Shown here in pieces: positions 1 through 64,000 of a stretch of 64,000 nucleotides of DNA. Positions within the stretch are counted from its first letter, which is position 1. Each line of letters starts with the position of its first letter. The notes beneath the pieces were generated by a model, which did no database searches, had not been told where the DNA came from, and saw only the letters and a program-made list of their open reading frames with translations. The translations under genes were made by a program, and so were the position numbers. Source of the stretch: a virus; IMG/VR virus record IMGVR_UViG_3300049582_000032, positions 37,661 to 101,660 of that record, one strand, 5' to 3'.

Positions 1-822
1 CTCTGTTCTTGTCAATGCTTTCACCTCTTCTTCCCAGCACGGCGTTCCCCTCCACGCGCTCAGCGTCCGCCAAGTGATTCCGTACTTCGTCGGCCCGCCG
101 CTGTCCGCTGGATCATTAACGTACTTGGTCCCCTCCTTCTTTATCAAGGCGGAGATCATTGCGTCTATCGCTTCCGGCCTTTTACCTGGAGGCGGCGGCA
201 AGGCAGGCTCTACGACAACATCAGGAAGCTTTGGAGCAGGCTTCTCAAGCGCCTTTTCCTTAACATCCAATGCCCAGGCAGGGGCTGGCGGCTTACGGGT
301 CGGTGGGGTGGTGACGACCAGGGGGGTTCTGGCTTCAATGATCGCTTTCTCTCTCTCCCTGATGATCTCAAGCGCCTTCTCTCTTTGCTCAGGAGTCAGT
401 CTTGGCTTGCGTATGTCCTCACTGACGATTCGGGAGCCGAACCAGAATGCTATGACGGCCAGGAACAGAGTCCATATCTCTTCCGGAACAAAGTCCATCG
501 AAACCATGTAGCCGATGAAACTGTCCAGATCGAAGAATGGCCAAAAGAACATCCCCACAATCCATAGCGTGATCAATGGACGTGGAAGACGGCTCAACCC
601 ATCGACAAAGCTGTCCCATTTGGTCTTTGGTGGCCTGCCCGCGAACTCTGCTGCATGACTGGCCAGCACCGCCATCTGTTCATCATGAACGTTTGACTCT
701 ATAGCCTGCCGACCTTCCTCCCTTTGTGTCTCGTCTCCTTTCGTAACGCGGATGATCTTGGTCGCAGTATCCCCAACGCCCGTTATCGTCCTTCCAAGGC
801 CGTTGAGAATCCATCCAAGCAA
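1..822 (-). CDS. 3TM holin (GTA-type, PF11351-like) fused to GH108 endolysin; runs off the left edge
   Basis: Hand translation, not in the ORF track. Open frame from TTG 822 (AGGTG RBS) to position 1. Holin motifs WDSFVDGLSRLPRP and WTLFLAVIAFWFGSR, then a Pro-rich linker, then GH108 signature KEGTKYVNDPADSGGPTKYGIT. Confidence 0.85.
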   Translation of the reverse strand, partial: MLGWILNGLGRTITGVGDTATKIIRVTKGDETQREEGRQAIESNVHDEQMAVLASHAAEFAGRPPKTKWDSFVDGLSRLPRPLITLWIVGMFFWPFFDLDSFIGYMVSMDFVPEEIWTLFLAVIAFWFGSRIVSEDIRKPRLTPEQREKALEIIREREKAIIEARTPLVVTTPPTRKPPAPAWALDVKEKALEKPAPKLPDVVVEPALPPPPGKRPEAIDAMISALIKKEGTKYVNDPADSGGPTKYGITWRTLSAWRGTPCWEEEVKALTRTE

Positions 823-930
823 AATACACCTATGGTTTCGATGGCATATGCCGTAATTTTACCCTTTATCGTTGTGCTATGTCCATGCTAGAGTTAAGAG
901 AGGTTCTTATGAGCCCCGAAAAGGAAGGCT

Positions 931-1308
931 ATGATCTCGTCGGAAGTCGTTCTGACCATAAACGCAGCGCTGGTTGTGATCATCCCGGCAGCCGCATATT
1001 TCGTGGTGTCATGGTTGCGGGCCAAGGCGGATGACTTGAAGCGCAGGCAGGACGAGACATACGAAATCGCCGCCAAGAGCCTCAACCAAAGCCGTCAGAA
1101 CTCCGAAGTGCTCAGTAAGAACACGGCTCTCACGGAGAAGATCGCAATCGCAACGAACGGCAATCAGGAGGCGGCGAGAGCCAGCGGATACATAGCCGGG
1201 CAGATAGCGGAAAGACTCTCAAAGAAAGCAATAGAGTGCGACGAGAGCGAACTCGATGAGCTTGAGAAAGCCTTCAAGATCAACCCAAGGAAAGACGAAG
1301 AAAAATGA
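931..1308 (+). CDS. Membrane-anchored hypothetical protein (possible lysis accessory)
   Basis: N-terminal TM helix followed by a coiled-coil-like region; next to the lysis gene; overlaps the next ORF by 4 bp. Confidence 0.55.
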   Translation: MISSEVVLTINAALVVIIPAAAYFVVSWLRAKADDLKRRQDETYEIAAKSLNQSRQNSEVLSKNTALTEKIAIATNGNQEAARASGYIAGQIAERLSKKAIECDESELDELEKAFKINPRKDEEK

Positions 1309-1721
1309 TACAACTAGAGGAAGTCATCCATTGGGTTATCGTTGCTATTGTCACGCTTAACCTTGCATTGCTTTTTCTGATCGCCTTTCTCGCACACACA
1401 AGCGTTCAACGGCACGCTAAGAACGCAAATCTACTCAGAGACAGCATCTCACGGCTCACCCGGCACGAAGAGGAAGAGGCCGGGAACTGGATGGCCTTCA
1501 CGTCAGGCATATCCGATACCTTCCAGCAAATCGTCAAATGGCAGAAAATGACCGCGCGCATGATGTACCGTGACGCTCAGGCCCTCGGCACGCATGATGA
1601 GAACGTTGCGGAACTTCTGGTCAAGGCGAACGAGATTTCGGATCAACTGAAAATCATCGTGGCAAGGAGCCAAGCCATGAAGCCGGAACCCTTGGATGTC
1701 AATTACGACTCGTCCGGGTGA
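1305..1721 (+). CDS. Membrane-anchored hypothetical protein
   Basis: N-terminal TM helix (VIVAIVTLNLALLFLIAFLA); ATGA coupling to the upstream ORF. Confidence 0.55.
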   Translation: MIQLEEVIHWVIVAIVTLNLALLFLIAFLAHTSVQRHAKNANLLRDSISRLTRHEEEEAGNWMAFTSGISDTFQQIVKWQKMTARMMYRDAQALGTHDENVAELLVKANEISDQLKIIVARSQAMKPEPLDVNYDSSG

Positions 1722-2263
1722 AACTCGATCCTGACCACCATCCTTGCGAAATCCATATGCTTGATGGTTTTCGTCTCGAAGATCAGATCGCCCTCATAGG
1801 CATTGCCGCTCAGGCTCGTCACCCTACCCCGTCCCCTACCGCCATCGTATGATAGAACGTCCACGTCAGCCACACGCACGCAATGCCATGGCCCTGAGTA
1901 GATAGGACACCTCAAGACCTTCCTGATCCTGCCATCTGCATCCACCTGCATTTGTGATCCTTCTGGAGTTATGGTGATCGAACCACGGCGCAGTACACCC
2001 TTGGCAGACGACAAGGCGATAGGCTCAACCGGCCTTGTGAACGGAGCGGAATAGCTCTTGCCCTTCGGGCGCTTCGGTAAAGCCCTTAAGCTCTCCTCGA
2101 AACTCCTGATCAGATCATCAAGGCTCTTTTCCTTGTACCTTCCGATCGTTCTCTCGGAAACGCCGAACTCCCTTGCAAGCTCCCTTGGAGACTCGCCCGC
2201 GACCGCCCTTTTGTGTATATCGACAGCCTGTGACGGGGAAACCTTCTTCGTGTAGTCAGGCAT
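1703..2263 (-). CDS. Helix-turn-helix domain protein
   Basis: N-terminal AGESPRELAREFGVSERTIGRY HTH. Confidence 0.7.
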   Translation of the reverse strand: MPDYTKKVSPSQAVDIHKRAVAGESPRELAREFGVSERTIGRYKEKSLDDLIRSFEESLRALPKRPKGKSYSAPFTRPVEPIALSSAKGVLRRGSITITPEGSQMQVDADGRIRKVLRCPIYSGPWHCVRVADVDVLSYDGGRGRGRVTSLSGNAYEGDLIFETKTIKHMDFARMVVRIEFHPDES

Positions 2264-2690
2264 CAGCGAACCTCCCAGCCTTCAGCATTTCGATCATGTG
2301 CAGACAATCCTTATCGTCAGATGGCAGCAGGTTTACCAGCTTGACCCACACACTCCTTGGACACGGCCAGTTCATGGGGCAATAGCAGCCTATGTCCCTG
2401 CCACGAAGCAGACGGGCATTCATCAAGGCGGCATTTCTCCACACACGAAGACTGATGATTTCCGTCATGGACGCGGAAGGAGGCGCTATTCCCCTGAAAA
2501 CAAGCTCGTCGAACATGATCAGGCCATCCCTTGCTCTCTCGAAACCGACATGGCGGCTTGAGTGATACGGGAGAAACGGGTTCTTCCACCTGTCACGGAA
2601 TATAAAGGCTGTGCCAGGTGGACAAACAGTCCTGCTTTTCTCCTTTCTTAATACAACCGCCTTGCTCACCGTGTTTTCCGCCAGTCCCAT
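2256..2690 (-). CDS. DUF4326-like protein
   Basis: RWKNPF and LRGRDIGCYCP..C motifs typical of DUF4326. Confidence 0.65.
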   Translation of the reverse strand: MGLAENTVSKAVVLRKEKSRTVCPPGTAFIFRDRWKNPFLPYHSSRHVGFERARDGLIMFDELVFRGIAPPSASMTEIISLRVWRNAALMNARLLRGRDIGCYCPMNWPCPRSVWVKLVNLLPSDDKDCLHMIEMLKAGRFADA

Positions 2691-3214
2691 GGCTTCTCCA
2701 TCTCTGAGTCCATGTGTACGCCAATACCGTTGGCCCTGGCCTCTTCCTCTAACGCAAGCAACATTTTCTCGTCCAGGCCAGATGTAAACCGCGTGTCAAC
2801 AAGCACGTTTCCTGTCTCAACCATATGAGAGGAGATATCAATGCCCTCCTTTGAGCACTTCATCACCCAGCGGTCATAGCTCTCACTGATCTTAAGGCAT
2901 TTCAATGTGCCCCGGTTGTCGTTCAAGAGCCAATCGAGTTCTTCCGTCGCGTTCTTGGCGCAATCAAAAACCCCACCCTTCAGCAGGTTATTGCACACCT
3001 GCCCACGTTCTGGAGCATCAACACCATGAAGACGGACCTTGACACGAACAGCCTTTGCATTCTTGACGAAATACGGCGTTAGAGGAATCGTGAACGTGTC
3101 CCCGTCATGCACATCCGCAATCTCGTTGAAGGCCCAATAGAAAGGCGGCGGATCGGCAACGGCAATGGACGTAAACCCAAGGAAGGCCACAACTCCAGAT
3201 ATCAACTTATTCAT
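2666..3214 (-). CDS. Secreted thermonuclease (SNase family)
   Basis: Signal peptide MNKLISG...AVA; VHDGDT, VRLHGVDAPE, YDRW and EEEARANGIG motifs. Start moved to ATG 3214. Confidence 0.9.
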   Translation of the reverse strand: MNKLISGVVAFLGFTSIAVADPPPFYWAFNEIADVHDGDTFTIPLTPYFVKNAKAVRVKVRLHGVDAPERGQVCNNLLKGGVFDCAKNATEELDWLLNDNRGTLKCLKISESYDRWVMKCSKEGIDISSHMVETGNVLVDTRFTSGLDEKMLLALEEEARANGIGVHMDSEMEKPWDWRKTR

Positions 3215-3485
3215 TTTGCAACCCATTGTCCGCAAGAAACCGATCAATCATATCCATGCTGCTTGTCGCAAACCTGTCCGTTTCCTCCCACGTTCCATTG
3301 TGCATGATATCCGTGTTCTCAGCGTCGATCTTTGCTACTAGCTTCCACCACTTAATTGCAACATCGATCCTCCATGTCTTAGCGACAATCTTCGTGATCT
3401 CCTCAATCTTCTCCCTTAATGAAATCAGATTTAACGTTGCGTTGATGACAATATCATCATCAGCTTCAATATTTGTTGTCTGCAT
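3207..3485 (-). CDS. Hypothetical protein
   Basis: Overlaps the thermonuclease start in an operon-like way. Confidence 0.5.
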   Translation of the reverse strand: MQTTNIEADDDIVINATLNLISLREKIEEITKIVAKTWRIDVAIKWWKLVAKIDAENTDIMHNGTWEETDRFATSSMDMIDRFLADNGLQNE

Positions 3486-3495
3486 TGGAAACCCA

Positions 3496-3524
3496 TTGAC
3501 AATCTGAACTAATTGCTATATATA
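3496..3524 (+). promoter_or_regulatory. Putative sigma70 promoter
   Basis: TTGACA at 3496 and CTATATA at about 3516-3524, upstream of AGGAG RBS and ATG 3559. Confidence 0.55.
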
Positions 3525-3558
3525 CACGGTTATCATTCAAAACACAAGGAGAAACACC

Positions 3559-3993
3559 ATGCCGAAAGGCAAAAGCAACGAAGATCGTGAGACGATGAGT
3601 GGAAATCTGTTCATCGTAGAGATGGCTGAAGATAGCGCAAACGTAACGCGCCTCCCAATCAACGTGAAGCTGGAGACAAACACGGTTGAGGTCAATAGCG
3701 GGGATGTCATCTACCCCAAGCGCGACCACGCCGTTCGGGCGATTGTTGAGGTCATTACGGATGATCTCGGCAGCACGTATTCCACTGACGGTCTTTCAAA
3801 GGGTGCCGCCAAGGCCGTTGCAAAGCACGTCGAAGGACTGCGCAAGAAGGTCGCTCAGGCCGTGCGGGCTCAGATCACGAAAGCAGGTGCGGGGCAGACT
3901 GTTTCCATCTCCCTTGATCCCGCCGAATACGATATCGAGGACGATAGCGAGGACGAAGACCTGCCGGAAGATCAATTCCAAGCGGCAGAGTAA
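3559..3993 (+). CDS. Hypothetical protein with acidic C-terminal tail
   Basis: Strong RBS (AAGGAG), own promoter, C-terminus EYDIEDDSEDEDLPEDQ. Confidence 0.75.
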   Translation: MPKGKSNEDRETMSGNLFIVEMAEDSANVTRLPINVKLETNTVEVNSGDVIYPKRDHAVRAIVEVITDDLGSTYSTDGLSKGAAKAVAKHVEGLRKKVAQAVRAQITKAGAGQTVSISLDPAEYDIEDDSEDEDLPEDQFQAAE

Positions 3994-4045
3994 CACTGCA
4001 AGATAAGGCTTGACTTTGCCGAAAGCAGCCTTATCATTCTACCTT

Positions 4046-4165
4046 AGAGCAAGGGGAGTGTAGCTGCTTTAGTGGTTCTCCAGCACTTCTAAAAGCCTCA
4101 GGCTCCTCCCGGCTCTTTGAAACCCCTGGCAGCCAGCCCCCCTCTGGCTCCAGGGGTTTCGCCTT
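4046..4165 (+). ncRNA. Candidate small RNA (rod-like stem plus GC-rich hairpin)
   Basis: TTGACT-N16-TATCAT at 4010-4037; imperfect long stem 4046-4116; hairpin GAAACCCCTGG...CCAGGGGTTTC at 4119-4160; no ORF. Confidence 0.4.
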
Positions 4166-4166
4166 T

Positions 4167-4358
4167 CTAGCCTACAGCATCCGGATTATCATGGAACTTA
4201 CGGAATAGCTGGTCCCACTGGCTTGCGCGAATCATGCGTGGAAGCTTCGGGTCTTTCTCGGATTGAAGCCTGATATACTGTTGAAACGCACAGAGAATTT
4301 CCATCTCCTGAGCCGCGAATTCCTCTATCGTGAGTTCAGGATCTTTGTCTTCTTCCAA
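4167..4358 (-). CDS. Small hypothetical phage protein
   Basis: AGGAG upstream; F..Y/W...P..P....W...F pattern shared with 6040-6225. Confidence 0.55.
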   Translation of the reverse strand: MEEDKDPELTIEEFAAQEMEILCAFQQYIRLQSEKDPKLPRMIRASQWDQLFRKFHDNPDAVG

Positions 4359-4369
4359 GGTGATCTCCT

Positions 4370-4918
4370 TCAGGCTATCAGTGGCTCATACGTGACAATC
4401 GAATCTATCACACCATCACTATAGTAATCTCTAACTTCCTTCACCAGGAACCCGTCTGGCGCATACTCGAACGTGATTGTATCCATCCCGCCAAAGCCGA
4501 TTGCGACAAAGTTCTGGAAACTCTGCACCCGCTGCGTAACCTGCCCGAGATCGTTGACGGCTTGCGTCATTTCGTATGTGTATTCAGGCTCAGGATCAGT
4601 ATCGTACTGGTACTTCCAAAACTCATGGGATAGAACGCCATTCGTGTATTCGTAATCGGCGGTTGCGTGATAAATCCATCCATCCGCGCCCGCCTTCTCA
4701 CGAAACACGTCCTGGAATTCGATCTTCCCATCATCCGTGTACGAATACTCTTCCCGATAGACTTCCTCGAAGGAGCCATCCCCGTCTCTGTCGTACAGAT
4801 CAGACTGGTAGGTCAGATCGTCGCCGCCGTCGAGAAAACGCTTCTCGGATACGGAAGTTGATTTCAGGGTTCCATCGGGATTAAGGTTGGTCCAGGTCTC
4901 CTTGTAATCCTGCGGCAT
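4370..4918 (-). CDS. Acidic YD-like/Dx[DN]xDG repeat protein
   Basis: DRDGDGSFE, YTDDGKI, YAPDGFL and DYYSDGVID repeats. Confidence 0.7.
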   Translation of the reverse strand: MPQDYKETWTNLNPDGTLKSTSVSEKRFLDGGDDLTYQSDLYDRDGDGSFEEVYREEYSYTDDGKIEFQDVFREKAGADGWIYHATADYEYTNGVLSHEFWKYQYDTDPEPEYTYEMTQAVNDLGQVTQRVQSFQNFVAIGFGGMDTITFEYAPDGFLVKEVRDYYSDGVIDSIVTYEPLIA

Positions 4919-4927
4919 GCAATATCC

Positions 4928-5968
4928 TTATGCGACAAGCGGGTCGAATGTGACAACCTCACTGTAATCGATGATCTTATCAAGGCCGTAGTCTATCGTG
5001 TGCGAAATTACGTCGTCGTTCGCGCCATCGCCATCCAGATCGGCATACTTGAAGCGCTCCCTGTCCCTGCCATCAAGATAACCGGACTTGGAACCGGGGG
5101 TGAACTTGCCGTCCAAGTTCCCATCGTGGGATGTTAGCCTGTCAGTTACCAGCCCGTCCGCGTTCCTCCAGGTTTCGATCAGATCCCTCTTATAGACATC
5201 CTCAGCAGGCCCTATGTACTCAACAAGCTCCTTGGTATGGCTGCTTGATACCTGAGTCACTGTTGTTCTGGTTACGAAGTGCTGTCCAGCATAGATGATC
5301 TTTGCATTGGCGTCGTCAAACAGCCACGTGTCGGTGCGGTGCCAACCTTCATCAGCCCAAACAAACGGGTCCATCCGATCAATGGATATCATCCGGCCAG
5401 TGGAATCGTAGTCGCAGTCTTCGCCCACCACGAAATCGTACAAGGCGGCATCGTCGATCAGCGTAACGTCTTTCCAGCCCTCTTGCGTGTAGCTCGTATC
5501 CACCCGCCTGTAGCTTGTCGGATCTTCAAAGCCCTCCACATAGCCACGGGTTTCCTCCACGGTCAGGTTCCCGAAGGAATCGAAAGTGTAAGCCGTAACG
5601 CTGCTGTTGTCGGCAACGCCGTTCCCGTCGCCATCGCCAGTATCAACCCGATCCAGGATCATCCGCCCAAAACCATCGTATTGAAGGGACCGGAACTGCT
5701 CGAAGTCCGTCAGGCCATCGCCGTTCGTGTCAAAGGTGACGTGCTCACCCATCAACACTCCAGCCGCATCATAAGCACATGAAGTTGTCTTGAAGTTATC
5801 GGTGACGCCATCAGCCCCGTAGTCAGTGGCCATCGACCTGGAAAGAACACGTCCACTCGCATCGGTCGTAACAGACTCCGAAGAAGAGAAACCGTTGTAA
5901 TCGATCTTCCGTGTGTAGCTCATCGCTGCCTCCAGCGTAAGGGGTTCATTTGGGGTATGAGTTGTCAT
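4928..5968 (-). CDS. Acidic YD-like/Dx[DN]xDG repeat protein
   Basis: YDAAGVL, YDGFGRMI, FDSFGNL and YDSTGRMI alternate with DTNGDGLTD, DGDGNGVAD and DLDGDGAND. Confidence 0.75.
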   Translation of the reverse strand: MTTHTPNEPLTLEAAMSYTRKIDYNGFSSSESVTTDASGRVLSRSMATDYGADGVTDNFKTTSCAYDAAGVLMGEHVTFDTNGDGLTDFEQFRSLQYDGFGRMILDRVDTGDGDGNGVADNSSVTAYTFDSFGNLTVEETRGYVEGFEDPTSYRRVDTSYTQEGWKDVTLIDDAALYDFVVGEDCDYDSTGRMISIDRMDPFVWADEGWHRTDTWLFDDANAKIIYAGQHFVTRTTVTQVSSSHTKELVEYIGPAEDVYKRDLIETWRNADGLVTDRLTSHDGNLDGKFTPGSKSGYLDGRDRERFKYADLDGDGANDDVISHTIDYGLDKIIDYSEVVTFDPLVA

Positions 5969-6039
5969 GATCTCGTTAAAGATCAAGAGGATGCTAGGGC
6001 AAAATCCGCAAGCGCGCTGTGGGAAAACTCACAATCTTC

Positions 6040-6225
6040 TCAGACGCCACCTCTCAGTTTGAGATCCCCAAGCCACTCGGCAAACGCCATTTCCCATTCC
6101 TCTTCGCTCTTCACCAGTGGATATGCGTCCGGGTGCAAGGCAGAGGAAGCTCGCCACTCTTCGTAGAAATCCAGGAAGAGAGAACGCTTGGCCATAACCC
6201 ATTGATCAAGTGTTGATACGGACAT
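6040..6225 (-). CDS. Small hypothetical phage protein
   Basis: GGAG RBS; downstream of the promoter at 6270-6297. Confidence 0.6.
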   Translation of the reverse strand: MSVSTLDQWVMAKRSLFLDFYEEWRASSALHPDAYPLVKSEEEWEMAFAEWLGDLKLRGGV

Positions 6226-6269
6226 TACTTAACTCCATCGTCTCTCTCCAGCATTTCGTTATAGCAGCA

Positions 6270-6297
6270 AGTATATCATAACAAGCTATGTTGTCAA
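6270..6297 (-). promoter_or_regulatory. Putative sigma70 promoter
   Basis: TTGACA-N16-TATACT on the minus strand. Confidence 0.6.
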
Positions 6298-6572
6298 GTC
6301 TTTTTAACGTAGCATGCATGTATACGATCAATCGCGTTAAACTGCTTCCACGAAGGGCTATAATCTTGCAAAAACACCTTGTTCATGATGTCCGTAACCA
6401 TGGCGCGCTGCTTTGCTGGAAGATCAGGAACCTCAAGGATTTTTCTGCATTGATCCCCCAGCTTCACAGCCCACTCGTCCAATGGCTGCATGGAGTCCTC
6501 AACCTTTGACTTTCGCATCCGATCTTGAAGATTGCGCTTCTCCCACTCGAACTTATGTCTTCGCTTTGTCAC
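6294..6572 (-). CDS. Hypothetical protein
   Basis: Tightly packed minus-strand operon. Confidence 0.55.
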   Translation of the reverse strand: MTKRRHKFEWEKRNLQDRMRKSKVEDSMQPLDEWAVKLGDQCRKILEVPDLPAKQRAMVTDIMNKVFLQDYSPSWKQFNAIDRIHACYVKKT

Positions 6573-6574
6573 AG

Positions 6575-6835
6575 TTACCCCTCAAGGACAGTCGCCAATC
6601 CAGATTTTAACTTGTCCTTATCCTCATGCGCGTCCATACGCCCTGCCATTACGAATAGATCAATAGAAAGACTATTCATAACCGAAGCGGCGTTCAGAAC
6701 CGTTCTGTACGAAACTGTCCCGTTCTTAATCCTCTCTTCAACAGGCTCCAGCACGCCATTCTTTAAAGACTCGACAACCAAAAGCAGAATTTTCATATCT
6801 GATTCATTCATTCGCTTTCCTCCTGTTTCTTCCAT
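6575..6835 (-). CDS. Hypothetical protein
   Basis: Operon packing; AGGAGG before an internal ATG (MNESDMK). Confidence 0.55.
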   Translation of the reverse strand: MEETGGKRMNESDMKILLLVVESLKNGVLEPVEERIKNGTVSYRTVLNAASVMNSLSIDLFVMAGRMDAHEDKDKLKSGLATVLEG

Positions 6836-6870
6836 TCAAGTAAAAAGGGATTCGTAGTGAGGTTCTTCCG

Positions 6871-7203
6871 TCATATCTCCTCTAGCCTCTTCAGTTTCCG
6901 TGGCTTGCCATCCGTCACAATCTCTGGCGTCAGATGACCAAGATACTCATCCGTAACGCCATCCAAGAGCTTGCCGTTGCTGTAGACCTTGATCGACATG
7001 ATAAGCCCCGCTCCCCTCTTGCGAACGCACACCTGCAAGTCTCCCACAACATCGTGGGATTGCTTCAAGGTTTCCGCCATTTCCTTAACGAACACACCGT
7101 AGGCTGCGTCCAACATGCCACGAGCCCTTGGACCACGAGGCGTTGAAGCCTCATGCGGCAACTTCTTGTACTTTGAGCTTTGGCCTAGTGGACGGACTCG
7201 CAT
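6871..7203 (-). CDS. Hypothetical protein
   Basis: GGAGAG RBS; directly downstream of the promoter at 7233-7261. Confidence 0.6.
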   Translation of the reverse strand: MRVRPLGQSSKYKKLPHEASTPRGPRARGMLDAAYGVFVKEMAETLKQSHDVVGDLQVCVRKRGAGLIMSIKVYSNGKLLDGVTDEYLGHLTPEIVTDGKPRKLKRLEEI

Positions 7204-7232
7204 TGCGCTCTCCAGCGATTCAACTTCAGAGC

Positions 7233-7261
7233 ATTGTAGTGGGATTGCGGGGTGATGTCAA
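7233..7261 (-). promoter_or_regulatory. Putative sigma70 promoter
   Basis: TTGACA-N17-TACAAT. Confidence 0.7.
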
Positions 7262-7307
7262 GACTTTTGTTGGGGCGTTACGATCTAATAATGTGTGGGT
7301 GGATCGC

Positions 7308-7955
7308 CTACCCCTTGAAAGCAACGTCTCTGTTAACGCAAAACCTATTCGCATCTAATTGACTTAAATACCCCTTATCCATCAACTCTCTTGCTGACAG
7401 GCGGAAGCTTCTCATGGAAGTTCCCGTCATGCGCAACAGATACTTCCTTTCGTCATCTGAAATTGTCGCGATATTCCGCCTATTCATGACAGCCCCCATG
7501 AACATAAAGAGAGCGTGCGCCTTGTGCTTCAGATGAATCATTGACTCAAACTTATCCATGTAGATGCTGAATCTCGCTCTCTCGTCACAAGGAAAGACAA
7601 TCATGAATGGACGGTCATGAGGCATGCGACGTACCGCGTGGTTCTTGTTGTACCCGCTGCTGATGGCATCATATTCTGCAATCAGACACTCTTCCATCTC
7701 CAGAATGTCTTCAATGGTGTCTCTCGGCTCAAATACCTTAACCGTATATCCATCCTTGGCATACATGTCGAAATCCCTCTGGAACTCCTTAATTGTATGC
7801 TTCCCACGGCTTAGAAGATGAAAATGCTGGTCAACCCTCTTTGCAACATCTGTCGATGATCCAACATATGACTTCCCATTAGCCCTGCATGTGATGACAT
7901 ACGCGCTCTTGTGATTTCTAGGTATTTGCCTATCTACTGGCTTTATCATAACCAC
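7308..7955 (-). CDS. GIY-YIG nuclease fused to a RepL-like winged-helix domain
   Basis: SAYVIT...SYVGSSTDVAKRVDQH and LEMEECLI...GYN (GIY-YIG); C-terminal ARELMDKGYLSQLDANRFCVNRDVAFKG resembles the RepL wHTH. Confidence 0.7.
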   Translation of the reverse strand: MVMIKPVDRQIPRNHKSAYVITCRANGKSYVGSSTDVAKRVDQHFHLLSRGKHTIKEFQRDFDMYAKDGYTVKVFEPRDTIEDILEMEECLIAEYDAISSGYNKNHAVRRMPHDRPFMIVFPCDERARFSIYMDKFESMIHLKHKAHALFMFMGAVMNRRNIATISDDERKYLLRMTGTSMRSFRLSARELMDKGYLSQLDANRFCVNRDVAFKG

Positions 7956-7986
7956 ACCTCGGATTCCTCCGCTTCCGCGTTAATCT

Positions 7987-8460
7987 TCAGACTTGGCACG
8001 CAATACGATGCAGGCCACTTGTTTCCTTGATCCCTTCTCTCTTCCTAAGAGTCTTGAACCTCTCATTCTGGCGTGAAATCTCAAAGTCTTTATTCTCCTT
8101 GTGACTTACCAAGATCACGCCATCAAGCTTTGCGTACTTCTTCTTGTTGTTCCATGATGACCATGCGATCTCATGGTTAAGAATGTACACGTTCGAGTTT
8201 CCAGACTTCAAAATTCCGATAAAGCCATTATCCTCAAGGACCTTTATGGCCCTGTATATGGTCGCCCTGCTGCACTCGAAATACTCTTGCAGAACGTCAT
8301 ACGAGCATGCGAGTGCATTTGCCTTGTCCATATGCTCCATAAGGAAGGTCAATATGCAGGCTGAAAGCGAGTGCTTCCGCATCAGCCACCTCACTTCAGG
8401 CATGTTCCTTCTATAGAGCTGCACAAAATCCTCATTCTTCCTGTCGTCAAGAACGCTCAC
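7987..8460 (-). CDS. repL: RepL-family plasmid replication/maintenance protein (wHTH)
   Basis: DFVQLY...ILTFLMEHMDKANAL...SRATIYRAIKVLEDNGFI...NVYILNHEIAW, the PF05732-like pattern; GGAGG RBS. Confidence 0.75.
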   Translation of the reverse strand: MSVLDDRKNEDFVQLYRRNMPEVRWLMRKHSLSACILTFLMEHMDKANALACSYDVLQEYFECSRATIYRAIKVLEDNGFIGILKSGNSNVYILNHEIAWSSWNNKKKYAKLDGVILVSHKENKDFEISRQNERFKTLRKREGIKETSGLHRIACQV

Positions 8461-8489
8461 GGCGATACCTCCATCCCTCGGATCTGACG

Positions 8490-8780
8490 CATAGGTATGT
8501 CATCCCTGAAACAAAGTCAATCATTTTCTGCGAGGAATGCGCGCGGATTTGCAACACGTTGTCTCGCTATGTTTCACCCTTGAGGTGAATGTAATGTTTC
8601 ATAGCTGGTGAAACATACGCTCCAAAAATCCCTTTAAAATCAACGGCGATTTTTTGCTCTTCTTACTCTAATACCCTTCCGGTCCCCCTACCAGCGCCGC
8701 ATCCCTATGTCGCTCCGTCCCGTCGCTCGTCGGGCGTAAAAGAATGCTCGCTCCGCTGCGCTTGTCTTGAAGGTAAAGAT
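8490..8780. other. Candidate replication origin
   Basis: Four TGAAACA/TGTTTCA half-sites (8507, 8570, 8595, 8609), including perfect ATGTTTCA-N7-TGAAACAT; then an AT-rich tract (about 8620-8675) and a CGCTC-rich segment; immediately upstream of repL. Confidence 0.5.
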
Positions 8781-8833
8781 CTCCACCAGCCCTCCCTTCC
8801 TCACCCTTCCCCAATCGCCATAGCAAAGAAGAG

Positions 8834-8863
8834 TTGACATCACCATCTGGCATATGGCACACT
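8834..8863 (+). promoter_or_regulatory. Putative sigma70 promoter
   Basis: AAGAGTTGACA-N18-CACACT; same extended -35 context as 13908, 14568 and 22531. Confidence 0.45.
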
Positions 8864-9222
8864 GACGGCCACATGAAATCTGGAGGACACGATGGCCGAC
8901 AAAAAATTAATCGCCAACTTGCTGGGTATGTCGCGGCTGCATTCTTGACATGAAGAAACGAGAGGTTATCCCAATCCCGTATGAGGATTATGATGGAACC
9001 GAGAGCGCCCAGGACATGAGGTCCGGTTTGTTGAATGAACTGAGGGTTTTCGGAGGCGGTCATGCCAGCATACCGGCAACTTTTGGAGGATCGCGCCCGG
9101 AGCCTGTGATAGCCTGTGTCTTTATCTTCAAGACTCCTTCTACTACTCGAAATGCCGGAAGTGGAGTTTGCACAGGCGTCTTTCCAATGAGCGGATCTTC
9201 TGATGGCAGATCTTCATATGAC

Positions 9223-9543
9223 ATGGAACGGAGAGGGTTTCGATATCGAGATGTCTTGGTCAGGGTAAGAGAATCGGACTACCTCGAAATAGAGCGGATC
9301 GCAAGCAATAAGGGCGTATCAAAGGGATATCTTATTCAGAAGGCCATAGAAGGGATTGCGTTGCAAGATCGTCATTTGAACAGAACTACCAAACCGCACG
9401 GCCTGCTTCCTGGGAAGAAAGAGCCGCTACACCGAGAAGTGTTCGGGGCAAACGGAAAACTCCTTCATGGGTTGCTGGCCGTGTGGCTCATTCTGATGCT
9501 GGCAGTCGGTACTGCCTTCATGTTCGGGTGGATACACTTCTAG
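9223..9543 (+). CDS. RHH/CopG-like DNA-binding protein with C-terminal TM helix
   Basis: VLVRVRESDYLEIERIASNKGVSKGYLIQKAIE; hydrophobic C-terminus. Start uncertain (frame is open from 8950). Confidence 0.6.
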   Translation: MERRGFRYRDVLVRVRESDYLEIERIASNKGVSKGYLIQKAIEGIALQDRHLNRTTKPHGLLPGKKEPLHREVFGANGKLLHGLLAVWLILMLAVGTAFMFGWIHF

Positions 9544-9558
9544 GCTCGCTAGGATCGA

Positions 9559-10599
9559 TCAGGATTGACGGGAAGCTAGTGACCCACCCCAGCGGTCGTT
9601 ACGCCCCCATACCGCCCTGCTGGCGCTTCTCATGAGCACCCTGACGATTGGCGGCGGTGGGGGAGCAACAACCTCGTCGAAGATGAACAGGGACTCTCTT
9701 CCGACTTGGCTACGGTACATTCCACCAAAGGTATGACCTACGTTCGGCACGGTCCATATATCATGGCTGCCAACGCCGACCTGCCTGACCAGATGGTTGA
9801 ACCACGCCTGCCCGCGTTCGAACCGATTGAAGCCTTGGAAGTTCGCTGCCGTAGAAGTGTCGAGGTCTGAGTCCTGTTCGATATCGTCCTCTCCAAGGAT
9901 CACATCGATGTCGCGTTCAGCATAATTAGTGATGATCTGGTTTGACCCGACAGCGCTCATGTAGCTGTTGAGGCTGAGCATCCCGTAGGCATAGCTGTTG
10001 TAGGTGCTCGCACTGACACCCGATGGTATGGCGAAATTGGTTGTGCTTCTGCCGACCGGCCTTTCCTGGGTGAGGTACATATACGAGCTTGGGTTTGCGA
10101 TCACGTACTTGATGGCGACACCGGCCCTTGGAGCAATGCCGCCGCCGCTATACCGTGCCGCGACCTGCCCTCCAGCGCTGTGGCCAGTCATGGTTATGCG
10201 TGTGAGATTTGGAAACTTGGCGATGTCCATAAGCTGGGTGACAAGGTAGTCAAGAACCGTGTATGAGGATGTGCTCCCGTTGACCGAAGTGTTCCCCTGC
10301 CGCCATGCGTTGGTCCAATAATGGTGCGTGGCTGTGTCGATGGAATGCGGGGCCATATCCTCATCTTCAAGGAACTGAGGCGAGATGACGGCTACATTCG
10401 TAGTGGATCGTCCTGTGTCCTCGACGCCATCAACGACGGCGTTCATGATGGACTCTGCTGTTTTGGAGGCCCCATGAACAACAATGATGCCATGCGTCAC
10501 AAGCGGATGTGTCCCGCTGATGGAGTGCGTTCTGGCGTATGGAAGCTGTCTTCCATTGACGGTGAAGCGGTATGGGGCAACCTCATCGACAACGGCCAT
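9559..10599 (-). CDS. Alpha/beta hydrolase (Ser-Asp-His)
   Basis: IVVHG oxyanion loop, GHSAGGQ nucleophile elbow, ANPSS, VPNVGH. Confidence 0.85.
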   Translation of the reverse strand: MAVVDEVAPYRFTVNGRQLPYARTHSISGTHPLVTHGIIVVHGASKTAESIMNAVVDGVEDTGRSTTNVAVISPQFLEDEDMAPHSIDTATHHYWTNAWRQGNTSVNGSTSSYTVLDYLVTQLMDIAKFPNLTRITMTGHSAGGQVAARYSGGGIAPRAGVAIKYVIANPSSYMYLTQERPVGRSTTNFAIPSGVSASTYNSYAYGMLSLNSYMSAVGSNQIITNYAERDIDVILGEDDIEQDSDLDTSTAANFQGFNRFERGQAWFNHLVRQVGVGSHDIWTVPNVGHTFGGMYRSQVGRESLFIFDEVVAPPPPPIVRVLMRSASRAVWGRNDRWGGSLASRQS

Positions 10600-10661
10600 C
10601 AGTTTTCCAGGCTTTCGTTTAGATGTTGCATTATATGGGCGTCTGGTGTATATGTATACGC

Positions 10662-11060
10662 ATGACGCGCAGATATTCCAAAAACGCCGGAGCAGTCTTC
10701 TCGCTCAAGTACCACATCGTCTGGTGCTCCAAGTACAGACGTGATGTTCTTGCGCCGCCTGTTGACGCTCGCCTCAAAGGGGTCATTGCTGACGTAACAG
10801 CAGAGCATGGTTGGATTATCCACGCATTGGAGGTCATGCCAGAGCATGTTCACCTGTTTGTGGAAGCCGACCCAGGGCTGTGTGTAGCCGAGATTGTCAA
10901 CCGTATCAAGGGAGCCAGCAGCCGGATATTGAGAGCAGAGTTCAGTTCTCTCCGAACAAGGCTCCCAACTTTGTGGAGCAGGAGCTACTTCGCAGCCACC
11001 ACTGGCAGTGTCTCCGATGATGCTATCAAACGTTACATTCAGACGCAGAAGGGCGTATGA
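10662..11060 (+). CDS. tnpA: IS200-family Y1 HUH transposase TnpA
   Basis: YHIVWCSKYRR, PEHVHL (HUH), LWSRSYF and IKRYI..Q. Confidence 0.95.
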   Translation: MTRRYSKNAGAVFSLKYHIVWCSKYRRDVLAPPVDARLKGVIADVTAEHGWIIHALEVMPEHVHLFVEADPGLCVAEIVNRIKGASSRILRAEFSSLRTRLPTLWSRSYFAATTGSVSDDAIKRYIQTQKGV

Positions 11061-12230
11061 ATGATACTCTCCTACAAGTTCAGGCTGTACCCAAACAGGG
11101 CTCAGGCGGTTGGCCTTACCGAAATGCTTGGCTCTCTGTGTGACCTCTACAACGCCGCTTTGCAACAACGAATCGAGGCATACCAGAGACAGGGGAAGAC
11201 CTTGCGATATGTCGAGCAATCTTCCGAACTGAAATCTGTGCGTGCCGTTGATGCCTGCCTTGGCAGCTTCAGTTTCAGCACAGAACAACAGGTATTGCGG
11301 CGTCTTGATAAGGCATTCAAGGCATTCTTCGGTCGTTTGAAGAAGGGTGGTAAGGCAGGGTTCCCAAGGTTCCGGGCGAAATCCATGTTCGATAGTGCTG
11401 AGATGCGCGTTGGTGACGGGCTCACAATCCGTAAGAGCAAGCGTCTCGGGATTGTTGGTATTCCGGGAGAGATCAAGGTTAAGTGGCACAGGAAACTGCC
11501 AGTGGAAGCAAAGCTCGGCGGGGCCGTTGTCTCCAGGTCTAATGGGCGCTGGTACATCTGCTTTCAGATCAAGCTGCCTGATATCACGATCACACGAAAC
11601 GGCCCCGCAATTGGTATCGATGTGGGCCTGTCGTCGCTGATTGCCACGTCGGATGGCGAGACGGTGGCCGCGCCGCGTTGGACCTGCAAGGCGGCGAAAA
11701 AGCAACGACGGCTTCAGCGTGCGCTCGCTCGTTGCCGCCGAAACAGCAGACGGAGATTGAAGGTCAAACGAAACCTCGCTCGGCATAGCGCCAGAGCCGC
11801 CAACCGCCGTCGCGACTTCCTGCATAAGCTCTCGCGGTCGCTGGTCGATCGCTATGCCGTGATCGCAATCGAAGATTTGAGCGTTGATCGATTGGCCCGG
11901 TCGATACTCGCAAAGTCTGTTCATGATGCCGCATGGGGCCAACTTCGGCAGTTCCTGACTTACAAGGCTGAAAGTGCCGGTTCGGAAGTGATTGCCGTCG
12001 ACCCGCGCGGGACCTCGCAACTGTGCTCGGAGTGTGGGTGTCACGTCCCGAAAACTCTTGCCGTTCGCTGGCACAACTGCCCGGAATGCGGATATTCCGC
12101 CGACCGGGATGTCAACGCTGCCCGAAACGTGCTTCTTCGAGCCAACCTTCTGCGGCCTGGAACGGGCCTTGGAGCGCAAAGCGTGCCGGGTGCGGCGAAG
12201 CTTGCTCCAGAAGCCGTCTGCTTTAGCTGA
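11061..12230 (+). CDS. tnpB: RNA-guided nuclease TnpB
   Basis: YKFRLYP; RuvC GIDVG, IAIEDL and DRDVNAA; zinc finger CSECG...CPECG. Confidence 0.95.
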   Translation: MILSYKFRLYPNRAQAVGLTEMLGSLCDLYNAALQQRIEAYQRQGKTLRYVEQSSELKSVRAVDACLGSFSFSTEQQVLRRLDKAFKAFFGRLKKGGKAGFPRFRAKSMFDSAEMRVGDGLTIRKSKRLGIVGIPGEIKVKWHRKLPVEAKLGGAVVSRSNGRWYICFQIKLPDITITRNGPAIGIDVGLSSLIATSDGETVAAPRWTCKAAKKQRRLQRALARCRRNSRRRLKVKRNLARHSARAANRRRDFLHKLSRSLVDRYAVIAIEDLSVDRLARSILAKSVHDAAWGQLRQFLTYKAESAGSEVIAVDPRGTSQLCSECGCHVPKTLAVRWHNCPECGYSADRDVNAARNVLLRANLLRPGTGLGAQSVPGAAKLAPEAVCFS

Positions 12231-12313
12231 CGGAGTGTTCACTTTGTTTTAATTCCCTCAAAAATCAGTGTACTATTACCATAGGCCGCTCATGGTCTGC
12301 AAGGGAGCTTTAG

Positions 12314-12640
12314 ATGGACATATGGGAGAAGGAGGCTGCGCTCTGGCAGCTTGGAGGAGGAAGAGAAAGCAAGCCGGGCAAGGTGGCGATGGAGTTTGCG
12401 TGGTATTCCGAGTCCCATCACAAGGAGTTGGCTAATCTCAATCCTCCTGGCGTTGTGTTCCTTGTCAGGGTGAACGGGCAAAGGAAGGCCGCAACCTTGA
12501 TCTCGAAAGATTCGGAGGCTGTAGAGCGGTACGGAAAACCTGACGCAAAGTACCAGGGGCGATTTCAACGACACATGGAATTCCCGGCTGCTGCGGATCA
12601 GGTGCCGATTGGGTTCGAGGGCAACGATCCCCCACCATAA
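12314..12640 (+). CDS. Hypothetical protein
   Basis: AGGGAG RBS, ATG start. Confidence 0.6.
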   Translation: MDIWEKEAALWQLGGGRESKPGKVAMEFAWYSESHHKELANLNPPGVVFLVRVNGQRKAATLISKDSEAVERYGKPDAKYQGRFQRHMEFPAAADQVPIGFEGNDPPP

Positions 12641-12767
12641 TCAACAATTGCAAAATCCTGTGCCATTTGCTACATTTTCCTGATCTCCAATCTGAAGAAA
12701 TCAGAACAAGGAAGCCAGGATGGCAATCTCTAGCAGGATTTTCACGTTCGATCATGGGGGAAACTCC

Positions 12768-13583
12768 ATGAAAATAAGTTACGATGGCACCCAGGATGTT
12801 CACACGCCCAACCAGCAGGACAAAACGGTGGTTATTGTCCAGCATGGCAACAGCAGGGACAGTGCTGGCATTGCAAGATCGGTAGAAAGATCCGCTCAGG
12901 AAGCCGGTGTCGATGCTGATGATTTCGCGGTGTTTTCCGTTGATTTCACCACATCATCCGACAAGAAGTCAGGCCAGCCGTATTGGACAAGCAGCGGATG
13001 GAAGGGTGGCGATCTTTCGGTGGATGCTTCCCCAGGTCCAAGGGTTTCGTCGTTCGATGTTATCAACGATCTCATTGCTGAAGTCTCCGAGAACTTCCCA
13101 GCCATGGAGAAGCTTGTCATCACAGGCCACAGCGCTGGCGGTCAGTTCGTCTCCCGCTACATTGGGGGTGCCGATCTCTCTTCCGTTCCAGCCGATGTTG
13201 ATGTCGATTTCATTGCCGCGAACCCCTCATCCTGGATGTGGCTCGACGAGAAGGTCCCCTACAAATACGGCTTGGATGATCTCAACAGCTACATGGCCAA
13301 GATCGGTGCGGATGGCATCGTGGATAATCTTCAGGAGCGTGGCCTTACCATCATGATCGGCACTGAGGACACGAGCCGTGTCAATGATCTGGACACGAGC
13401 CGCTATGCCGAGTTGCAGGGGCGAAATCGCTATGAGCGCGCTCAGAACTACGACGAGCACCTTGACGAGTATTTCAACGGTGCATCCAATCACGAGTATG
13501 TGGAGGTTCCTGGAGTTGGACACAGCCACGGCGGAATGTACCGTTCCTCAATTGGAGAGGATCTTCTTTGGGGAGATATGTAG
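12768..13583 (+). CDS. Alpha/beta hydrolase, paralog of 9559-10599
   Basis: IVQHG, GHSAGGQ, ANPSS, QGRNRYER and VPGVGHSHGGMYRS; GGGGG RBS before ATG 12768. Confidence 0.85.
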   Translation: MKISYDGTQDVHTPNQQDKTVVIVQHGNSRDSAGIARSVERSAQEAGVDADDFAVFSVDFTTSSDKKSGQPYWTSSGWKGGDLSVDASPGPRVSSFDVINDLIAEVSENFPAMEKLVITGHSAGGQFVSRYIGGADLSSVPADVDVDFIAANPSSWMWLDEKVPYKYGLDDLNSYMAKIGADGIVDNLQERGLTIMIGTEDTSRVNDLDTSRYAELQGRNRYERAQNYDEHLDEYFNGASNHEYVEVPGVGHSHGGMYRSSIGEDLLWGDM

Positions 13584-13648
13584 CAAGGAACCCCTGCACC
13601 TGATATGGTGTTTCCTCCAGAACAACTTTGGAGCAGGGACCAAGAGCC

Positions 13649-13822
13649 ATGAGCGAAGAGAAACAGAAAGACCCGCAAATCGAGGAGCTTGAGAAGGAAG
13701 TCCAAAAGTCGTACGAGCTTGGTGATGGACCAGACGAGGAAGAGAACGAGGTCCATAGGAATGAACAGGACAAGGACGTGACCGTGCCGGAAGAAGGCGT
13801 GCCAAGCCCAAGCGTTCGGTAG
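13649..13822 (+). CDS. Small very acidic protein
   Basis: 57 aa with 19 D/E; followed by a terminator. Confidence 0.55.
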   Translation: MSEEKQKDPQIEELEKEVQKSYELGDGPDEEENEVHRNEQDKDVTVPEEGVPSPSVR

Positions 13823-13850
13823 GTTTGTCTTGAAGTTGATGTAAGTTCCA

Positions 13851-13885
13851 AGCCCCGGCAGGTGACGCCCACTTGTCGGGGTTTT
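13851..13885 (+). terminator. Intrinsic terminator
   Basis: GCCCCGGCAGGTG/CACTTGTCGGGGT stem followed by a T tract. Confidence 0.75.
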
Positions 13886-13907
13886 CCATGCCTGCAACAA
13901 CAAAGAG

Positions 13908-13936
13908 TTGACCTGCCGCCCATTCTCCGGTATAGT
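13908..13936 (+). promoter_or_regulatory. Putative sigma70 promoter
   Basis: TTGACC-N17-TATAGT. Confidence 0.7.
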
Positions 13937-13966
13937 CGCCTTGGGGGTCGAAAGCTGGAGAAGACA

Positions 13967-14560
13967 ATGAAACGTGCCCTGATGTTGAGCGTTGCGGCTG
14001 TAGCGTTCTCGACGAGTTCCGTTGCCGCTGAAGTGTGCAATAGCAAGGTAAGGTCAGCCCCTGAGCATATCGTTCGGCTGGTCCACGAGATAGCGCCAAG
14101 GCATAACGTTGATCCTGGCCTCGTGTTGGCGATGATCTCTGTTGAGTCGGCCTTCGATCATAAGGCGGTGTCGCACAAGAACGCCCGTGGCCTGATGCAG
14201 ATTATCGGGGCTACGTTCGAGCGTTTCGGGACTGGCGATGTCTTCAATCCTCAAGACAACATCGGCGGTGGGGTCAGGTTCATGCGCTGGTTGCTGGATC
14301 GCTTCAAGGGTGACGTGTCCCTGGCATTGGCTGGTTACTCCGCAGGACCGGGGGCTGTGGCCAAACATGGTGGCATACCTCCATACAAAGAGACGATACA
14401 GTACGTCAGGAAGGTTCTGTCCAGGTATGGCTGCCCGATTGCTGTAGTGGCGATGCCAGAGCCGCAAGCCACACAGAATCCCGCCAAGGTTACTGAGATC
14501 AGCTACGTAAATCCATGGGAACCGGCTGGCCTCAGAAAACAAACAAGCGTGGGCTGGTAA
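13967..14560 (+). CDS. Exported lytic transglycosylase (SLT, VirB1-like)
   Basis: Signal peptide; VESAF, ARGLMQI, AGYSAGPGAV and ETIQYV motifs. Confidence 0.9.
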   Translation: MKRALMLSVAAVAFSTSSVAAEVCNSKVRSAPEHIVRLVHEIAPRHNVDPGLVLAMISVESAFDHKAVSHKNARGLMQIIGATFERFGTGDVFNPQDNIGGGVRFMRWLLDRFKGDVSLALAGYSAGPGAVAKHGGIPPYKETIQYVRKVLSRYGCPIAVVAMPEPQATQNPAKVTEISYVNPWEPAGLRKQTSVGW

Positions 14561-14567
14561 AGAAGAG

Positions 14568-14596
14568 TTGACACATATGATGCATCGATGTATGAT
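14568..14596 (+). promoter_or_regulatory. Putative sigma70 promoter
   Basis: TTGACA-N17-TATGAT. Confidence 0.75.
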
Positions 14597-14622
14597 GACT
14601 TTTGTTGGGTTGGAAAAGAGGT

Positions 14623-14886
14623 ATGGTGATGATCGCGGTAATCGACAATCTGGATCAGTACGATCACTTATACGAGTGGGCCACAAATGAGTATGGTCCT
14701 TCGATAGAAAGCGGAAAGACTGTCTGGAGCAATGCATTCTATGGGCCTCCAAAAGCAACAGACAGATACAGCGTCGATCAACTTACTCGTATTGGTATGG
14801 TTGGGGTTTATCGCAAGAGAGATGGAAAGCCACTTACCATTCTGAAATCAGAATTCTATGTCCTGAATAATCTGTTGGAGCGATAG
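14623..14886 (+). CDS. Hypothetical protein
   Basis: First ORF after the promoter; GAGG RBS. Confidence 0.6.
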   Translation: MVMIAVIDNLDQYDHLYEWATNEYGPSIESGKTVWSNAFYGPPKATDRYSVDQLTRIGMVGVYRKRDGKPLTILKSEFYVLNNLLER

Positions 14887-14890
14887 AGAT

Positions 14891-15289
14891 ATGTCTACGA
14901 TGCCTAAGCGTGTTCACTTTGATCCAATGGCCGATGGTGGGTGCCCGCAGTGCGAGTGGGTTGAAGACAATTTCGGGGTCCATTTGTTCAAGATGTGTGA
15001 ATTGCACCAGAAGATTGGTGAGCTGGAGGAAGAGAGGATTTTCGACAAACAGTGCTACGATATAATGAGTGATATGTTCAACAAGGTGTGCTCAATCCTT
15101 GATGTTGGTGAAGAGGAAGATGCTGCCGCTGTTGCCAGGGATCGAATGGAGGATATCAGATATCTTGATAAGATCTGCAAAAGGATTGATGCCATGAATC
15201 TATGGACCGCGATAAACTATCGTGAAGATGATGATAGGCTGGATTATTTAGAGAATTGTCCTGAAGCCCCTATAAAGGTGACAACATGA
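14891..15289 (+). CDS. Hypothetical protein (CxxC...CxxH N-terminus)
   Basis: Operon packing. Confidence 0.55.
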   Translation: MSTMPKRVHFDPMADGGCPQCEWVEDNFGVHLFKMCELHQKIGELEEERIFDKQCYDIMSDMFNKVCSILDVGEEEDAAAVARDRMEDIRYLDKICKRIDAMNLWTAINYREDDDRLDYLENCPEAPIKVTT

Positions 15290-15717
15290 AAGCAATCGAG
15301 AAAGCTGAGGCTGCAATGCGCGAGGCACATGACAAGCACAAGGATAAGTTCATCAACCCGTGGGAGTGGGCAACGCCGAACACTCAGAAGGTGATTTCTC
15401 ATGCGGATGTTGTGAAGCCGTTTGCGACGTTCACGGTCTTGGGTGTTTCAGAGAATGGGCGTGGTGGCAAGGCGGTTGCGGTTCATCATTCAAGGAAGCG
15501 CGATGAGGCAAGGGAGTATGTGCGACTTCAGCAAGAGCAAGGCGCGAAGCATGAGTTTTTCGGAAGAGCTTCCTTTGTCACGGTGCGCTCCAATTCCAGC
15601 ATTGCTGAGAGATACATGTCACAATTGCCGAAGGAGCAGGTCAAGCAGCAGGCGTCAGAGCCGAAGAGACAGCCAAAGGCTCATCGGAAGGAACAGCAGC
15701 TTACCATGGGGTTCTAG
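15286..15717 (+). CDS. Hypothetical protein
   Basis: ATGA-coupled; basic tail ending QQLTMGF. Confidence 0.6.
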   Translation: MKAIEKAEAAMREAHDKHKDKFINPWEWATPNTQKVISHADVVKPFATFTVLGVSENGRGGKAVAVHHSRKRDEAREYVRLQQEQGAKHEFFGRASFVTVRSNSSIAERYMSQLPKEQVKQQASEPKRQPKAHRKEQQLTMGF

Positions 15718-16466
15718 TGAACGACTTCCTCAAGTGGATTAATGATCCAGAGACACTTCATAACAACCGGAATAGGGTGGTTGATGCTGTCAGACCGGAG
15801 ATCCAGCACGCGGCATGGGTTCTGGATCTTCCGAAGGTAACGGCACAATCGAGGCCGGGGCGTTACCTTGCTGCCAGGGGGCTTTGGTTTGATGGCCGCT
15901 ATCCCAACGATCTGAGGATTGCCGGCAATGGCGACATGATTACTCTCCTTCGGGATCGTAATGGGTTGGTGTGCTCATATCAAAAAACTGTCCTCAAGGA
16001 GGGGCCGCTGGGATACCCCTACAAAGAAAAGTCAGTCATGATGAAGAACCCGGATGGATACAAGATTCCACGCGATGCCGCCATTCGTTTGGGGACTGCC
16101 TTTCGTGTTATGGGTGTTGGGGAAGGGACAGAAACAGCGCTGTCTGCCTTGAAGAGGTTCGGCGTTACGACATGGGCTCTTGGCGGCTCATCAAGGATGG
16201 AGATGTGGACGCCTCCTGTTGGGATTAAGGCGCTTCACATCTTCAAGGACAGGACGAGCGACAAGGAGCTTGAGAAGGCTAGAGCAATCGGTGGCATCTC
16301 TCCTGTTGACAAGGCGGCTCAGGTATTGAGAGGGCGTGCGCACAAGCTTGGGATAGCCGTTACGGTGCACGAGCCTGAGAGGGGTATAAGGCTGGATAAC
16401 GGCAGGCCAATCAGCGATTTCAATGATGTCTTGAGGAATGAAATGAGCATGGAGATGCAAAGATGA
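15717..16466 (+). CDS. TraC-like Toprim primase
   Basis: YLAARG, AIRLG, GVGEGTETALS, WALGGS, IFKD and SDFND motifs of plasmid/ICE Toprim_3 primases. Confidence 0.8.
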   Translation: MNDFLKWINDPETLHNNRNRVVDAVRPEIQHAAWVLDLPKVTAQSRPGRYLAARGLWFDGRYPNDLRIAGNGDMITLLRDRNGLVCSYQKTVLKEGPLGYPYKEKSVMMKNPDGYKIPRDAAIRLGTAFRVMGVGEGTETALSALKRFGVTTWALGGSSRMEMWTPPVGIKALHIFKDRTSDKELEKARAIGGISPVDKAAQVLRGRAHKLGIAVTVHEPERGIRLDNGRPISDFNDVLRNEMSMEMQR

Positions 16467-16732
16467 GTGAGTTCCAGAAGGCCCGAAAGGGAGCGAACAC
16501 CAACAATGCCACTGAAATTAACTACACTGCCACAAAGGAAGGTGCCGTACTCCACACGAAGGATGGTGATACCACAATCCCATTGAAGAAGCTTGGTGAG
16601 ATGTACACGAAGGCTTTGGAGTTGCATAGGGCTCATCTATCACAGGATAGGTCAAAGCTTGTAAAAGGAATTGATTTCAACAACAAAAGAGATTATGATC
16701 CAAATGAAATGAGGTATAACCGTAGTCGGTGA
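16463..16732 (+). CDS. Hypothetical protein
   Basis: ATGA-coupled to the primase; ends RYNRSR. Confidence 0.6.
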   Translation: MSEFQKARKGANTNNATEINYTATKEGAVLHTKDGDTTIPLKKLGEMYTKALELHRAHLSQDRSKLVKGIDFNNKRDYDPNEMRYNRSR

Positions 16733-16733
16733 T

Positions 16734-17249
16734 ATGCAGATCCCTGATGACATTCACGTATATGGAGACAAGAACTTCAGGGGTATGTGTCCTGAAGAAA
16801 AGCACGAGATAGCTTCATTCTTCCAGGAACTAAGGTTACGATATCCGGATCTTGCAAAGACAGCGTGCCATGTCCGCAATGAAGGTAAGCGCACCAGATG
16901 GGAAGCGTACAAGCATAAGAAAGAGGGTATGGTTCCGGGGATAGCTGACATAGTGATAGGGGGGATACCGACAGCTTTCATAGAACTCAAACGCAGAGAT
17001 CATACTCAGAGCAAGCTGCCTACAGGACAGATTGAGTGCCTAAGAGCGGCAAAAAGCCAGGGGTGTTTTGTTGCGATAGCCCTTGGTGCGGAAGCCGCAA
17101 TGAGGGCTGTAGAGCGATGGATGGCGTTATCTAAGAAGGTTGAGAACGTTCTTGCTCAGAACGGCCTGACGAAGGAGAACGGATATGGCTCCAGGGAAAA
17201 GAGAGAACAGACTAAGGTGGCGGATTTCTCCAGATCGCTCAACAGATGA
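16734..17249 (+). CDS. VRR-NUC domain nuclease (resolvase-like)
   Basis: HVRNEG, EGMVPGIADI and FIELK (PD-(D/E)xK). Confidence 0.85.
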   Translation: MQIPDDIHVYGDKNFRGMCPEEKHEIASFFQELRLRYPDLAKTACHVRNEGKRTRWEAYKHKKEGMVPGIADIVIGGIPTAFIELKRRDHTQSKLPTGQIECLRAAKSQGCFVAIALGAEAAMRAVERWMALSKKVENVLAQNGLTKENGYGSREKREQTKVADFSRSLNR

Positions 17250-17460
17250 CTACGCTGTGAACGAGAACGGGGAACCGGCATTTCTGGTTGAACTCAGCCC
17301 GTTCGATGGGTGGATTTTGCACGAGCCAAAGATGACGGAATACTGTGGTATGCGGATTATCGTATGGGAGCCTGTATGGGAGTGCGACAGGAAGGAACAG
17401 GCTATTCGGGAAGCCGATATCCGTCACAGGTGCAGAAAAAGTGTTGACGTGACGCCTTGA
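17185..17460 (+). CDS. Hypothetical protein
   Basis: GGAG RBS; overlaps the upstream gene. Confidence 0.5.
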   Translation: MAPGKRENRLRWRISPDRSTDDYAVNENGEPAFLVELSPFDGWILHEPKMTEYCGMRIIVWEPVWECDRKEQAIREADIRHRCRKSVDVTP

Positions 17461-17472
17461 GAATGGCATGAT
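17444..17472 (+). promoter_or_regulatory. Putative sigma70 promoter
   Basis: TTGACG-N17-CATGAT. Confidence 0.6.
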
Positions 17473-17505
17473 GACGGGCATTCAAGCAAGGACCGGGGTG
17501 AAACT

Positions 17506-18096
17506 ATGATTGTCTCCTTCGTCTCTAAATACCGCAAGGTCGGCAAGAACCATGCTTGCGAGACCATCGTCAAGAGCAAGGTAGCTGGCAAGGTGCAGTT
17601 GGTTGAGTTTACCTCGGCGCTGAAGGTGTGTGCCGATCTCTTCATGGACGAGAGCCACGACAAGCACAGCATTGTCCCATGGTTCGGTGTGTCAAAGATC
17701 GACGTTGTGAACGCGATCAGCGGGGCGCTTGAGAGGCTTCATCCTGAGATCCCGGTTATGAAGATCAAGGATGAGATCGAGCGGCTTGTCATCGACGGCT
17801 GGCACGTTCTTATCCCGGATGTTCGCAGGCAGCGTGAGTTCGAGTGGCTGGACATGATTGCCGAGCGTCATGGATTTGACCATCACATCCTTGAGGTTTT
17901 CCCCGTGGACAAAGAGGGGATGATGATGGACACATGGCAGAGCGCAACCGGAGAGCCGTGCGGTTATGAGGTCTGGAGGGACAGGCGGCGCTCCATCATC
18001 GCCAATGATGGGACGGAAGATTTCGATGCGTGGGCTGTTTCTGTATTCCGGTCTTTTTTGAGAGACACGGAAAAGCATAAACATGAGGAAGCATGA
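17506..18096 (+). CDS. Divergent deoxynucleoside monophosphate kinase-like protein
   Basis: Degenerate P-loop (KYRKVGKN), FTSALK.CADLF and VLIPDVR..REF motifs. Confidence 0.55.
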   Translation: MIVSFVSKYRKVGKNHACETIVKSKVAGKVQLVEFTSALKVCADLFMDESHDKHSIVPWFGVSKIDVVNAISGALERLHPEIPVMKIKDEIERLVIDGWHVLIPDVRRQREFEWLDMIAERHGFDHHILEVFPVDKEGMMMDTWQSATGEPCGYEVWRDRRRSIIANDGTEDFDAWAVSVFRSFLRDTEKHKHEEA

Positions 18097-18225
18097 TGAG
18101 CACACTAATTGTCAGCGTCTTAAGGAAAGACAGAGGCGATTGGCCGAACGCACGTTTGTTGGTTCACAATGATGGCGCTCATAATTTCGACAAGTGGATA
18201 TATGAACTGAAGACGGAGCTTTTTA

Positions 18226-18921
18226 GTGGCTAATCCGCTGGATAAGTACATGATTACAGACGCTGATCATGAGCGGCGTAAACGTGTTCTTGGGGGCAGT
18301 GACGCAACCATACTGGCGAAGGGGCGGCTGGATGACATCATCGATTTATGGAAGTTGAAGACTGGCTTGAAAAGCCCGAGCAAGGCGTTTCCTTCACTTG
18401 CCCAGCTTTTGGGAACAGCAACCGAGCAATTGAACGCCGACTATTTCGAGGCAAGCACAGGCAGGCTGGTATGGGGTAGGAGCACGAATCTCACGCACCC
18501 GGAACATCAGTGGCTCGGCTTGTCTGCTGACGGATTTACGAAATCGGATGACGGCAGAGACGCATATCTTGAATTCAAGTTCATATCATGGAACAAGGAT
18601 TTAAACAGACTGTATGAAGAACGCCGTTATGAGTTTGAAAATCTTATTAGGAGAAGGGCATGGGCGGAAGAGGTGATCCTACCAAGGATCTTTGATACCT
18701 ACTACGCACAGTGCCAACACGCGATGTTTGTAAGTGGTCTTGAAGTTGCAATACTCTGCCCTATAATCGGAAATGAGCAATACCCACGGGAGTTCGAGTT
18801 CGATCCAGAATATTTGGATGCTCTGTTCGATCTTGAACAGCGATTTTGGACGTTTGTAGAACTTAAGATAGAGCCAGATGAATCAGTCATGGGAGGAGTG
18901 AGTTTTGAACGAGCAGGATAG
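18226..18921 (+). CDS. YqaJ/lambda exonuclease-family protein
   Basis: RRKRVLGGSDA, LWKLKTG, SADG, LEFK and YYAQCQH motifs. Confidence 0.9.
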   Translation: MANPLDKYMITDADHERRKRVLGGSDATILAKGRLDDIIDLWKLKTGLKSPSKAFPSLAQLLGTATEQLNADYFEASTGRLVWGRSTNLTHPEHQWLGLSADGFTKSDDGRDAYLEFKFISWNKDLNRLYEERRYEFENLIRRRAWAEEVILPRIFDTYYAQCQHAMFVSGLEVAILCPIIGNEQYPREFEFDPEYLDALFDLEQRFWTFVELKIEPDESVMGGVSFERAG

Positions 18922-19147
18922 AAGTGATTTCTCGGATGCCTTCGATGAACTGAAGGACGAACTAAGCTATGCGGTCAAGGACCATGGGTTCGACGCGGCA
19001 TTTCGTGCACTGATTACACTAACTGCAATTCTTGCTTTGGAACTGTATGAGGATCATGCAGAGGCCAGCAAGGCAATGACAGAAATATTCTCCGAGGAAT
19101 CACTGGCTAGGCTTGTTTCCTTAACATCTATCAAAAGAATGAGTTGA
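18905..19147 (+). CDS. Hypothetical protein
   Basis: GGAGG RBS with TTG start. Confidence 0.5.
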   Translation: MNEQDRSDFSDAFDELKDELSYAVKDHGFDAAFRALITLTAILALELYEDHAEASKAMTEIFSEESLARLVSLTSIKRMS

Positions 19148-19172
19148 CATATACATCATTCTTTGGTAACAT
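19144..19172 (+). promoter_or_regulatory. Putative sigma70 promoter
   Basis: GAGTTGACA-N17-TAACAT upstream of ssb. Confidence 0.65.
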
Positions 19173-19210
19173 TTGGAACATCAACGGTATAGCGAAATTG
19201 GAGAAAAGAT

Positions 19211-19597
19211 ATGACGAACAAAGTTGAGCTTGAGGGGTTTGTTGGACAGGATGGAGAGATGAAAACTCTTCCTGGCGGTGCATCGGTTTTCAACTTCTCT
19301 ATTGCGACAACTGACTCGTGGAAAGATCGCAACACAGGGGAACAAAAGAAGGTAACGGAATGGCATCGTGTTGTCTGCTATGGAAAAGTTGCCGATGAAG
19401 TTGCCAGCTTTGTAAAAAAAGGGGCTTTGGTTTATGTTCGTGGAAAGCTCAAGAACCGCAGTTGGACAAATCCGTCTGGAGAAAGGCGAACGACTACCGA
19501 AGTCCAGGCATACGAGGTTTTGCAGAAGGAGCGCCACGCGGCAGGGTCAGGCTGGACGCGGCAGGCTGCCGATCTGGATGATACCGTACCCTTCTAG
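19211..19597 (+). CDS. ssb: Single-stranded DNA-binding protein
   Basis: NKVELEG.VGQD, TEWHRVV, KGALVYVRGKL and C-terminal DDTVPF. Confidence 0.95.
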   Translation: MTNKVELEGFVGQDGEMKTLPGGASVFNFSIATTDSWKDRNTGEQKKVTEWHRVVCYGKVADEVASFVKKGALVYVRGKLKNRSWTNPSGERRTTTEVQAYEVLQKERHAAGSGWTRQAADLDDTVPF

Positions 19598-19620
19598 CAT
19601 CTGACCGCTGGAGAGAAAGC

Positions 19621-20064
19621 ATGACGAAGCGCAACAAGTTGCAGAAGCATCTACGCAAGGCCATAAAGCAAGCCGAGAAGGCATGGTGGATGCACCTGCA
19701 AGTAGATACGAGTCCGGAGAATCTTGCCCTTGCCAAACAGTTACGTGATGTTGCTGATTTGCTTGTAAGCGCTTCGTCTGATGTCCATGCACCCCCAGTG
19801 AACACTGGCGGTCCTGGATACGAGATCATCACAGACCCGGAGGTTGCCAAGACCAAGCTTGCCATGCTCGCCGCCGAACATGACGGACACAATTTTCTGA
19901 CGATGACCGAGGAGGAAGCAGAGCCATACACGAAGGAAGCTTCCATATGGGTGACGTGGCACGTAAGGGACAGTAAGCCGCTTGTGTTCCCTCCAAAGAG
20001 CGTGATGCTTACAGAGAATGGTGGGCTTGTAGTCGAGTGCAGGGAATTGCCGGAAAATGGGTAA
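19621..20064 (+). CDS. Hypothetical protein
   Basis: GGAGAG RBS; overlaps the methyltransferase start. Confidence 0.6.
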   Translation: MTKRNKLQKHLRKAIKQAEKAWWMHLQVDTSPENLALAKQLRDVADLLVSASSDVHAPPVNTGGPGYEIITDPEVAKTKLAMLAAEHDGHNFLTMTEEEAEPYTKEASIWVTWHVRDSKPLVFPPKSVMLTENGGLVVECRELPENG

Positions 20065-20677
20065 GCGGGCATTCCAGGAAGCATTCAGCGGGGAATTCGA
20101 TAGGGTAGAGAGAGATTTCTACCCTACTCCCGCAAGCGCTGTTGATCCACTGTTGCCGTTCTTGGAGTACGAAAGAAAGTCAGGTGACTTCCTTGGATGG
20201 TCCGAGCCTTGTGTTGGTGGCGGGGCTATAGTTGATGCTCTTAAGTCAAGTTATCCGAACATGGTTTTCTCGTGTGATATCGAACCAACCGGGAAAGCAA
20301 GACCGTATTCCGATTTATGCAACTGCCATGAGATTACGGAAGACATATGCCTTGAGTGCGGAATAGATGTCTTCATCACCAATCCGCCGTGGCCTGCCAA
20401 GTTCCTAAAAGGCGAGCCAACTACTGGCATCATCAAGCACCTGTCAGGTCTCAGGCCAAGCTGGTTTCTGCTTTCCGCAGATATCGCCCACAACGGATAC
20501 ATGGCTCATCTGTTGCAGAGATGTACGCACATCGTTTCCGTTGGCCGCGTGAAATGGATACCTGGAAGCAAGAACACTGGCGTTGACAACTGCGCTTGGT
20601 ATCGGTTCGACGCCAAGGAGTCCCCAACGGTCCCAAGGTTTTATGGGAGGGGAATTGTCCCCCCTAGTGCAGTCTGA
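20057..20677 (+). CDS. Phage-type amino (N6-adenine) DNA methyltransferase
   Basis: RDFYPTP, EPCVGGG (motif I) and ITNPPW (motif IV); no partner restriction enzyme recognised. Confidence 0.85.
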   Translation: MGKRAFQEAFSGEFDRVERDFYPTPASAVDPLLPFLEYERKSGDFLGWSEPCVGGGAIVDALKSSYPNMVFSCDIEPTGKARPYSDLCNCHEITEDICLECGIDVFITNPPWPAKFLKGEPTTGIIKHLSGLRPSWFLLSADIAHNGYMAHLLQRCTHIVSVGRVKWIPGSKNTGVDNCAWYRFDAKESPTVPRFYGRGIVPPSAV

Positions 20678-20873
20678 GATCGGCTCCTGTCGAGTAGCCA
20701 AGCAGGTTGAGCAGGAACACGATCACCACGATAACGGCGACGATCACAACCAGCACGTTCAGTAGCTGCTTTATCTTCGGGTCCATCGGCAAATAGGTAT
20801 TCACAGCCCACAGAGCAACGCCAACCAGAATGATGACGATAACAAGCGTAAGCAGCGACATCCCAGGCTCCAT
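20664..20873 (-). CDS. Small two-TM membrane protein (Thivi_2564-like)
   Basis: LVGVALWAVNTYLPMDPKIKQLLNVLVV pattern. Confidence 0.7.
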   Translation of the reverse strand: MEPGMSLLTLVIVIILVGVALWAVNTYLPMDPKIKQLLNVLVVIVAVIVVIVFLLNLLGYSTGADLRLH

Positions 20874-20925
20874 CGGAAAACGCCAAGCATAGACCCAAAT
20901 CGTGGATCACGTCAAGGAAAGAAAA

Positions 20926-21768
20926 ATGACTGGAAAATGTAGCGTTGAGAGGTGCGATAGACCTGTTAGGGTCAAGTCTCGTGGATGGTGCTCAATGCAT
21001 TACCAGAAGTGGCATAGGCACGGAGACCCGCTTGGTCTTGCTATCCGTGAGGAGCGGAAGTGCTCAGTGGATGGTTGCGGTCGGAGACATAAAGGCAAGA
21101 GTTTCTGTGAGAAACATTTAAGGATATACAATAACCATGGAGACCCGTTAGGCGGAAGGCAGAAGTTTGTTGGTTATGGCCTAACATGCAGCATTGAAGG
21201 GTGCTACCGGGAACATCGAAGTAACGGTTATTGTGAGGCACACTACAAGAGGGCCAGAAAGTATGGCTCGCCGCTTTCTGGAAAAACTTACAAGGGTCAG
21301 TTGCCTAAGTGGATAGATGAGAACGCGCATTATGCTTCTGATGAATGTCTTATATGGCCATATTCTAAATCAAAGCAAGGCTATGGGCAGATTAAAGTAG
21401 GCGGAGTGATGCAAAGTGTACATGTTATAATGTGTAAGAGGACACATGGCCCAAAACCTACACCTGATCATGTAGCGAGGCATCTGTGCGGGAACGGCCA
21501 CCTTGGGTGCGTAAACCCAAAGCATCTAGTATGGGGCACGATGAAAGAAAACAATGCAGACATGATGATACATGGCACATCAAGAAGAGGCATCGGTACA
21601 TATGCATCTCAACTAACAGAAAATGACGTGCTTAACATAGTCGATATGATTAACTATGGCATGAAAAAAGTAGACATTACGAATCAACTCGGCATACCTG
21701 CTTCTGTAATATATAGAATCAGCTATGGAGGAGCTTGGTCATGGCTGACTGGCAGGAAAAACAGATGA
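20926..21768 (+). CDS. HNH endonuclease with three N-terminal CxxxxC...CxxH repeats and a C-terminal HTH
   Basis: ECLIW, RHLCGNGHLGCVNPKHLVWGTMKEN. Confidence 0.85.
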   Translation: MTGKCSVERCDRPVRVKSRGWCSMHYQKWHRHGDPLGLAIREERKCSVDGCGRRHKGKSFCEKHLRIYNNHGDPLGGRQKFVGYGLTCSIEGCYREHRSNGYCEAHYKRARKYGSPLSGKTYKGQLPKWIDENAHYASDECLIWPYSKSKQGYGQIKVGGVMQSVHVIMCKRTHGPKPTPDHVARHLCGNGHLGCVNPKHLVWGTMKENNADMMIHGTSRRGIGTYASQLTENDVLNIVDMINYGMKKVDITNQLGIPASVIYRISYGGAWSWLTGRKNR

Positions 21769-21771
21769 TAG

Positions 21772-21803
21772 GCCGGGCTCTATCAAGACACCGAGAGCCC
21801 GGC
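21772..21803. terminator. Hairpin between convergent genes
   Basis: GCCGGGCTCT...AGAGCCCGGC 10-bp stem. Confidence 0.6.
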
Positions 21804-21810
21804 TGCTATA

Positions 21811-22383
21811 CTACGAGATCAGAACGTCTGTGCTTATGTGAACTTGGTATTCCCACGTGCCATCGTTCCCGTAATCCCCAACCTCATAGACAAGTTCATT
21901 AGCCTTGTTATATTCATATACGAAGCGGTCTTGCCATTCGAAATTTCCGTCACCTTCTCCATCGTATTCCGTAAGGCGCTCGATGACGTTTCCTCTTTTG
22001 TCGAGAGTCACGGTGCTGCGATAGGCGCTATCGAAATCAAGTTGCCCGTCGTTTTCTCCGTCATTGTCATACTGTGTAAGTTCGGAAACCTGGACGCCCT
22101 TCTTGAATTCGTATTCAGACACAGAACGCCAGTCAACAACGCCGTCGCCTGTATAGTCGCCTTGGTTGACGGCCTTGATTATATTTCCTTTGCGGTCGAA
22201 CGTGTTATCCGTCCACGCCGAGTAATCTATTGTTCCATTCATATCATAATCTTGCGCCCATTTGTACTGTATCTGGTTCCCTTTTCTGTCGAAAGTAGTT
22301 GTTTCATAGGCAACACTGTCGGTTACTCCATCACCGTTATGATCGTACGAGTATGTCTTTGTGACTGTTTTGTTTCTTGCCAT
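21811..22383 (-). CDS. Acidic YD-like/Dx[DN]xDG repeat protein (third paralog)
   Basis: DHNGDGVTD, FDRKGNQI, DYTGDGVVD, DGEGDGNFE and DYGNDGTWE; AGGAG RBS; promoter TTGACG-N18-TAAAAT at 22434-22463. Confidence 0.75.
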   Translation of the reverse strand: MARNKTVTKTYSYDHNGDGVTDSVAYETTTFDRKGNQIQYKWAQDYDMNGTIDYSAWTDNTFDRKGNIIKAVNQGDYTGDGVVDWRSVSEYEFKKGVQVSELTQYDNDGENDGQLDFDSAYRSTVTLDKRGNVIERLTEYDGEGDGNFEWQDRFVYEYNKANELVYEVGDYGNDGTWEYQVHISTDVLIS

Positions 22384-22530
22384 CTGAATGCTCCTGATAA
22401 TAAAAATCAATCACAGGTAGATTGACAGCTACTATTTTACACCTATAGGAAAATGCACGTCAAGAAGAAGATGTCTTGAAGATAAGGCATCAGCCAAGGC
22501 CCCCGCAGCGTCACCCCATCCATAAAAGAG

Positions 22531-22559
22531 TTGACATGGCCAATGCAGCATGGTAGGGT
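22531..22559 (+). promoter_or_regulatory. Putative sigma70 promoter
   Basis: AAGAGTTGACA-N17-TAGGGT. Confidence 0.6.
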
Positions 22560-22586
22560 TGCTCTATCAGAACATGGAGAGACAGC

Positions 22587-23027
22587 ATGAAATTTAACCA
22601 AACACTTACCGTTGAGTTCATGGGGCCTGAGCCACGGCAAGCAACGCCAGGGGCAGCGGCCTTCGATCTGGTAGCGGATATCAATGAAGAGATTGAAGCC
22701 CCCTACTTCGAGTCAATCATCGTGCCAACAGGAACCGCCGTCGCTATACCTTACGGATATGCTGGCCTGATCCTGCCGAGATCGGGCTTATCCAGGGACG
22801 GCCTTGTGATTTGCAACTCTCCTGGCTTGATCGACAGCGACTACAGGGGGGTGATTGGAATCATCGTGAAGCGGCGGTGGCTCTTTAAGAGCATGAAGGT
22901 AAAGCCGCAAATGCGACTGGCTCAGCTTCTAATCATCCCTGTGCAGCAAGTGGCGTTTGAGCGCGTCACAAGCTTGACACTTACAGTGCGTGGTTCGGGT
23001 GGTTTTGGAAGCACGGGAGAGACATAA
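22587..23027 (+). CDS. dut: Trimeric dUTPase
   Basis: AAAFDL, PRSGL, GLIDSDYRG, RLAQL and RGSGGFGSTG. Confidence 0.95.
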   Translation: MKFNQTLTVEFMGPEPRQATPGAAAFDLVADINEEIEAPYFESIIVPTGTAVAIPYGYAGLILPRSGLSRDGLVICNSPGLIDSDYRGVIGIIVKRRWLFKSMKVKPQMRLAQLLIIPVQQVAFERVTSLTLTVRGSGGFGSTGET

Positions 23028-23344
23028 TGGAACCGCTGAAGCTCATTGAAAAGAGTGAAAGTTGCGTTTGTGGGGGAATTTTTCCACCAGGATACGAAAC
23101 TATTGGAATTGTTAGTGTCCTAGCCGTTATGGCTCTTGTGTTTATCTTTGGAATGTGGATTTACGGAACTTCCATTAATAGAGCACATAAGAGGTGGTTC
23201 AAAGGCTACGATGCTGGCAGAAACTATGCAAAGAATGTCAATAAGCTTCACCCGGAAGTGCTAAGCAATCTCCATGATAAGGAGTTCATGGCAGGCTTCC
23301 TGAAAGGCTACAATAGCAACCTATTTCCCGAAAGGCTACAATAG
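23027..23344 (+). CDS. Membrane hypothetical protein
   Basis: One TM helix; coupled to dut. Confidence 0.55.
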   Translation: MEPLKLIEKSESCVCGGIFPPGYETIGIVSVLAVMALVFIFGMWIYGTSINRAHKRWFKGYDAGRNYAKNVNKLHPEVLSNLHDKEFMAGFLKGYNSNLFPERLQ

Positions 23345-23352
23345 CAACCTAT
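23297..23352. repeat. 28-bp tandem duplication (one mismatch)
   Basis: TTCC[T/C]GAAAGGCTACAATAGCAACCTAT twice. Confidence 0.9.
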
Positions 23353-23479
23353 AGAGGCCAAACATAATCTAAAAAATCCCCCCTTGGTCCATACCTTGGG
23401 GGGAAATCCTCGCATATGACGCGAGGTAGGCGGGGCGGGTCGCTGAAGCAATAACGATACCGCCTCGCATTCGCCCCTG

Positions 23480-23992
23480 TCAAGCAAGATTTTCGTCGGT
23501 AGCGCGCTTGCGTTTGGCGCTAGCCTGTTTCTTCTCTTCAAGACGCCTGTACGCTTCCTTGGCCTCATCCCAATTCTCCGGTAGAGGAACACCCATGTCG
23601 GTTGCAGCCTTCTCCAGTGCAGGCACATGGCTTGGCATAATCCTTACTGATCTCTTGGACATGCTCTTGAGCGATGCGATAGGGATACCGGAAGCCTCAT
23701 GAAGCTCCTGCCAGCCTCCATATGTTCGCGCCAAGGCCGTGATGAACCGATTGAGCGCTGTCGCCCCCAGCCTCTGGTAAAGCTGCTTGGAAGTGAGCAC
23801 TTCTTCCGGGACATCCGTTACACCCTTGTCGTTCGCCAGGGCAATGAGACCTGCCTTGTATCGTTCAAAGAAACCGTTCCTGATCTGGTTTGAAATGTTC
23901 GTATGTCCGGACTTGCCAAGCGCCTTGGCGACGGCTACAGAACCGCCCAGGTCCGTGATGAACTTCTTCCTTTGTAACTGCTCGTGATCCAC
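23480..23992 (-). CDS. Transcriptional regulator with two Cro-like HTH repeats
   Basis: FITDLGGSVAVAKALG and YGGWQELHEASGIPIASLKSM; divergent from erf. Confidence 0.6.
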   Translation of the reverse strand: MDHEQLQRKKFITDLGGSVAVAKALGKSGHTNISNQIRNGFFERYKAGLIALANDKGVTDVPEEVLTSKQLYQRLGATALNRFITALARTYGGWQELHEASGIPIASLKSMSKRSVRIMPSHVPALEKAATDMGVPLPENWDEAKEAYRRLEEKKQASAKRKRATDENLA

Positions 23993-24033
23993 TTCTTGAT
24001 CTCTCCCTCATGCATGAGTTGTCCGATCCTCGC

Positions 24034-24099
24034 TCTATACACCATCCCATATGTCAAGTCAAGAATTGTGTTGACATTTCTGTTCGTGTCGGTTAGGCT
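24034..24099. promoter_or_regulatory. Back-to-back divergent promoters
   Basis: Minus strand TTGACT-N17-TATAGA (24062-24034); plus strand TTGACA-N17-TAGGCT (24071-24099). Confidence 0.6.
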
Positions 24100-24138
24100 T
24101 CGGTAGATAGAGAACCATCAAAACCAAGGAGTTGCAAC

Positions 24139-25017
24139 ATGGATGGCGCTTTGGAGCCGGCCTACGGGTTTCTGACAGTTACCGAGATTGGTGAGGTCGA
24201 GAAGCTTTATCCTATCCTTATGGCTGCACAAGCCGAGTTGCCGAAGATTGAGTTGAACGGGAAAGGACAGGTGGGAACTAGGAAATACAAGTACGCAACA
24301 CTGCCGAACATTCTTGAAAAGATCCCCCCTGTTCTAAGGGATCACGGCTTGCTCTATCGAGAGACGATTTTGCCCGTCACTGATCTTGGTGTGCTATACC
24401 TCAGAGCCGAACTGATCCATGTTGGGACAAAAGAAGCTCCAGGATCGTTTGCAAGGCTCGTGTCGCACTACCCTGTGTGCTCACTGGCAGAGAGGAACCA
24501 GCAGGAGATAGGAAAAGCCATTACGTATTCCAGACGCTACACGATGTCGCCCATGTTGGGAATCGTTGTAGAAGAGGATACAGATGGTGAAGGTGCCCCA
24601 ACGGGAGATGATCCCAAACCATCATACAAGCCCGTAGCAAAACAGTCGGCAGTGGAACGTAAAGCAGCGGCTAAAGCCGAGGAACTGCCTGCACCAGATC
24701 CTGAGACAGGAGAGGTAGTTCCAGTCGAAAACCCTGACGTTACGCTAGGCAAGGAACTGCTGGCAACTGCCAAGAAGGATTCACTTGTACTGGAGGAGAT
24801 CACAGCGGCACAGGACAGGGTAAAGCTCATCGTTGCCGATAGCGCGCGCAATGCCCTGGAAACAGCGTTACTCATCCGCTCGTTCCTGACTGAGCAAACA
24901 CATGACGCCATGGAACTTGCGAGAGATCAGTTGCCGAACCTACCAAAACATTGGAAGCCTGACTTCAAGAAGCTTATCGATAAGCGCGAAGCTGAGATCA
25001 AGAAGGGTACAGCATGA
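24139..25017 (+). CDS. erf: ERF-family single-strand annealing protein
   Basis: YKYATL, QEIGKAITYSRRY.....GI..EEDTDG signature. Confidence 0.9.
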   Translation: MDGALEPAYGFLTVTEIGEVEKLYPILMAAQAELPKIELNGKGQVGTRKYKYATLPNILEKIPPVLRDHGLLYRETILPVTDLGVLYLRAELIHVGTKEAPGSFARLVSHYPVCSLAERNQQEIGKAITYSRRYTMSPMLGIVVEEDTDGEGAPTGDDPKPSYKPVAKQSAVERKAAAKAEELPAPDPETGEVVPVENPDVTLGKELLATAKKDSLVLEEITAAQDRVKLIVADSARNALETALLIRSFLTEQTHDAMELARDQLPNLPKHWKPDFKKLIDKREAEIKKGTA

Positions 25018-25559
25018 GCCGCAACAAGAAAACTGGCATTTGGGCAAGATATCAAGACGGCTGGTTTATCCCGTTCTCAGGGGAATGTACTGATCGCTCC
25101 CTTGAGGACGGAAAGGTTTACCGTATCAAGATAGACGAGCAACGCTACTGGCCACGGCATGAGTGGTTTATGGCTTTCGTTCGGGAGGCATGGGAGAGCC
25201 TTCCAGATGAGGAGCACAACAAGTACCGGAATGCAGATCATTTCCGCAAGCGTATGCTGATCGCAGCCGGATACGCCACAGTGCAGAAAATGCCAATGCC
25301 ATCAGAGGAAGCGGCCACAATGATGGCGACATATCTAGGAAAGCTTACGGATGACTACAGCATCGTGACAACGGCTCAGAATGTCGTGATCGTGATGACG
25401 GCAAAGAGTCAATCCTTGGGCGATGTCGGGAAACCAACAGGTATGGAAAATGAGGAGGAGTTCAAACGTTCATGTAACGATGTAGTCGAGTGCATAGCGA
25501 GATTGTACGGCATAACACCAGATACGATAGCTAGATATAGGAACGGGCGCGACAGATGA
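25014..25559 (+). CDS. NinB/DUF1367-like recombination accessory protein
   Basis: R....HEWFMA..REAW, DHFRKRMLIAAGY and AKSQS...M..EEF; coupled to erf. Confidence 0.65.
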   Translation: MSRNKKTGIWARYQDGWFIPFSGECTDRSLEDGKVYRIKIDEQRYWPRHEWFMAFVREAWESLPDEEHNKYRNADHFRKRMLIAAGYATVQKMPMPSEEAATMMATYLGKLTDDYSIVTTAQNVVIVMTAKSQSLGDVGKPTGMENEEEFKRSCNDVVECIARLYGITPDTIARYRNGRDR

Positions 25560-25795
25560 AATCTGACAGAAGCGCAATCCATTCTCTCGATGATGCGCTG
25601 ATAGTGCTCGTTGAGCTTATTAAGTTTACACAAGAATTATACGATGTGGCAGGAAAGGAGGACAGAATGGAATACGAAACCATACTAAACAACTTACGAC
25701 GGGCGCATGTTTCTTTGGTTCTCAAATGGGCCAAGGAACATGGGTTTACAGAAAACACATTAGATGGAGTTGTTGGTAGCAATGAAGAGAACTAA
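25556..25795 (+). CDS. Hypothetical protein
   Basis: ATGA-coupled. Confidence 0.55.
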   Translation: MKSDRSAIHSLDDALIVLVELIKFTQELYDVAGKEDRMEYETILNNLRRAHVSLVLKWAKEHGFTENTLDGVVGSNEEN

Positions 25796-26408
25796 CGAAG
25801 AGGTTTACAAAACCGGACAGGAATATGGTGTGGAGTTAGGAAGACACAGAAAGGACTACGGCATAAGAAACGTTTCTGACGCTATGGATGCCTTGAGTAA
25901 GAAAGGTGACACTCTTGGACTCTCCAGGGAAGATAGGCGAGAGTTCAATATGGGATTCTTCAACACGTTTGACCGCGCCAGAGAGCATGGCGTACAAGAG
26001 AAAGGCATCATCGCGAAGTCCGTTGAAAGAGCCAAGAACTGGATGGGCTTGGGCAGCATCAAGACCGAACCGCACGAGATCCACAAGCGGGAGCCTAAGT
26101 ACGATACCGCCGTTCTTGCCAAGTCACAGGAGCGTACACATCAGGACAACAAGCTAAACCCGTATATGGTCCGACCGGGCGACGTTAGGCCACAAACAGC
26201 GGAGCAGTCCAAGGCGTATGAAAGGCGTCTTGAAGTTGAAGGCAAAGCACAGGCCGCGAAGCAGGCCAAGCTTGCAAACGACATCGCTGCAATGCCTCAG
26301 CATAATGGCATGATCCGTGATAGTACCACTGGCGCAGGAGTGACACCCAGGGAACATGATCGCGCCATGAAGCGGCTGGAGATGGAGAACCGCAACCGCA
26401 CAATGTAG
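25782..26408 (+). CDS. Hypothetical charged protein
   Basis: Long ORF ending RLEMENRNRTM. Confidence 0.65.
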   Translation: MKRTNEEVYKTGQEYGVELGRHRKDYGIRNVSDAMDALSKKGDTLGLSREDRREFNMGFFNTFDRAREHGVQEKGIIAKSVERAKNWMGLGSIKTEPHEIHKREPKYDTAVLAKSQERTHQDNKLNPYMVRPGDVRPQTAEQSKAYERRLEVEGKAQAAKQAKLANDIAAMPQHNGMIRDSTTGAGVTPREHDRAMKRLEMENRNRTM

Positions 26409-26429
26409 ACACATCACAAACATAAAGAC

Positions 26430-26458
26430 TTGACATAAGGGCTGCACTCGTATAGTGT
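26430..26458 (+). promoter_or_regulatory. Putative sigma70 promoter
   Basis: CTTGACA-N17-TAGTGT. Confidence 0.6.
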
Positions 26459-26559
26459 GGCCCTTAATAATTTGTGGTAAGGGCCGCTGAGATGATAGAG
26501 TTCTTTTGGGACTTCGTTGCTATTATTGCAATCCTGATTGTATTAGGGAGTCTGATCGC

Positions 26560-26763
26560 ATGGGTAAGCCTGAAGATCCTAACAAAATGACGCTAGCCTC
26601 GTATGGTGGGTGCTATATTGTTCTTGCGGTTGCAATGAGAATGCTTATGTTGCTTGCGAATGATCCAGACATAGAGAGAGCGTTTAGCATGTTGACGTGG
26701 ACATGCGCGATGAGTGCATCACCATTTGTAATTGGTGAAATGCTTGGACTGGAGGGAGAGTAA
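26560..26763 (+). CDS. Small two-TM protein
   Basis: AGGGAG RBS; two hydrophobic segments. Confidence 0.5.
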   Translation: MGKPEDPNKMTLASYGGCYIVLAVAMRMLMLLANDPDIERAFSMLTWTCAMSASPFVIGEMLGLEGE

Positions 26764-27263
26764 TGGGCGTTGATATCATAGGGTACAGTAGAGTTAGGAA
26801 GCTGACAGAAGCTGAGGTTAAAGATGGAAGAAAGCTTAGCTATGCAACCTATGTATACAAGACACAGGATTTTCCAGAAAGGTTAGGCAGTCTTGAGGGA
26901 GATGGATGGTACGTTGGATATGGGGAAGCTAGAACATGCATTGGCTATGGAAGATATAACGTATGGCGCAACTGGCTGGCAATGATATCAGGCTGGCCTA
27001 TGCATTACATTGATACCACAAGTACAAGATCATATGCAAAAAGCGCATGGGAGGCTACAAGCGGTCCATTTTGGGAGCTTATTTGCTTTTCAGACCATGA
27101 CGGAACGTTAGGTCCAGAGGCTTGCAAGAAACTCTCGAAAGACTTTACCGAGTTCCATGGCAAGGCAATAGAGCGTGCAGAGCGGGATTTCCTTGAAATG
27201 TATAATGATATGAAGGCAATCTTTGAACTTGCCGCTGATAATGGCGCTGTGATCTTCTGCTAG
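26763..27263 (+). CDS. Conserved-looking phage hypothetical protein
   Basis: MGVDI...YN.WR..LA...GPFWELI.FSD.DG.LG pattern. Confidence 0.7.
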   Translation: MGVDIIGYSRVRKLTEAEVKDGRKLSYATYVYKTQDFPERLGSLEGDGWYVGYGEARTCIGYGRYNVWRNWLAMISGWPMHYIDTTSTRSYAKSAWEATSGPFWELICFSDHDGTLGPEACKKLSKDFTEFHGKAIERAERDFLEMYNDMKAIFELAADNGAVIFC

Positions 27264-27282
27264 TCTGACTGGAGGAAACGAA

Positions 27283-27480
27283 GTGATAACCATAGTTGGC
27301 GAGGATGAGGCATACTCCGAAGGCTTCTACTCTTACGGCATGACCGATGTGTGCCCTTATAGCTATCCTGACCTCAAACGCGCATGGCGTAGCGGGTGGT
27401 TCCATGGGCTGGTGAGCTATACACAGTGCATGTTCAACAAGGGTAAGTCTGAGCATAGAGATGCACGGAGGCCGAAGTGA
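27283..27480 (+). CDS. Ribosome modulation factor (Rmf/CrpP-fold)-like protein
   Basis: AYSEGF......CPY......AWRSGW matches Rmf GY.AG......CPY......WL.GW; GGAGG RBS. Confidence 0.6.
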   Translation: MITIVGEDEAYSEGFYSYGMTDVCPYSYPDLKRAWRSGWFHGLVSYTQCMFNKGKSEHRDARRPK

Positions 27481-27740
27481 ACCTGTATAAGTGGAACTCC
27501 AGCTTGCTTCGCCGTTATAGCGAAGGGGATATCATCGTAATGGCTGAGAGTGTCGAGGAAGCCATGGAGAAGGCGAGACACCACTTCAAGACAACCTTCA
27601 AGGAGGAATGCGATTACCTGTTCTATGGGTATGATGGATATGAACCTGAAGTTGAGCTAAGCGGCAAGCTTGAGAATGATCTCGCTGTGGAACCAGAGAT
27701 TGTTAGCTGTGGTGTTGTGTTCATAGAAGGGTCGGAATGA
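27477..27740 (+). CDS. Small acidic hypothetical protein
   Basis: GGAGG RBS; IVMAESVEEAMEKAR motif. Confidence 0.6.
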   Translation: MNLYKWNSSLLRRYSEGDIIVMAESVEEAMEKARHHFKTTFKEECDYLFYGYDGYEPEVELSGKLENDLAVEPEIVSCGVVFIEGSE

Positions 27741-28063
27741 GAATGATGGATAAATCGCAACCTATGGAAGGCTGGTGCGCTGATTACATAAAGTCTATCA
27801 TTATACCGTTCACTGATAATGATATCGAATTTTACATTGGATGGGACGGATACACCTATGCAGCAATCTTTACAGGTGAGTTCAATGCAACATGGCATTT
27901 TAAGAACCCGGATAAGGGAATTGTTTGCATGGACTCATGGGGTATGGGAAACACTTATCTTGAAGCATTGGAAGATCTTGTGTACTGGAACGAACAGCAA
28001 CATCCTTGGCATCCACAAGATAGGGTGAAGTTCATGTATGTCGGTGGTGGTGATCTTGAGTAA
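27737..28063 (+). CDS. Hypothetical protein
   Basis: ATGA-coupled. Confidence 0.55.
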   Translation: MRMMDKSQPMEGWCADYIKSIIIPFTDNDIEFYIGWDGYTYAAIFTGEFNATWHFKNPDKGIVCMDSWGMGNTYLEALEDLVYWNEQQHPWHPQDRVKFMYVGGGDLE

Positions 28064-28068
28064 ATAGA

Positions 28069-28290
28069 GTGAATAGAAAGATGATTAAGACTATAAAACT
28101 CATCTTCTATGTTGCTGGTTTCTATCTGTGGCAAATCCCTGGCGTCGTGTTTATAGGGATATTTGTTGATGCAATGGAACGAGTTCCGAATGGTCCAGGG
28201 AAGGTATTTGGATTGTCTATAGTGATGGTGTTTATCGTAATATGGACTTATGGAAACTTGAATATGTTCCTCAATCTCAGAGGGAATTGA
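28069..28290 (+). CDS. Small two-TM protein
   Basis: Two hydrophobic helices. Confidence 0.55.
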   Translation: MNRKMIKTIKLIFYVAGFYLWQIPGVVFIGIFVDAMERVPNGPGKVFGLSIVMVFIVIWTYGNLNMFLNLRGN

Positions 28291-28297
28291 TTTTGTA

Positions 28298-28681
28298 ATG
28301 CAACAAGAGGTGAATATCAATATGAGAAAAGCAGCATGGTGCCTACTCCGGTATATGGCATTTGGCGTTACCATGTTGGGCGTTTGCGTCATCGCAATAA
28401 CCATTGTGCTTAGTATGGATGAAGCCTCTGGCCCGTTTGAAGCTGGGGCCATGTCTCTGCTAAGCCTGATCGGTATCGCCGCATTGATCATGTCGCCAAC
28501 AGCATTGGGGCTTGGGTTGGTGCTATCAGTGCTCACATTGTTCGGATATGATGGAGCGCTTGATGCGGTGGATGGCGTGATAGCCAAGGCTGTCAGTTGG
28601 TCGATTGATCCAGGAAGGTTCTGGATTGGGTGTGTGTTATTCGCTGGGTTGCTCATCATTGGGATGTTGGGCTGGAAATGA
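28298..28681 (+). CDS. Multi-TM membrane protein
   Basis: Three to four hydrophobic helices. Confidence 0.6.
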   Translation: MQQEVNINMRKAAWCLLRYMAFGVTMLGVCVIAITIVLSMDEASGPFEAGAMSLLSLIGIAALIMSPTALGLGLVLSVLTLFGYDGALDAVDGVIAKAVSWSIDPGRFWIGCVLFAGLLIIGMLGWK

Positions 28682-28917
28682 CATCACGGATCAGAAGCAA
28701 ACTTGGAACACCACTTACTAATGATATGTGGAGTTGCAAGAAGCTGGCTTTGGTGTCAGCAACTCTGCTGGTTGTGGCATTAAGCATGAGTGCGTTTGCC
28801 GTTCTTACAGATGCAAGCTTCACTGAAAGGGTTGTCGCACGAATCGTTGCATCCATAACGGGACCGTTCGGGATTGTCTTTGGTATCGTCTGCATTAGTA
28901 GGTGGAAGCGCAGGTAG
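28678..28917 (+). CDS. Small two-TM protein
   Basis: ATGA-coupled; two hydrophobic helices. Confidence 0.5.
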   Translation: MTSRIRSKLGTPLTNDMWSCKKLALVSATLLVVALSMSAFAVLTDASFTERVVARIVASITGPFGIVFGIVCISRWKRR

Positions 28918-28990
28918 GAGTCTTGAAGTTAAGATCTTGCATGGGCGTGGAAATCATGCTTCCTCACCCTCTTTGTAGCCGCCAAATGTG

Positions 28991-29019
28991 TTGACGTTCA
29001 TAAGCTGCTGGTGTAGTGT
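28991..29019 (+). promoter_or_regulatory. Putative sigma70 promoter
   Basis: GTGTTGACG-N17-TAGTGT. Confidence 0.6.
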
Positions 29020-29053
29020 TATAAGGAACGACGACCTCAAATGAGTAGTAGGA

Positions 29054-29428
29054 ATGACAATGATTGACAAGACAAAGGCGATGGTTGCGAAACGGGTTCT
29101 GGATGGTAAGGAGTTCCATTCCTACTATCTACACAATGACCATCATGAGGCAATCGCCATAGTGAAGCCTCATGATGAAGAGGCCCCATTCATAATTAAG
29201 TTCGATCAGGCAACAGGAGATGGCCATAATATTGAAACGCCTGATGAGAAGTGGGTACTGAGGAACAAGCATCGCTTGGCTGGGTGGTTCGGTGTTCTCG
29301 TAAGAGGCGGTGAGTTCAGCATCATCCATATAGAGCCATTCCAATCAAAGGAGGAATGTGAGGCTGACCTGGATGCCGGTGGAAGGTGGAATAACACGTA
29401 CTCAGTCTACATCGAGGCAGAGTTTTAG
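29054..29428 (+). CDS. Hypothetical protein
   Basis: Own promoter, AGGA RBS. Confidence 0.6.
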   Translation: MTMIDKTKAMVAKRVLDGKEFHSYYLHNDHHEAIAIVKPHDEEAPFIIKFDQATGDGHNIETPDEKWVLRNKHRLAGWFGVLVRGGEFSIIHIEPFQSKEECEADLDAGGRWNNTYSVYIEAEF

Positions 29429-29435
29429 GTGTTAA

Positions 29436-29464
29436 TTGACAGTGGCACATAACAACAGTAAAAT
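29436..29464 (+). promoter_or_regulatory. Putative sigma70 promoter
   Basis: TTGACA-N17-TAAAAT. Confidence 0.7.
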
Positions 29465-29498
29465 GGCACATCAACCTACTATAGAAAGGAAGTCTTGA

Positions 29499-29846
29499 AT
29501 GAATAGAAATCACCTAGGAGTGGCAGGAGCGCTCTTCATGGCAAGCATCGCAGCTACCAGCGCCAATGCGGATCAGCGAATGAGCCAGGAAGATATCAGA
29601 CTGAAGTGTGAGGCCATGACACCTTATCGTACCCAGGATAGAACACAGACAAGTGTTATCAATGGGGCTATCAGTGTGGCAAGAGCACTTACAGGAGGCT
29701 ATAACCCTGGATATGCAATAGAGAGCACGGCACGGGGCATGGTGAATGGTCACGTTGCTGACAAGCGGATGGCTGAACTAAGGCAGGCATCTGTCGAACG
29801 GTGCGTTGATCGGGAAATGCGGGCAGAACGCTTGCAGAGGCGGTAG
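29499..29846 (+). CDS. Exported hypothetical protein
   Basis: Signal peptide ending ANA; two Cys; glycine-zipper-like core. Confidence 0.65.
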   Translation: MNRNHLGVAGALFMASIAATSANADQRMSQEDIRLKCEAMTPYRTQDRTQTSVINGAISVARALTGGYNPGYAIESTARGMVNGHVADKRMAELRQASVERCVDREMRAERLQRR

Positions 29847-29960
29847 GACGCCATGATGATGGATTGGGAAGACCTTGGCTTCTGGTTGCTGTGGCTTGCT
29901 GGGATGTTCTTCATCATAATGTATGCCTTGAGCCTAGCATGATGTGCTGAGGGGATAGAA

Positions 29961-30170
29961 ATGATGAACACCGTCCTTAACTTCTTGATCCTATCTTTGG
30001 GACTTGTCGCCATGCTTGCGGGTTGGCTTGCATGGGAGCACAGCCATACACTAGGGGTGCCAAATCCAATACTGACCGGGGCGGATGTCGTACTGTTAGG
30101 CGTCGGCGCTTCGGCAATCCTCTACGGGGTGGGTAGCCTCATCGTGGAAACTCTTAGGAACGGAGATTAG
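29961..30170 (+). CDS. Small two-TM protein
   Basis: GAGGGG RBS; two hydrophobic helices. Confidence 0.55.
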   Translation: MMNTVLNFLILSLGLVAMLAGWLAWEHSHTLGVPNPILTGADVVLLGVGASAILYGVGSLIVETLRNGD

Positions 30171-30335
30171 CGGCTGAGAGAGGCTAGTGGGATGGTGCTG
30201 GTGCTGGAAATTTTGTGGTGCCAGTACTGTCCTACACCCATTGTCTGACACTTCCGCGTAAACACACGAAAATCCCACGTATACAGGCGCATTTTTTGTT
30301 GGACAAATGGTCAGAAATGGAGTACAAATATTGGC
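30171..30335. other. Candidate oriT / tra promoter region
   Basis: Position only: non-coding 165 bp directly upstream of the relaxase; no canonical nic site recognised with confidence. Confidence 0.3.
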
Positions 30336-30992
30336 ATGGGCACATTCTCTGACATACAGCTTTTCAGAATGCTAAGCGGGGCCGGGAACCGTTTGATCCA
30401 AGGAGTCCATTCTCCCCTTGAAGCTCCGATGACTTTAGTGGAGAACTGGCAGCGCTGCTATGCCAAGGCCCGTCAGGTGAAAGCGTCAGAGAGCGGGTCG
30501 AGCAGCGGTGCGGTGCGCTCCCATGTCAGGTATCTCCAGCACAAGGATAGCCACGAGCACGATGACAAGCTCGTGGCTGTTATAGGTGATCTTGATATGG
30601 TTAAAAGGTGGGCTGATAGGGAACAGCACTACCGTCTTATTATAGCACCTGAGTATGGGTGTCTCTTAGATATGGTACGTCTCGCTCGTGATGTGTGCAA
30701 GGAAGCATACAACAGGTATGGGCGGTTCGAGTATGCTGGGGCTGTGCATGAGAAGATGCAGAGCAATGGGAGACTTAATCGTCATATCCATCTTATCTTC
30801 AAAGACACGATCAGCCTTGGGGCTAACGCTCCGAAGCGTCTCTTTTCCACTCTTGGCTCAAAACATGCAACGATACAGTTTGAGAGGAAAGGTTTAAAAT
30901 ACCTTTCCCAAAGCATGGAGTTCTTGCATAGGCAAGATCTTCGGTATTTCAAAAAAGAGCTTTCGATTGAGGATGGTGATGGATATAGGTAG
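30336..30992 (+). CDS. Minimal MOBP-type (VirD2/RlxS-like) HUH relaxase
   Basis: Motif I SHVRYL, motif II REQHYRLIIAPE (compare DRHHFRFIVSPE), motif III AVHE...NRHIHLI; directly upstream of virD4. Confidence 0.75.
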   Translation: MGTFSDIQLFRMLSGAGNRLIQGVHSPLEAPMTLVENWQRCYAKARQVKASESGSSSGAVRSHVRYLQHKDSHEHDDKLVAVIGDLDMVKRWADREQHYRLIIAPEYGCLLDMVRLARDVCKEAYNRYGRFEYAGAVHEKMQSNGRLNRHIHLIFKDTISLGANAPKRLFSTLGSKHATIQFERKGLKYLSQSMEFLHRQDLRYFKKELSIEDGDGYR

Positions 30993-32607
30993 CCTAACGG
31001 GATTGGACTGGAGTTTTGTATACGATAGGCTTCTGTCTGTAGATGGTGCTGTTGCTGCTGTTGGTGGTGCAACGCTTCTATATGGAACAACGGCCCTCAA
31101 TCAGTTCTTCTCAGGTGGGGCAAAGAACTGGCTGTCAGCATATGAAGCCATGAAGTCTGGTCTTTATGGCGACCCAAAGAAAGGTATTGTCTTTGGGCGC
31201 TATCGTCGTAGGCTAGTATGCTATGAGGGCATCAATGATGTTCTGATTATTGGCACGAAAGGCACCGGCAAATCTGTCTCTGTGTTCCTTCCTACCATAC
31301 CATCCAATACCACACACGGTATGTTGATCTACGACCAGTCTGGCGGCTTATTTAATAAGACGAGTGGCGCGAGGGCTGAGATCGGGGATGTTTATCGCAT
31401 CAATCCAGATGTGGAAGAAAGCGATTGCATGAACCTCCTTGATATGATACCGACAGATATAGAATTGGTATCAAGTCTTAGGGCTTTGTATGCTCCGTTC
31501 TTCGATGGTTCTACTGATATAGCTAAAAAGTCTGGCGGTGACTCACACTGGCCGAATGCAGGACACAAACTTCTTGTTTTCGGAACCATTCATGTCCTTC
31601 TTGGTGAAGATCCACAGATTAAGAACATACCTTCTATCCTATCCCTGATGTCCGACATTGTTCAATTCCTTGAGCACATGGTAAGATACGCGCGAGATCC
31701 TATGTGCCGTGATGTCGCTGTATCATTTCTTGGCAGCGGTCGCCAGTATTGCGGGAACGTCATGAGCAACGTGGATCAAGCCATGTCAGTGTTCCACGAT
31801 CCAGCCGTTGCCAGAATTACATCATACAGCAGCTTCCATATCGAGGATCTTGCAACATCCAAGAAGCCGATCACGGTCTACTTGACTGCGCCCACTGTCA
31901 AGGTCAGGGGCCTTATGCCATACTATGTCGGCATCGAGCAGGCGATGAAACTGCATCTTATGAAGCATGAAGATAGATCATTGATGGGAAAGAAAAAGCT
32001 CCGGCCTGTAATGGTGCTAGATGATGAGGCTCAATCAACGAACAGGCCAGACATCAAGATCCTTCTCGTATCTCGTAAGTATGGTGTGCAGTACGTTTTT
32101 GGCGCGCAGAGCTATAATGGCATGAAGAAGATGTATGGGGATGATCTCGGCCTGTTCAAGACTAAGTTGTTGTTTAGGTCACCAGACGGTGACGATGACC
32201 TCAAGGCAATGTCTGCAATCAGTGGATTCTACAGGAAGAAAGAAGTCAGGTACTCTTCTGACAGTTCAAGCGGTGGAGGAAGGAAGAGTCAGTCATGGGA
32301 ATGGAAGGATGCACCAAGGCTGACTGAGAGAGAGGTTGGTGAGTGGGGTCCATTTGGTATAGCGTTGCTTTCCGTCTTTGGGGTTAAGCCTGCTGTTATC
32401 AGGACGTTCGATGCTGAGCATGATAAACAGTTCAAAAGCCTGTTCAAGGAACCTTATCAATCTACCATCGCCAAGATTGCACGATCACCTTGGCATTCAT
32501 ATTCGAGGCCGATCATTGCGGTAGAGGCCAACAATACCATTGATGCAGAGGCCGATGACGTTGAGGATATTGATGATGCTGGCAGCACAGTTATGGTGGC
32601 GTTCTGA
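30979..32607 (+). CDS. virD4: Type IV coupling protein VirD4/TraG
   Basis: N-terminal TM, GIVFG, Walker A GTKGTGKS...FLPT, FHIEDL...PITVYL, Walker B VLDDE, RKYG...AQS....KMYG. Confidence 0.9.
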   Translation: MDIGSLTGLDWSFVYDRLLSVDGAVAAVGGATLLYGTTALNQFFSGGAKNWLSAYEAMKSGLYGDPKKGIVFGRYRRRLVCYEGINDVLIIGTKGTGKSVSVFLPTIPSNTTHGMLIYDQSGGLFNKTSGARAEIGDVYRINPDVEESDCMNLLDMIPTDIELVSSLRALYAPFFDGSTDIAKKSGGDSHWPNAGHKLLVFGTIHVLLGEDPQIKNIPSILSLMSDIVQFLEHMVRYARDPMCRDVAVSFLGSGRQYCGNVMSNVDQAMSVFHDPAVARITSYSSFHIEDLATSKKPITVYLTAPTVKVRGLMPYYVGIEQAMKLHLMKHEDRSLMGKKKLRPVMVLDDEAQSTNRPDIKILLVSRKYGVQYVFGAQSYNGMKKMYGDDLGLFKTKLLFRSPDGDDDLKAMSAISGFYRKKEVRYSSDSSSGGGRKSQSWEWKDAPRLTEREVGEWGPFGIALLSVFGVKPAVIRTFDAEHDKQFKSLFKEPYQSTIAKIARSPWHSYSRPIIAVEANNTIDAEADDVEDIDDAGSTVMVAF

Positions 32608-32942
32608 TGTCGGATAACAAGAAACTTAGTCGTTCCATTACATTCAGGACGACAGATGAGGCTTACGAGAAGATACAGAGGCAGGCAGCAGAGGCTGGCG
32701 TTAATATATCGGAGTTCTCAAGGTTGAAGACAGAGGATGATCCAAGGGAAGGCATGAGGCATGACCTTTATTGGGGTAAGGAGTTCAGTAAGTCTGCGGT
32801 TGCCCTTTGCAATATCATCCTCATAAGGATGGGCGTATCGTTGGATGAAGTGAAAAAGATGCTCCCAGCGAAGAAGGCTGAACTCACAATGATTGAAATG
32901 GGCGATTCTAAGAAGGGAGAAGCCGATGCTGACAATCTATGA
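32607..32942 (+). CDS. RHH (MobC/CopG-like) accessory protein
   Basis: ITFRTTDEAYEKIQRQAAEAGVNISEF; same position as the CopG gene between traG and trbB in Tn4371-like ICEs. Confidence 0.7.
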   Translation: MSDNKKLSRSITFRTTDEAYEKIQRQAAEAGVNISEFSRLKTEDDPREGMRHDLYWGKEFSKSAVALCNIILIRMGVSLDEVKKMLPAKKAELTMIEMGDSKKGEADADNL

Positions 32943-33840
32943 TGCAATGCCTGATGCATTCCGAGAAGCGCTTAGTCAAGATCTAGTGACAGACCTTGCT
33001 ATTCGTGACAACGGCCATGGGTTTATCACGAAGATAGGGGCTTACATTGATATCGGTGATGTCTCAGAGCATGTCGAGCCGATGCTTGCTCTTGCGGCCA
33101 ATGATGCAGGAACTGTCATTAATGATGAATGTCCTGCCTTGGAGTGTCAGCTTCCGAACGGTGAACGCCTTGTGGGAAAAAGGCCAGAGATCGGATTGAA
33201 CTGGACAACAACGATCCGAGTCCCCATGAAGCGCCGCCTTACATGGAATGAGCAAATTGGTTTTGGCACTGTCAGGGAAAGACAGGCAGAATGGATTGAG
33301 AGGCAGGTTTCTAATGGCAAGACCATATTTGTTGTCGGGCAACAGAATAGCGGCAAATCCACGCTTCTAAACACAATCCTTGGATCACAGCACTTCGACG
33401 ACAAGGTTGTTGTCAAGATCGAGAAGCGAGTTGCTGAGATCATGCCTACGAAGATGTGCACAACATACGTAGTAAACGAAAGCTGCACGTTTTTTCAGGC
33501 ACAGGAGAAGGGACTCCGGGAATCTGGAGACGCATTTATCCTGACGGAAGCTCGCAGCGGAGAGGATATGGTTGCTGTTGCGTCTGTCCTAAGAACTCGG
33601 CACCCCAGCTTCACAACCCTGCACGCAGCAGCCATAGAAGATGTTCCATTTACCATAGAGACAATGTTACGCGAGGCTGGGGATACTAGCCCAAGACAGT
33701 TCATCCATGAAAATATCGTCAGAACAATTGATTATTTTATCCTAATTGAGAAGAAGGAGGAAGGATATAGGGTCGTAACAGATATAGCGAGGCTTATCAT
33801 GAGAGACGGTGTAGCCGTTAGAGAAGAAGTGGAGATATAA
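32926..33840 (+). CDS. virB11: VirB11/TrbB secretion ATPase
   Basis: P.LECQLPNGER, TIR, Walker A GQQNSGKST, TEARSGE and His box HPSFTTLHA. Confidence 0.85.
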   Translation: MLTIYDAMPDAFREALSQDLVTDLAIRDNGHGFITKIGAYIDIGDVSEHVEPMLALAANDAGTVINDECPALECQLPNGERLVGKRPEIGLNWTTTIRVPMKRRLTWNEQIGFGTVRERQAEWIERQVSNGKTIFVVGQQNSGKSTLLNTILGSQHFDDKVVVKIEKRVAEIMPTKMCTTYVVNESCTFFQAQEKGLRESGDAFILTEARSGEDMVAVASVLRTRHPSFTTLHAAAIEDVPFTIETMLREAGDTSPRQFIHENIVRTIDYFILIEKKEEGYRVVTDIARLIMRDGVAVREEVEI

Positions 33841-33860
33841 CATATGCAGGAGAACGAAAC

Positions 33861-34091
33861 ATGGTAGACTGGTTGCTAACAAACTCATCACAGCTTCTTT
33901 CAGGGCTTTGCTACTTCTTTGCCGCAGTGCTTGCGGTGTGGGGTGCTGGGTCGGCAGGAATGAAGTTGATTGGTGACAATCACGGAACGGTACGAGACGT
34001 TACAACAATCCTTGGGCTTGCTGCTGTTGGTGCAACTCTTCTTTCGTTGCTTGGTGCCTACATTCCCACTCTTTTGAGTGGCAGCCCGTAA
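33861..34091 (+). CDS. VirB2/TrbC-like pilin
   Basis: 76 aa, two TM helices, trbC position after virB11. Confidence 0.55.
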   Translation: MVDWLLTNSSQLLSGLCYFFAAVLAVWGAGSAGMKLIGDNHGTVRDVTTILGLAAVGATLLSLLGAYIPTLLSGSP

Positions 34092-34095
34092 CACA

Positions 34096-34440
34096 ATGGA
34101 ACAGCAGCGTTCCATACTGGACCGCTCGGACCTGTACTGTCCTGCTCCGAAGCTCTCGGGGCAGGCCAGTTACGGTGGAAAGGTCTTGCTGAGTACGTTC
34201 ATTGTTTGCGGGTGCGCATTGCTTGGGTTCATGGCGCTGGCAATAGGCATGATCGCACTACTTAAGGCCATTGGGTGGACAGGATCAACATCGTGGCTGC
34301 TAATATCTGTACCAGTTGCCACATTCGTACTAACAATTTGGGTTCTGTCCTGGACATATAGAAGGAGGGATATCCTTGTCGTTCTTTGGGAAACTTATAA
34401 GATCGAAAAGAAAGAGCGTAGGGCCGAAGACAATGGATAG
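34096..34440 (+). CDS. VirB3/TrbD-like membrane protein
   Basis: Two TM helices, basic tail, overlaps the virB4 start. Confidence 0.55.
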   Translation: MEQQRSILDRSDLYCPAPKLSGQASYGGKVLLSTFIVCGCALLGFMALAIGMIALLKAIGWTGSTSWLLISVPVATFVLTIWVLSWTYRRRDILVVLWETYKIEKKERRAEDNG

Positions 34441-36931
34441 CCTTTATCCGTGGAGGTCCCTGCACTACGTTAATGGAGACAAATCTCTACCAGTCATCCT
34501 TGGCGACGGGGGAGAACTGTCAGCCACCATTGCATTCGCTGGTAAAGATCTAAGGACAAGTTCAGATTATGATCTGATTTGCTCGACGGGCGAGAACATT
34601 TCCATCATTGCAGATCTTGCTAGTGAGCAAGGCTTCTATACGCATCATGATCTGACAACGGCTCCTTCTGAGTATGCTCGTGCTCCGTGGTTCCGGGAAC
34701 GCGACAACGATGTTGTTGTGACATCAAACGATGATGCGGTACCAATGGTCAGGCTCCTATCTGAGAAGAGAAGGGCTCGGCATAAAGGGCTTGTAGAGCC
34801 TGTCATCTTCCTGACTCTTTCCTATCAACCCCCAAAGCTTCAACTGAAGTGGTTTAAGCAGCTACTGTTTGGTGGCAGGAAGGCAAGGAAAGCTGAGACA
34901 CACGTACAGGAAGCTCTCTTGAACTTCAATAACAGGGTTGAGAGACTGATTGGGCTATTATCCTCAAGGCTTGGCAGCGCCTACCGGCTAAACGCTGAAA
35001 GACAAATCGCATACTGCTATTACGTCCTTACTGGTATTTGGACAGAAAAGTCTGCACCGAAAGAAAGCGGTCTGCCATTCGCATATCTGATGCAAATTCA
35101 AAGAAACGACGATGAGGACGCTCACACATTCAGTGTACGCGCCGTTAATAGTGACGTTCACATTCGAGCAGTTACATTATACGGAATGCCGGAAGAGATA
35201 CGTCCGGAATTTTTTGATGATATGTCCATGCTTGGGGCCGGAATGCGGTGGTGCACAAGAATGATCCTTGTTCCCCCTGCAATGGTCCGTGAAGAATACA
35301 CCCAGCAATGGATACGCTACAAAAGCGGCATGATGGATATGCGGCAGAGCTTCAAGAAAGCTGTTACCGGAGAGGGAGAGGTAGACCCGGTACAGGAGGA
35401 ACTGGCAAACGTTGCAAGAGAGGATGTTAAGGAGACTTCGAAGTGTGCCTGGGGAGCACAGCTTGTAAGTTCCGTCATTATCTATAGAACAAGCGCTGAT
35501 CTTGCCGACGAGGCTGCCGACATGGTGGCTGAGTACATCACAAGAAAGAAGAAGCCATGCGCAGTAGAGGATGTTGGAATCAAGCTTGCATTTGCTACAA
35601 CCGTCCCTGGATGTTCCGAGTACCACGCCTCTCGTGATCTTCTTCCTGACTGGCCAGCAGCAAGTTCGCTGCCATGCTCTGTTCCGTACACAGGTCCTGA
35701 CTCAAGGGGTGGAATGACTAGTCTCAAGCAGTCAGTGGCGTGGCAGTTCACCATCAAAGATATTTTCCCCGCCAGGGTGGATTTCGGTAATGGTCAGAAC
35801 AGGCACTTCAATATTACAGCACCTGTGAGGGCTGGCAAATCAACATTCCTGCAAAAGATTATCGCTGACATTCTTGCGAATATGGAAAACCCGTTCGTCT
35901 ACCTTCTGGATGTCAATGTCAATCAGTCCGCATCAAGGATTGCATGTGAAGCAATGGGCGGCGTAGTGCTTTCATTCGGAGAAGGTACGGCAGCGGTCCA
36001 ACCCTTCCGTGATATAGATGATTCGAAGCGAAGGAGTGTTGCAAAAAGATGGGTTAAGCAATGCATACGCGCTCATGGGTTCGATGATAGAAGACCATCG
36101 GTTGATAGACGAATTGAAGAAGCTTTCAACCTATTGGCAAGGTACGGTAAGGAGCATCGGACAACAGAAAACTTCATGCGCTTTGTTCAGGATTTAGAGA
36201 TAAAGCAGTGCATGAGGCCCTTTGCAACTGGTGACTATGCCCCACACGTTGGCGGCAACAGGAACCTTATCGGCCAGCCGCCTTATGTCGTTGTGGACTG
36301 CACCGGGCTTATGAGCGGAGAGAGTGTTGATGAGCAATCGGCCTGCGTTATCTCTGCTTTGATCGACGAGATCACATTCACAGTATCGAAACACACCGGA
36401 CATGTGCAGCTTTGCATTGATGAAGCGGCTCAGGTCTTCCCGTTCATTGGAGGCTCGCTAAAAACAGCGTACAAATCCTGGCCAAAGCAGGGGGGAGGTA
36501 TTTCGCTCGTAATACATAACCCAAGCGACCTTGACGAAATGGGAGCGACGGGCCGTGTTATTACACAGAACGTTGGTGCATGGGTATGTCTTATGGATCA
36601 GAAGGCAAAGGACAACCCTGCATACGCGAAGCACCTGCAATTGACAGACTTCCAAATGGCTCTTCTTTCCGAAATGCGGAAGGGAGATTTCATGCTAAAG
36701 GTTGACACAAACGTAAGGGTGCTCCAGACAGACCTTTCTCCACTTGAAAGGTGGGTGTTAGGCCAAGGCGGACATGAAGCGTACCTGCTCGCTGAAAAGC
36801 TGGACAGAATATCGAACACAACTGACGAATATGGCATCAACTTGCTCAAGGAGGGCAATTTCTATGATGAAGCGAAGTGGATTGAAGGTCGTTCTGGCAG
36901 CAGCATCATTCACGGTCTTGCTGCCGAGTAG
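34433..36931 (+). CDS. virB4: VirB4/TrbE ATPase
   Basis: About 830 aa; N-terminal YPW...G.L......G.DL; AF..TVPG; Walker A HFNITAPVRAGKST; VQPF..ID; Walker B CIDEA. Confidence 0.85.
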   Translation: MDSLYPWRSLHYVNGDKSLPVILGDGGELSATIAFAGKDLRTSSDYDLICSTGENISIIADLASEQGFYTHHDLTTAPSEYARAPWFRERDNDVVVTSNDDAVPMVRLLSEKRRARHKGLVEPVIFLTLSYQPPKLQLKWFKQLLFGGRKARKAETHVQEALLNFNNRVERLIGLLSSRLGSAYRLNAERQIAYCYYVLTGIWTEKSAPKESGLPFAYLMQIQRNDDEDAHTFSVRAVNSDVHIRAVTLYGMPEEIRPEFFDDMSMLGAGMRWCTRMILVPPAMVREEYTQQWIRYKSGMMDMRQSFKKAVTGEGEVDPVQEELANVAREDVKETSKCAWGAQLVSSVIIYRTSADLADEAADMVAEYITRKKKPCAVEDVGIKLAFATTVPGCSEYHASRDLLPDWPAASSLPCSVPYTGPDSRGGMTSLKQSVAWQFTIKDIFPARVDFGNGQNRHFNITAPVRAGKSTFLQKIIADILANMENPFVYLLDVNVNQSASRIACEAMGGVVLSFGEGTAAVQPFRDIDDSKRRSVAKRWVKQCIRAHGFDDRRPSVDRRIEEAFNLLARYGKEHRTTENFMRFVQDLEIKQCMRPFATGDYAPHVGGNRNLIGQPPYVVVDCTGLMSGESVDEQSACVISALIDEITFTVSKHTGHVQLCIDEAAQVFPFIGGSLKTAYKSWPKQGGGISLVIHNPSDLDEMGATGRVITQNVGAWVCLMDQKAKDNPAYAKHLQLTDFQMALLSEMRKGDFMLKVDTNVRVLQTDLSPLERWVLGQGGHEAYLLAEKLDRISNTTDEYGINLLKEGNFYDEAKWIEGRSGSSIIHGLAAE

Positions 36932-37565
36932 CGTTGCATTTTCTCAGACAATGCCAGTAGGCGGCGGTATTGGTGGCCTAGCCGACTCGATAGGAGGCGC
37001 GCTTGGTTTTGGTGGAGGGAGATCTACAAAGGCAGAACAGCTTGCACAGATTGCATTGCAAAAGCAGGAACTGTCAGCAGCATTACAGATGCTTGAGCAT
37101 TTTGAAATTGGTAATGAACTTATGGGGATATTTCAACAATCCCTTGGAATTCAGAATGTTGTTGAAGAGGTAATACACTATGAGGTCCCAGGAGAGTTGA
37201 CGCAGAGATATGAGATCATCAGTCCCGTTGAGCACGAGAGACTTACAAGAGAGCGTCAGGCATACATGAACGATCTTGACGCCGAGATTGCTGACCTTGA
37301 AGCGGCTCTTGTTCTTGATGAGAACCAATTCGAGTCATTGGCTGTTGGCATAGAAAGGATTCAGGAGCCACGCTCCGACAAACAAGCCATACAGGCACAA
37401 TTTGTAGCCGATCAAGCGCGCCTTGAGCATGACAGACGCAAGGCTGCAATTGAGATCCTTCGGAACAAGCGAGAAGACTTGCGCAGGCAAATCGAGGAAG
37501 CTCACAACAACTCACAGGCTGCCGCGCTTAAATGCATTGACAGTCCCATTGACGTTAAGTGCTAG
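36864..37565 (+). CDS. VirB5/TrbJ-like minor pilin
   Basis: Signal peptide, Gln-rich coiled coil, S.KQAIQA motif, position after virB4. Confidence 0.6.
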   Translation: MMKRSGLKVVLAAASFTVLLPSSVAFSQTMPVGGGIGGLADSIGGALGFGGGRSTKAEQLAQIALQKQELSAALQMLEHFEIGNELMGIFQQSLGIQNVVEEVIHYEVPGELTQRYEIISPVEHERLTRERQAYMNDLDAEIADLEAALVLDENQFESLAVGIERIQEPRSDKQAIQAQFVADQARLEHDRRKAAIEILRNKREDLRRQIEEAHNNSQAAALKCIDSPIDVKC

Positions 37566-37843
37566 TGATGGAAATCGAGAACGGGAAATTTGTATTGCGG
37601 ACCTTGCCCTCCAGTCGTTCAAGGAGGGCTTGGCTCGCCCGTAGATACGCAAATCTAGCGCTTGAGGTCATAGCAAGAACCGCCAGGACAATTCTCGTCA
37701 TGGCCACAGCCGTATTCGGGACTACCATGCTTTGGTATGATCCGCTTCACGTGCCGTGGCTGATTGTCATGGCTGGACTGGTCATAATGCTTGCATTCGT
37801 TCATAAAATGTGTCATACAGTAAAAAGAAACAGGATGTTCTAA
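37559..37843 (+). CDS. Small two-TM protein in the trbK position (possible exclusion factor)
   Basis: Lies between virB5 and virB6; hydrophobic. Confidence 0.4.
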   Translation: MLVMEIENGKFVLRTLPSSRSRRAWLARRYANLALEVIARTARTILVMATAVFGTTMLWYDPLHVPWLIVMAGLVIMLAFVHKMCHTVKRNRMF

Positions 37844-38856
37844 TGGACCCGTCACTCGCATCACAAACCCTGGCGTCTCTTGAAGCTCTGACTGTACAGG
37901 TTTCTGAAGGTCTTCAGGAATGGTCATGGGTTGTATTCACGGCCTTCACGGTTTTCACTGTACTGACTGGATACGCGAAGGAAGCGGCAAAGGGGAACCT
38001 GCTGCCAACGGCATTCTTTGGTGAGCAAACAGTACATAAGTTCATCGCCGGTTCTCTGATGATTGGGTATTTCGCACTTGCAATGCCGTTCATGGAGGTT
38101 GTCAGGGAAGCGGGCATGACACTATCCGGCTCGGATCAAGGGACAGTGCCGATTGGTGAGATTTTCAGGCAGGCAGATACTGTCACTGAGAGAATTAACG
38201 CTACGATTGACTCTTTCCAAAGCCTTGGATGGATGGACCAACTTAAGGCAATACCTCAACTCATGTCGTTAAGGATCATGGGCTGGTTCGTGCACGTGAT
38301 ATATATATTCATAGCACTAATATCGTTTTGGGTATACGCAAAGTTCCTCATGGGATACATGGTTGGCGGGTTTTTTATTGGCGGCGTATCCGGAGAGACG
38401 ACAGAGCACCTTGGTAAGCAATCCTATTTCTATGTCATCAAGTCAACTCTCCCGCTCTTTCTTCTTGCGGTCTTACAGGGATACAGTGCAAACCTTCTCA
38501 ACAGCACTGTCACCCCATCAGGGATCATAAAGACCGCAGAGATATGGGCGATAATGTGGACGCAGCTTATCGTTCTTTTCCTCTGCATCGTTGCGGCAAT
38601 GGTTCCGACTGAATGGATGAGCGGAATTGCAAGCATGTCTGGAGCACCATCCCTGTCTAGCCTGCCAAGAACTATGGGAGGCATGGGCGGGTCTGTAATA
38701 AACGCCTTGAGGTCTTCGACATCTTCAAGAAACTCAATCTCAAGTAGTTCATCTGGCGGTGGTGGTTCACTACCATCACCAGCATCTGGTGGAGGCGGCG
38801 GTAGGGCAAACGGTGTCCCAATGCTTACCTTCAATCCATCACGTAGAACACCTTAA
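37843..38856 (+). CDS. VirB6/TrbL inner-membrane protein
   Basis: Five or more TM helices plus a Gly/Ser-rich C-terminal tail typical of TrbL; position. Confidence 0.7.
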   Translation: MDPSLASQTLASLEALTVQVSEGLQEWSWVVFTAFTVFTVLTGYAKEAAKGNLLPTAFFGEQTVHKFIAGSLMIGYFALAMPFMEVVREAGMTLSGSDQGTVPIGEIFRQADTVTERINATIDSFQSLGWMDQLKAIPQLMSLRIMGWFVHVIYIFIALISFWVYAKFLMGYMVGGFFIGGVSGETTEHLGKQSYFYVIKSTLPLFLLAVLQGYSANLLNSTVTPSGIIKTAEIWAIMWTQLIVLFLCIVAAMVPTEWMSGIASMSGAPSLSSLPRTMGGMGGSVINALRSSTSSRNSISSSSSGGGGSLPSPASGGGGGRANGVPMLTFNPSRRTP

Positions 38857-38877
38857 CAAAGGAAACGGAGAATTCAT

Positions 38878-39495
38878 ATGAGAAACAAAGTAAGCGATGA
38901 TAATGAATTAGGTAAAAAGCTTCTTTCCAATGAGCAACTAGGTAAGAGGATAAGCAGCCTTTCATGGGTGGTCGGCGGACTGACCTTAGCCGTAGTCGCA
39001 ACGTCAGCAGTGAGCTTTGCGAACAACAAAGACAAGCCGCTCCTTCTCTACAATGGCGTTGTCTTGACTGAATATAAGAGCGTCCTAGAGAACCTGACAG
39101 AAGCTGAAAGGGCTCTCATTGCCAAGAGCACATATGAGGGCTTGAGGCGCAGAACAGGCATAGCAAAAGTTGACGGAGAGCAAGTCGGCGCATGGCTTAG
39201 TAACATCACTCCAAATGGTGTCAAGGCATGGCAGGCAACTGGAGATAGGTGGAAGAAAATCAATTTCGTACAGCCCGGTTTCAGTCGAGCCGTTAGAGTT
39301 CTGTCCACGCAGCCAGACTTGGTTACACCTTATGCCTTCACGATCAACGCTATCGAGACAGAGGCGGAAGTTGGGAAACCATTAGCAAACAAGTCATACA
39401 ACGTCAGGTTAACGCTATTTTTCACAGACCCTGAAAAGGGAAATGGTTTCATGCTGGATGGGATCGCACTTCATAACGAAGAGGAAACGAAATGA
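38878..39495 (+). CDS. VirB8/TrbF-like protein
   Basis: Single N-terminal TM plus NTF2-like alpha/beta region ending in a GF...I strand; position. Confidence 0.6.
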   Translation: MRNKVSDDNELGKKLLSNEQLGKRISSLSWVVGGLTLAVVATSAVSFANNKDKPLLLYNGVVLTEYKSVLENLTEAERALIAKSTYEGLRRRTGIAKVDGEQVGAWLSNITPNGVKAWQATGDRWKKINFVQPGFSRAVRVLSTQPDLVTPYAFTINAIETEAEVGKPLANKSYNVRLTLFFTDPEKGNGFMLDGIALHNEEETK

Positions 39496-40358
39496 AAAAG
39501 CTGCTTTTATCTGTATCGGCGCTGGCTATTTTAAGCGCGTGCGCCTCGAATGAGGAACCACCGTCTTTCGCTCACTCTGCCCCGCCACCGGCTCCCGTCA
39601 ATGGCGTGCTATCAACGGGCGTAACTCTGCCTCTTATTCAAGGCATCTTCTCTTCTTCACGCAAAGAGCGTCGTTCTTCTCCAGGGGTTAAGCGTCCTGT
39701 CAAGAGTGAAATGTCCGGTCCAACATGGATACCGGAATTCAACCCTGACAGTGAGTATGTCATACCAGTCCAAACGACCAATGAGACTGGCACAAGAATG
39801 GTGCAGCAGGTTCTCGTTACATCCGATCTCCCCGCTGGCCTTGGAACTTGCGCAACAAAGGGTGTGCAAGCAACTCATGTCGGGAACGGATTCGCTATCA
39901 CTCTCTTCCCAGGTGCTCCTGTCGGAAGCGAGCAAACTTGCAGCGTACAATTTGGCGGTATGACAGCAAAGCTGACTGTTAAGGCTGTAAGCAAGAAGTC
40001 AATCTCCGAAGTTCGGTTCATTGGAAGGAAGAAGCGCGGCGGATCTGGCGACTTCCCATCCGGTGTTTGCCAGGACGCCAATTACACTGTCTCGAAGATT
40101 GTTCCAGAGGGGCCGCTTGGAGCGTGCACTATCGTTGATGCAAATGGAGCCGGGACAGCCACCTACATCAAATTCCCAGGAAACGTACAGCACCTTCCGA
40201 TTGTCGAGACGGATGACGGCGGACAGTTGAGACTGGCGAATTTCAAATATTCGAGACTTCCAAGTGGCGAACAGTTGCTCCGTATTCAGGGATCGGTAAG
40301 GCAAGCGCGCCTGACCTACCAGACTGGAGAGAGCATCTATATGACAAGGGGCAGGTAA
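39492..40358 (+). CDS. VirB9/TrbG-like outer-membrane core protein with lipobox
   Basis: LSAC lipobox; C-terminal ANY...TYIKFP....LP......LANF...RL pattern. Confidence 0.65.
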   Translation: MKKLLLSVSALAILSACASNEEPPSFAHSAPPPAPVNGVLSTGVTLPLIQGIFSSSRKERRSSPGVKRPVKSEMSGPTWIPEFNPDSEYVIPVQTTNETGTRMVQQVLVTSDLPAGLGTCATKGVQATHVGNGFAITLFPGAPVGSEQTCSVQFGGMTAKLTVKAVSKKSISEVRFIGRKKRGGSGDFPSGVCQDANYTVSKIVPEGPLGACTIVDANGAGTATYIKFPGNVQHLPIVETDDGGQLRLANFKYSRLPSGEQLLRIQGSVRQARLTYQTGESIYMTRGR

Positions 40359-40359
40359 A

Positions 40360-41274
40360 ATGGCTAGAATGATCAAGGGCGTTGTGATTGGAACGGGGCT
40401 TGTTGCTTGCCTTGGCCTTGGAGTCGCGGCGGCAGCGTATGGGGGTGGCCGTCTCTTTGGCTTCTTCGGAGGCGATGAGGTCAAGAAAGTGGAAGTTGTG
40501 GCTCCTCTCAGCGTGGAATATGGGGATGAACCTAGACCAGAGCCGGAACCGAAACCAACACCTGAGCCAAAGCCAAGGCCGACAGCCTCTGAAAGAATTA
40601 TAAGAGCGTCACAAGAAAACAGGAATACGCAGAACAAGAAAGATCCAGAAGAAACCCTAGCTGAGAAATTCCTGGCGCGCGTAAATGCAGGAGAAATGCT
40701 TACGTTTGGCGATAAGATAGAGAGCAGGGAGGGTGGATTTTCTGACGGAACGTGTTCAACATTGCGGCCATACAGGGTACGTGCCATTATCTCTGACAAT
40801 GCAACAACGGATCAGCCTGGAATGGCATACGGGATGGTAACTGAAAACGTGCAAGGTGAAGAGAGCGATGGCAGTCCATGTGTTGCTGTCCCTGCCGGTT
40901 CTGTCATAACGACCATGGTGGCTCAAGTAGGAGAATACGCCACCAACAGAGCGGACGTGATGGTAGAGAAGCTATGGACGACAGACGGAACAGAGATCGA
41001 GATCAAGCAGCCTGCAAAGCACGTTGATGGAGTTCCTGGCGTTGTAGGTGAGGCTAACCATCATGTTTGGAGCAAAACCCTGGCAATGGTTGGCGCTATT
41101 GCATTCAGAGGATTTGATAACATCACAAGCATTGGACAGTTCAATACCGGGCAAGCCACTGACCCGATACAGGATGCTATAGCCAAGAAGTTCAACAGGC
41201 CATCGGAGATCAAATTCGAGCGTGGCGTTGCCGTTGAGTTCGATCTGATGCCAGTAACTACACCTGGATACTAG
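40360..41274 (+). CDS. virB10: VirB10/TrbI
   Basis: N-terminal TM, PE/PK-rich linker, TDQPG...G.VTENV, VPAGS, DG.PGV.G..NHH, NRP.EI...G. Confidence 0.8.
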   Translation: MARMIKGVVIGTGLVACLGLGVAAAAYGGGRLFGFFGGDEVKKVEVVAPLSVEYGDEPRPEPEPKPTPEPKPRPTASERIIRASQENRNTQNKKDPEETLAEKFLARVNAGEMLTFGDKIESREGGFSDGTCSTLRPYRVRAIISDNATTDQPGMAYGMVTENVQGEESDGSPCVAVPAGSVITTMVAQVGEYATNRADVMVEKLWTTDGTEIEIKQPAKHVDGVPGVVGEANHHVWSKTLAMVGAIAFRGFDNITSIGQFNTGQATDPIQDAIAKKFNRPSEIKFERGVAVEFDLMPVTTPGY

Positions 41275-41286
41275 GGAGATCGGGGG

Positions 41287-41646
41287 ATGAGTAAACGCGA
41301 GAAACGGTATGTCGAACAGAGGGGTGAGGACATCGTTGGCTCTATCGGTGCAAGGCGCATTCCACCAGACAAGATCGAGTGGATTGCGTCAGAAGCCAAG
41401 CGCACAGGACGAACACAACGAGCGCTCATTGAGGACATTATCGAGAGCTTCCTGAAGCACAGAAAGGGGCTAAAAGACAGATTCTCATATACGGTGCTAC
41501 CGAAGCATACGGGCAAGATTTTCCGCGTATTCCTCCGCGCAGATCTGCTTTATGACGCACTTGAGGCTATTGAGGAAGACGGAATTTGCAACGGCGACTT
41601 TATAAATGCTGCTATCGATTACGAAATTGCGAAGGGATGTCGCTAG
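41287..41646 (+). CDS. Tandem RHH-like DNA-binding protein
   Basis: RIPPDKIEWIASEAKRTGRTQRALIEDIIE plus a second repeat. Confidence 0.6.
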   Translation: MSKREKRYVEQRGEDIVGSIGARRIPPDKIEWIASEAKRTGRTQRALIEDIIESFLKHRKGLKDRFSYTVLPKHTGKIFRVFLRADLLYDALEAIEEDGICNGDFINAAIDYEIAKGCR

Positions 41647-41700
41647 AGCCTGAAAAATCTGTTCCATTTGTGCTTGAAGAGAAGATGATCTTCAGGCACT

Positions 41701-42153
41701 ATGGGGCAACTACCTACCACAAATGAGGGTGTTATGACATCGACTGGATTTTCGGTAGAAAGGCAGCGAGGAAAGAGCACAACAAGAACAAAACGAAAAA
41801 CAGGGGAAGTTACTATCGAAGTATCTTTGGGTGATTTTCCAGTTGAGATCCATCAAGAAATAAAGGATTTTTCGTCAAGAGACATGACCGTATCAAGTAT
41901 TTACTCTGACGCAATTCGGAAGCTGCGCGCCGATCTTGATTCTGGAACAAAATTTCATCCAATTAACATCCCCAATGGAGGAAAAGACATTAAGATATGG
42001 ATCTCGGAAGAGGCCAAGGAGGATCTACGATACTTGGTGTTTAAGTTAGCTGGATTTCACAAGGAGGTTGTTTATTTCGCGGCAACTCGCTGGCTGGAAG
42101 ATGAGCGGAGCAAGTTCAACAAAAGGAGGAATGCTCAAGGCGTAGCGCCGTAG
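41701..42153 (+). CDS. Tandem RHH-like DNA-binding protein
   Basis: Two strand-helix-helix repeats; 3' end overlaps the giant virion gene by 19 bp. Confidence 0.5.
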   Translation: MGQLPTTNEGVMTSTGFSVERQRGKSTTRTKRKTGEVTIEVSLGDFPVEIHQEIKDFSSRDMTVSSIYSDAIRKLRADLDSGTKFHPINIPNGGKDIKIWISEEAKEDLRYLVFKLAGFHKEVVYFAATRWLEDERSKFNKRRNAQGVAP

Positions 42154-45100
42154 ATCTCGCGCAACTCCTGCTGACGTGGGCGTGCGACCTTCGGAACATA
42201 TTTCTCTCTCACAGGTCCACGCCCCACTATCTCCTCCTGCATCTTTCTCTTCAGCGCTTTCTTGTCTATTATGATAAGCTGATGGTACCTTTTCTTCTCC
42301 AGAACCTTATCATTGTGCGCCTGGATCTCTGATATTGTCTCTTGGTACTTGTCGATCAGTTCCTTGAACTTCTCATCATCCCCAGCATTCGCAGCTTCCG
42401 CAGCTTCGATCTTCAGCTTGGCCAGCTTTCTGTAGTAGCGCGACTTTGCCTCCTGTGTCGCCTTGCCCGCTCTGGCCTGCGCCCACTCCATTTCCCTGCG
42501 TTCCGCAACGGTGCGCGGGTTGAATCCGAGTGACTTAACTGCCGCATCAAGATCGCTGATCTCTTCCTGTCCCATGACAGGATCACCTCTCTGCGTTCTG
42601 ACACCTTCCTTACGCCACAACCAGGACTGCGCGATGTTCCTTGCAATCAGCGGCATAAGCGCCATGGCCATTCCGGCAGCACGGTCATCTCTGTATGCGC
42701 CAAGGAACTCAAGTCCACGGCCCCACGCAAGAGAAACAGGGATGCCTCCAGCCTCCTCCATTGTACGAGGAACGATCTTGCCCATGCCAATTCGATCCGA
42801 CATATCGATACCAAGCGCACGAACCGGACCATGCAAAACCATCTCTGCCGCGAACGGAGAGCCTGTAAACTCGTCAACGTCCTTTCGGATGTTCGCCTTA
42901 AGATCCTCGTCAATGCCGCTCCACCACTTCCAAAACAATTCCAAGGCCCACATGGCGTCATCGGATGCAGGCAGGCCACGCAACCCACCAGCCCCGAGCA
43001 AGGCGAACATCATCATGGCCCACGTCGAAAAGCCCTTTTTGTGCAGAACAGCAGTCTTATAGTGCAACTCCAGAGTGTTAAGGATGAATGGCTTGAACTG
43101 TAAAAAAGCCGCGCCCATCTTGCGCATGATTTTCGCACGGTTGATCTTCCCGGCGTCGTACTGCGTCTCATCGACAATGAACTTTGCGTACTGGAGAGCG
43201 AAATCTGTCCCCAGAGCCGTTGGTGTGAACAAGACTTCCTGAGCAAGCTGCTGATCTCTCAGTATATCCTTTGCCTTCGACTCGAAGTTCGGATCTCTCT
43301 TGGCAATACGGTATGCGGCTATAAACGTCACCAGCCGGTTCGCCCTCTCGCTCAGAGTTTGCGGGATCGCCATTCCGTCAACAAACCCCCTGGCTGCCTC
43401 GCTGATCTTGCTGGAGGACGACTTCGTGTTGTACGCAACCCCTACGATATCGTGCATGGCAAGTGGAACAAATTCCCCCTCATCCCATGCCTGCTTGAGA
43501 GCATTGCGAACGTCTCTTGGGGCTTTGTTCGGATTGAAAATCTCCTTTCCGTTTCCGAACATCAAGGCTACATCCTTGTACGCCCTGGCAAGTTCAAACT
43601 CAACACGAGCCGGATTTGAGAATAAGCTCAAGTACGGCCCGCTGATCAAAGGAACCTGTGTCAAGTTTGCTACCGCATTGGAGAAGTTGCCGGCAAGAAA
43701 CATGATGAACCCTGTCTGCCTGAGGGCTGCAAACTCCTCTTGCGGGTTGTTCACATAATCGCGGTAGTCGTTGGCGTATCTCAGTTCTCTCGGCTTGTTC
43801 TTCGGTATCTGCTTGATCGCATTTTCCCAATCCGCATGATGCTGCCGGCGAGCAAAGAACCCGCTGAAACTCATGACATAATCGGCAATTGCCTTCTCTA
43901 TGTCTGTCGAGTAGCCGGGGATATTCTTGGCACCGAGAAAATGCTTCCTGAAGCCCTTGGATTGCGCCTCTGCGAACAGTTCCTGAACTTTGTTCTCAAG
44001 GTCTGGACCCTGTAGCTGAGTTAGTTCCGCAAGAACGTCACGCTCACCGATCTTCCTGTTATCCTCATTCGAGGCTACCTGGAATGTCCGTATGTCGGCC
44101 CCAGGATATTTTTGCTCAAGTTCCCTCTCCTTGGCCGCGATCTCAGGCAATCCGCGATATCTCTTCCATGCACCCCTTACTCCCTTCACCTCGAAAACTT
44201 CCGAGTGCAAGGTGGTTTTCTGACCCGTCGCCGGGTCTACCTGTTCCGCGACGACGACCATGTTTCCGAATCTGGAGAAGGGGATATATCCTGTGCGTTT
44301 GGCTTGACGGATATCGTTCAGAAGTGCGGCAAGCGTCCTGAGCTTCTTTGCCTGCCCCCTTGGCGTTCCAGGAACAACCAAGGCCATAACCTGTGCGGGT
44401 GTGTTCACAACGGCAGGATCAAGACCGAAATCCCTGACAATCTGATCCCGGTACTTATCCATGGCGAGATCCATCATGGACCTGACGCTTCTATACGCCG
44501 CAACCTCTCCAGCATCCAAGGTTACGGTTTCCCCTGCCTTCATAAGACCTGTATCTTGGGCCGCTGTAACGGTAATCGTTCCGTTTTGCGATGCCTGGAA
44601 AACACGCTGCGTCAGCCTGCCAAGTTCAAGAACCTTGTTTACCTTTTCCTTTCTTGAAGAGGAAAGTTCACGATATTCTGTGTACTCCTTTCCCAATTCA
44701 GAGATCGTCTTGTCGCGTGTGGCAAACTGCTTTTTGGCTGCTGTGTACACCCTTGCGAACGATCTGGAAAACGCAGCAACTGTGCGTGGCGAGATCGTCC
44801 AGAATCGAAGAAGCCCCATGTCATGGGTGAACTGGAAGTCCCCTCTTGATACCCTTGCGAACTTTGTTTCAAGAGCCTTGCCACCGCTCGAGTCTTTAAG
44901 CTGTCCAAGAGCCTGTCCGATAAGAGTCTCTGACCTCTCTCTTTGAGCCTCTGTATCCCTTGGCCGTGAACCAATCTCTCCAGACTCAATGCCAGCGTAA
45001 ACATCGCTTGCAGACATAAAACCATTACCACGCAAGGCGCTATCTAGAGCCGATAGAAAATCTTTGATCTTCTGATAGATCTTCGCAAATATTCCAGTAG

Positions 45101-48100
45101 GTTGATTGATCCCCGCACTGTAATCACCAAATTGTTCCGCGATGACCTCTTCGATAATAGCATCTTCCGTCAAACTCTCGCCAGCATAACGATCCCGCAC
45201 ATCGGCCAAGGCCCGCTTGTCCGCCTTTGCCTTGTTCACGAGCGCTTGCCATTCTACCGGCTTGAACAATCCAAGACGTTTCATGACGTGGATTGTCTCG
45301 TGGCTCATCACCTGCCAGTAGTTATGATCGCCTTGCAGCGCAACTTCGATCAGGTTCCCGGTTGTCCTTCCAACAGCGACCGTGCTGTCATCAATCGCCT
45401 TCTTGCCCTCGATATCAGAGATTGCATCCGGAGTCGAAACCTCGATATCCGTCAGCCCCCTTCTATCAAGCCCTTCCCGAAGGGCGGCATTAACGGCATT
45501 GCGTTTCTCATCGTACTTCTTCGTTGTTGCCTTTTTCTTCGGTGCCTCTTCCGCACTTTCGATCTTTGTGGGCTTTGCTGGCTTCTCTACTCTATCAGGC
45601 GTTGGCTCCTGTCTCGCCTCAGGCTCTTTCCTGATCTTCGAGACAACTTTCTTAACCTCAGAGCGAGCCTTGCCAATTCTTCTGTAGCCCCATCCGCCAG
45701 TAACCTTTTCTGCCTCGAAAGGCCCTTCCTCCTTTGGGCGTTTCTTCCAGGCACGTTGCGCAAAAATGGCCTTGGCGAACGGTTCTCCGCTATCACTGAC
45801 GGTTACACCTTCGGGGATATTAAGCTCTTTGCGTCGCTTTGCAGCCCTGGCTGCTAAATCTTGCGTGACTTCCCTTTTATCGCTCTGTGCAGCATTGTCG
45901 CTTGCCCCAAGCCCACGGTCAGCATCGGGGCTGCCTTTGTCCTCAACATCTCCCCTGCTGCCGCTACGTTCTTCCTCGCTTCGGCCTTGTGGCTCTTTCC
46001 TTTGTCCGAAAAGAACTTCTTGATCTTTGCCATATCTTTTCTCCTGTTGTTGCTTGATAGCGTCTTGAATTTCCCTTGGGCTTCTTGCTGGATCTCCAAA
46101 CATGTTCGATCCAGGCTTTGTTTTCATCGCCTCTTCGACATAAGAACCAAAGGCTTCTCCCATTCTTTCCGCTGAGACAGGCTTGGTCCACTGCCGATTG
46201 TCCCGAAACATCAAGCTAAGAAAGCCCTCTGTTACAGGATCAATTGCCTCTCCAGTCAGCAGATCGCGTTGCTCAACGAACTCAGCGACGTTCCTGTTAT
46301 CAGTCCTTGCCCGACGAACGAGATTGACTGCATCGATGAGCTTTGATGTTTGGTCAACATCGGGGTTAATGCGGCCATCGGCAGCAGCCGCCCGCATCTT
46401 CGCCCACTGAGGAGCAACGCTCTGAATTGCCTTTGAGATAGAGAGTATCTGTGAATCGGTTGCCTCGACAAGAGACTCGACAAGCGCCGTATCTCCATAT
46501 GCCTTTGCAAGTATAGCGGCTTCTACGCGCCTTAAGCCCGCCTGATTGAGATCGCCTTTGGAACCAAACAGTTCTCCACGATCTTCGGCTGGTACGACAC
46601 GACTAATGAAGTCCCTGACAAATGCCCGGTTACGAACATTGGAAATCTCGCCGCCCTTGTACTGGTCTAGCATTCCCTCCGGCATAGACTCGATATCGAT
46701 AAAAGCTTGCTCTGTAGCAGACAATCTAAGCTTGGTGTCAACATTAGAGCCCCTGGCAAACCTCATGCGCTGTTCTGGAGATGTTTCCCCCTCGCGCACC
46801 CTCACGAGAACAGGACGCATCATCCCTTCTACAGGGTATCCACGTTCCTCAAGATACGCTCGGTATTCATCTGCCGTGCCAGAATCATATGCTTTCTTGA
46901 GAGCAAGAACTCTGCCATTTCCTGATTCGACAACATTGTCTCCACCAATAATCGGAGCGCCATCATCCGTCTTTGGAGACTGGTCAAGCCATTCCGGGTA
47001 GATACGTCTTGAAATGGCATCAATCTGCTGTGAAGACATGACACGTGAGCGGTCACGCGGTTGCAATTCTTGCGGATAGTCAGGATTTACCCTGCCTGCC
47101 ATATCCTGTGACGTAATCAGATCATCAGCTTCCACAACCTTGTACGTAACCGGAACCTTCGTTCCACGTGGAGTTCTCGCCGTTCCTCTTGCGACAACGC
47201 GGTCTGCTTGATCTGCTGGTGTAGGTTCTGGTGCAGTTGGCTTTGATGTTGCGGCCTCAATCTCGGATGGCGCAACGATCTCTGGATTGCTGCCGACAAT
47301 CTTCTCACGGACAAGCTGAGGAAGCTTTGACCACTCAATACCAGCATAGACCTGAGCACCCCTATTGGTCATGCCATCTGTAGAGTACCCGCTCCTCTTC
47401 AGGACGGATCGCCGGTTGGTCCCGTCAGCGTTATCCCACCATGATTTCAGGGCGTCTTCTTTGACCTTGGTTTCTTGCGCAATGGCTTCCTGTCGTTCTC
47501 CTCCTCGAACTCCCTCTGCCTCTGGCCTTTCTCTCGTTGCTTGAGCTTCTTGCCTTTGGGTTTCTGCGCCAACTACTTGCCCTTCCTCTGCCTCTCTTTG
47601 GACTTCTGTATCGCGTACTCTTGCTTGTATAGGGCCTGCTTGCCCTTGCCCGTATTCGGCTTGGTCCCCAGCACCTTGCCTTCTCTGGACACCAAGACCG
47701 CCTTGCTGCCTCTCTCGCGTATTGTCACTTTCCTCTACCCTTCCTTCTGTCCGATCTCGAATGAAGTCTGGCAAAACCGTCAATGACGGCATGGCTTGCT
47801 CAAAGCTCTTCGTGATGAGTTCGCCATCTCTCGTCAGTATCTCAACGTGGCCATCCGTCGCATCGTTGATGGTGCCATCAATGGTGTCGCCGTTGTCGTC
47901 TTGAAGAGAAATGTAGGTGCCTACATTCGGTAGCCCAGCCTTCTCCAATGCGGTGTTGGCCTTGCCCGTACCAACAGCATCGGCCATGACCTCACGGCCT
48001 CTTGCTATGTGTTCCGTCTGTATCGGTGAAGCCTGATCCTCTGGCGTTACGCTGGGGGCTGAAGATTGCTCTTTGGCTCGCTCTCCTACAACCGGGTCAG

Positions 48101-49706
48101 GCGTCCAAGGCGTTCCAGGCTCCCATCCTGGCTCAACTTCCCTGATCGCGTCAGACGCAAAGCCGTGAAGATTACCGCTGCCATCCCTAAAGATACGGCC
48201 ACCGCCAGGATCAGCCGGCCCTTCGATACCTCTGAAAATCTTACCATCGGTTGTCTCTACCGTTACCTTCTGCCATTGACCTTCCAATGAAAGCCAATCT
48301 TTCAGGGTGTTCTCAGCGTCAGCCTCTGTCGTTATCCGCTTCCACCCTTCTTCAATGACTCCATCATCGTCGGGATAGAATGTGCTCGCAACCCCTTCTC
48401 TATCAACGACTCTACGTCCGCCATCAGGGAATCGTTCCGTCTCGGTTCCGTGCCATGGATCTTGTCCTGGGAGAGTAACTGTAACAGGTTTTCCCTCCAC
48501 TTTTGTCGCGCCTTGATCCGCCGCCTCAGCCGGTGTTTTCGCTGGAGTCTTTGCTTCATCTCCTGGCTTTTCAGATCCCTTGCGAGCACTCTCTTCCTCC
48601 CTCAGTTTCAACTCTTCCGCTGCGAGTTCCTTTTGCACGTCCTGTAGTGCTGGAGGCTCACTTGTTCTTCCGCCGACACCTCTTCCACGTGTAGCGGCAA
48701 GAACGGCTGCACGAACCGACATTCCGGCTGCACCACCAAGAACGCCTTCGTAGATCGTTCCGTCAAATATCCCGCGATCCTTGTTGTATTGTTGCTCGAT
48801 AGCGTTTTGCGCCATCTGCTGTACAGCCTCGACAACGCCTTCCCCGACACCGGACTTGAGGATATCCGCTCCATGCTTCAGAAGCGCTTTGCGGGCATGC
48901 GGCGGTATCTTGCGAAGGATGTATTCCGTGGAGAGCGTTCCAAGCGCCCCCGGTCCTGCCCCCTGTACTGCGAACTTGGCGGCTTCCTCGCCTTCAAGAC
49001 CTGCTTCCTTGGCCCTTGTCAGTTGCTCATCGATCCCCTGCAATGCGCTCGCGGACAAGACGCCAGGAGTTCCGAGAACAAGACCTTGAGCAACAGATCC
49101 AGCCGTAGAACCGATTGCACTAGCGATATCAAGAGCAAAACCGACTTTTCCCTCTTCGTATCCTGGGGTGCGCTTAAGTCCTTCCTCGACAGTTTTCTCT
49201 ATGGCAGCACCGGCCTTGTATGCCGCCCGTTCTTCTAGTGGCTTTGGCTTCACGGCCTCGAACTGCTGCAAGAGCTTATCCGGGTCTGTAACGCCTGCCT
49301 TGGCATTGTTGATTGCGATATCGAGTGCGGCTTTTTGCTCCTTGTTCAAGCCGTAAATCCAGCTTTCCCTGTATCCCTCCAGTTCCGCAATTCCCTCATC
49401 GCGCGTAGAAGGATCTTTGAGCTTGGCAGCAACATCCCGCATCATGGGATAGAGGAGCGTCTTGTTGGCCTGCACTTGATTGGAATACTGGAGAGCGCCA
49501 AGGCCCTTAAGCGGAGACGCGACCGCAGCTTTCGTCCCGGCCTTCGCAATCTCCTTCCCGGCTTCTCTTGCAAACCCTCCTACTGTCGGAACCTCACCAA
49601 CGTACCGAAGGCCCTCGATAGGAGACGCGGGGGCAGTAGAAACCTTGGGTGCTGGTCCTACATGCCTAAGACCCGGTATGAGCGGGATATCGACTTCTGT
49701 TGCCAT
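42135..49706 (-). CDS. Giant polyvalent internal virion (ejection) protein: DdrB-ParB-like, zincin metallopeptidase and PLxRFG-type domains
   Basis: VVEADDL...PQELQPRDR...GAPIIG..NVVESGNGR; HETIH...EEVIAE; GYIPFSRFG; last gene of the ejection cluster. Confidence 0.8.
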   Translation of the reverse strand: MATEVDIPLIPGLRHVGPAPKVSTAPASPIEGLRYVGEVPTVGGFAREAGKEIAKAGTKAAVASPLKGLGALQYSNQVQANKTLLYPMMRDVAAKLKDPSTRDEGIAELEGYRESWIYGLNKEQKAALDIAINNAKAGVTDPDKLLQQFEAVKPKPLEERAAYKAGAAIEKTVEEGLKRTPGYEEGKVGFALDIASAIGSTAGSVAQGLVLGTPGVLSASALQGIDEQLTRAKEAGLEGEEAAKFAVQGAGPGALGTLSTEYILRKIPPHARKALLKHGADILKSGVGEGVVEAVQQMAQNAIEQQYNKDRGIFDGTIYEGVLGGAAGMSVRAAVLAATRGRGVGGRTSEPPALQDVQKELAAEELKLREEESARKGSEKPGDEAKTPAKTPAEAADQGATKVEGKPVTVTLPGQDPWHGTETERFPDGGRRVVDREGVASTFYPDDDGVIEEGWKRITTEADAENTLKDWLSLEGQWQKVTVETTDGKIFRGIEGPADPGGGRIFRDGSGNLHGFASDAIREVEPGWEPGTPWTPDPVVGERAKEQSSAPSVTPEDQASPIQTEHIARGREVMADAVGTGKANTALEKAGLPNVGTYISLQDDNGDTIDGTINDATDGHVEILTRDGELITKSFEQAMPSLTVLPDFIRDRTEGRVEESDNTRERQQGGLGVQRRQGAGDQAEYGQGQAGPIQARVRDTEVQREAEEGQVVGAETQRQEAQATRERPEAEGVRGGERQEAIAQETKVKEDALKSWWDNADGTNRRSVLKRSGYSTDGMTNRGAQVYAGIEWSKLPQLVREKIVGSNPEIVAPSEIEAATSKPTAPEPTPADQADRVVARGTARTPRGTKVPVTYKVVEADDLITSQDMAGRVNPDYPQELQPRDRSRVMSSQQIDAISRRIYPEWLDQSPKTDDGAPIIGGDNVVESGNGRVLALKKAYDSGTADEYRAYLEERGYPVEGMMRPVLVRVREGETSPEQRMRFARGSNVDTKLRLSATEQAFIDIESMPEGMLDQYKGGEISNVRNRAFVRDFISRVVPAEDRGELFGSKGDLNQAGLRRVEAAILAKAYGDTALVESLVEATDSQILSISKAIQSVAPQWAKMRAAAADGRINPDVDQTSKLIDAVNLVRRARTDNRNVAEFVEQRDLLTGEAIDPVTEGFLSLMFRDNRQWTKPVSAERMGEAFGSYVEEAMKTKPGSNMFGDPARSPREIQDAIKQQQEKRYGKDQEVLFGQRKEPQGRSEEERSGSRGDVEDKGSPDADRGLGASDNAAQSDKREVTQDLAARAAKRRKELNIPEGVTVSDSGEPFAKAIFAQRAWKKRPKEEGPFEAEKVTGGWGYRRIGKARSEVKKVVSKIRKEPEARQEPTPDRVEKPAKPTKIESAEEAPKKKATTKKYDEKRNAVNAALREGLDRRGLTDIEVSTPDAISDIEGKKAIDDSTVAVGRTTGNLIEVALQGDHNYWQVMSHETIHVMKRLGLFKPVEWQALVNKAKADKRALADVRDRYAGESLTEDAIIEEVIAEQFGDYSAGINQPTGIFAKIYQKIKDFLSALDSALRGNGFMSASDVYAGIESGEIGSRPRDTEAQRERSETLIGQALGQLKDSSGGKALETKFARVSRGDFQFTHDMGLLRFWTISPRTVAAFSRSFARVYTAAKKQFATRDKTISELGKEYTEYRELSSSRKEKVNKVLELGRLTQRVFQASQNGTITVTAAQDTGLMKAGETVTLDAGEVAAYRSVRSMMDLAMDKYRDQIVRDFGLDPAVVNTPAQVMALVVPGTPRGQAKKLRTLAALLNDIRQAKRTGYIPFSRFGNMVVVAEQVDPATGQKTTLHSEVFEVKGVRGAWKRYRGLPEIAAKERELEQKYPGADIRTFQVASNEDNRKIGERDVLAELTQLQGPDLENKVQELFAEAQSKGFRKHFLGAKNIPGYSTDIEKAIADYVMSFSGFFARRQHHADWENAIKQIPKNKPRELRYANDYRDYVNNPQEEFAALRQTGFIMFLAGNFSNAVANLTQVPLISGPYLSLFSNPARVEFELARAYKDVALMFGNGKEIFNPNKAPRDVRNALKQAWDEGEFVPLAMHDIVGVAYNTKSSSSKISEAARGFVDGMAIPQTLSERANRLVTFIAAYRIAKRDPNFESKAKDILRDQQLAQEVLFTPTALGTDFALQYAKFIVDETQYDAGKINRAKIMRKMGAAFLQFKPFILNTLELHYKTAVLHKKGFSTWAMMMFALLGAGGLRGLPASDDAMWALELFWKWWSGIDEDLKANIRKDVDEFTGSPFAAEMVLHGPVRALGIDMSDRIGMGKIVPRTMEEAGGIPVSLAWGRGLEFLGAYRDDRAAGMAMALMPLIARNIAQSWLWRKEGVRTQRGDPVMGQEEISDLDAAVKSLGFNPRTVAERREMEWAQARAGKATQEAKSRYYRKLAKLKIEAAEAANAGDDEKFKELIDKYQETISEIQAHNDKVLEKKRYHQLIIIDKKALKRKMQEEIVGRGPVREKYVPKVARPRQQELREIYGATP

Positions 49707-49715
49707 CCATCCCTG

Positions 49716-50720
49716 CTATTTCTTGCCCTCGACTTGGAACAACTGACCTCGGAATACAACCCACGAACCTGGAGAAGCATTCTTCACAGCCCACTCGGCC
49801 TGCTCTTCTGTTTCCGCCATATAGGGGCTTGCCTTGTTTCCCTGCCCCCTTGGAGGCTCAAAGCCTGTCGTATCATCGCCCTTCGTGGAAGTTGCTGGAG
49901 CGTCAAGAACTCCTGGTTGCTCAACTTCCGCCACGCTTTCCTGAGGGCTTTCCTCTGCCGGGCGTGCACCACGGCTTCCAGGAACGTCGATACCGAACTG
50001 ATCCGCAAGACGCTTCTTGGCGGCTTCCTTCTTGTCAAGCATTTCCTGTGTCGGGCTTAGCCGGAAGACTTCTCCGGGATCAACTTCATCCCACGCCATA
50101 TCGTCAAGCTTTGATACATCGGACAGTGAGACCTTCTTTTCTGGACCGTCTCTTCCAAGGAATTCTGCAACCTGAGCATCAGTTGCGTCTTTCCCGTACT
50201 TTGCAACAGCCTTGAACCTCGCCAGCTTCAACGCTGTCGGTTCCTTGTCTCCACCAGACGTTCCACCTTTTGCCCTCATCTCCCTGACATACGCAGAAAC
50301 CTCTGCATCGGTTGCGTCACGGCCAAGTTCTCCTTTCAGTACCTGCCGTGCCTCATTGATCAGAGCCGTTGCCTTGACTCCACCTCCTCCAGACCCCTTA
50401 CCACCTCCCCCTTTCGGCCTAAGACTGGCTGACAGTCTCAACCTCCTCTCGTGAGAAGCCTCTTGCAAGCCCAGCTTCTCTTTCTCCCACTCTCTTTCCT
50501 CTCCAACCAACTCTCTTTTAAACTCTCTTTCTTTCTCAGCCTCTCCAGACCTGAACGCCCTGTCTTCCGCAGTAAGTTGTGCTTCCCTTTGAGCTTTTAG
50601 TTGGTCCATATAGGCTTCGCGTTTGGCCATGATGTCATGCATCGCCCCCTTGGCGTAGCCTTCCATAGCCCCGCCAGCAAGGATACCCAAAGCCTGTGCG
50701 ACGTTACTGAGACCGACCAT
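49716..50720 (-). CDS. Putative DNA ejection/internal virion protein
   Basis: Gly/Ala N-terminus, coiled coil, repeated DATDA(E/Q)V motif; position. Confidence 0.6.
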   Translation of the reverse strand: MVGLSNVAQALGILAGGAMEGYAKGAMHDIMAKREAYMDQLKAQREAQLTAEDRAFRSGEAEKEREFKRELVGEEREWEKEKLGLQEASHERRLRLSASLRPKGGGGKGSGGGGVKATALINEARQVLKGELGRDATDAEVSAYVREMRAKGGTSGGDKEPTALKLARFKAVAKYGKDATDAQVAEFLGRDGPEKKVSLSDVSKLDDMAWDEVDPGEVFRLSPTQEMLDKKEAAKKRLADQFGIDVPGSRGARPAEESPQESVAEVEQPGVLDAPATSTKGDDTTGFEPPRGQGNKASPYMAETEEQAEWAVKNASPGSWVVFRGQLFQVEGKK

Positions 50721-51422
50721 CTAGACTCTCCTGAGGCCCGGAGGAGGAGTGTTTTGTACCACCTGTCTTGGCTCCGGTTGCGATGTCGTAACGCCGGATT
50801 TGTCTGCACGGCTTGCGACTTCCGAAATTCCAGGCAGAAGTTCATCTATCCTGCCCTCCTTCTCGGCTTGCATCATCGCGTCCATGTCTGCCTTGTAGGC
50901 TTCCTGATTGCCGCCATGCTCTGACACGTACATAGACATTCCGACCTGGAGTGCTTTCCCCATTTCGTCTTCCGAGTATGCCTTGATGCCAGCGTTTTCC
51001 GAAAGCTCAGCAAGATCCTGCACAACCTCGGTTCCGGCGTGCATAAGAACGTCTGGTGGAATAGGCTTTCCTGCTGCCTCTGCTGACTGAGCCAACTGAC
51101 TAACGACCGTGCTGGCAGCCGTTCCAAGTGCCATGACCGGATCTTCAATGCCGCTCAGCATTCCCTTGACATCATCGATCAATGGTGGCTCGCCTTTCGG
51201 ACCACCTTGCGTTCCGGTGTCGTACATGATGCGGTAGTAGTTCTCCATGAACTTGCCGTACATAGCCTGTTCTTCCGGAGAGACGTTTGTTTCCTGCTCA
51301 TCCTGAAACTGTGGCTCTTCTTGCGCAGCAGCTTCCGACAGGCCAGGAGCGGCCATCGGGTCCATCTGCTTATTCCTGTTCCTGTTGCGTTGTCTGTTGC
51401 GCTTTCTGGCCATCAAGCCCAC
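50721..51422 (-). CDS. Putative internal virion protein
   Basis: Within the ejection operon. Confidence 0.55.
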   Translation of the reverse strand: MGLMARKRNRQRNRNRNKQMDPMAAPGLSEAAAQEEPQFQDEQETNVSPEEQAMYGKFMENYYRIMYDTGTQGGPKGEPPLIDDVKGMLSGIEDPVMALGTAASTVVSQLAQSAEAAGKPIPPDVLMHAGTEVVQDLAELSENAGIKAYSEDEMGKALQVGMSMYVSEHGGNQEAYKADMDAMMQAEKEGRIDELLPGISEVASRADKSGVTTSQPEPRQVVQNTPPPGLRRV

Positions 51423-52303
51423 CGTTTCACTATGCGGCCCGCCGCGTCATCGTAAACATATCTCTCGACTGGAGGACGGGTAACAACAGGGAACGAAACG
51501 CTTGGCTGTGGATTGCCGTAGTTCGCCGCCGTTCTCCTAGCCCTTGCTTCCTCGATAGCGAGCCCTGGGTTATCGTCGCCTTCCTTCTTGAACAGAGCGC
51601 CCATTGCTGGACCGATCTGTGGACCGATTGCCCCGATCATTGCAACACGCTCCATCTCCGTGAGCCCGCCCCGTAGTGCTGGCTGAGCGGCACCAAATCC
51701 TTGAGCGGCCATTTGAGAAGATGGCAGAGCGTATGTTGCGTTCGTAACACCCTGTGCCGCCTGGGACTGCATTGCGCCGGCAGGAAGAGCGGCACCGAGA
51801 CCTTGCGCGGACGACATCGGGCCTGACACCTGACCTGGAAGATCAGCGCCATACCCACGCATGGCGGCTGTTGACTGAGAGAGACCTTGTGGGCCTGTAC
51901 CTGGAGCGGCACCTCCAGCAGGCATTCCAGACGCGGAAGCTTGTGAAGCAACAGAAGCGCCAGTAGCGGGGGCCATCAAGCCAGTCAGTGCGCCAGCGGC
52001 ACCACCCAACGCTTGTCCCATGAGAGAGCCGCTTATGGCACCCTTCATGCCACCTGTCACGCCACCCAAGGCGGCACCTGCTATTCCTGAGTAGCCGGCG
52101 TATGTTACCGCCTTTCCCAAGACTCCGTTGCCAAGGACTCTCCCAACGGTCCCGGAGAACCCTCCTGCGAAAAAGGGAATGCCAGCCATTCCACCAACGG
52201 TTGCAACGACGGCGGCAATAGGCAGTGCGAAGGGGGCGACCTTCTTGACGAACTTGCCGACGCCCTTGAAGACCTTCTTCACGCCCTTGAGAAGCCCGGA
52301 CAT
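51413..52303 (-). CDS. Putative ejection protein with membrane-inserting Gly/Ala helices
   Basis: LLKGVKKVFKGVGKFVKKVAP followed by glycine-zipper segments. Confidence 0.65.
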   Translation of the reverse strand: MSGLLKGVKKVFKGVGKFVKKVAPFALPIAAVVATVGGMAGIPFFAGGFSGTVGRVLGNGVLGKAVTYAGYSGIAGAALGGVTGGMKGAISGSLMGQALGGAAGALTGLMAPATGASVASQASASGMPAGGAAPGTGPQGLSQSTAAMRGYGADLPGQVSGPMSSAQGLGAALPAGAMQSQAAQGVTNATYALPSSQMAAQGFGAAQPALRGGLTEMERVAMIGAIGPQIGPAMGALFKKEGDDNPGLAIEEARARRTAANYGNPQPSVSFPVVTRPPVERYVYDDAAGRIVKRWA

Positions 52304-52304
52304 C

Positions 52305-52787
52305 TCAGAAATTCTCCGGTCTAAACTTGTTTAGCATAACACCGCACTCATTATACCCAAATCTTCTGTAAATCACAGCCAGTCTTTTCGGATCGCCAAT
52401 AATATCGGTAATTCCAAGATCAATCCTTTTGACCCGCTTGTGTGACCACGCCCATTCCTCGAATGACTTCAAAAGCATACGAAAAGCAACAGGGTCGTTA
52501 TACGCTCTGGCGATATAGAAGAACAGATCCGTCGCCCTGAAATCCTTTGCGACATGGTAAATTCTCTCCATAACACCAATAATCAAACCCTGTACTCCGT
52601 CATCGTCCCATACATAGAGGCAGGTACCGCCTTCTCCTCTAACGCTCGTTCTTTGGAGGGTAGCAAAGAGAAGTTGGCTGATTGCGCCACTCTCAATCGG
52701 ATAATCCTTGTAGTTCCCAATCCTGTGAGCCTCTTCAAGAAGAGAAGCCATGATTGGGACATCCCTATACTCAGCCTCTCTTACCAA
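52305..52787 (-). CDS. GNAT-family acetyltransferase (podovirus ejection cluster)
   Basis: VREAEYRD, LLKSFEEWA and IYRRFGY. Confidence 0.75.
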   Translation of the reverse strand: MVREAEYRDVPIMASLLEEAHRIGNYKDYPIESGAISQLLFATLQRTSVRGEGGTCLYVWDDDGVQGLIIGVMERIYHVAKDFRATDLFFYIARAYNDPVAFRMLLKSFEEWAWSHKRVKRIDLGITDIIGDPKRLAVIYRRFGYNECGVMLNKFRPENF

Positions 52788-53434
52788 GCCACACCTCCAG
52801 CCCTCATCATGGAGGCGATTACGTTGCTTTGATGATCACGAGCCTGTGAAGCAAGCGTGATGTAGTAGTTCCTGGCGTCCGCTGGTAACTCAGGGTTTGC
52901 TGTGATCTGGCTTATGGCCGAGTTCCAAGCTGTATTTGCATTGGAAAGAGCGTTTAAAGCGCGTTCACGATCAGCCGCAGTGAGATCCATTGCGGCAAAC
53001 CTCTCTTGCATGGATCTTTGCAACGCTGACTGCTGCCCCTGGAATGCCTGTTCACGGCTTATAACCTCATGCGTCTTCAGCCGATCCCAATAGGCCGCTT
53101 GCTCCTGTGCCGTAAGTTGCTGCTGCCTGTCCAGTGCCGCTTGCGTAGCTGCGTGTTCGAACCCCCTTGTCTGAATTCCTGTTTCATGGCCGAACTGCGC
53201 CGTCTGCTGTTTGGCCTGATGAACCTGCTGGGCCTGCTGTGAGGCAATTGGGACTGCCGCATTGTACGCAGCCGCTTGGGCAGCCTTGATTCCCATTGTG
53301 CTCTGGCCAAGCCCCACCTGCTGAGCCTGCTGCAATCCTTGGGTGCGAGCCTGCTTCTGGAGTGGCGAATTGACCTCCATCATCCTTGTCAGGATTTGAT
53401 CTACATCGTCGCCATTCGGTGGAACGGTAGCCAT
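52781..53434 (-). CDS. Gln/Ala-rich internal virion (pilot-like) protein
   Basis: NSPL..QAR..GL...GL..S.M...A.......A.PIA.Q motif; coiled coil. Confidence 0.65.
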   Translation of the reverse strand: MATVPPNGDDVDQILTRMMEVNSPLQKQARTQGLQQAQQVGLGQSTMGIKAAQAAAYNAAVPIASQQAQQVHQAKQQTAQFGHETGIQTRGFEHAATQAALDRQQQLTAQEQAAYWDRLKTHEVISREQAFQGQQSALQRSMQERFAAMDLTAADRERALNALSNANTAWNSAISQITANPELPADARNYYITLASQARDHQSNVIASMMRAGGVAW

Positions 53435-53834
53435 CTTTATATACCGATCTGTCTACTGCGCGAGTTGAGCGAAAATGCCATGTGCACGCTATTGGCGAAA
53501 GTCGTCAAGTAAAAAATGCAAAACAACCTTCTAAATTGTTCTTTGTTATCATGGACTTGTAAAAAAGTTTGAATTTTTGTGTTGACTTTTGCAAAAAAAT
53601 CACGCATTCTCCCCGGCGAAGTCGAGCAACGCGAGACTGAGTGGCTTATCCCTTTAGTAGGTGACGTTCTTAGGGAAGTAGTTGTCTTGAAGACAAGAGA
53701 GTCACCAAAGGCCACAGGAAAGAGCGACCGAAGCGGACAGCGGAGGGGAGCGGATAGGGAAGAGAAAGGAAGTAGGTTAAGTGCTCTCCCTCTTAAGTAG
53801 GACTCCTCTCTCTGGCTAGAGTTCTGCCTTATCT
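53435..53834. other. 400-bp non-coding interruption of the virion operon with antisense promoter and pas/ssi-like motifs
   Basis: AT-rich 53510-53600; plus-strand TTGACT-N17-CATTCT (53582-53610); GAAGCGG at 53730; palindrome TTGTCTTGAAGACAA at 53682. Confidence 0.45.
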
Positions 53835-54194
53835 TCAAGACAAAATCTCCATCCTTCGTTGCTGGCCCACCGCTGTATCAAGGAAGCTCACAAGCAACTC
53901 GTCCTCCGGGTCGATCATCTCTCCAGCAGCTTCCCACGTAAGCCGTTGCTTAGCCGTCCATTGAAACCGGGTTGCCTCTACCGCATCCGCCTCTTCGTTG
54001 GTCAGACGTTCCACAATCGTTGCCTTCGATATGCGCCTTGGTGGAGATGACGGGTCCGCTGGCGCTGGCGTGTTTCCAGCGTACACCCAATCCATGTACT
54101 CAAGCCAATGCCTGCCATTGAGGTCTGGAGGTATGACAAGGCCGTCGCTGATCCTTATGACAGTCGGTTCCCCTTCCCTTAGAAGCTTGTACAT
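53835..54194 (-). CDS. Tail fibre assembly/chaperone protein
   Basis: VIRISDG..IPPD..GRHW.EY..WV.AGNTP.PAD; directly after the tail fibre. Confidence 0.75.
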   Translation of the reverse strand: MYKLLREGEPTVIRISDGLVIPPDLNGRHWLEYMDWVYAGNTPAPADPSSPPRRISKATIVERLTNEEADAVEATRFQWTAKQRLTWEAAGEMIDPEDELLVSFLDTAVGQQRRMEILS

Positions 54195-55526
54195 CTACAG
54201 CTCCGCATCCGCGATCCAGTGGAAGTAATAAAATCCCCCAGGTGAAAAGCTGTTCGTTGCGCTTTCCACAAAGAATGAACTATCCCCTATATGTATTGGA
54301 GATATGTTGACAGGGATATCTGCCAGGAAGTCTGCTTTCCCCACCTGCCCCTGATTGTATGAGTAGAATGTGATAGCTGGCGCTCCCCTCATCTTCACTG
54401 GAAGTCTCACCATGCTATCGTAGAAATATCGATTGGTGTACGCTAGACCGATATTAGGGCCAGGAGACAACAATGCTCCCCTAGCGACATCGAAACCATA
54501 GCTGCGCTGGTAGTATTGAAAGCACAGTTCCCGCTCAAGGTCTGTTGGCCTGTGCTCGAACTGAGTCTTTACTGAAGACAGTTCCAGTTGAGGGTTGGAC
54601 ATCGTGCCGACGCCGAAAGTGACCGTAGCGTTCGCGGACGGAGCCAGTGTGAACTGACCACCGTTGGCCACAGGAACACCGTTGACGGTCGCTGCCGATG
54701 TTCCTGTCCATGACAGGGTGTATATGCCGCCTTGGAGGATGTTTCTCCCCTGCACGATCTGTTGCAGAGATCCGGCTGTGATCGTGATGCCGTAGTTGGC
54801 TATTGTGAACGTGATGCCGGATGATCCAGCTTTCCATCTGTCCCTGATGTACGTTCCTGCTGAATAGGTGCCTGTGAATGCCGAAGCGCCAGTCCCAAGC
54901 CATTGGGAAAGCCAGAAAACAGGGTTGAGAAGAACGTTTCGGAAACCGAACCTTGATGCCGTAAGGATGTTCCCGGATTGTGTTGCGCTGGATTGGGCTG
55001 ATGTTGCGGATGCCGCCGCGCTTGTTGCGCTGTTTGCAGCTTGGGTTGCGGACGAAGCTGCGTTGGTGGCAGCGGTGGAAGCTGTTGCTGCATGGCCAGA
55101 CGTGATTGCTTCGCTTGCGCCGTGAAATGAAGTCAGCCGAAATGCAGTTCCATCATAGATGAACGTGTTGATGGATGACGCTCTGAGATCTCCAGGTTGC
55201 AGGTTTGTTCCGTCCGCTCTCTTGATCGTCGCTTGGCCCCTTCCATTGACGTTCAGCGTGGAGGAGCCTGTATTGGAGATCATGATCATGGCGTTGACCG
55301 TGAGGCCAGCCTGATAGCTCGTTATCGTGTAGCCGACAGTGACGGAATAGGTGTTGGCTGTCCCGGTTGCTACGGAGAACCCTCGCGTTCCTTGATTGAG
55401 TTCGTCAGATGAAGGAAGCTTTCCGAAACCTGACTCTATCGCCGTGAAGATGGCGTTCAGGCGGTTCGCATCTGCTGTCGTAAACCGTGAGAGAGGCGTG
55501 ACGTGATTGAAGTAGCTGTTCGCCAT
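54195..55526 (-). CDS. Tail fibre protein
   Basis: N-terminal anchor (NAIF.AIE.GF.KLP), Ala/Ser/Thr stalk, RN.L.NP.F..SQ...DRWK and T.FEHRP...E..LC..YY...ADAEL. Confidence 0.85.
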   Translation of the reverse strand: MANSYFNHVTPLSRFTTADANRLNAIFTAIESGFGKLPSSDELNQGTRGFSVATGTANTYSVTVGYTITSYQAGLTVNAMIMISNTGSSTLNVNGRGQATIKRADGTNLQPGDLRASSINTFIYDGTAFRLTSFHGASEAITSGHAATASTAATNAASSATQAANSATSAAASATSAQSSATQSGNILTASRFGFRNVLLNPVFWLSQWLGTGASAFTGTYSAGTYIRDRWKAGSSGITFTIANYGITITAGSLQQIVQGRNILQGGIYTLSWTGTSAATVNGVPVANGGQFTLAPSANATVTFGVGTMSNPQLELSSVKTQFEHRPTDLERELCFQYYQRSYGFDVARGALLSPGPNIGLAYTNRYFYDSMVRLPVKMRGAPAITFYSYNQGQVGKADFLADIPVNISPIHIGDSSFFVESATNSFSPGGFYYFHWIADAEL

Positions 55527-55528
55527 TT

Positions 55529-57601
55529 TTACCTCACGAGCCGTCTGTAGTTGTAGTGCAGGGTAACGCCATGCAGCGTGTGTGGCTCATGATAGTCACT
55601 TACGCTTATGACAGTCAGGCTCATGTTCTGCCCTATCCCGTCGATATAGATGTTGGCGACACCCTCTATCGGGCTTGACCACTTAAACTCGTTCCAGTTT
55701 GCTTCATTCCAAAGGCCACCGCCGCCATACACCAAGAAATCCTTCTCAGATGCTTGCGGGAGGGCCGTATCCCCGTATGAAAATGAGTATGTGATGGAGA
55801 GCTTACTTCTGGAAGCGGAATCGACCTCCAGAACGGCCTTGTGCCAGCGCTTGTCGTTTGTTGGACTGCCGACATGGTTGAACGGTATCCGCAAATATGA
55901 AACAAGTACGTCGCCGTCCGCTGAGGTTCCAGAATCCATCTGATAGACATCGCCGTCCGTGGAACCGAGAAACAGGACTTCTCTTCCCGTGCTATCCTCT
56001 CCACTCACCGTGCATGATGGAACGAAGTCCAGGTTGAACAGCATGGCCTCTGGCTGCTTTCTTCCGAAGTAGATGCTAAGGCCGCTGCCGTCCGACCAGA
56101 AAAGGCGGTACATATCCTTTGAGCGTATTCTCATGCTCCCGACAGCCTTGATGGCACCTTTTGCTTTCGACTCGATGTGAGGCTGCACCATCTGCGTTTT
56201 CGTGCCGAGAGAGAAGTTCCCCCATGACTGTGTTGCGTCAAGAGATCTGACGCCAACATGATCAAGGTAGAGTGGAGTCCCGATGAGTTGAGTTGTCCAT
56301 GGCTGTGCGCCGCTTTCGTTCGTGAGTGTCTTTAGCTGCCAGTTCTCGGAATTTGTGCCGTACAGAATACCGACCTTGTTCTCTCCGAAGATTGCCAATT
56401 CTCCAGTCGCCGTTGGGACGAGATCCGTGATCGGCTCGCCAATGCCGCCAAGCAGAGCGCCCTGTATGATCTCGAAATTCAGAGGCTTGAATATGCTTGA
56501 ATGGATGAAGCGGCCATCGTCGTATGAGAGAAACAGATGATCGGCGTGGGCAGCGATCCGGCTTGGGGTGTCGTTCGGCTCGCCTGTAAGGATTGGCGTC
56601 AGCGTCTGCCCATCGAACTCGAATGCAGGACCAACACCGTTCGCTCCGTATAGATTGAGCGTTCCGGTTGTAGCCATGAAGTTGTTCGTATCGAACGCAT
56701 ACCGACCTCCAGGAGGGAGCGTGATGTCACTCACCGTGCCATTGACGGTTGCGGACCCTGCGGATGTAGAGAGGATCGTTGAATTGTCCTGAAACGTGCC
56801 GACAACGCTTGTGATAATCAGCCTGCCAACAGCGTCGTTTGTGGTCCAATCCCCGTCCTGGAGAATGACTTTCCTAATGACGGCGGTTGCCCCTGGCGTT
56901 GATCCTGTCGTTTGCGTGATTGTCTCGCCTACTTGGAACTCAGATGTCCCGGCGTCAAACGAGATGGACTTGTGAAAAGCGATAGCAGACCAGCCAGAGG
57001 TTGTGGCTTTGTACATAACGCCACTTGTTCCAGCCTCATTGTCACGGAATGCGTACACATCGCCCTTGTAGATGGCGATTCCCCTGATAGGCCCCGAACC
57101 TGCCGGTTGCTGTATGAACCCTCTGAGGTAATTCCTCGCTGCCGCCCCCCACGATTCTTCAACTTCAAGACTAGGAGCTGCGCTTTCCTCAGGCGCTGAT
57201 GTCAGAACGCCTATCTCCACCCCTCCGAAGCTGATCGTTTCTCCTTGCAAGAGGCCGGTGTCTTCCATGATCGGGAAGGTGCCGACAGCATCGCCGTTGC
57301 TTGCTGAACCGGATTGAATGATGGTAGAGGCCAGGACATAGGCGGTCTTGCCGGATGCAGACCCTGTGATGTTGCCGCCGACAGGTGGGATGAACTTGCC
57401 GTCAGAAAACGTTATGACCTTATAGGTGGCTTCAGATGGCTTTGTCCGTCCATCAAATCTCTCCCAGCCTTCGATACGCTTGTATCCTCTTGCCGATGAC
57501 TCATAGTTTCGGCTGGCCCGGACTCTCCCTGGAGGAACAACAATCGATGGCGTAACCATGTCCATGCCGCCAACGAAACCAAAGTATTTCGCCTCTGTCA
57601 A
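55529..57601 (-). CDS. Tail nozzle / DNA stabilisation protein (tail tubular B-like)
   Basis: 690 aa, F.GG.D...P N-terminus, beta-propeller-like; between adaptor and fibre. Confidence 0.75.
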   Translation of the reverse strand: MTEAKYFGFVGGMDMVTPSIVVPPGRVRASRNYESSARGYKRIEGWERFDGRTKPSEATYKVITFSDGKFIPPVGGNITGSASGKTAYVLASTIIQSGSASNGDAVGTFPIMEDTGLLQGETISFGGVEIGVLTSAPEESAAPSLEVEESWGAAARNYLRGFIQQPAGSGPIRGIAIYKGDVYAFRDNEAGTSGVMYKATTSGWSAIAFHKSISFDAGTSEFQVGETITQTTGSTPGATAVIRKVILQDGDWTTNDAVGRLIITSVVGTFQDNSTILSTSAGSATVNGTVSDITLPPGGRYAFDTNNFMATTGTLNLYGANGVGPAFEFDGQTLTPILTGEPNDTPSRIAAHADHLFLSYDDGRFIHSSIFKPLNFEIIQGALLGGIGEPITDLVPTATGELAIFGENKVGILYGTNSENWQLKTLTNESGAQPWTTQLIGTPLYLDHVGVRSLDATQSWGNFSLGTKTQMVQPHIESKAKGAIKAVGSMRIRSKDMYRLFWSDGSGLSIYFGRKQPEAMLFNLDFVPSCTVSGEDSTGREVLFLGSTDGDVYQMDSGTSADGDVLVSYLRIPFNHVGSPTNDKRWHKAVLEVDSASRSKLSITYSFSYGDTALPQASEKDFLVYGGGGLWNEANWNEFKWSSPIEGVANIYIDGIGQNMSLTVISVSDYHEPHTLHGVTLHYNYRRLVR

Positions 57602-58284
57602 AGTAGCCTTCTAAAAACCTGCACGTTTTCCAGTTGGTCCATTTCAAGAAGACTTAACATTTCATTGTAGTTTTGTCTTGCCGTAGCAACAGCAAATCCG
57701 CCTTCGTCATGCTGGCTTAACAGAACGAGAGCGTACCATCCGATGACAGGCCGAAAACGCTGCGGGCATTCCGGGATGTCACCATCGTTCACAAGGATCT
57801 GTGGAGATCGGTAGTATTCTCCACGCACAACGTACACCTTGTCTGGCGTTGGCCCAAACATGAGAAGATTCGCTGGATCGATGGAGAAGCAGGCTGGTCT
57901 GGCCGGTTCCTGCTGCCCGATTTCGTACCTACGCTTGAAGCTGCGGCTGTCGATATGATACAGGAAGCCCTCATCCGACAGGCCGATAGAGTTGTCATAG
58001 ATGGACAGCGTATACGGCAGGGACACCCACCTTGCAAACCTGGTTATCCCCATCTGAATGGACGAGTACCTGTACATTCCAGGCTCGATCTCGGAAGTGA
58101 ACTCGCCGTGCATCCACCTCCACGAAACATGGTGGCTCTGGATCTTGTCCCAGGCCAGATCAACCCATCTTACAATTTTCCCGACCCGCCCTGTTTGTCC
58201 AACAACGGTCTGCGGCAGATCTTCCGCGATTGTTCCGCTTTCCCTTGCGACCATCTGGACGAGTTCAAGAAAATTATAGTCCAT
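57598..58284 (-). CDS. Head-tail adaptor (tail tubular A-like)
   Basis: NFLELVQ...ESG, WV..AW..IQ....WRW, GPTPD..Y...GEY and D.P..P.RF...I. Confidence 0.8.
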   Translation of the reverse strand: MDYNFLELVQMVARESGTIAEDLPQTVVGQTGRVGKIVRWVDLAWDKIQSHHVSWRWMHGEFTSEIEPGMYRYSSIQMGITRFARWVSLPYTLSIYDNSIGLSDEGFLYHIDSRSFKRRYEIGQQEPARPACFSIDPANLLMFGPTPDKVYVVRGEYYRSPQILVNDGDIPECPQRFRPVIGWYALVLLSQHDEGGFAVATARQNYNEMLSLLEMDQLENVQVFRRLL

Positions 58285-58288
58285 CTTG

Positions 58289-58825
58289 CTACTCTACGCG
58301 GGTGAACGACACTGCTTGCGTATAGATTGGCTCTCCAAGGCCAGCTTCTGTATCGCTCCTGTACCGGATCTGCTGAGCATCCAGAATGCAGCCCTGATAG
58401 ACGTACCATGGGATTCTCACAACCTCACCGACCTGGATACGGTACGCGATCCCGTTGTGAGCAAGAAGTGCGTCCTGTGCTTGGTCGTCGCCAATGCTGA
58501 GAATCTTGATCTTCACATAAGGAGGAAGACCATTTCTCTCACTTGAGGAATAGTCAGTGGCTGGCCGTGGCTTTTCTGGAGGACTATCAACCGCGACAAC
58601 CTTCGGTACGGTGATTGTGGCGTGTTCCCATGCTGACTTCACACGCGAGTACGTCTGGTGCTGCGTATCTGCGTCGGAATACTCGTAGCCCTGCTGCTTG
58701 CAGAACCATATCAGTTGAGAATGGTTTGCTTCTGAAACAGGGATATCAACCATCTCTTCCTGTTGATCTTCCGTTTCCGGCTGCTGTTTTGATAGCGGCT
58801 GTGGTGTCTCCTTTGCCATGCTCAA
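58289..58825 (-). CDS. Phage structural-region hypothetical protein
   Basis: NG..YRIQVGE.VRIP motif common between capsid and adaptor genes. Confidence 0.6.
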   Translation of the reverse strand: MSMAKETPQPLSKQQPETEDQQEEMVDIPVSEANHSQLIWFCKQQGYEYSDADTQHQTYSRVKSAWEHATITVPKVVAVDSPPEKPRPATDYSSSERNGLPPYVKIKILSIGDDQAQDALLAHNGIAYRIQVGEVVRIPWYVYQGCILDAQQIRYRSDTEAGLGEPIYTQAVSFTRVE

Positions 58826-59100
58826 TTACCCTTCAGCTTTGAAAGGAGAGCGTTGAACTGCCCCACAAGTTCTGTGACAGTCTCCCTGACATCGACGCTC
58901 TTTGCGTCAGACGCTGGAGGCTCAACCGGCTCTATGTCATCGAACGATGGAGATTCCTTGCTCTCCACAGGGGCAGTGGGTTTCTTGACCTCATCAAGGC
59001 GCTCATAGATATCGTCCGTCAGTTGCTTGAACTGAGCGAACTCTCCCCGAGACAGAACGGAAACAACCGCGTTTCGCTCGGCTTCATTTGCAAAAGACAT
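58822..59100 (-). CDS. Head-fibre-like protein
   Basis: C-terminal ELVGQFNALLSKLK motif. Confidence 0.5.
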   Translation of the reverse strand: MSFANEAERNAVVSVLSRGEFAQFKQLTDDIYERLDEVKKPTAPVESKESPSFDDIEPVEPPASDAKSVDVRETVTELVGQFNALLSKLKGN

Positions 59101-59116
59101 CCTGTTTTTCCTTCTC

Positions 59117-61960
59117 CTACGGTAAGGCTCCAAGGGTTTGGAACAAAGCAGAGCACCCGTAGTGCTTGCCCTGCTGGTTTGGGTGAATGGCGGCGTTTGC
59201 TTTTGGTGCCATTCTCTTCAACTCATTTACATCAAGAACATAAGAAGAATTGAGAAGTCTTGTTGGACGAAAGGCAGCCGCGCTCATAAGAGGCAGTGCC
59301 GGTTGTGTTGTTGTTCGGATTGGTCCATTGTAGAGCGGATAATCGAACAATTGTGTAGTGTACTGATTTGAAAGCAATTGGGTTGAGGTTAGAACCTTAT
59401 CTCCAATTCCGGTATTGAAGTCATGACCAAAATAGACTGAATCCTTGATGGTGTTGTTGCCGTAACTCTTTCCGTTACCAGTCGTTGAACTCACAAGGAT
59501 CAATGGAGAATGCCAGACTGTATCTATCAGGCTATCGTTTCCGGCCTCGTTCATTTCGTTCAAGCCGCCGAACTGGTTCTGAATGATGGTCGTATTTGTC
59601 ACATTCAGCCGGTTCCCTGGCCTTGAGTAGATCGTGTTGACAACGCGACTTTCTATAAGGCAATTAATGACGTTGTGATCATATCCTATTGGTTGTTCAA
59701 GAGGCTTATCATGCTCATAGAACGTGCTTTGGATATGCGGATAGGCATTGTCCCCAGGAGTAAAAATGCAGCTATCGAAGGTATGGTTTCTCCATCCAGG
59801 CTGATCCTTTGAGGAGTTCTGCACGTGATCGCAATGAGCAATGCCGCCGCTGCTGCTTTTCCTTCCCCACGTCCGGTAGAAGATGCACCGTCTGGCAGTG
59901 AAGTTGTCTTGCGGACCATCGGTTCTCAGGTGGTCAGACATCTGATCCGAAAAGACACAATCCTCAAATATAGTGTTTGGAGAATTTGCATTATAGAAAC
60001 CAATATCTCCAAAGTAGTGTAGTAATGATTTTTTAAATGTTATATTGGAGCAAGCGCCAGATACGCCAATTTGCATACCTCGCCCTTGGTTGTACCATCC
60101 GCTTGTTGGCCTGTACTTATCTGTCGCCCACAGTTTTTTGGCTGTCAGTGGCTTGAATCCGCACAGCTTTACATTCTCGAATGTCAGTCTTGTGCATGAT
60201 ATGCAATCGATCCCATAGTATTTTGCGCCCGCTGTTCCGACATCGCCTTGGTATACCCTGATGCCCTTGAAGACAATGTTATGGATGTTCCTTAGCATAA
60301 GGCCAGCAAACTCAGCGCCACCTGAGCCGGTTGTGAAGAATGTCTCGTCAGGAACCAGCAGTCCGCCTTCGGATGCAAGATACCCTCGATAAGGAAGGGT
60401 GTTGCAACGGATTTCGAGTGCAGCGCCGCCGCGAAAATCCTTGTTCTGCAAGGTGAGTTTGCCTTGCGATTTATAGTCGCCTTGCGTGATTTCGATGACC
60501 TCTCCAGGCTTTGCAGAGTTGAAGGCAGACACAAGCCCGGATACAGAGTTTACCGTGTACGTCGCTGGCCCTCCAGGACCTCCACCACCGCCTGAAGCAG
60601 CCACCGTTGTTGATCTCCTTGGCGAAGTCACAGTACCTACGGTTACATACGATTCCTGCACAGAAGAATTGATGCTTGCGGACGTGTGATATGAACTGAT
60701 CCAGTTTCCAGGTCCGATTGTACCTGCCGTTGAACCCTTGGACTTGATGTCAGATGCTGATGTGAATGACGAGCCGATGGAGTACGTAGGATTGCCACCG
60801 CCATACACGGCAATAGGTGTACCGGCAGAGATTCCGGTAACTTCCTTCTTGGCGAAAGCGACTTCCGATGAAAGCGGGACGTTTACTATCTCAGGAACAT
60901 CGATGTTGTCCGGGGTGCGATCCGCAATCCCCCAAAACACATCGTTCTCTTCCCAAGCCATTCTCCATACAAGCAGGTGGTTTTCGGATACAAACTCATT
61001 ATAAAGCTCGAACACGGCCCTTACGGTTCCGTTGAAGTCCGATCCCGGTATCTTTGTTCCACCGACAATGTACGGATCAGTTGAGTTGAAGAGAGTGCCG
61101 GTCGGTGATCCAGAACCATCGGGAAGCACTGTCTGTACAGCCTGATTGCAGAGCATCAAGGCTTCAGCACGGCCAGCTTTCCACGAACAACCGATGCCGT
61201 TTGCTCCCAACTGCTGGTACTCAAGAAGCAGGCGTCTTTGAAATGAAGTCCCGTTGTCGGACGTATAAAGCTCCAGTCCATCCGATCTCATCCAAAGCTG
61301 AAACGCCCTCTGATTGATTGGCCAGTTCGCCCAGCACAGGATACGCCCTCCATCCGTCGCCGTTGGAAGCGTGATTGACGCATATACGGCCCTGACTTCC
61401 CTTGCGTTTTCCCTCAGCTTGGCCGCTGTTGTCTCGATATAATTGCCTTCCGAGAACTTCATGGCCTGACCAAGCTGGTACGTCTCGTAGGTAGGAGCGC
61501 CTACGACTGTCCATGATGCCGGTGTTGGGGTTATGTCGAGCGGAGCGTTGTTGTCGAAGATCAAGCCAAGCCTATATCCTGCAAGGGCTTCATCCGCCGT
61601 CTGGAAACCGCCACCAGGTTGTGTAGCACCTGATTTACCCCAATAATAGTTGATCTTGTTGACGCCCCCGGTGAACGTCCCGATCAGCAGTATTCTTCCC
61701 CCTGGCGTGCGCTTGTGAGAAAACCTTACACCATTCTCATGCCGGAACCTCAACGCTCCGGTATCCGCCTTTGCTGGCGCACTGATGATATTCGTGACAT
61801 CAACGACAAGAGGATAAAGATTGGCATTTGTTCCTGGCAGAGACGCCGTGGTGAGTGATGCCGTGCTCGTCCATGTCGTAAGGTCATCGTCCCCGACTTC
61901 AGAGATCGGGTTTCTTGCAATCGGCCTATGACGTGCGGACATGGGGAAACGTCTCATCAA
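59117..61960 (-). CDS. Spike/depolymerase: LamG-like domain, Gly linker and right-handed parallel beta-helix
   Basis: AKPGEVIEITQGDY then I.F.N/D repeats (NIVFKGI, LTFENV, NITFKKS, TIFEDC, HTFDSC). Confidence 0.7.
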   Translation of the reverse strand: MMRRFPMSARHRPIARNPISEVGDDDLTTWTSTASLTTASLPGTNANLYPLVVDVTNIISAPAKADTGALRFRHENGVRFSHKRTPGGRILLIGTFTGGVNKINYYWGKSGATQPGGGFQTADEALAGYRLGLIFDNNAPLDITPTPASWTVVGAPTYETYQLGQAMKFSEGNYIETTAAKLRENAREVRAVYASITLPTATDGGRILCWANWPINQRAFQLWMRSDGLELYTSDNGTSFQRRLLLEYQQLGANGIGCSWKAGRAEALMLCNQAVQTVLPDGSGSPTGTLFNSTDPYIVGGTKIPGSDFNGTVRAVFELYNEFVSENHLLVWRMAWEENDVFWGIADRTPDNIDVPEIVNVPLSSEVAFAKKEVTGISAGTPIAVYGGGNPTYSIGSSFTSASDIKSKGSTAGTIGPGNWISSYHTSASINSSVQESYVTVGTVTSPRRSTTVAASGGGGGPGGPATYTVNSVSGLVSAFNSAKPGEVIEITQGDYKSQGKLTLQNKDFRGGAALEIRCNTLPYRGYLASEGGLLVPDETFFTTGSGGAEFAGLMLRNIHNIVFKGIRVYQGDVGTAGAKYYGIDCISCTRLTFENVKLCGFKPLTAKKLWATDKYRPTSGWYNQGRGMQIGVSGACSNITFKKSLLHYFGDIGFYNANSPNTIFEDCVFSDQMSDHLRTDGPQDNFTARRCIFYRTWGRKSSSGGIAHCDHVQNSSKDQPGWRNHTFDSCIFTPGDNAYPHIQSTFYEHDKPLEQPIGYDHNVINCLIESRVVNTIYSRPGNRLNVTNTTIIQNQFGGLNEMNEAGNDSLIDTVWHSPLILVSSTTGNGKSYGNNTIKDSVYFGHDFNTGIGDKVLTSTQLLSNQYTTQLFDYPLYNGPIRTTTQPALPLMSAAAFRPTRLLNSSYVLDVNELKRMAPKANAAIHPNQQGKHYGCSALFQTLGALP

Positions 61961-62622
61961 GATACCCTTACAACAACATAGGACGATGCTTGTTGGAGAA
62001 CGATAGAGTCAAATACGCTAAACTTATTGACACGCATTGTACTTGGCACCAAGGCAGTATAGTACGCCATGCCGTGCCTGATGTGAGTTGATGCATTCAT
62101 TCTTGTAGAATCTGTAAATGAATGAGCAACCGCGTTGTTTATTATAACCCTGTGATTGCTTTCAATGCACTCAAGAGCGACTGTATTGACACCGCTGGCA
62201 GCATACGTATACGGCGTATCCGTCCACCCAGGAAAATTGGTTCCAACGTAGTCCTGTTGAATGCCTATACTCAGAGTTCCGTTGCCGACGCCGTTCGCGT
62301 TCGGCCTGAATAAAGCGTAGTAGCAATTTCTCGGAAAAGGAGTGCTCTGCGAATCTCGCATAAACAAACTGAATGTCTCGTCACCACCCTTCATATCAAC
62401 TTCAATCTGGATGGCTCTATTCATAGAAAGCGTCTGGAGCTTGACGCCTACCCCAGCGCCACTGAATTTTATATCCCCGGAGCCGCCACCTGTCGCAGCA
62501 TTCGCGTTCGGATCAACTCCAAATGCAGCGCTATTCTCTGTGACTGGAGGAATGCGGCCAGAGATCGTAACTCCAGAACCAAGGCCAGTAAAATCATCCT
62601 CTGTGAGTATGGTCCCCGGCAT
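61957..62622 (-). CDS. Lectin/ConA-like structural protein
   Basis: Beta-rich; DDFT N-terminus and S.TDST...G C-terminal pattern. Confidence 0.5.
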   Translation of the reverse strand: MPGTILTEDDFTGLGSGVTISGRIPPVTENSAAFGVDPNANAATGGGSGDIKFSGAGVGVKLQTLSMNRAIQIEVDMKGGDETFSLFMRDSQSTPFPRNCYYALFRPNANGVGNGTLSIGIQQDYVGTNFPGWTDTPYTYAASGVNTVALECIESNHRVIINNAVAHSFTDSTRMNASTHIRHGMAYYTALVPSTMRVNKFSVFDSIVLQQASSYVVVRVS

Positions 62623-63552
62623 CTATCCGGTCCAGGCGTTCGAGTTGAGCGTATAGTGCATGTACGCAGATACCATGGTGACGGTGCCGGCTGTCACGGT
62701 CATGTTTAGCTGCACCTTCTGGCGCGCGACAAACGTATTGGCGGCTGTAGCATTCGCGTCTGCGCTGGCCGAAACCCCATTCGCGGAAGTCCCGGTGCCG
62801 GTGACATCCACGCCTGCAATCCTCAATGTCAAGGTTGCTGCTGGAGAACCAGTGCCAGTGAGAAGAGCGCCTGTAAGCCTCACGATTGTCCCTGACGTTG
62901 GCATGTCAAGGAGTTCATAAACACCTGTTGGGATGGCTGATCCGTTCGATTCCAATGTAATCCTGGACGGAAGAGGAACAGCATGTGTATGGTTTCCGGC
63001 TGCCGCTGCCCCTGATCCGCTGGCAAGCGTTACCACACCGGATGAAGAACTCGTGGCCGCTGGCAGGATGTCTACTGGAATCGTTCCCGTTACAATCTGC
63101 CCAGCATCAATCCCAGGGGAGAAAAGAACGGTATATCCGACAGTACCGGAAGCACGTCTTGCAACGATGTCTACTGTCGTAACACCGTTCGGAGCTTCAT
63201 CGACAAGGGCTATGCCGAAGATGTTCTCAAGGCCAGCGTTCTCAAAAAGATCATCCAGGGAAATCACCCTGCCGCCCGTAGCGTCTTGAATAAATGCAAT
63301 TGAGAGCACTACCGATTGGCCATCAGCGGCCAGCGCCGGGTAGTTGATCGGAGGCCATGTAAAGGCTCCTGAAAGATCTCCAGTAACCGTGTATCGAAGG
63401 ATGGTCCTGTTTGAGAAGTCGATATTGCCGACAGCACCGGAAAGCGTTGTTGCCGTATCGTAGATAACGCCTTTGGCGGCAGCACTCAGTTTCAGAGCCG
63501 CCTCTACCAGCATATCCGATGGCGGGCTTACCGTTGTCTCGATATCAGCCAT
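62623..63552 (-). CDS. Fibre-like structural protein
   Basis: IQDATGGR, ATSSSSGVV.L and AAGNHTH fibre motifs. Confidence 0.6.
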   Translation of the reverse strand: MADIETTVSPPSDMLVEAALKLSAAAKGVIYDTATTLSGAVGNIDFSNRTILRYTVTGDLSGAFTWPPINYPALAADGQSVVLSIAFIQDATGGRVISLDDLFENAGLENIFGIALVDEAPNGVTTVDIVARRASGTVGYTVLFSPGIDAGQIVTGTIPVDILPAATSSSSGVVTLASGSGAAAAGNHTHAVPLPSRITLESNGSAIPTGVYELLDMPTSGTIVRLTGALLTGTGSPAATLTLRIAGVDVTGTGTSANGVSASADANATAANTFVARQKVQLNMTVTAGTVTMVSAYMHYTLNSNAWTG

Positions 63553-63581
63553 GTTGCTGCGCTTTCAAATCCCAGGGCCAG

Positions 63582-64000
63582 CTATTCAGTATAGTACATC
63601 TGGCCAGAGTAATATCGCATAAAATTGCCATTGTAGAGCATCCTGTTGTCGAGCCCCGTAAAAGTGGGCGTATATTCCCCAAGAAGGATCGTGGCGTGGT
63701 CTATCGGGCCTGAGTAATCGTCATCAGGTGCCGTGTACGAGCACCCAAATCCGATGCCGCGCCGAATGTTTGTTGCTTCATCGCCAAAAGTTGCAGTCCC
63801 GGTGACAGCAGCGGTTTCAAGCTTCAGAACTCCATCGATGTAGAGACGCGCTATTCTGTCCCCAGCAGGGTTGAACGCCACAACGAAGTGATGAAAGTTG
63901 CCGTCCAGGATCTCAAGCTCTGTCAGAGCAATATCGTCGTTCTGCGTGGTGCCAGTCCCGAGAGTTACACTGAGCCTCAACGTGTCGGCATCAAGAAAGT
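63582..64000 (-). CDS. LamG-like domain protein (start beyond the right edge)
   Basis: DGNFHHFVVAF...ARLYIDG...IG......Y.G.ID. Confidence 0.7.
   Translation of the reverse strand, partial: FLDADTLRLSVTLGTGTTQNDDIALTELEILDGNFHHFVVAFNPAGDRIARLYIDGVLKLETAAVTGTATFGDEATNIRRGIGFGCSYTAPDDDYSGPIDHATILLGEYTPTFTGLDNRMLYNGNFMRYYSGQMYYTE

Follow-up and report, generated by a model that had tools for sequence, protein, structure and literature searches.

The locus raises the question of whether tailed-phage virion genes and a conjugation apparatus belong to one element and, if so, what the apparatus does for the phage. The stretch analysed (the window, 64,000 nucleotides) comprises positions 37661-101660, the final 64 kb of one 101,660-bp IMG/VR virus record. 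In the initial annotation, it was described as a candidate conjugative phage-plasmid, with a relaxase-VirD4-RHH-B11...B10 operon beside a podovirus tail module.

Results

Phage genes of the element

The completeness of the record was ~90% (CheckV). The contig was linear and its two ends failed to join in frame. The record encodes a portal, capsid, split terminase, SU10-type adaptor, T7/SU10-type nozzle, fibres and holin-endolysin. The search for capsid, portal and terminase genes in the rest of the record yielded all three outside the window, the capsid protein gene being at record positions 5585-6583. TerL consisted of an ATPase half and a nuclease half, encoded by separate genes 22.6 kb apart; because of this split, virion competence is not certain. 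The portal showed 26-33% identity to records of SU10/T7-tailed podoviruses. The top 31 Foldseek matches of the nozzle model were all nozzle/tail-hub proteins (Pa223, SU10, T7, P22 and others; E 6e-16 to 1e-8), and with this fold and the SU10 adaptor (Table 1) the podovirus tail that had been claimed was found.

The element also encodes RNR, ThyX and dUTPase together with a clamp, a helicase and recombinases, a set like that of a self-sufficient phage. Autonomous phages typically carry genes for RNR, ThyX, dUTPase, clamp, helicase, ERF and YqaJ. A family A DNA polymerase was not found in a search for this family. Neither ParA, ParB, a clear plasmid initiator nor a lysogeny module was found on the element; with this gene content the label of phage-plasmid is not supported. 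The interleaving of plasmid-type and phage-type genes was upheld in part: SNase, SLT, ERF, YqaJ, dUTPase and holin-GH108 were confirmed, whereas VRR-NUC gave no match, the proposed TraC-like primase showed a Toprim_3 domain alone, and the proposed RepL replicon corresponded to a 23-bit match under a stronger generic winged-helix match, with no iterons near the gene. The SLT is a possible VirB1 equivalent.

Table 1. Features of the window with the evidence for their assignment
Feature	Position	Strand	Evidence
Holin (GTA 3TM type) fused to GH108 muramidase	1..822	-	PF11351 E 3e-12 and PF05838 E 5.5e-11, single frame
Winged-helix protein, weak RepL-like	7987..8460	-	HTH_36 E 1.7e-7; RepL E 6.3e-5, 23 bits
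Lytic transglycosylase (SLT)	13862..14560	+	PF01464, E 2.9e-25, at window 14081-14383
Early/replication-recombination block	15717..25017	+	Pfam matches
Toprim_3	15717-16466	+	Pfam
YqaJ	18226-18921	+	Pfam
HNH	20926-21768	+	Pfam
dUTPase	22587-23027	+	Pfam
ERF	24139-25017	+	Pfam
Minimal HUH relaxase, MobA/VirD2-like, 218 aa	30336..30992	+	Motifs and fold
Type IV coupling protein (VirD4/TraG)	30967..32607	+	PF02534 E 1e-24; TraG-D_C, TrwB_AAD_bind
NikA-like RHH, relaxosome accessory candidate	32607..32942	+	PF21983, E 2e-6, 28.3 bits vs cut-off 27
VirB11/TrbB-like ATPase	32893..33840	+	PF00437 T2SSE, E 1.4e-10; Walker A GQQNSGKST
VirB2/TrbC-like (76 aa) and VirB3/TrbD-like (120 aa) small membrane proteins	33861..34440	+	Position, topology
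VirB4/TrbE ATPase, deep-branching	34376..36931	+	phmmer, hhalign
VirB5/TrbJ-like secreted coiled-coil protein and 94-aa single-TM protein (TrbK position)	36774..37843	+	Inferred
VirB6/TrbL	37810..38856	+	Language-model and structure look-alikes
VirB8/TrbF-like bitopic protein	38878..39495	+	N-terminal TM helix and position; inferred
VirB9/TrbG-like lipoprotein	39492..40358	+	Lipobox LSAC; Atlas look-alikes
VirB10/TrbI	40360..41274	+	PF03743, E 3.1e-9
Two small operon-end proteins (119 aa, RHH/RepB-RCR_reg-like; 150 aa)	41287..42153	+	PF10723, E 1e-4
2523-aa polyvalent protein, ddrB-ParB and DarB-like methylase/antirestriction region	42135..49706	-	PF18763, sequence matches
Tail-fibre-like protein	54195..55526	-	phrog_4492, E 2e-24
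Podovirus tail nozzle	55529..57601	-	AF2 model pLDDT 89 and Foldseek
Head-to-tail adaptor, SU10 type	57598..58284	-	PF24175, E 7e-13
946-aa beta-helix protein, tailspike candidate	59117..61957	-	PF13229, E 1e-4, under cut-off; weak

The T4SS operon and its relaxase

The Trb-ordered T4SS operon occupies window positions 30336-41274, and co-oriented ORFs on the + strand extend from 30336 to 42153. The coupling protein and relaxase genes lie ahead of the order B11-B2-B3-B4-B5-(K)-B6-B8-B9-B10, which we take to equal trbB-C-D-E-J-K-L-F-G-I of the IncP/Ti Trb operon. The annotated operon was confirmed by domains, hhalign and folds, B2, B3, B5 and B8 being assigned by position and topology only. The coupling protein carries the Walker A motif GTKGTGKS and was 22-26% identical to plasmid TraG/VirD4. 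VirB4 gave no match in Pfam or in a PDB profile search; it was matched to TrbE/VirB4 by phmmer (E 1e-13 to 1e-17) and to the canonical TrbE alignment by hhalign (prob 99.9, E 9.8e-37, 770 columns). Its 13 close homologs were full length and 46-65% identical, with the Walker A GKS and Walker B DE residues invariant. In Atlas, VirB6/TrbL was recognised by features (score 0.95, with TrbL in 26 of 30 matches) and by structure (TM 0.67/0.74 to TrbL/VirB6), and all 30 matches of the VirB9/TrbG-like protein were CagX/VirB9/TrbG (score 0.91).

The VirB2-like and VirB3-like proteins, with two hydrophobic helices each, had zero family matches and were assigned by their position in the Trb order and their topology. 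For the VirB5/TrbJ-like protein and its neighbour at the TrbK position, a signal-peptide-like N-terminus, a single TM helix and the operon position formed the whole basis of assignment. The VirB8/TrbF-like protein had no PDB sequence match, and no pilin leader, TraF-type peptidase or separate VirB7 (TrbH/VirB7) was found in the T4SS. Together these assignments support a T4SS that is intact, though very divergent, and comes with its coupling protein and relaxase.

The relaxase had no Pfam Relaxase match itself and no C-terminal domain, and PF03432 was weakly matched by 3 of the 12 members of its family. It contains a conserved Tyr and H..HxH motifs. Eleven representative homologs were present among 1.8 billion proteins, the nearest being 81%, 52% and 48% identical; H98, R100, H138, N148, H150 and H152 were invariant in the family, and H63 and Y66 almost so. 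The AF2 model (pLDDT 75.5) had MobA 2ns6 as its top Foldseek match, the VIA Z values were 10.2 for MobA, 9.3 for NES and 8.9 for TrwC, and the top 17 matches were all relaxases. No oriT was found, and an inverted repeat upstream of the relaxase gene was absent.

Junctions, composition and relatives

The last operon gene and the 2523-aa gene converge, and the 19-bp overlap noticed earlier proved to be real (42135-42153). In the 2523-aa protein, PF18763 was matched at aa 847-971 (E 2e-37), and aa 1629-2506 resembled DarB-like antirestriction/methylase genes of phages Parlo, Skulduggery and F116 at no more than 27% identity. The gene closes the late operon and sits at the border between it and the T4SS. 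In strain X3, the part of this gene at window positions 46048-47434 was swapped for 440 different letters.

As had been noted for the junction, mobile-element borders were lacking: neither an integrase nor a resolvase was encoded on the contig, and there was no IS at the operon junctions and no direct repeat of at least 13 bp flanking the operon. The contig had a depth of ~8-10x in the metagenome. Both junctions, at 30.2 kb and 42.1 kb, were spanned by Logan contigs of run X1, the probable source. In the run of strain X3, from another sample and ~1% diverged, contigs 28500-34309 and 39347-46048 also spanned both junctions at even depth. These data support the conclusion that the phage and T4SS genes form one element, neither a chimera nor a nested ICE. 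The motif GTCTTGAAG, noted earlier on both sides of the operon, occurred 15 times vs 0.69 expected and was absent within the operon. The GC content was 0.49 in the T4SS block, 0.49 in the adjacent early region and 0.53 in the virion genes. In tetranucleotide usage, the T4SS region correlated with other regions at 0.84-0.91, the same range as among those regions themselves, and the correlation was highest (0.91) with the adjacent early region.

VirB4 homologs appeared with portal and/or nozzle homologs on contigs of 95,953, 87,019, 74,614, 52,720, 51,238, 49,473 and 35,445 bp, co-occurrence being deduced from identical bp figures of the contigs. On this basis the search for relatives was positive, and the pairing appears to recur in at least five other lineages (contigs 35-96 kb). 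The identity ranges of the relatives were alike (VirB4 46-65%, nozzle 55-69%, portal 51-75%). In the 51,238-bp relative, VirB4 was at least 90% identical vs 75% for the portal and 69% for the nozzle, which indicates that the modules recombine among these phages. In the wider portal/nozzle family, most long metagenome contigs were phage-sized, ~55-65 kb; the T4SS-bearing clade is ~95-102 kb. The check for selection showed purifying selection: 30 of the 38 strain differences listed were synonymous and 8 were non-synonymous.

Discussion

The element is a short-tailed virus from a soil setting with built-in conjugation genes. The explanation that we prefer, held as a whole with about even confidence, is that it is an uncultured podovirus-like tailed phage of ~100 kb that infects a diderm rhizosphere bacterium, in which a portal, adaptor and nozzle of SU10/T7 type are joined by an MPF-T-like T4SS with its coupling protein, its RHH accessory protein and its minimal HUH relaxase. 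The T4SS would be an old part of the phage genome, inherited and under selection, and would provide a second transmission route. The relaxase would act in infected or carrier cells, nicking a putative oriT on the phage DNA, and the coupling protein would pass the relaxase-bound single strand to the T4SS. Contact would then move the phage genome into a neighbouring cell by a route beside virions and independent of the phage receptor. The polyvalent protein is probably an anti-defence factor delivered with the DNA via the capsid and possibly via the T4SS. In this scheme, gene content, contiguity, conservation in relatives and purifying selection are shown by the data; the DNA transfer, the oriT and the timing of module expression are what we infer. 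A stable donor state is not evident, because no ParA, ParB or clear plasmid initiator was found.

The initial annotation had proposed dual spread or, alternatively, a repurposed T4SS. The single element stood and both readings remain the right pair; conjugation itself is a prediction, and no oriT was found. Repurposing, in which the T4SS is a real, conserved phage part that does not move the phage genome, appears to us distinctly less probable, though it is the rival to be taken most seriously. Such a T4SS might serve to deliver anti-defence/polyvalent proteins or toxins to neighbours, to release DNA, or to form pili or structures for adhesion, to the benefit of the phage population. The extreme divergence of the T4SS, with VirB4 missed by Pfam and the PDB profile search, the minimal relaxase, the failure to find an oriT or plasmid maintenance genes, and the adjoining DarB-like gene are consistent with it. 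However, a relaxase with its catalytic Tyr and His triad, the RHH protein and the coupling protein have all been kept beside the channel genes, and the relaxase family is conserved down to 48% identity among the closest relatives. The presence of these three proteins beside channel genes is the signature of a DNA-transfer system, and effector or bacteria-killing T4SS are not known to have a relaxase.

It is improbable that the element is a conjugative plasmid or other conjugative element with domesticated, non-infectious particle genes (GTA- or defective-prophage-like). The distance between the TerL halves, the GTA type of the holin, the family A polymerase missing from that search and the incomplete contig point that way, but the head, tail, fibre and lysis gene set is complete and intact, both portal and nozzle are members of a large family seen on ordinary phage-sized contigs, the nucleotide-metabolism, replication and recombination genes (RNR, ThyX, dUTPase, clamp, helicase, ERF, YqaJ) are those of autonomous phages, and plasmid partition genes were not found. 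A decaying ICE or plasmid segment lately inserted into the phage is very unlikely and largely refuted. The slightly lower GC of the T4SS block than of the virion genes and the recombination seen in the 51,238-bp relative would fit such a passenger; against it stand borders without integrase, att repeat or IS, the GC and top tetranucleotide correlation shared with the early region, the mostly synonymous strain differences, and the pairing kept by five or more lineages whose VirB4 is 46-65% identical, as judged from contigs of the same bp. Least probable of all, to the point of being nearly negligible, is an assembly chimera of phage and plasmid: the sequence is a metagenome contig with a depth of ~8-10x, but both junctions were spanned in the independent Logan assembly and, evenly, in the diverged strain, and the pairing recurs on other long contigs by the same inference.

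If the preferred explanation of a second transmission route is true, this phage may use both virions and cell contact to spread, as may at least five viruses related to it. According to a 2025 review, particle spread and conjugation have so far not been found in one element, and no publication describing such a phage lineage was found in the literature.

Among known systems, the Trb-type (MPF-T) T4SS of IncP/Ti plasmids and Tn4371-family ICEs shares with the present one the gene order trbB-C-D-E-J-(K)-L-F-G-I preceded by coupling protein and relaxase, full-length VirB4 homology, and the TrbI, T2SSE and T4CP domains. In contrast, the T4SS described here lies within a tailed-phage genome, is 20-26% identical to plasmid homologs, has a 218-aa relaxase without a C-terminal domain, and lacks a TraF-like peptidase, TrbH/VirB7 and a pilin leader; unlike Trb carriers, the element has no integrase or plasmid partition genes. 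The SU10/T7-tailed podoviruses (SU10, vB_Pun_Y3 of Pseudoalteromonas, Sinorhizobium phiM6, HMO-2011, CRP roseophages) are alike in the portal (26-33% identity), the SU10 adaptor family and the nozzle fold, whereas the phage records listed for related portals measure 33-68 kb vs ~95-102 kb here, and VirB4 had no match in them. Polyvalent proteins were reportedly described in phages and conjugative elements by Iyer et al. in 2017. P1 DarB and other such proteins share the ddrB-ParB domain and the DarB-like methylase/antirestriction region with the giant protein; they differ from it in that the latter has 2523 aa, one strain-variable domain cassette and a gene exactly on the T4SS/late operon border.

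In phage-ICE tandems, phages and ICEs undergo site-specific accretion driven by phage-encoded integrases (Sci Adv 2026, PMC13651849), and conjugative megaplasmids of >300 kb with prophages have been proposed as prophage vehicles (PMC12934698). Phage and conjugation genes co-travel in both, as they do here, whereas the present element is one phage genome of ~100 kb that lacks integrase and att repeats. Known phage-plasmids (P1, N15 and SSU5 groups) carry replication and partition genes without a conjugation system (Pfeifer et al. 2021, PMC7969092). They and the fusion 'conjugative phage-plasmid' p1002-1 (preprint 10.1101/2025.03.14.643293) likewise unite phage and plasmid-typical functions on one replicon; unlike in them, no plasmid maintenance genes were found on the element, and its T4SS appears to be an ancient, divergent one that is conserved within a clade of phages.

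Contiguity and completeness of the element

The window covers bases 37661-101660 of the source record. This record is a single contig of 101,660 bp, which is classed as linear in IMG/VR and whose completeness was estimated by CheckV at about 90%. No overlap was found between the two ends of this contig. Because both ends truncated minus-strand late genes and the two cut genes could not be joined in frame, the gap in the genome is most likely to fall within the structural module.

Near-identical sequence was present in many rhizosphere metagenome runs. Logan contigs of X1, the probable source run, spanned both borders of the T4SS operon, and contigs of X3, a run of another sample in which about 1% of sites differed, were unbroken over window positions 28500-34309 and 39347-46048. 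The initial annotation had described one element, a 19-bp overlap between the last gene on the tra side and the giant virion gene, and no integrase, att repeat or IS at the junction. All of this stood: the overlap was seen and was convergent, no match to the Phage_integrase or Resolvase domains was obtained anywhere on the 101.7-kb contig, and no direct repeats of at least 13 bp were found across the operon borders. Nesting of an ICE or of an integrative prophage within a second element was rejected, since no integrase, resolvase or flanking att repeat was found. With the borders bridged by contigs of both X1 and the diverged X3, the T4SS and the virion genes belong to one element.

A megablast search of window 30-50 kb against phages and plasmids gave no match. 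No tRNA genes were found, and the sites returned by a promoter and terminator scan were no more numerous than in shuffled sequence.

Virion and lysis genes

The locations of the features are collected in the table.

Features of the element, in coordinates of the whole 101,660-bp record or of the window
Feature	Location	Strand	Basis or remark
Capsid protein, 332 aa	record 5585-6583		E 1e-9 to solved capsid proteins
Portal	record 7899-10160		phrog_332 and phrog_1216
TerL, nuclease half	record 11251-12060 (piece L001, 11251-12060)	-	outside window
IS605-family TnpB	record 27291-28427	-	outside window; OrfB_IS605 and Cas12f-like TNB domain
TerL, ATPase half	record 34772-35473 (piece L002, 14772-15473)	-	outside window
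Scaffold-like coiled-coil gene	outside window
Tail fibres and spikes	outside window
RNR, helicase, ThyX, sliding clamp	outside window
GTA-type 3TM holin and GH108 muramidase	window 1-822	-
GIY-YIG endonuclease gene	window 7308-7955	-	free-standing, early region
SLT gene	window 13862-14560		away from the T4SS operon
HNH endonuclease gene	window 20926-21768	+	free-standing, early region
T4SS operon	window 30336-42153	+
Giant gene	window 42135-49706	-
SU10-type adaptor	inside window	-	late operon; PF24175
Nozzle, 690 aa	window 55529-57601	-	late operon; fold, E 6e-16
Fibre-like protein	inside window	-	late operon

A lack of capsid genes on the replicon would have refuted the initial annotation; a capsid gene was present, together with a full virion set. 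The closest annotated relatives of the portal were podoviruses (26-33% identity). The structural model of the nozzle had a pLDDT of 89, and its 31 best Foldseek matches were all podovirus nozzle or tail-hub proteins. No match to tail tube, sheath or tape-measure proteins was found among the proteins scanned. With portal, capsid, TerL, adaptor and nozzle all found, the gene content is that of a tailed phage (Caudoviricetes), namely a podovirus with a tail of the SU10/T7 type. The holin and GH108 domains lay in one frame, which extended past the window start.

Both the ATPase and the nuclease domain of TerL were present, but each on its own gene, with 22.6 kb between the two. The protein was split at the domain boundary, and each half was separately initiated. 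In the ATPase half, Walker A, Walker B and the coupling motif were all present, and its gene was tightly followed by that of ThyX; the nuclease half was located after RNR and a terminator-like hairpin. No flanking repeats were found around the 22.6-kb stretch between the halves. A split intein was considered and rejected, there being no room for one.

The T4SS operon and its relaxase

The ORFs of the operon were tightly packed in one orientation, and their order was that of the Trb operon. Pfam matches were obtained for four of them: the coupling protein (PF02534, scoring 87.7 bits where the cut-off is 20.1), an RHH protein resembling NikA, an ATPase resembling VirB11, and TrbI/VirB10. The 851-aa VirB4 had no match in Pfam or the PDB. 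A profile built from this protein and 13 close homologs was aligned by hhalign with canonical TrbE/VirB4 over 770 columns (probability 99.9, E 9.8e-37), and its Walker A and Walker B motifs were invariant among the homologs. The 337-aa protein resembled TrbL/VirB6 in language-model features (Atlas) and predicted structure, and the 288-aa protein resembled TrbG/VirB9 in language-model features (Atlas); VirB2, B3, B5 and B8 were tentatively assigned, from size, topology and gene order only. Sequence searches of the PDB with the relaxase and VirB4 profiles and with the giant, VirB8-like, nozzle and scaffold-like proteins gave no match.

The first gene of the operon encodes a 218-aa protein whose family is tiny: a search of 1.8 billion proteins gave 11 representative homologs. 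Its conserved residues were Y66, H138, H150 and H152, that is, a tyrosine and an H...HxH triad. The protein itself had no match to the Pfam Relaxase family, which three distant members of its family matched weakly (E 5e-4 or weaker). In a structure search with its AlphaFold model, the top 17 matches were all relaxases, the best being the relaxase domains of MobA, NES, TrwC and TraI (Z from 10.2, for MobA, to 7.8). The product was therefore accepted as a predicted minimal HUH relaxase. The region upstream of its gene (window 29700-30400) showed no inverted repeat of the kind expected for an oriT.

In its VirB4, coupling protein (T4CP) and relaxase, the operon agrees with a conjugative T4SS of the MPF-T/Trb type under a CONJscan-style definition, which makes it a candidate for such a system. 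It is an example of the proteobacterial (Trb, diderm) type having a relaxase.

Some contigs of X1 and of two further runs, X2 and X4, matched the coupling-protein gene over 33 bp only (window 31239-31271), both flanks being unlike. They probably stem from a relative of the element that occurs in these soils.

Relatives, age and selection

VirB4 had homologs in 13 cluster representatives at 46-65% identity, after which the next relative was canonical TrbE at about 22%. The portal and nozzle gave a similar picture: about a dozen homologs had identities of 51-75%, and beyond these came a large family in which identity did not exceed 50% and the long contigs were mostly 55-65 kb. Co-residence of these genes was read from identical sizes, in bp, of the contigs reported for the cluster members. 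Homologs of VirB4, nozzle and portal shared the sizes 95,953, 74,614, 52,720 and 51,238 bp; VirB4 and portal homologs shared 49,473 and 35,445 bp; and VirB4 and nozzle homologs shared 87,019 bp. Read in this way, VirB4 is co-resident with portal, nozzle or both in at least five further lineages. On the 51,238-bp Logan contig (proteins P0304, P0025 and P0145), VirB4 was at least 90% identical to that of the element, against 75% for the portal and 69% for the nozzle, which suggests that modules recombine within the clade, either the T4SS or the virion module being exchanged among these phages.

Searches for related loci elsewhere yielded little. Only two weak matches, both in gut contigs, were obtained by tblastn of VirB4 against phages. 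IMG/VR, searched with VirB4, a VirB4 alignment and the relatives' proteins P0002 and P0154, gave nothing, nor did bacterial genomes taken one per species; the sole match among metagenome contigs was a contig of 2.8 kb.

Among the strain differences listed for the T4SS genes, which form a partial list, 30 were synonymous and 8 were not. These comparisons point to a conserved phage lineage that keeps the relaxase, the coupling protein and an apparently full channel under purifying selection.

Plasmid traits, accessory genes and repeats

The label of phage-plasmid given in the initial annotation was not retained. Of the criteria for phage-plasmids (Pfeifer et al. 2021, PMC7969092), a partition system and a replication initiator were considered. 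Neither ParA nor ParB was recognised: AAA_31, CbiA and ParB_N had no match in the 101.7-kb contig, which is about 90% complete with its gap between late genes. The supposed RepL replicon amounted to a match of only 23 bits (E 6e-5), overlapped by a stronger generic winged-helix HTH_36 match, and no iterons were found near this gene. No lysogeny module was recognised, only a weak HTH_3 match being obtained. The VRR-NUC gene reported earlier was not found either.

The giant protein (2523 aa), encoded at the end of the late operon, contained a ddrB-ParB domain and a DarB-like methylase/antirestriction region. In the X3 strain, a 1385-bp stretch of its gene (window 46048-47434), the ddrB-ParB domain included, gave way to 440 unrelated letters, as if a polyvalent protein had exchanged one of its domain cassettes.

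The motif GTCTTGAAG occurred 15 times between window positions 5787 and 57171, against 0.69 occurrences expected by shuffling, and the 12-kb T4SS operon contained none of the 15 sites. A 28-bp unit, present in two exact-like copies (window 23297-23352), adjoined a minus-strand gene (23480-23992) with a weak Cro/YdaS-like HTH, past which the plus-strand block restarted with ERF at 24139; the repeat pair is possibly an operator or origin. The GIY-YIG and HNH genes probably encode homing endonucleases. Inference of the host from TnpB was attempted and rejected, since its nearest genomic relatives had only 59% identity and belonged to unrelated taxa (Methylobacter and cyanobacteria).

Discussion

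The chances that the phage genome moves by contact-dependent transfer, as a second route beside virions, are put at about even. Somewhat more tentative is the fuller proposal that this clade of tailed phages sends its own genome by both means: virions would carry it by one route, and relaxase/T4SS-mediated conjugation would take it out of infected or carrier cells by the other. The conjugative route would sidestep receptor-based host range and adsorption resistance. That the T4SS has instead been repurposed is rather unlikely; a relaxase, an RHH protein, a coupling protein and an apparently complete channel were all retained, which favours transfer of DNA over a pure effector system.

Another possibility, that a conjugative element has domesticated the genes for the particle, appears improbable. 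It is less probable still that the T4SS is a recent passenger, since its tetranucleotide usage correlated with that of other regions at 0.84-0.91, the same range as among those regions themselves. An assembly chimera can scarcely be entertained, given that both borders were spanned in X1 and X3 alike.

Virion transfer and conjugation are treated in textbooks and current reviews as alternative lifestyles of mobile elements. If dual-route transfer is true of this phage, the two lifestyles are not mutually exclusive. The lineage offers a concrete system for asking whether one element can use both routes, how lysis and mating are coordinated and whether conjugation can widen phage host range. A very divergent T4SS, such as this one with a VirB4 and a relaxase that have no Pfam match, can escape some profile searches; therefore, phage/T4SS hybrids may be under-counted.

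Full-text literature searches gave no report of any clade of phages that has a T4SS built in. The hybrid p1002-1, termed a 'conjugative phage-plasmid', was ascribed to a conjugative plasmid having fused with a phage-plasmid (preprint 10.1101/2025.03.14.643293). Phage-ICE tandems (PMC13651849) and prophage-bearing megaplasmids (PMC12934698) are composite elements and differ in kind from the present phage.
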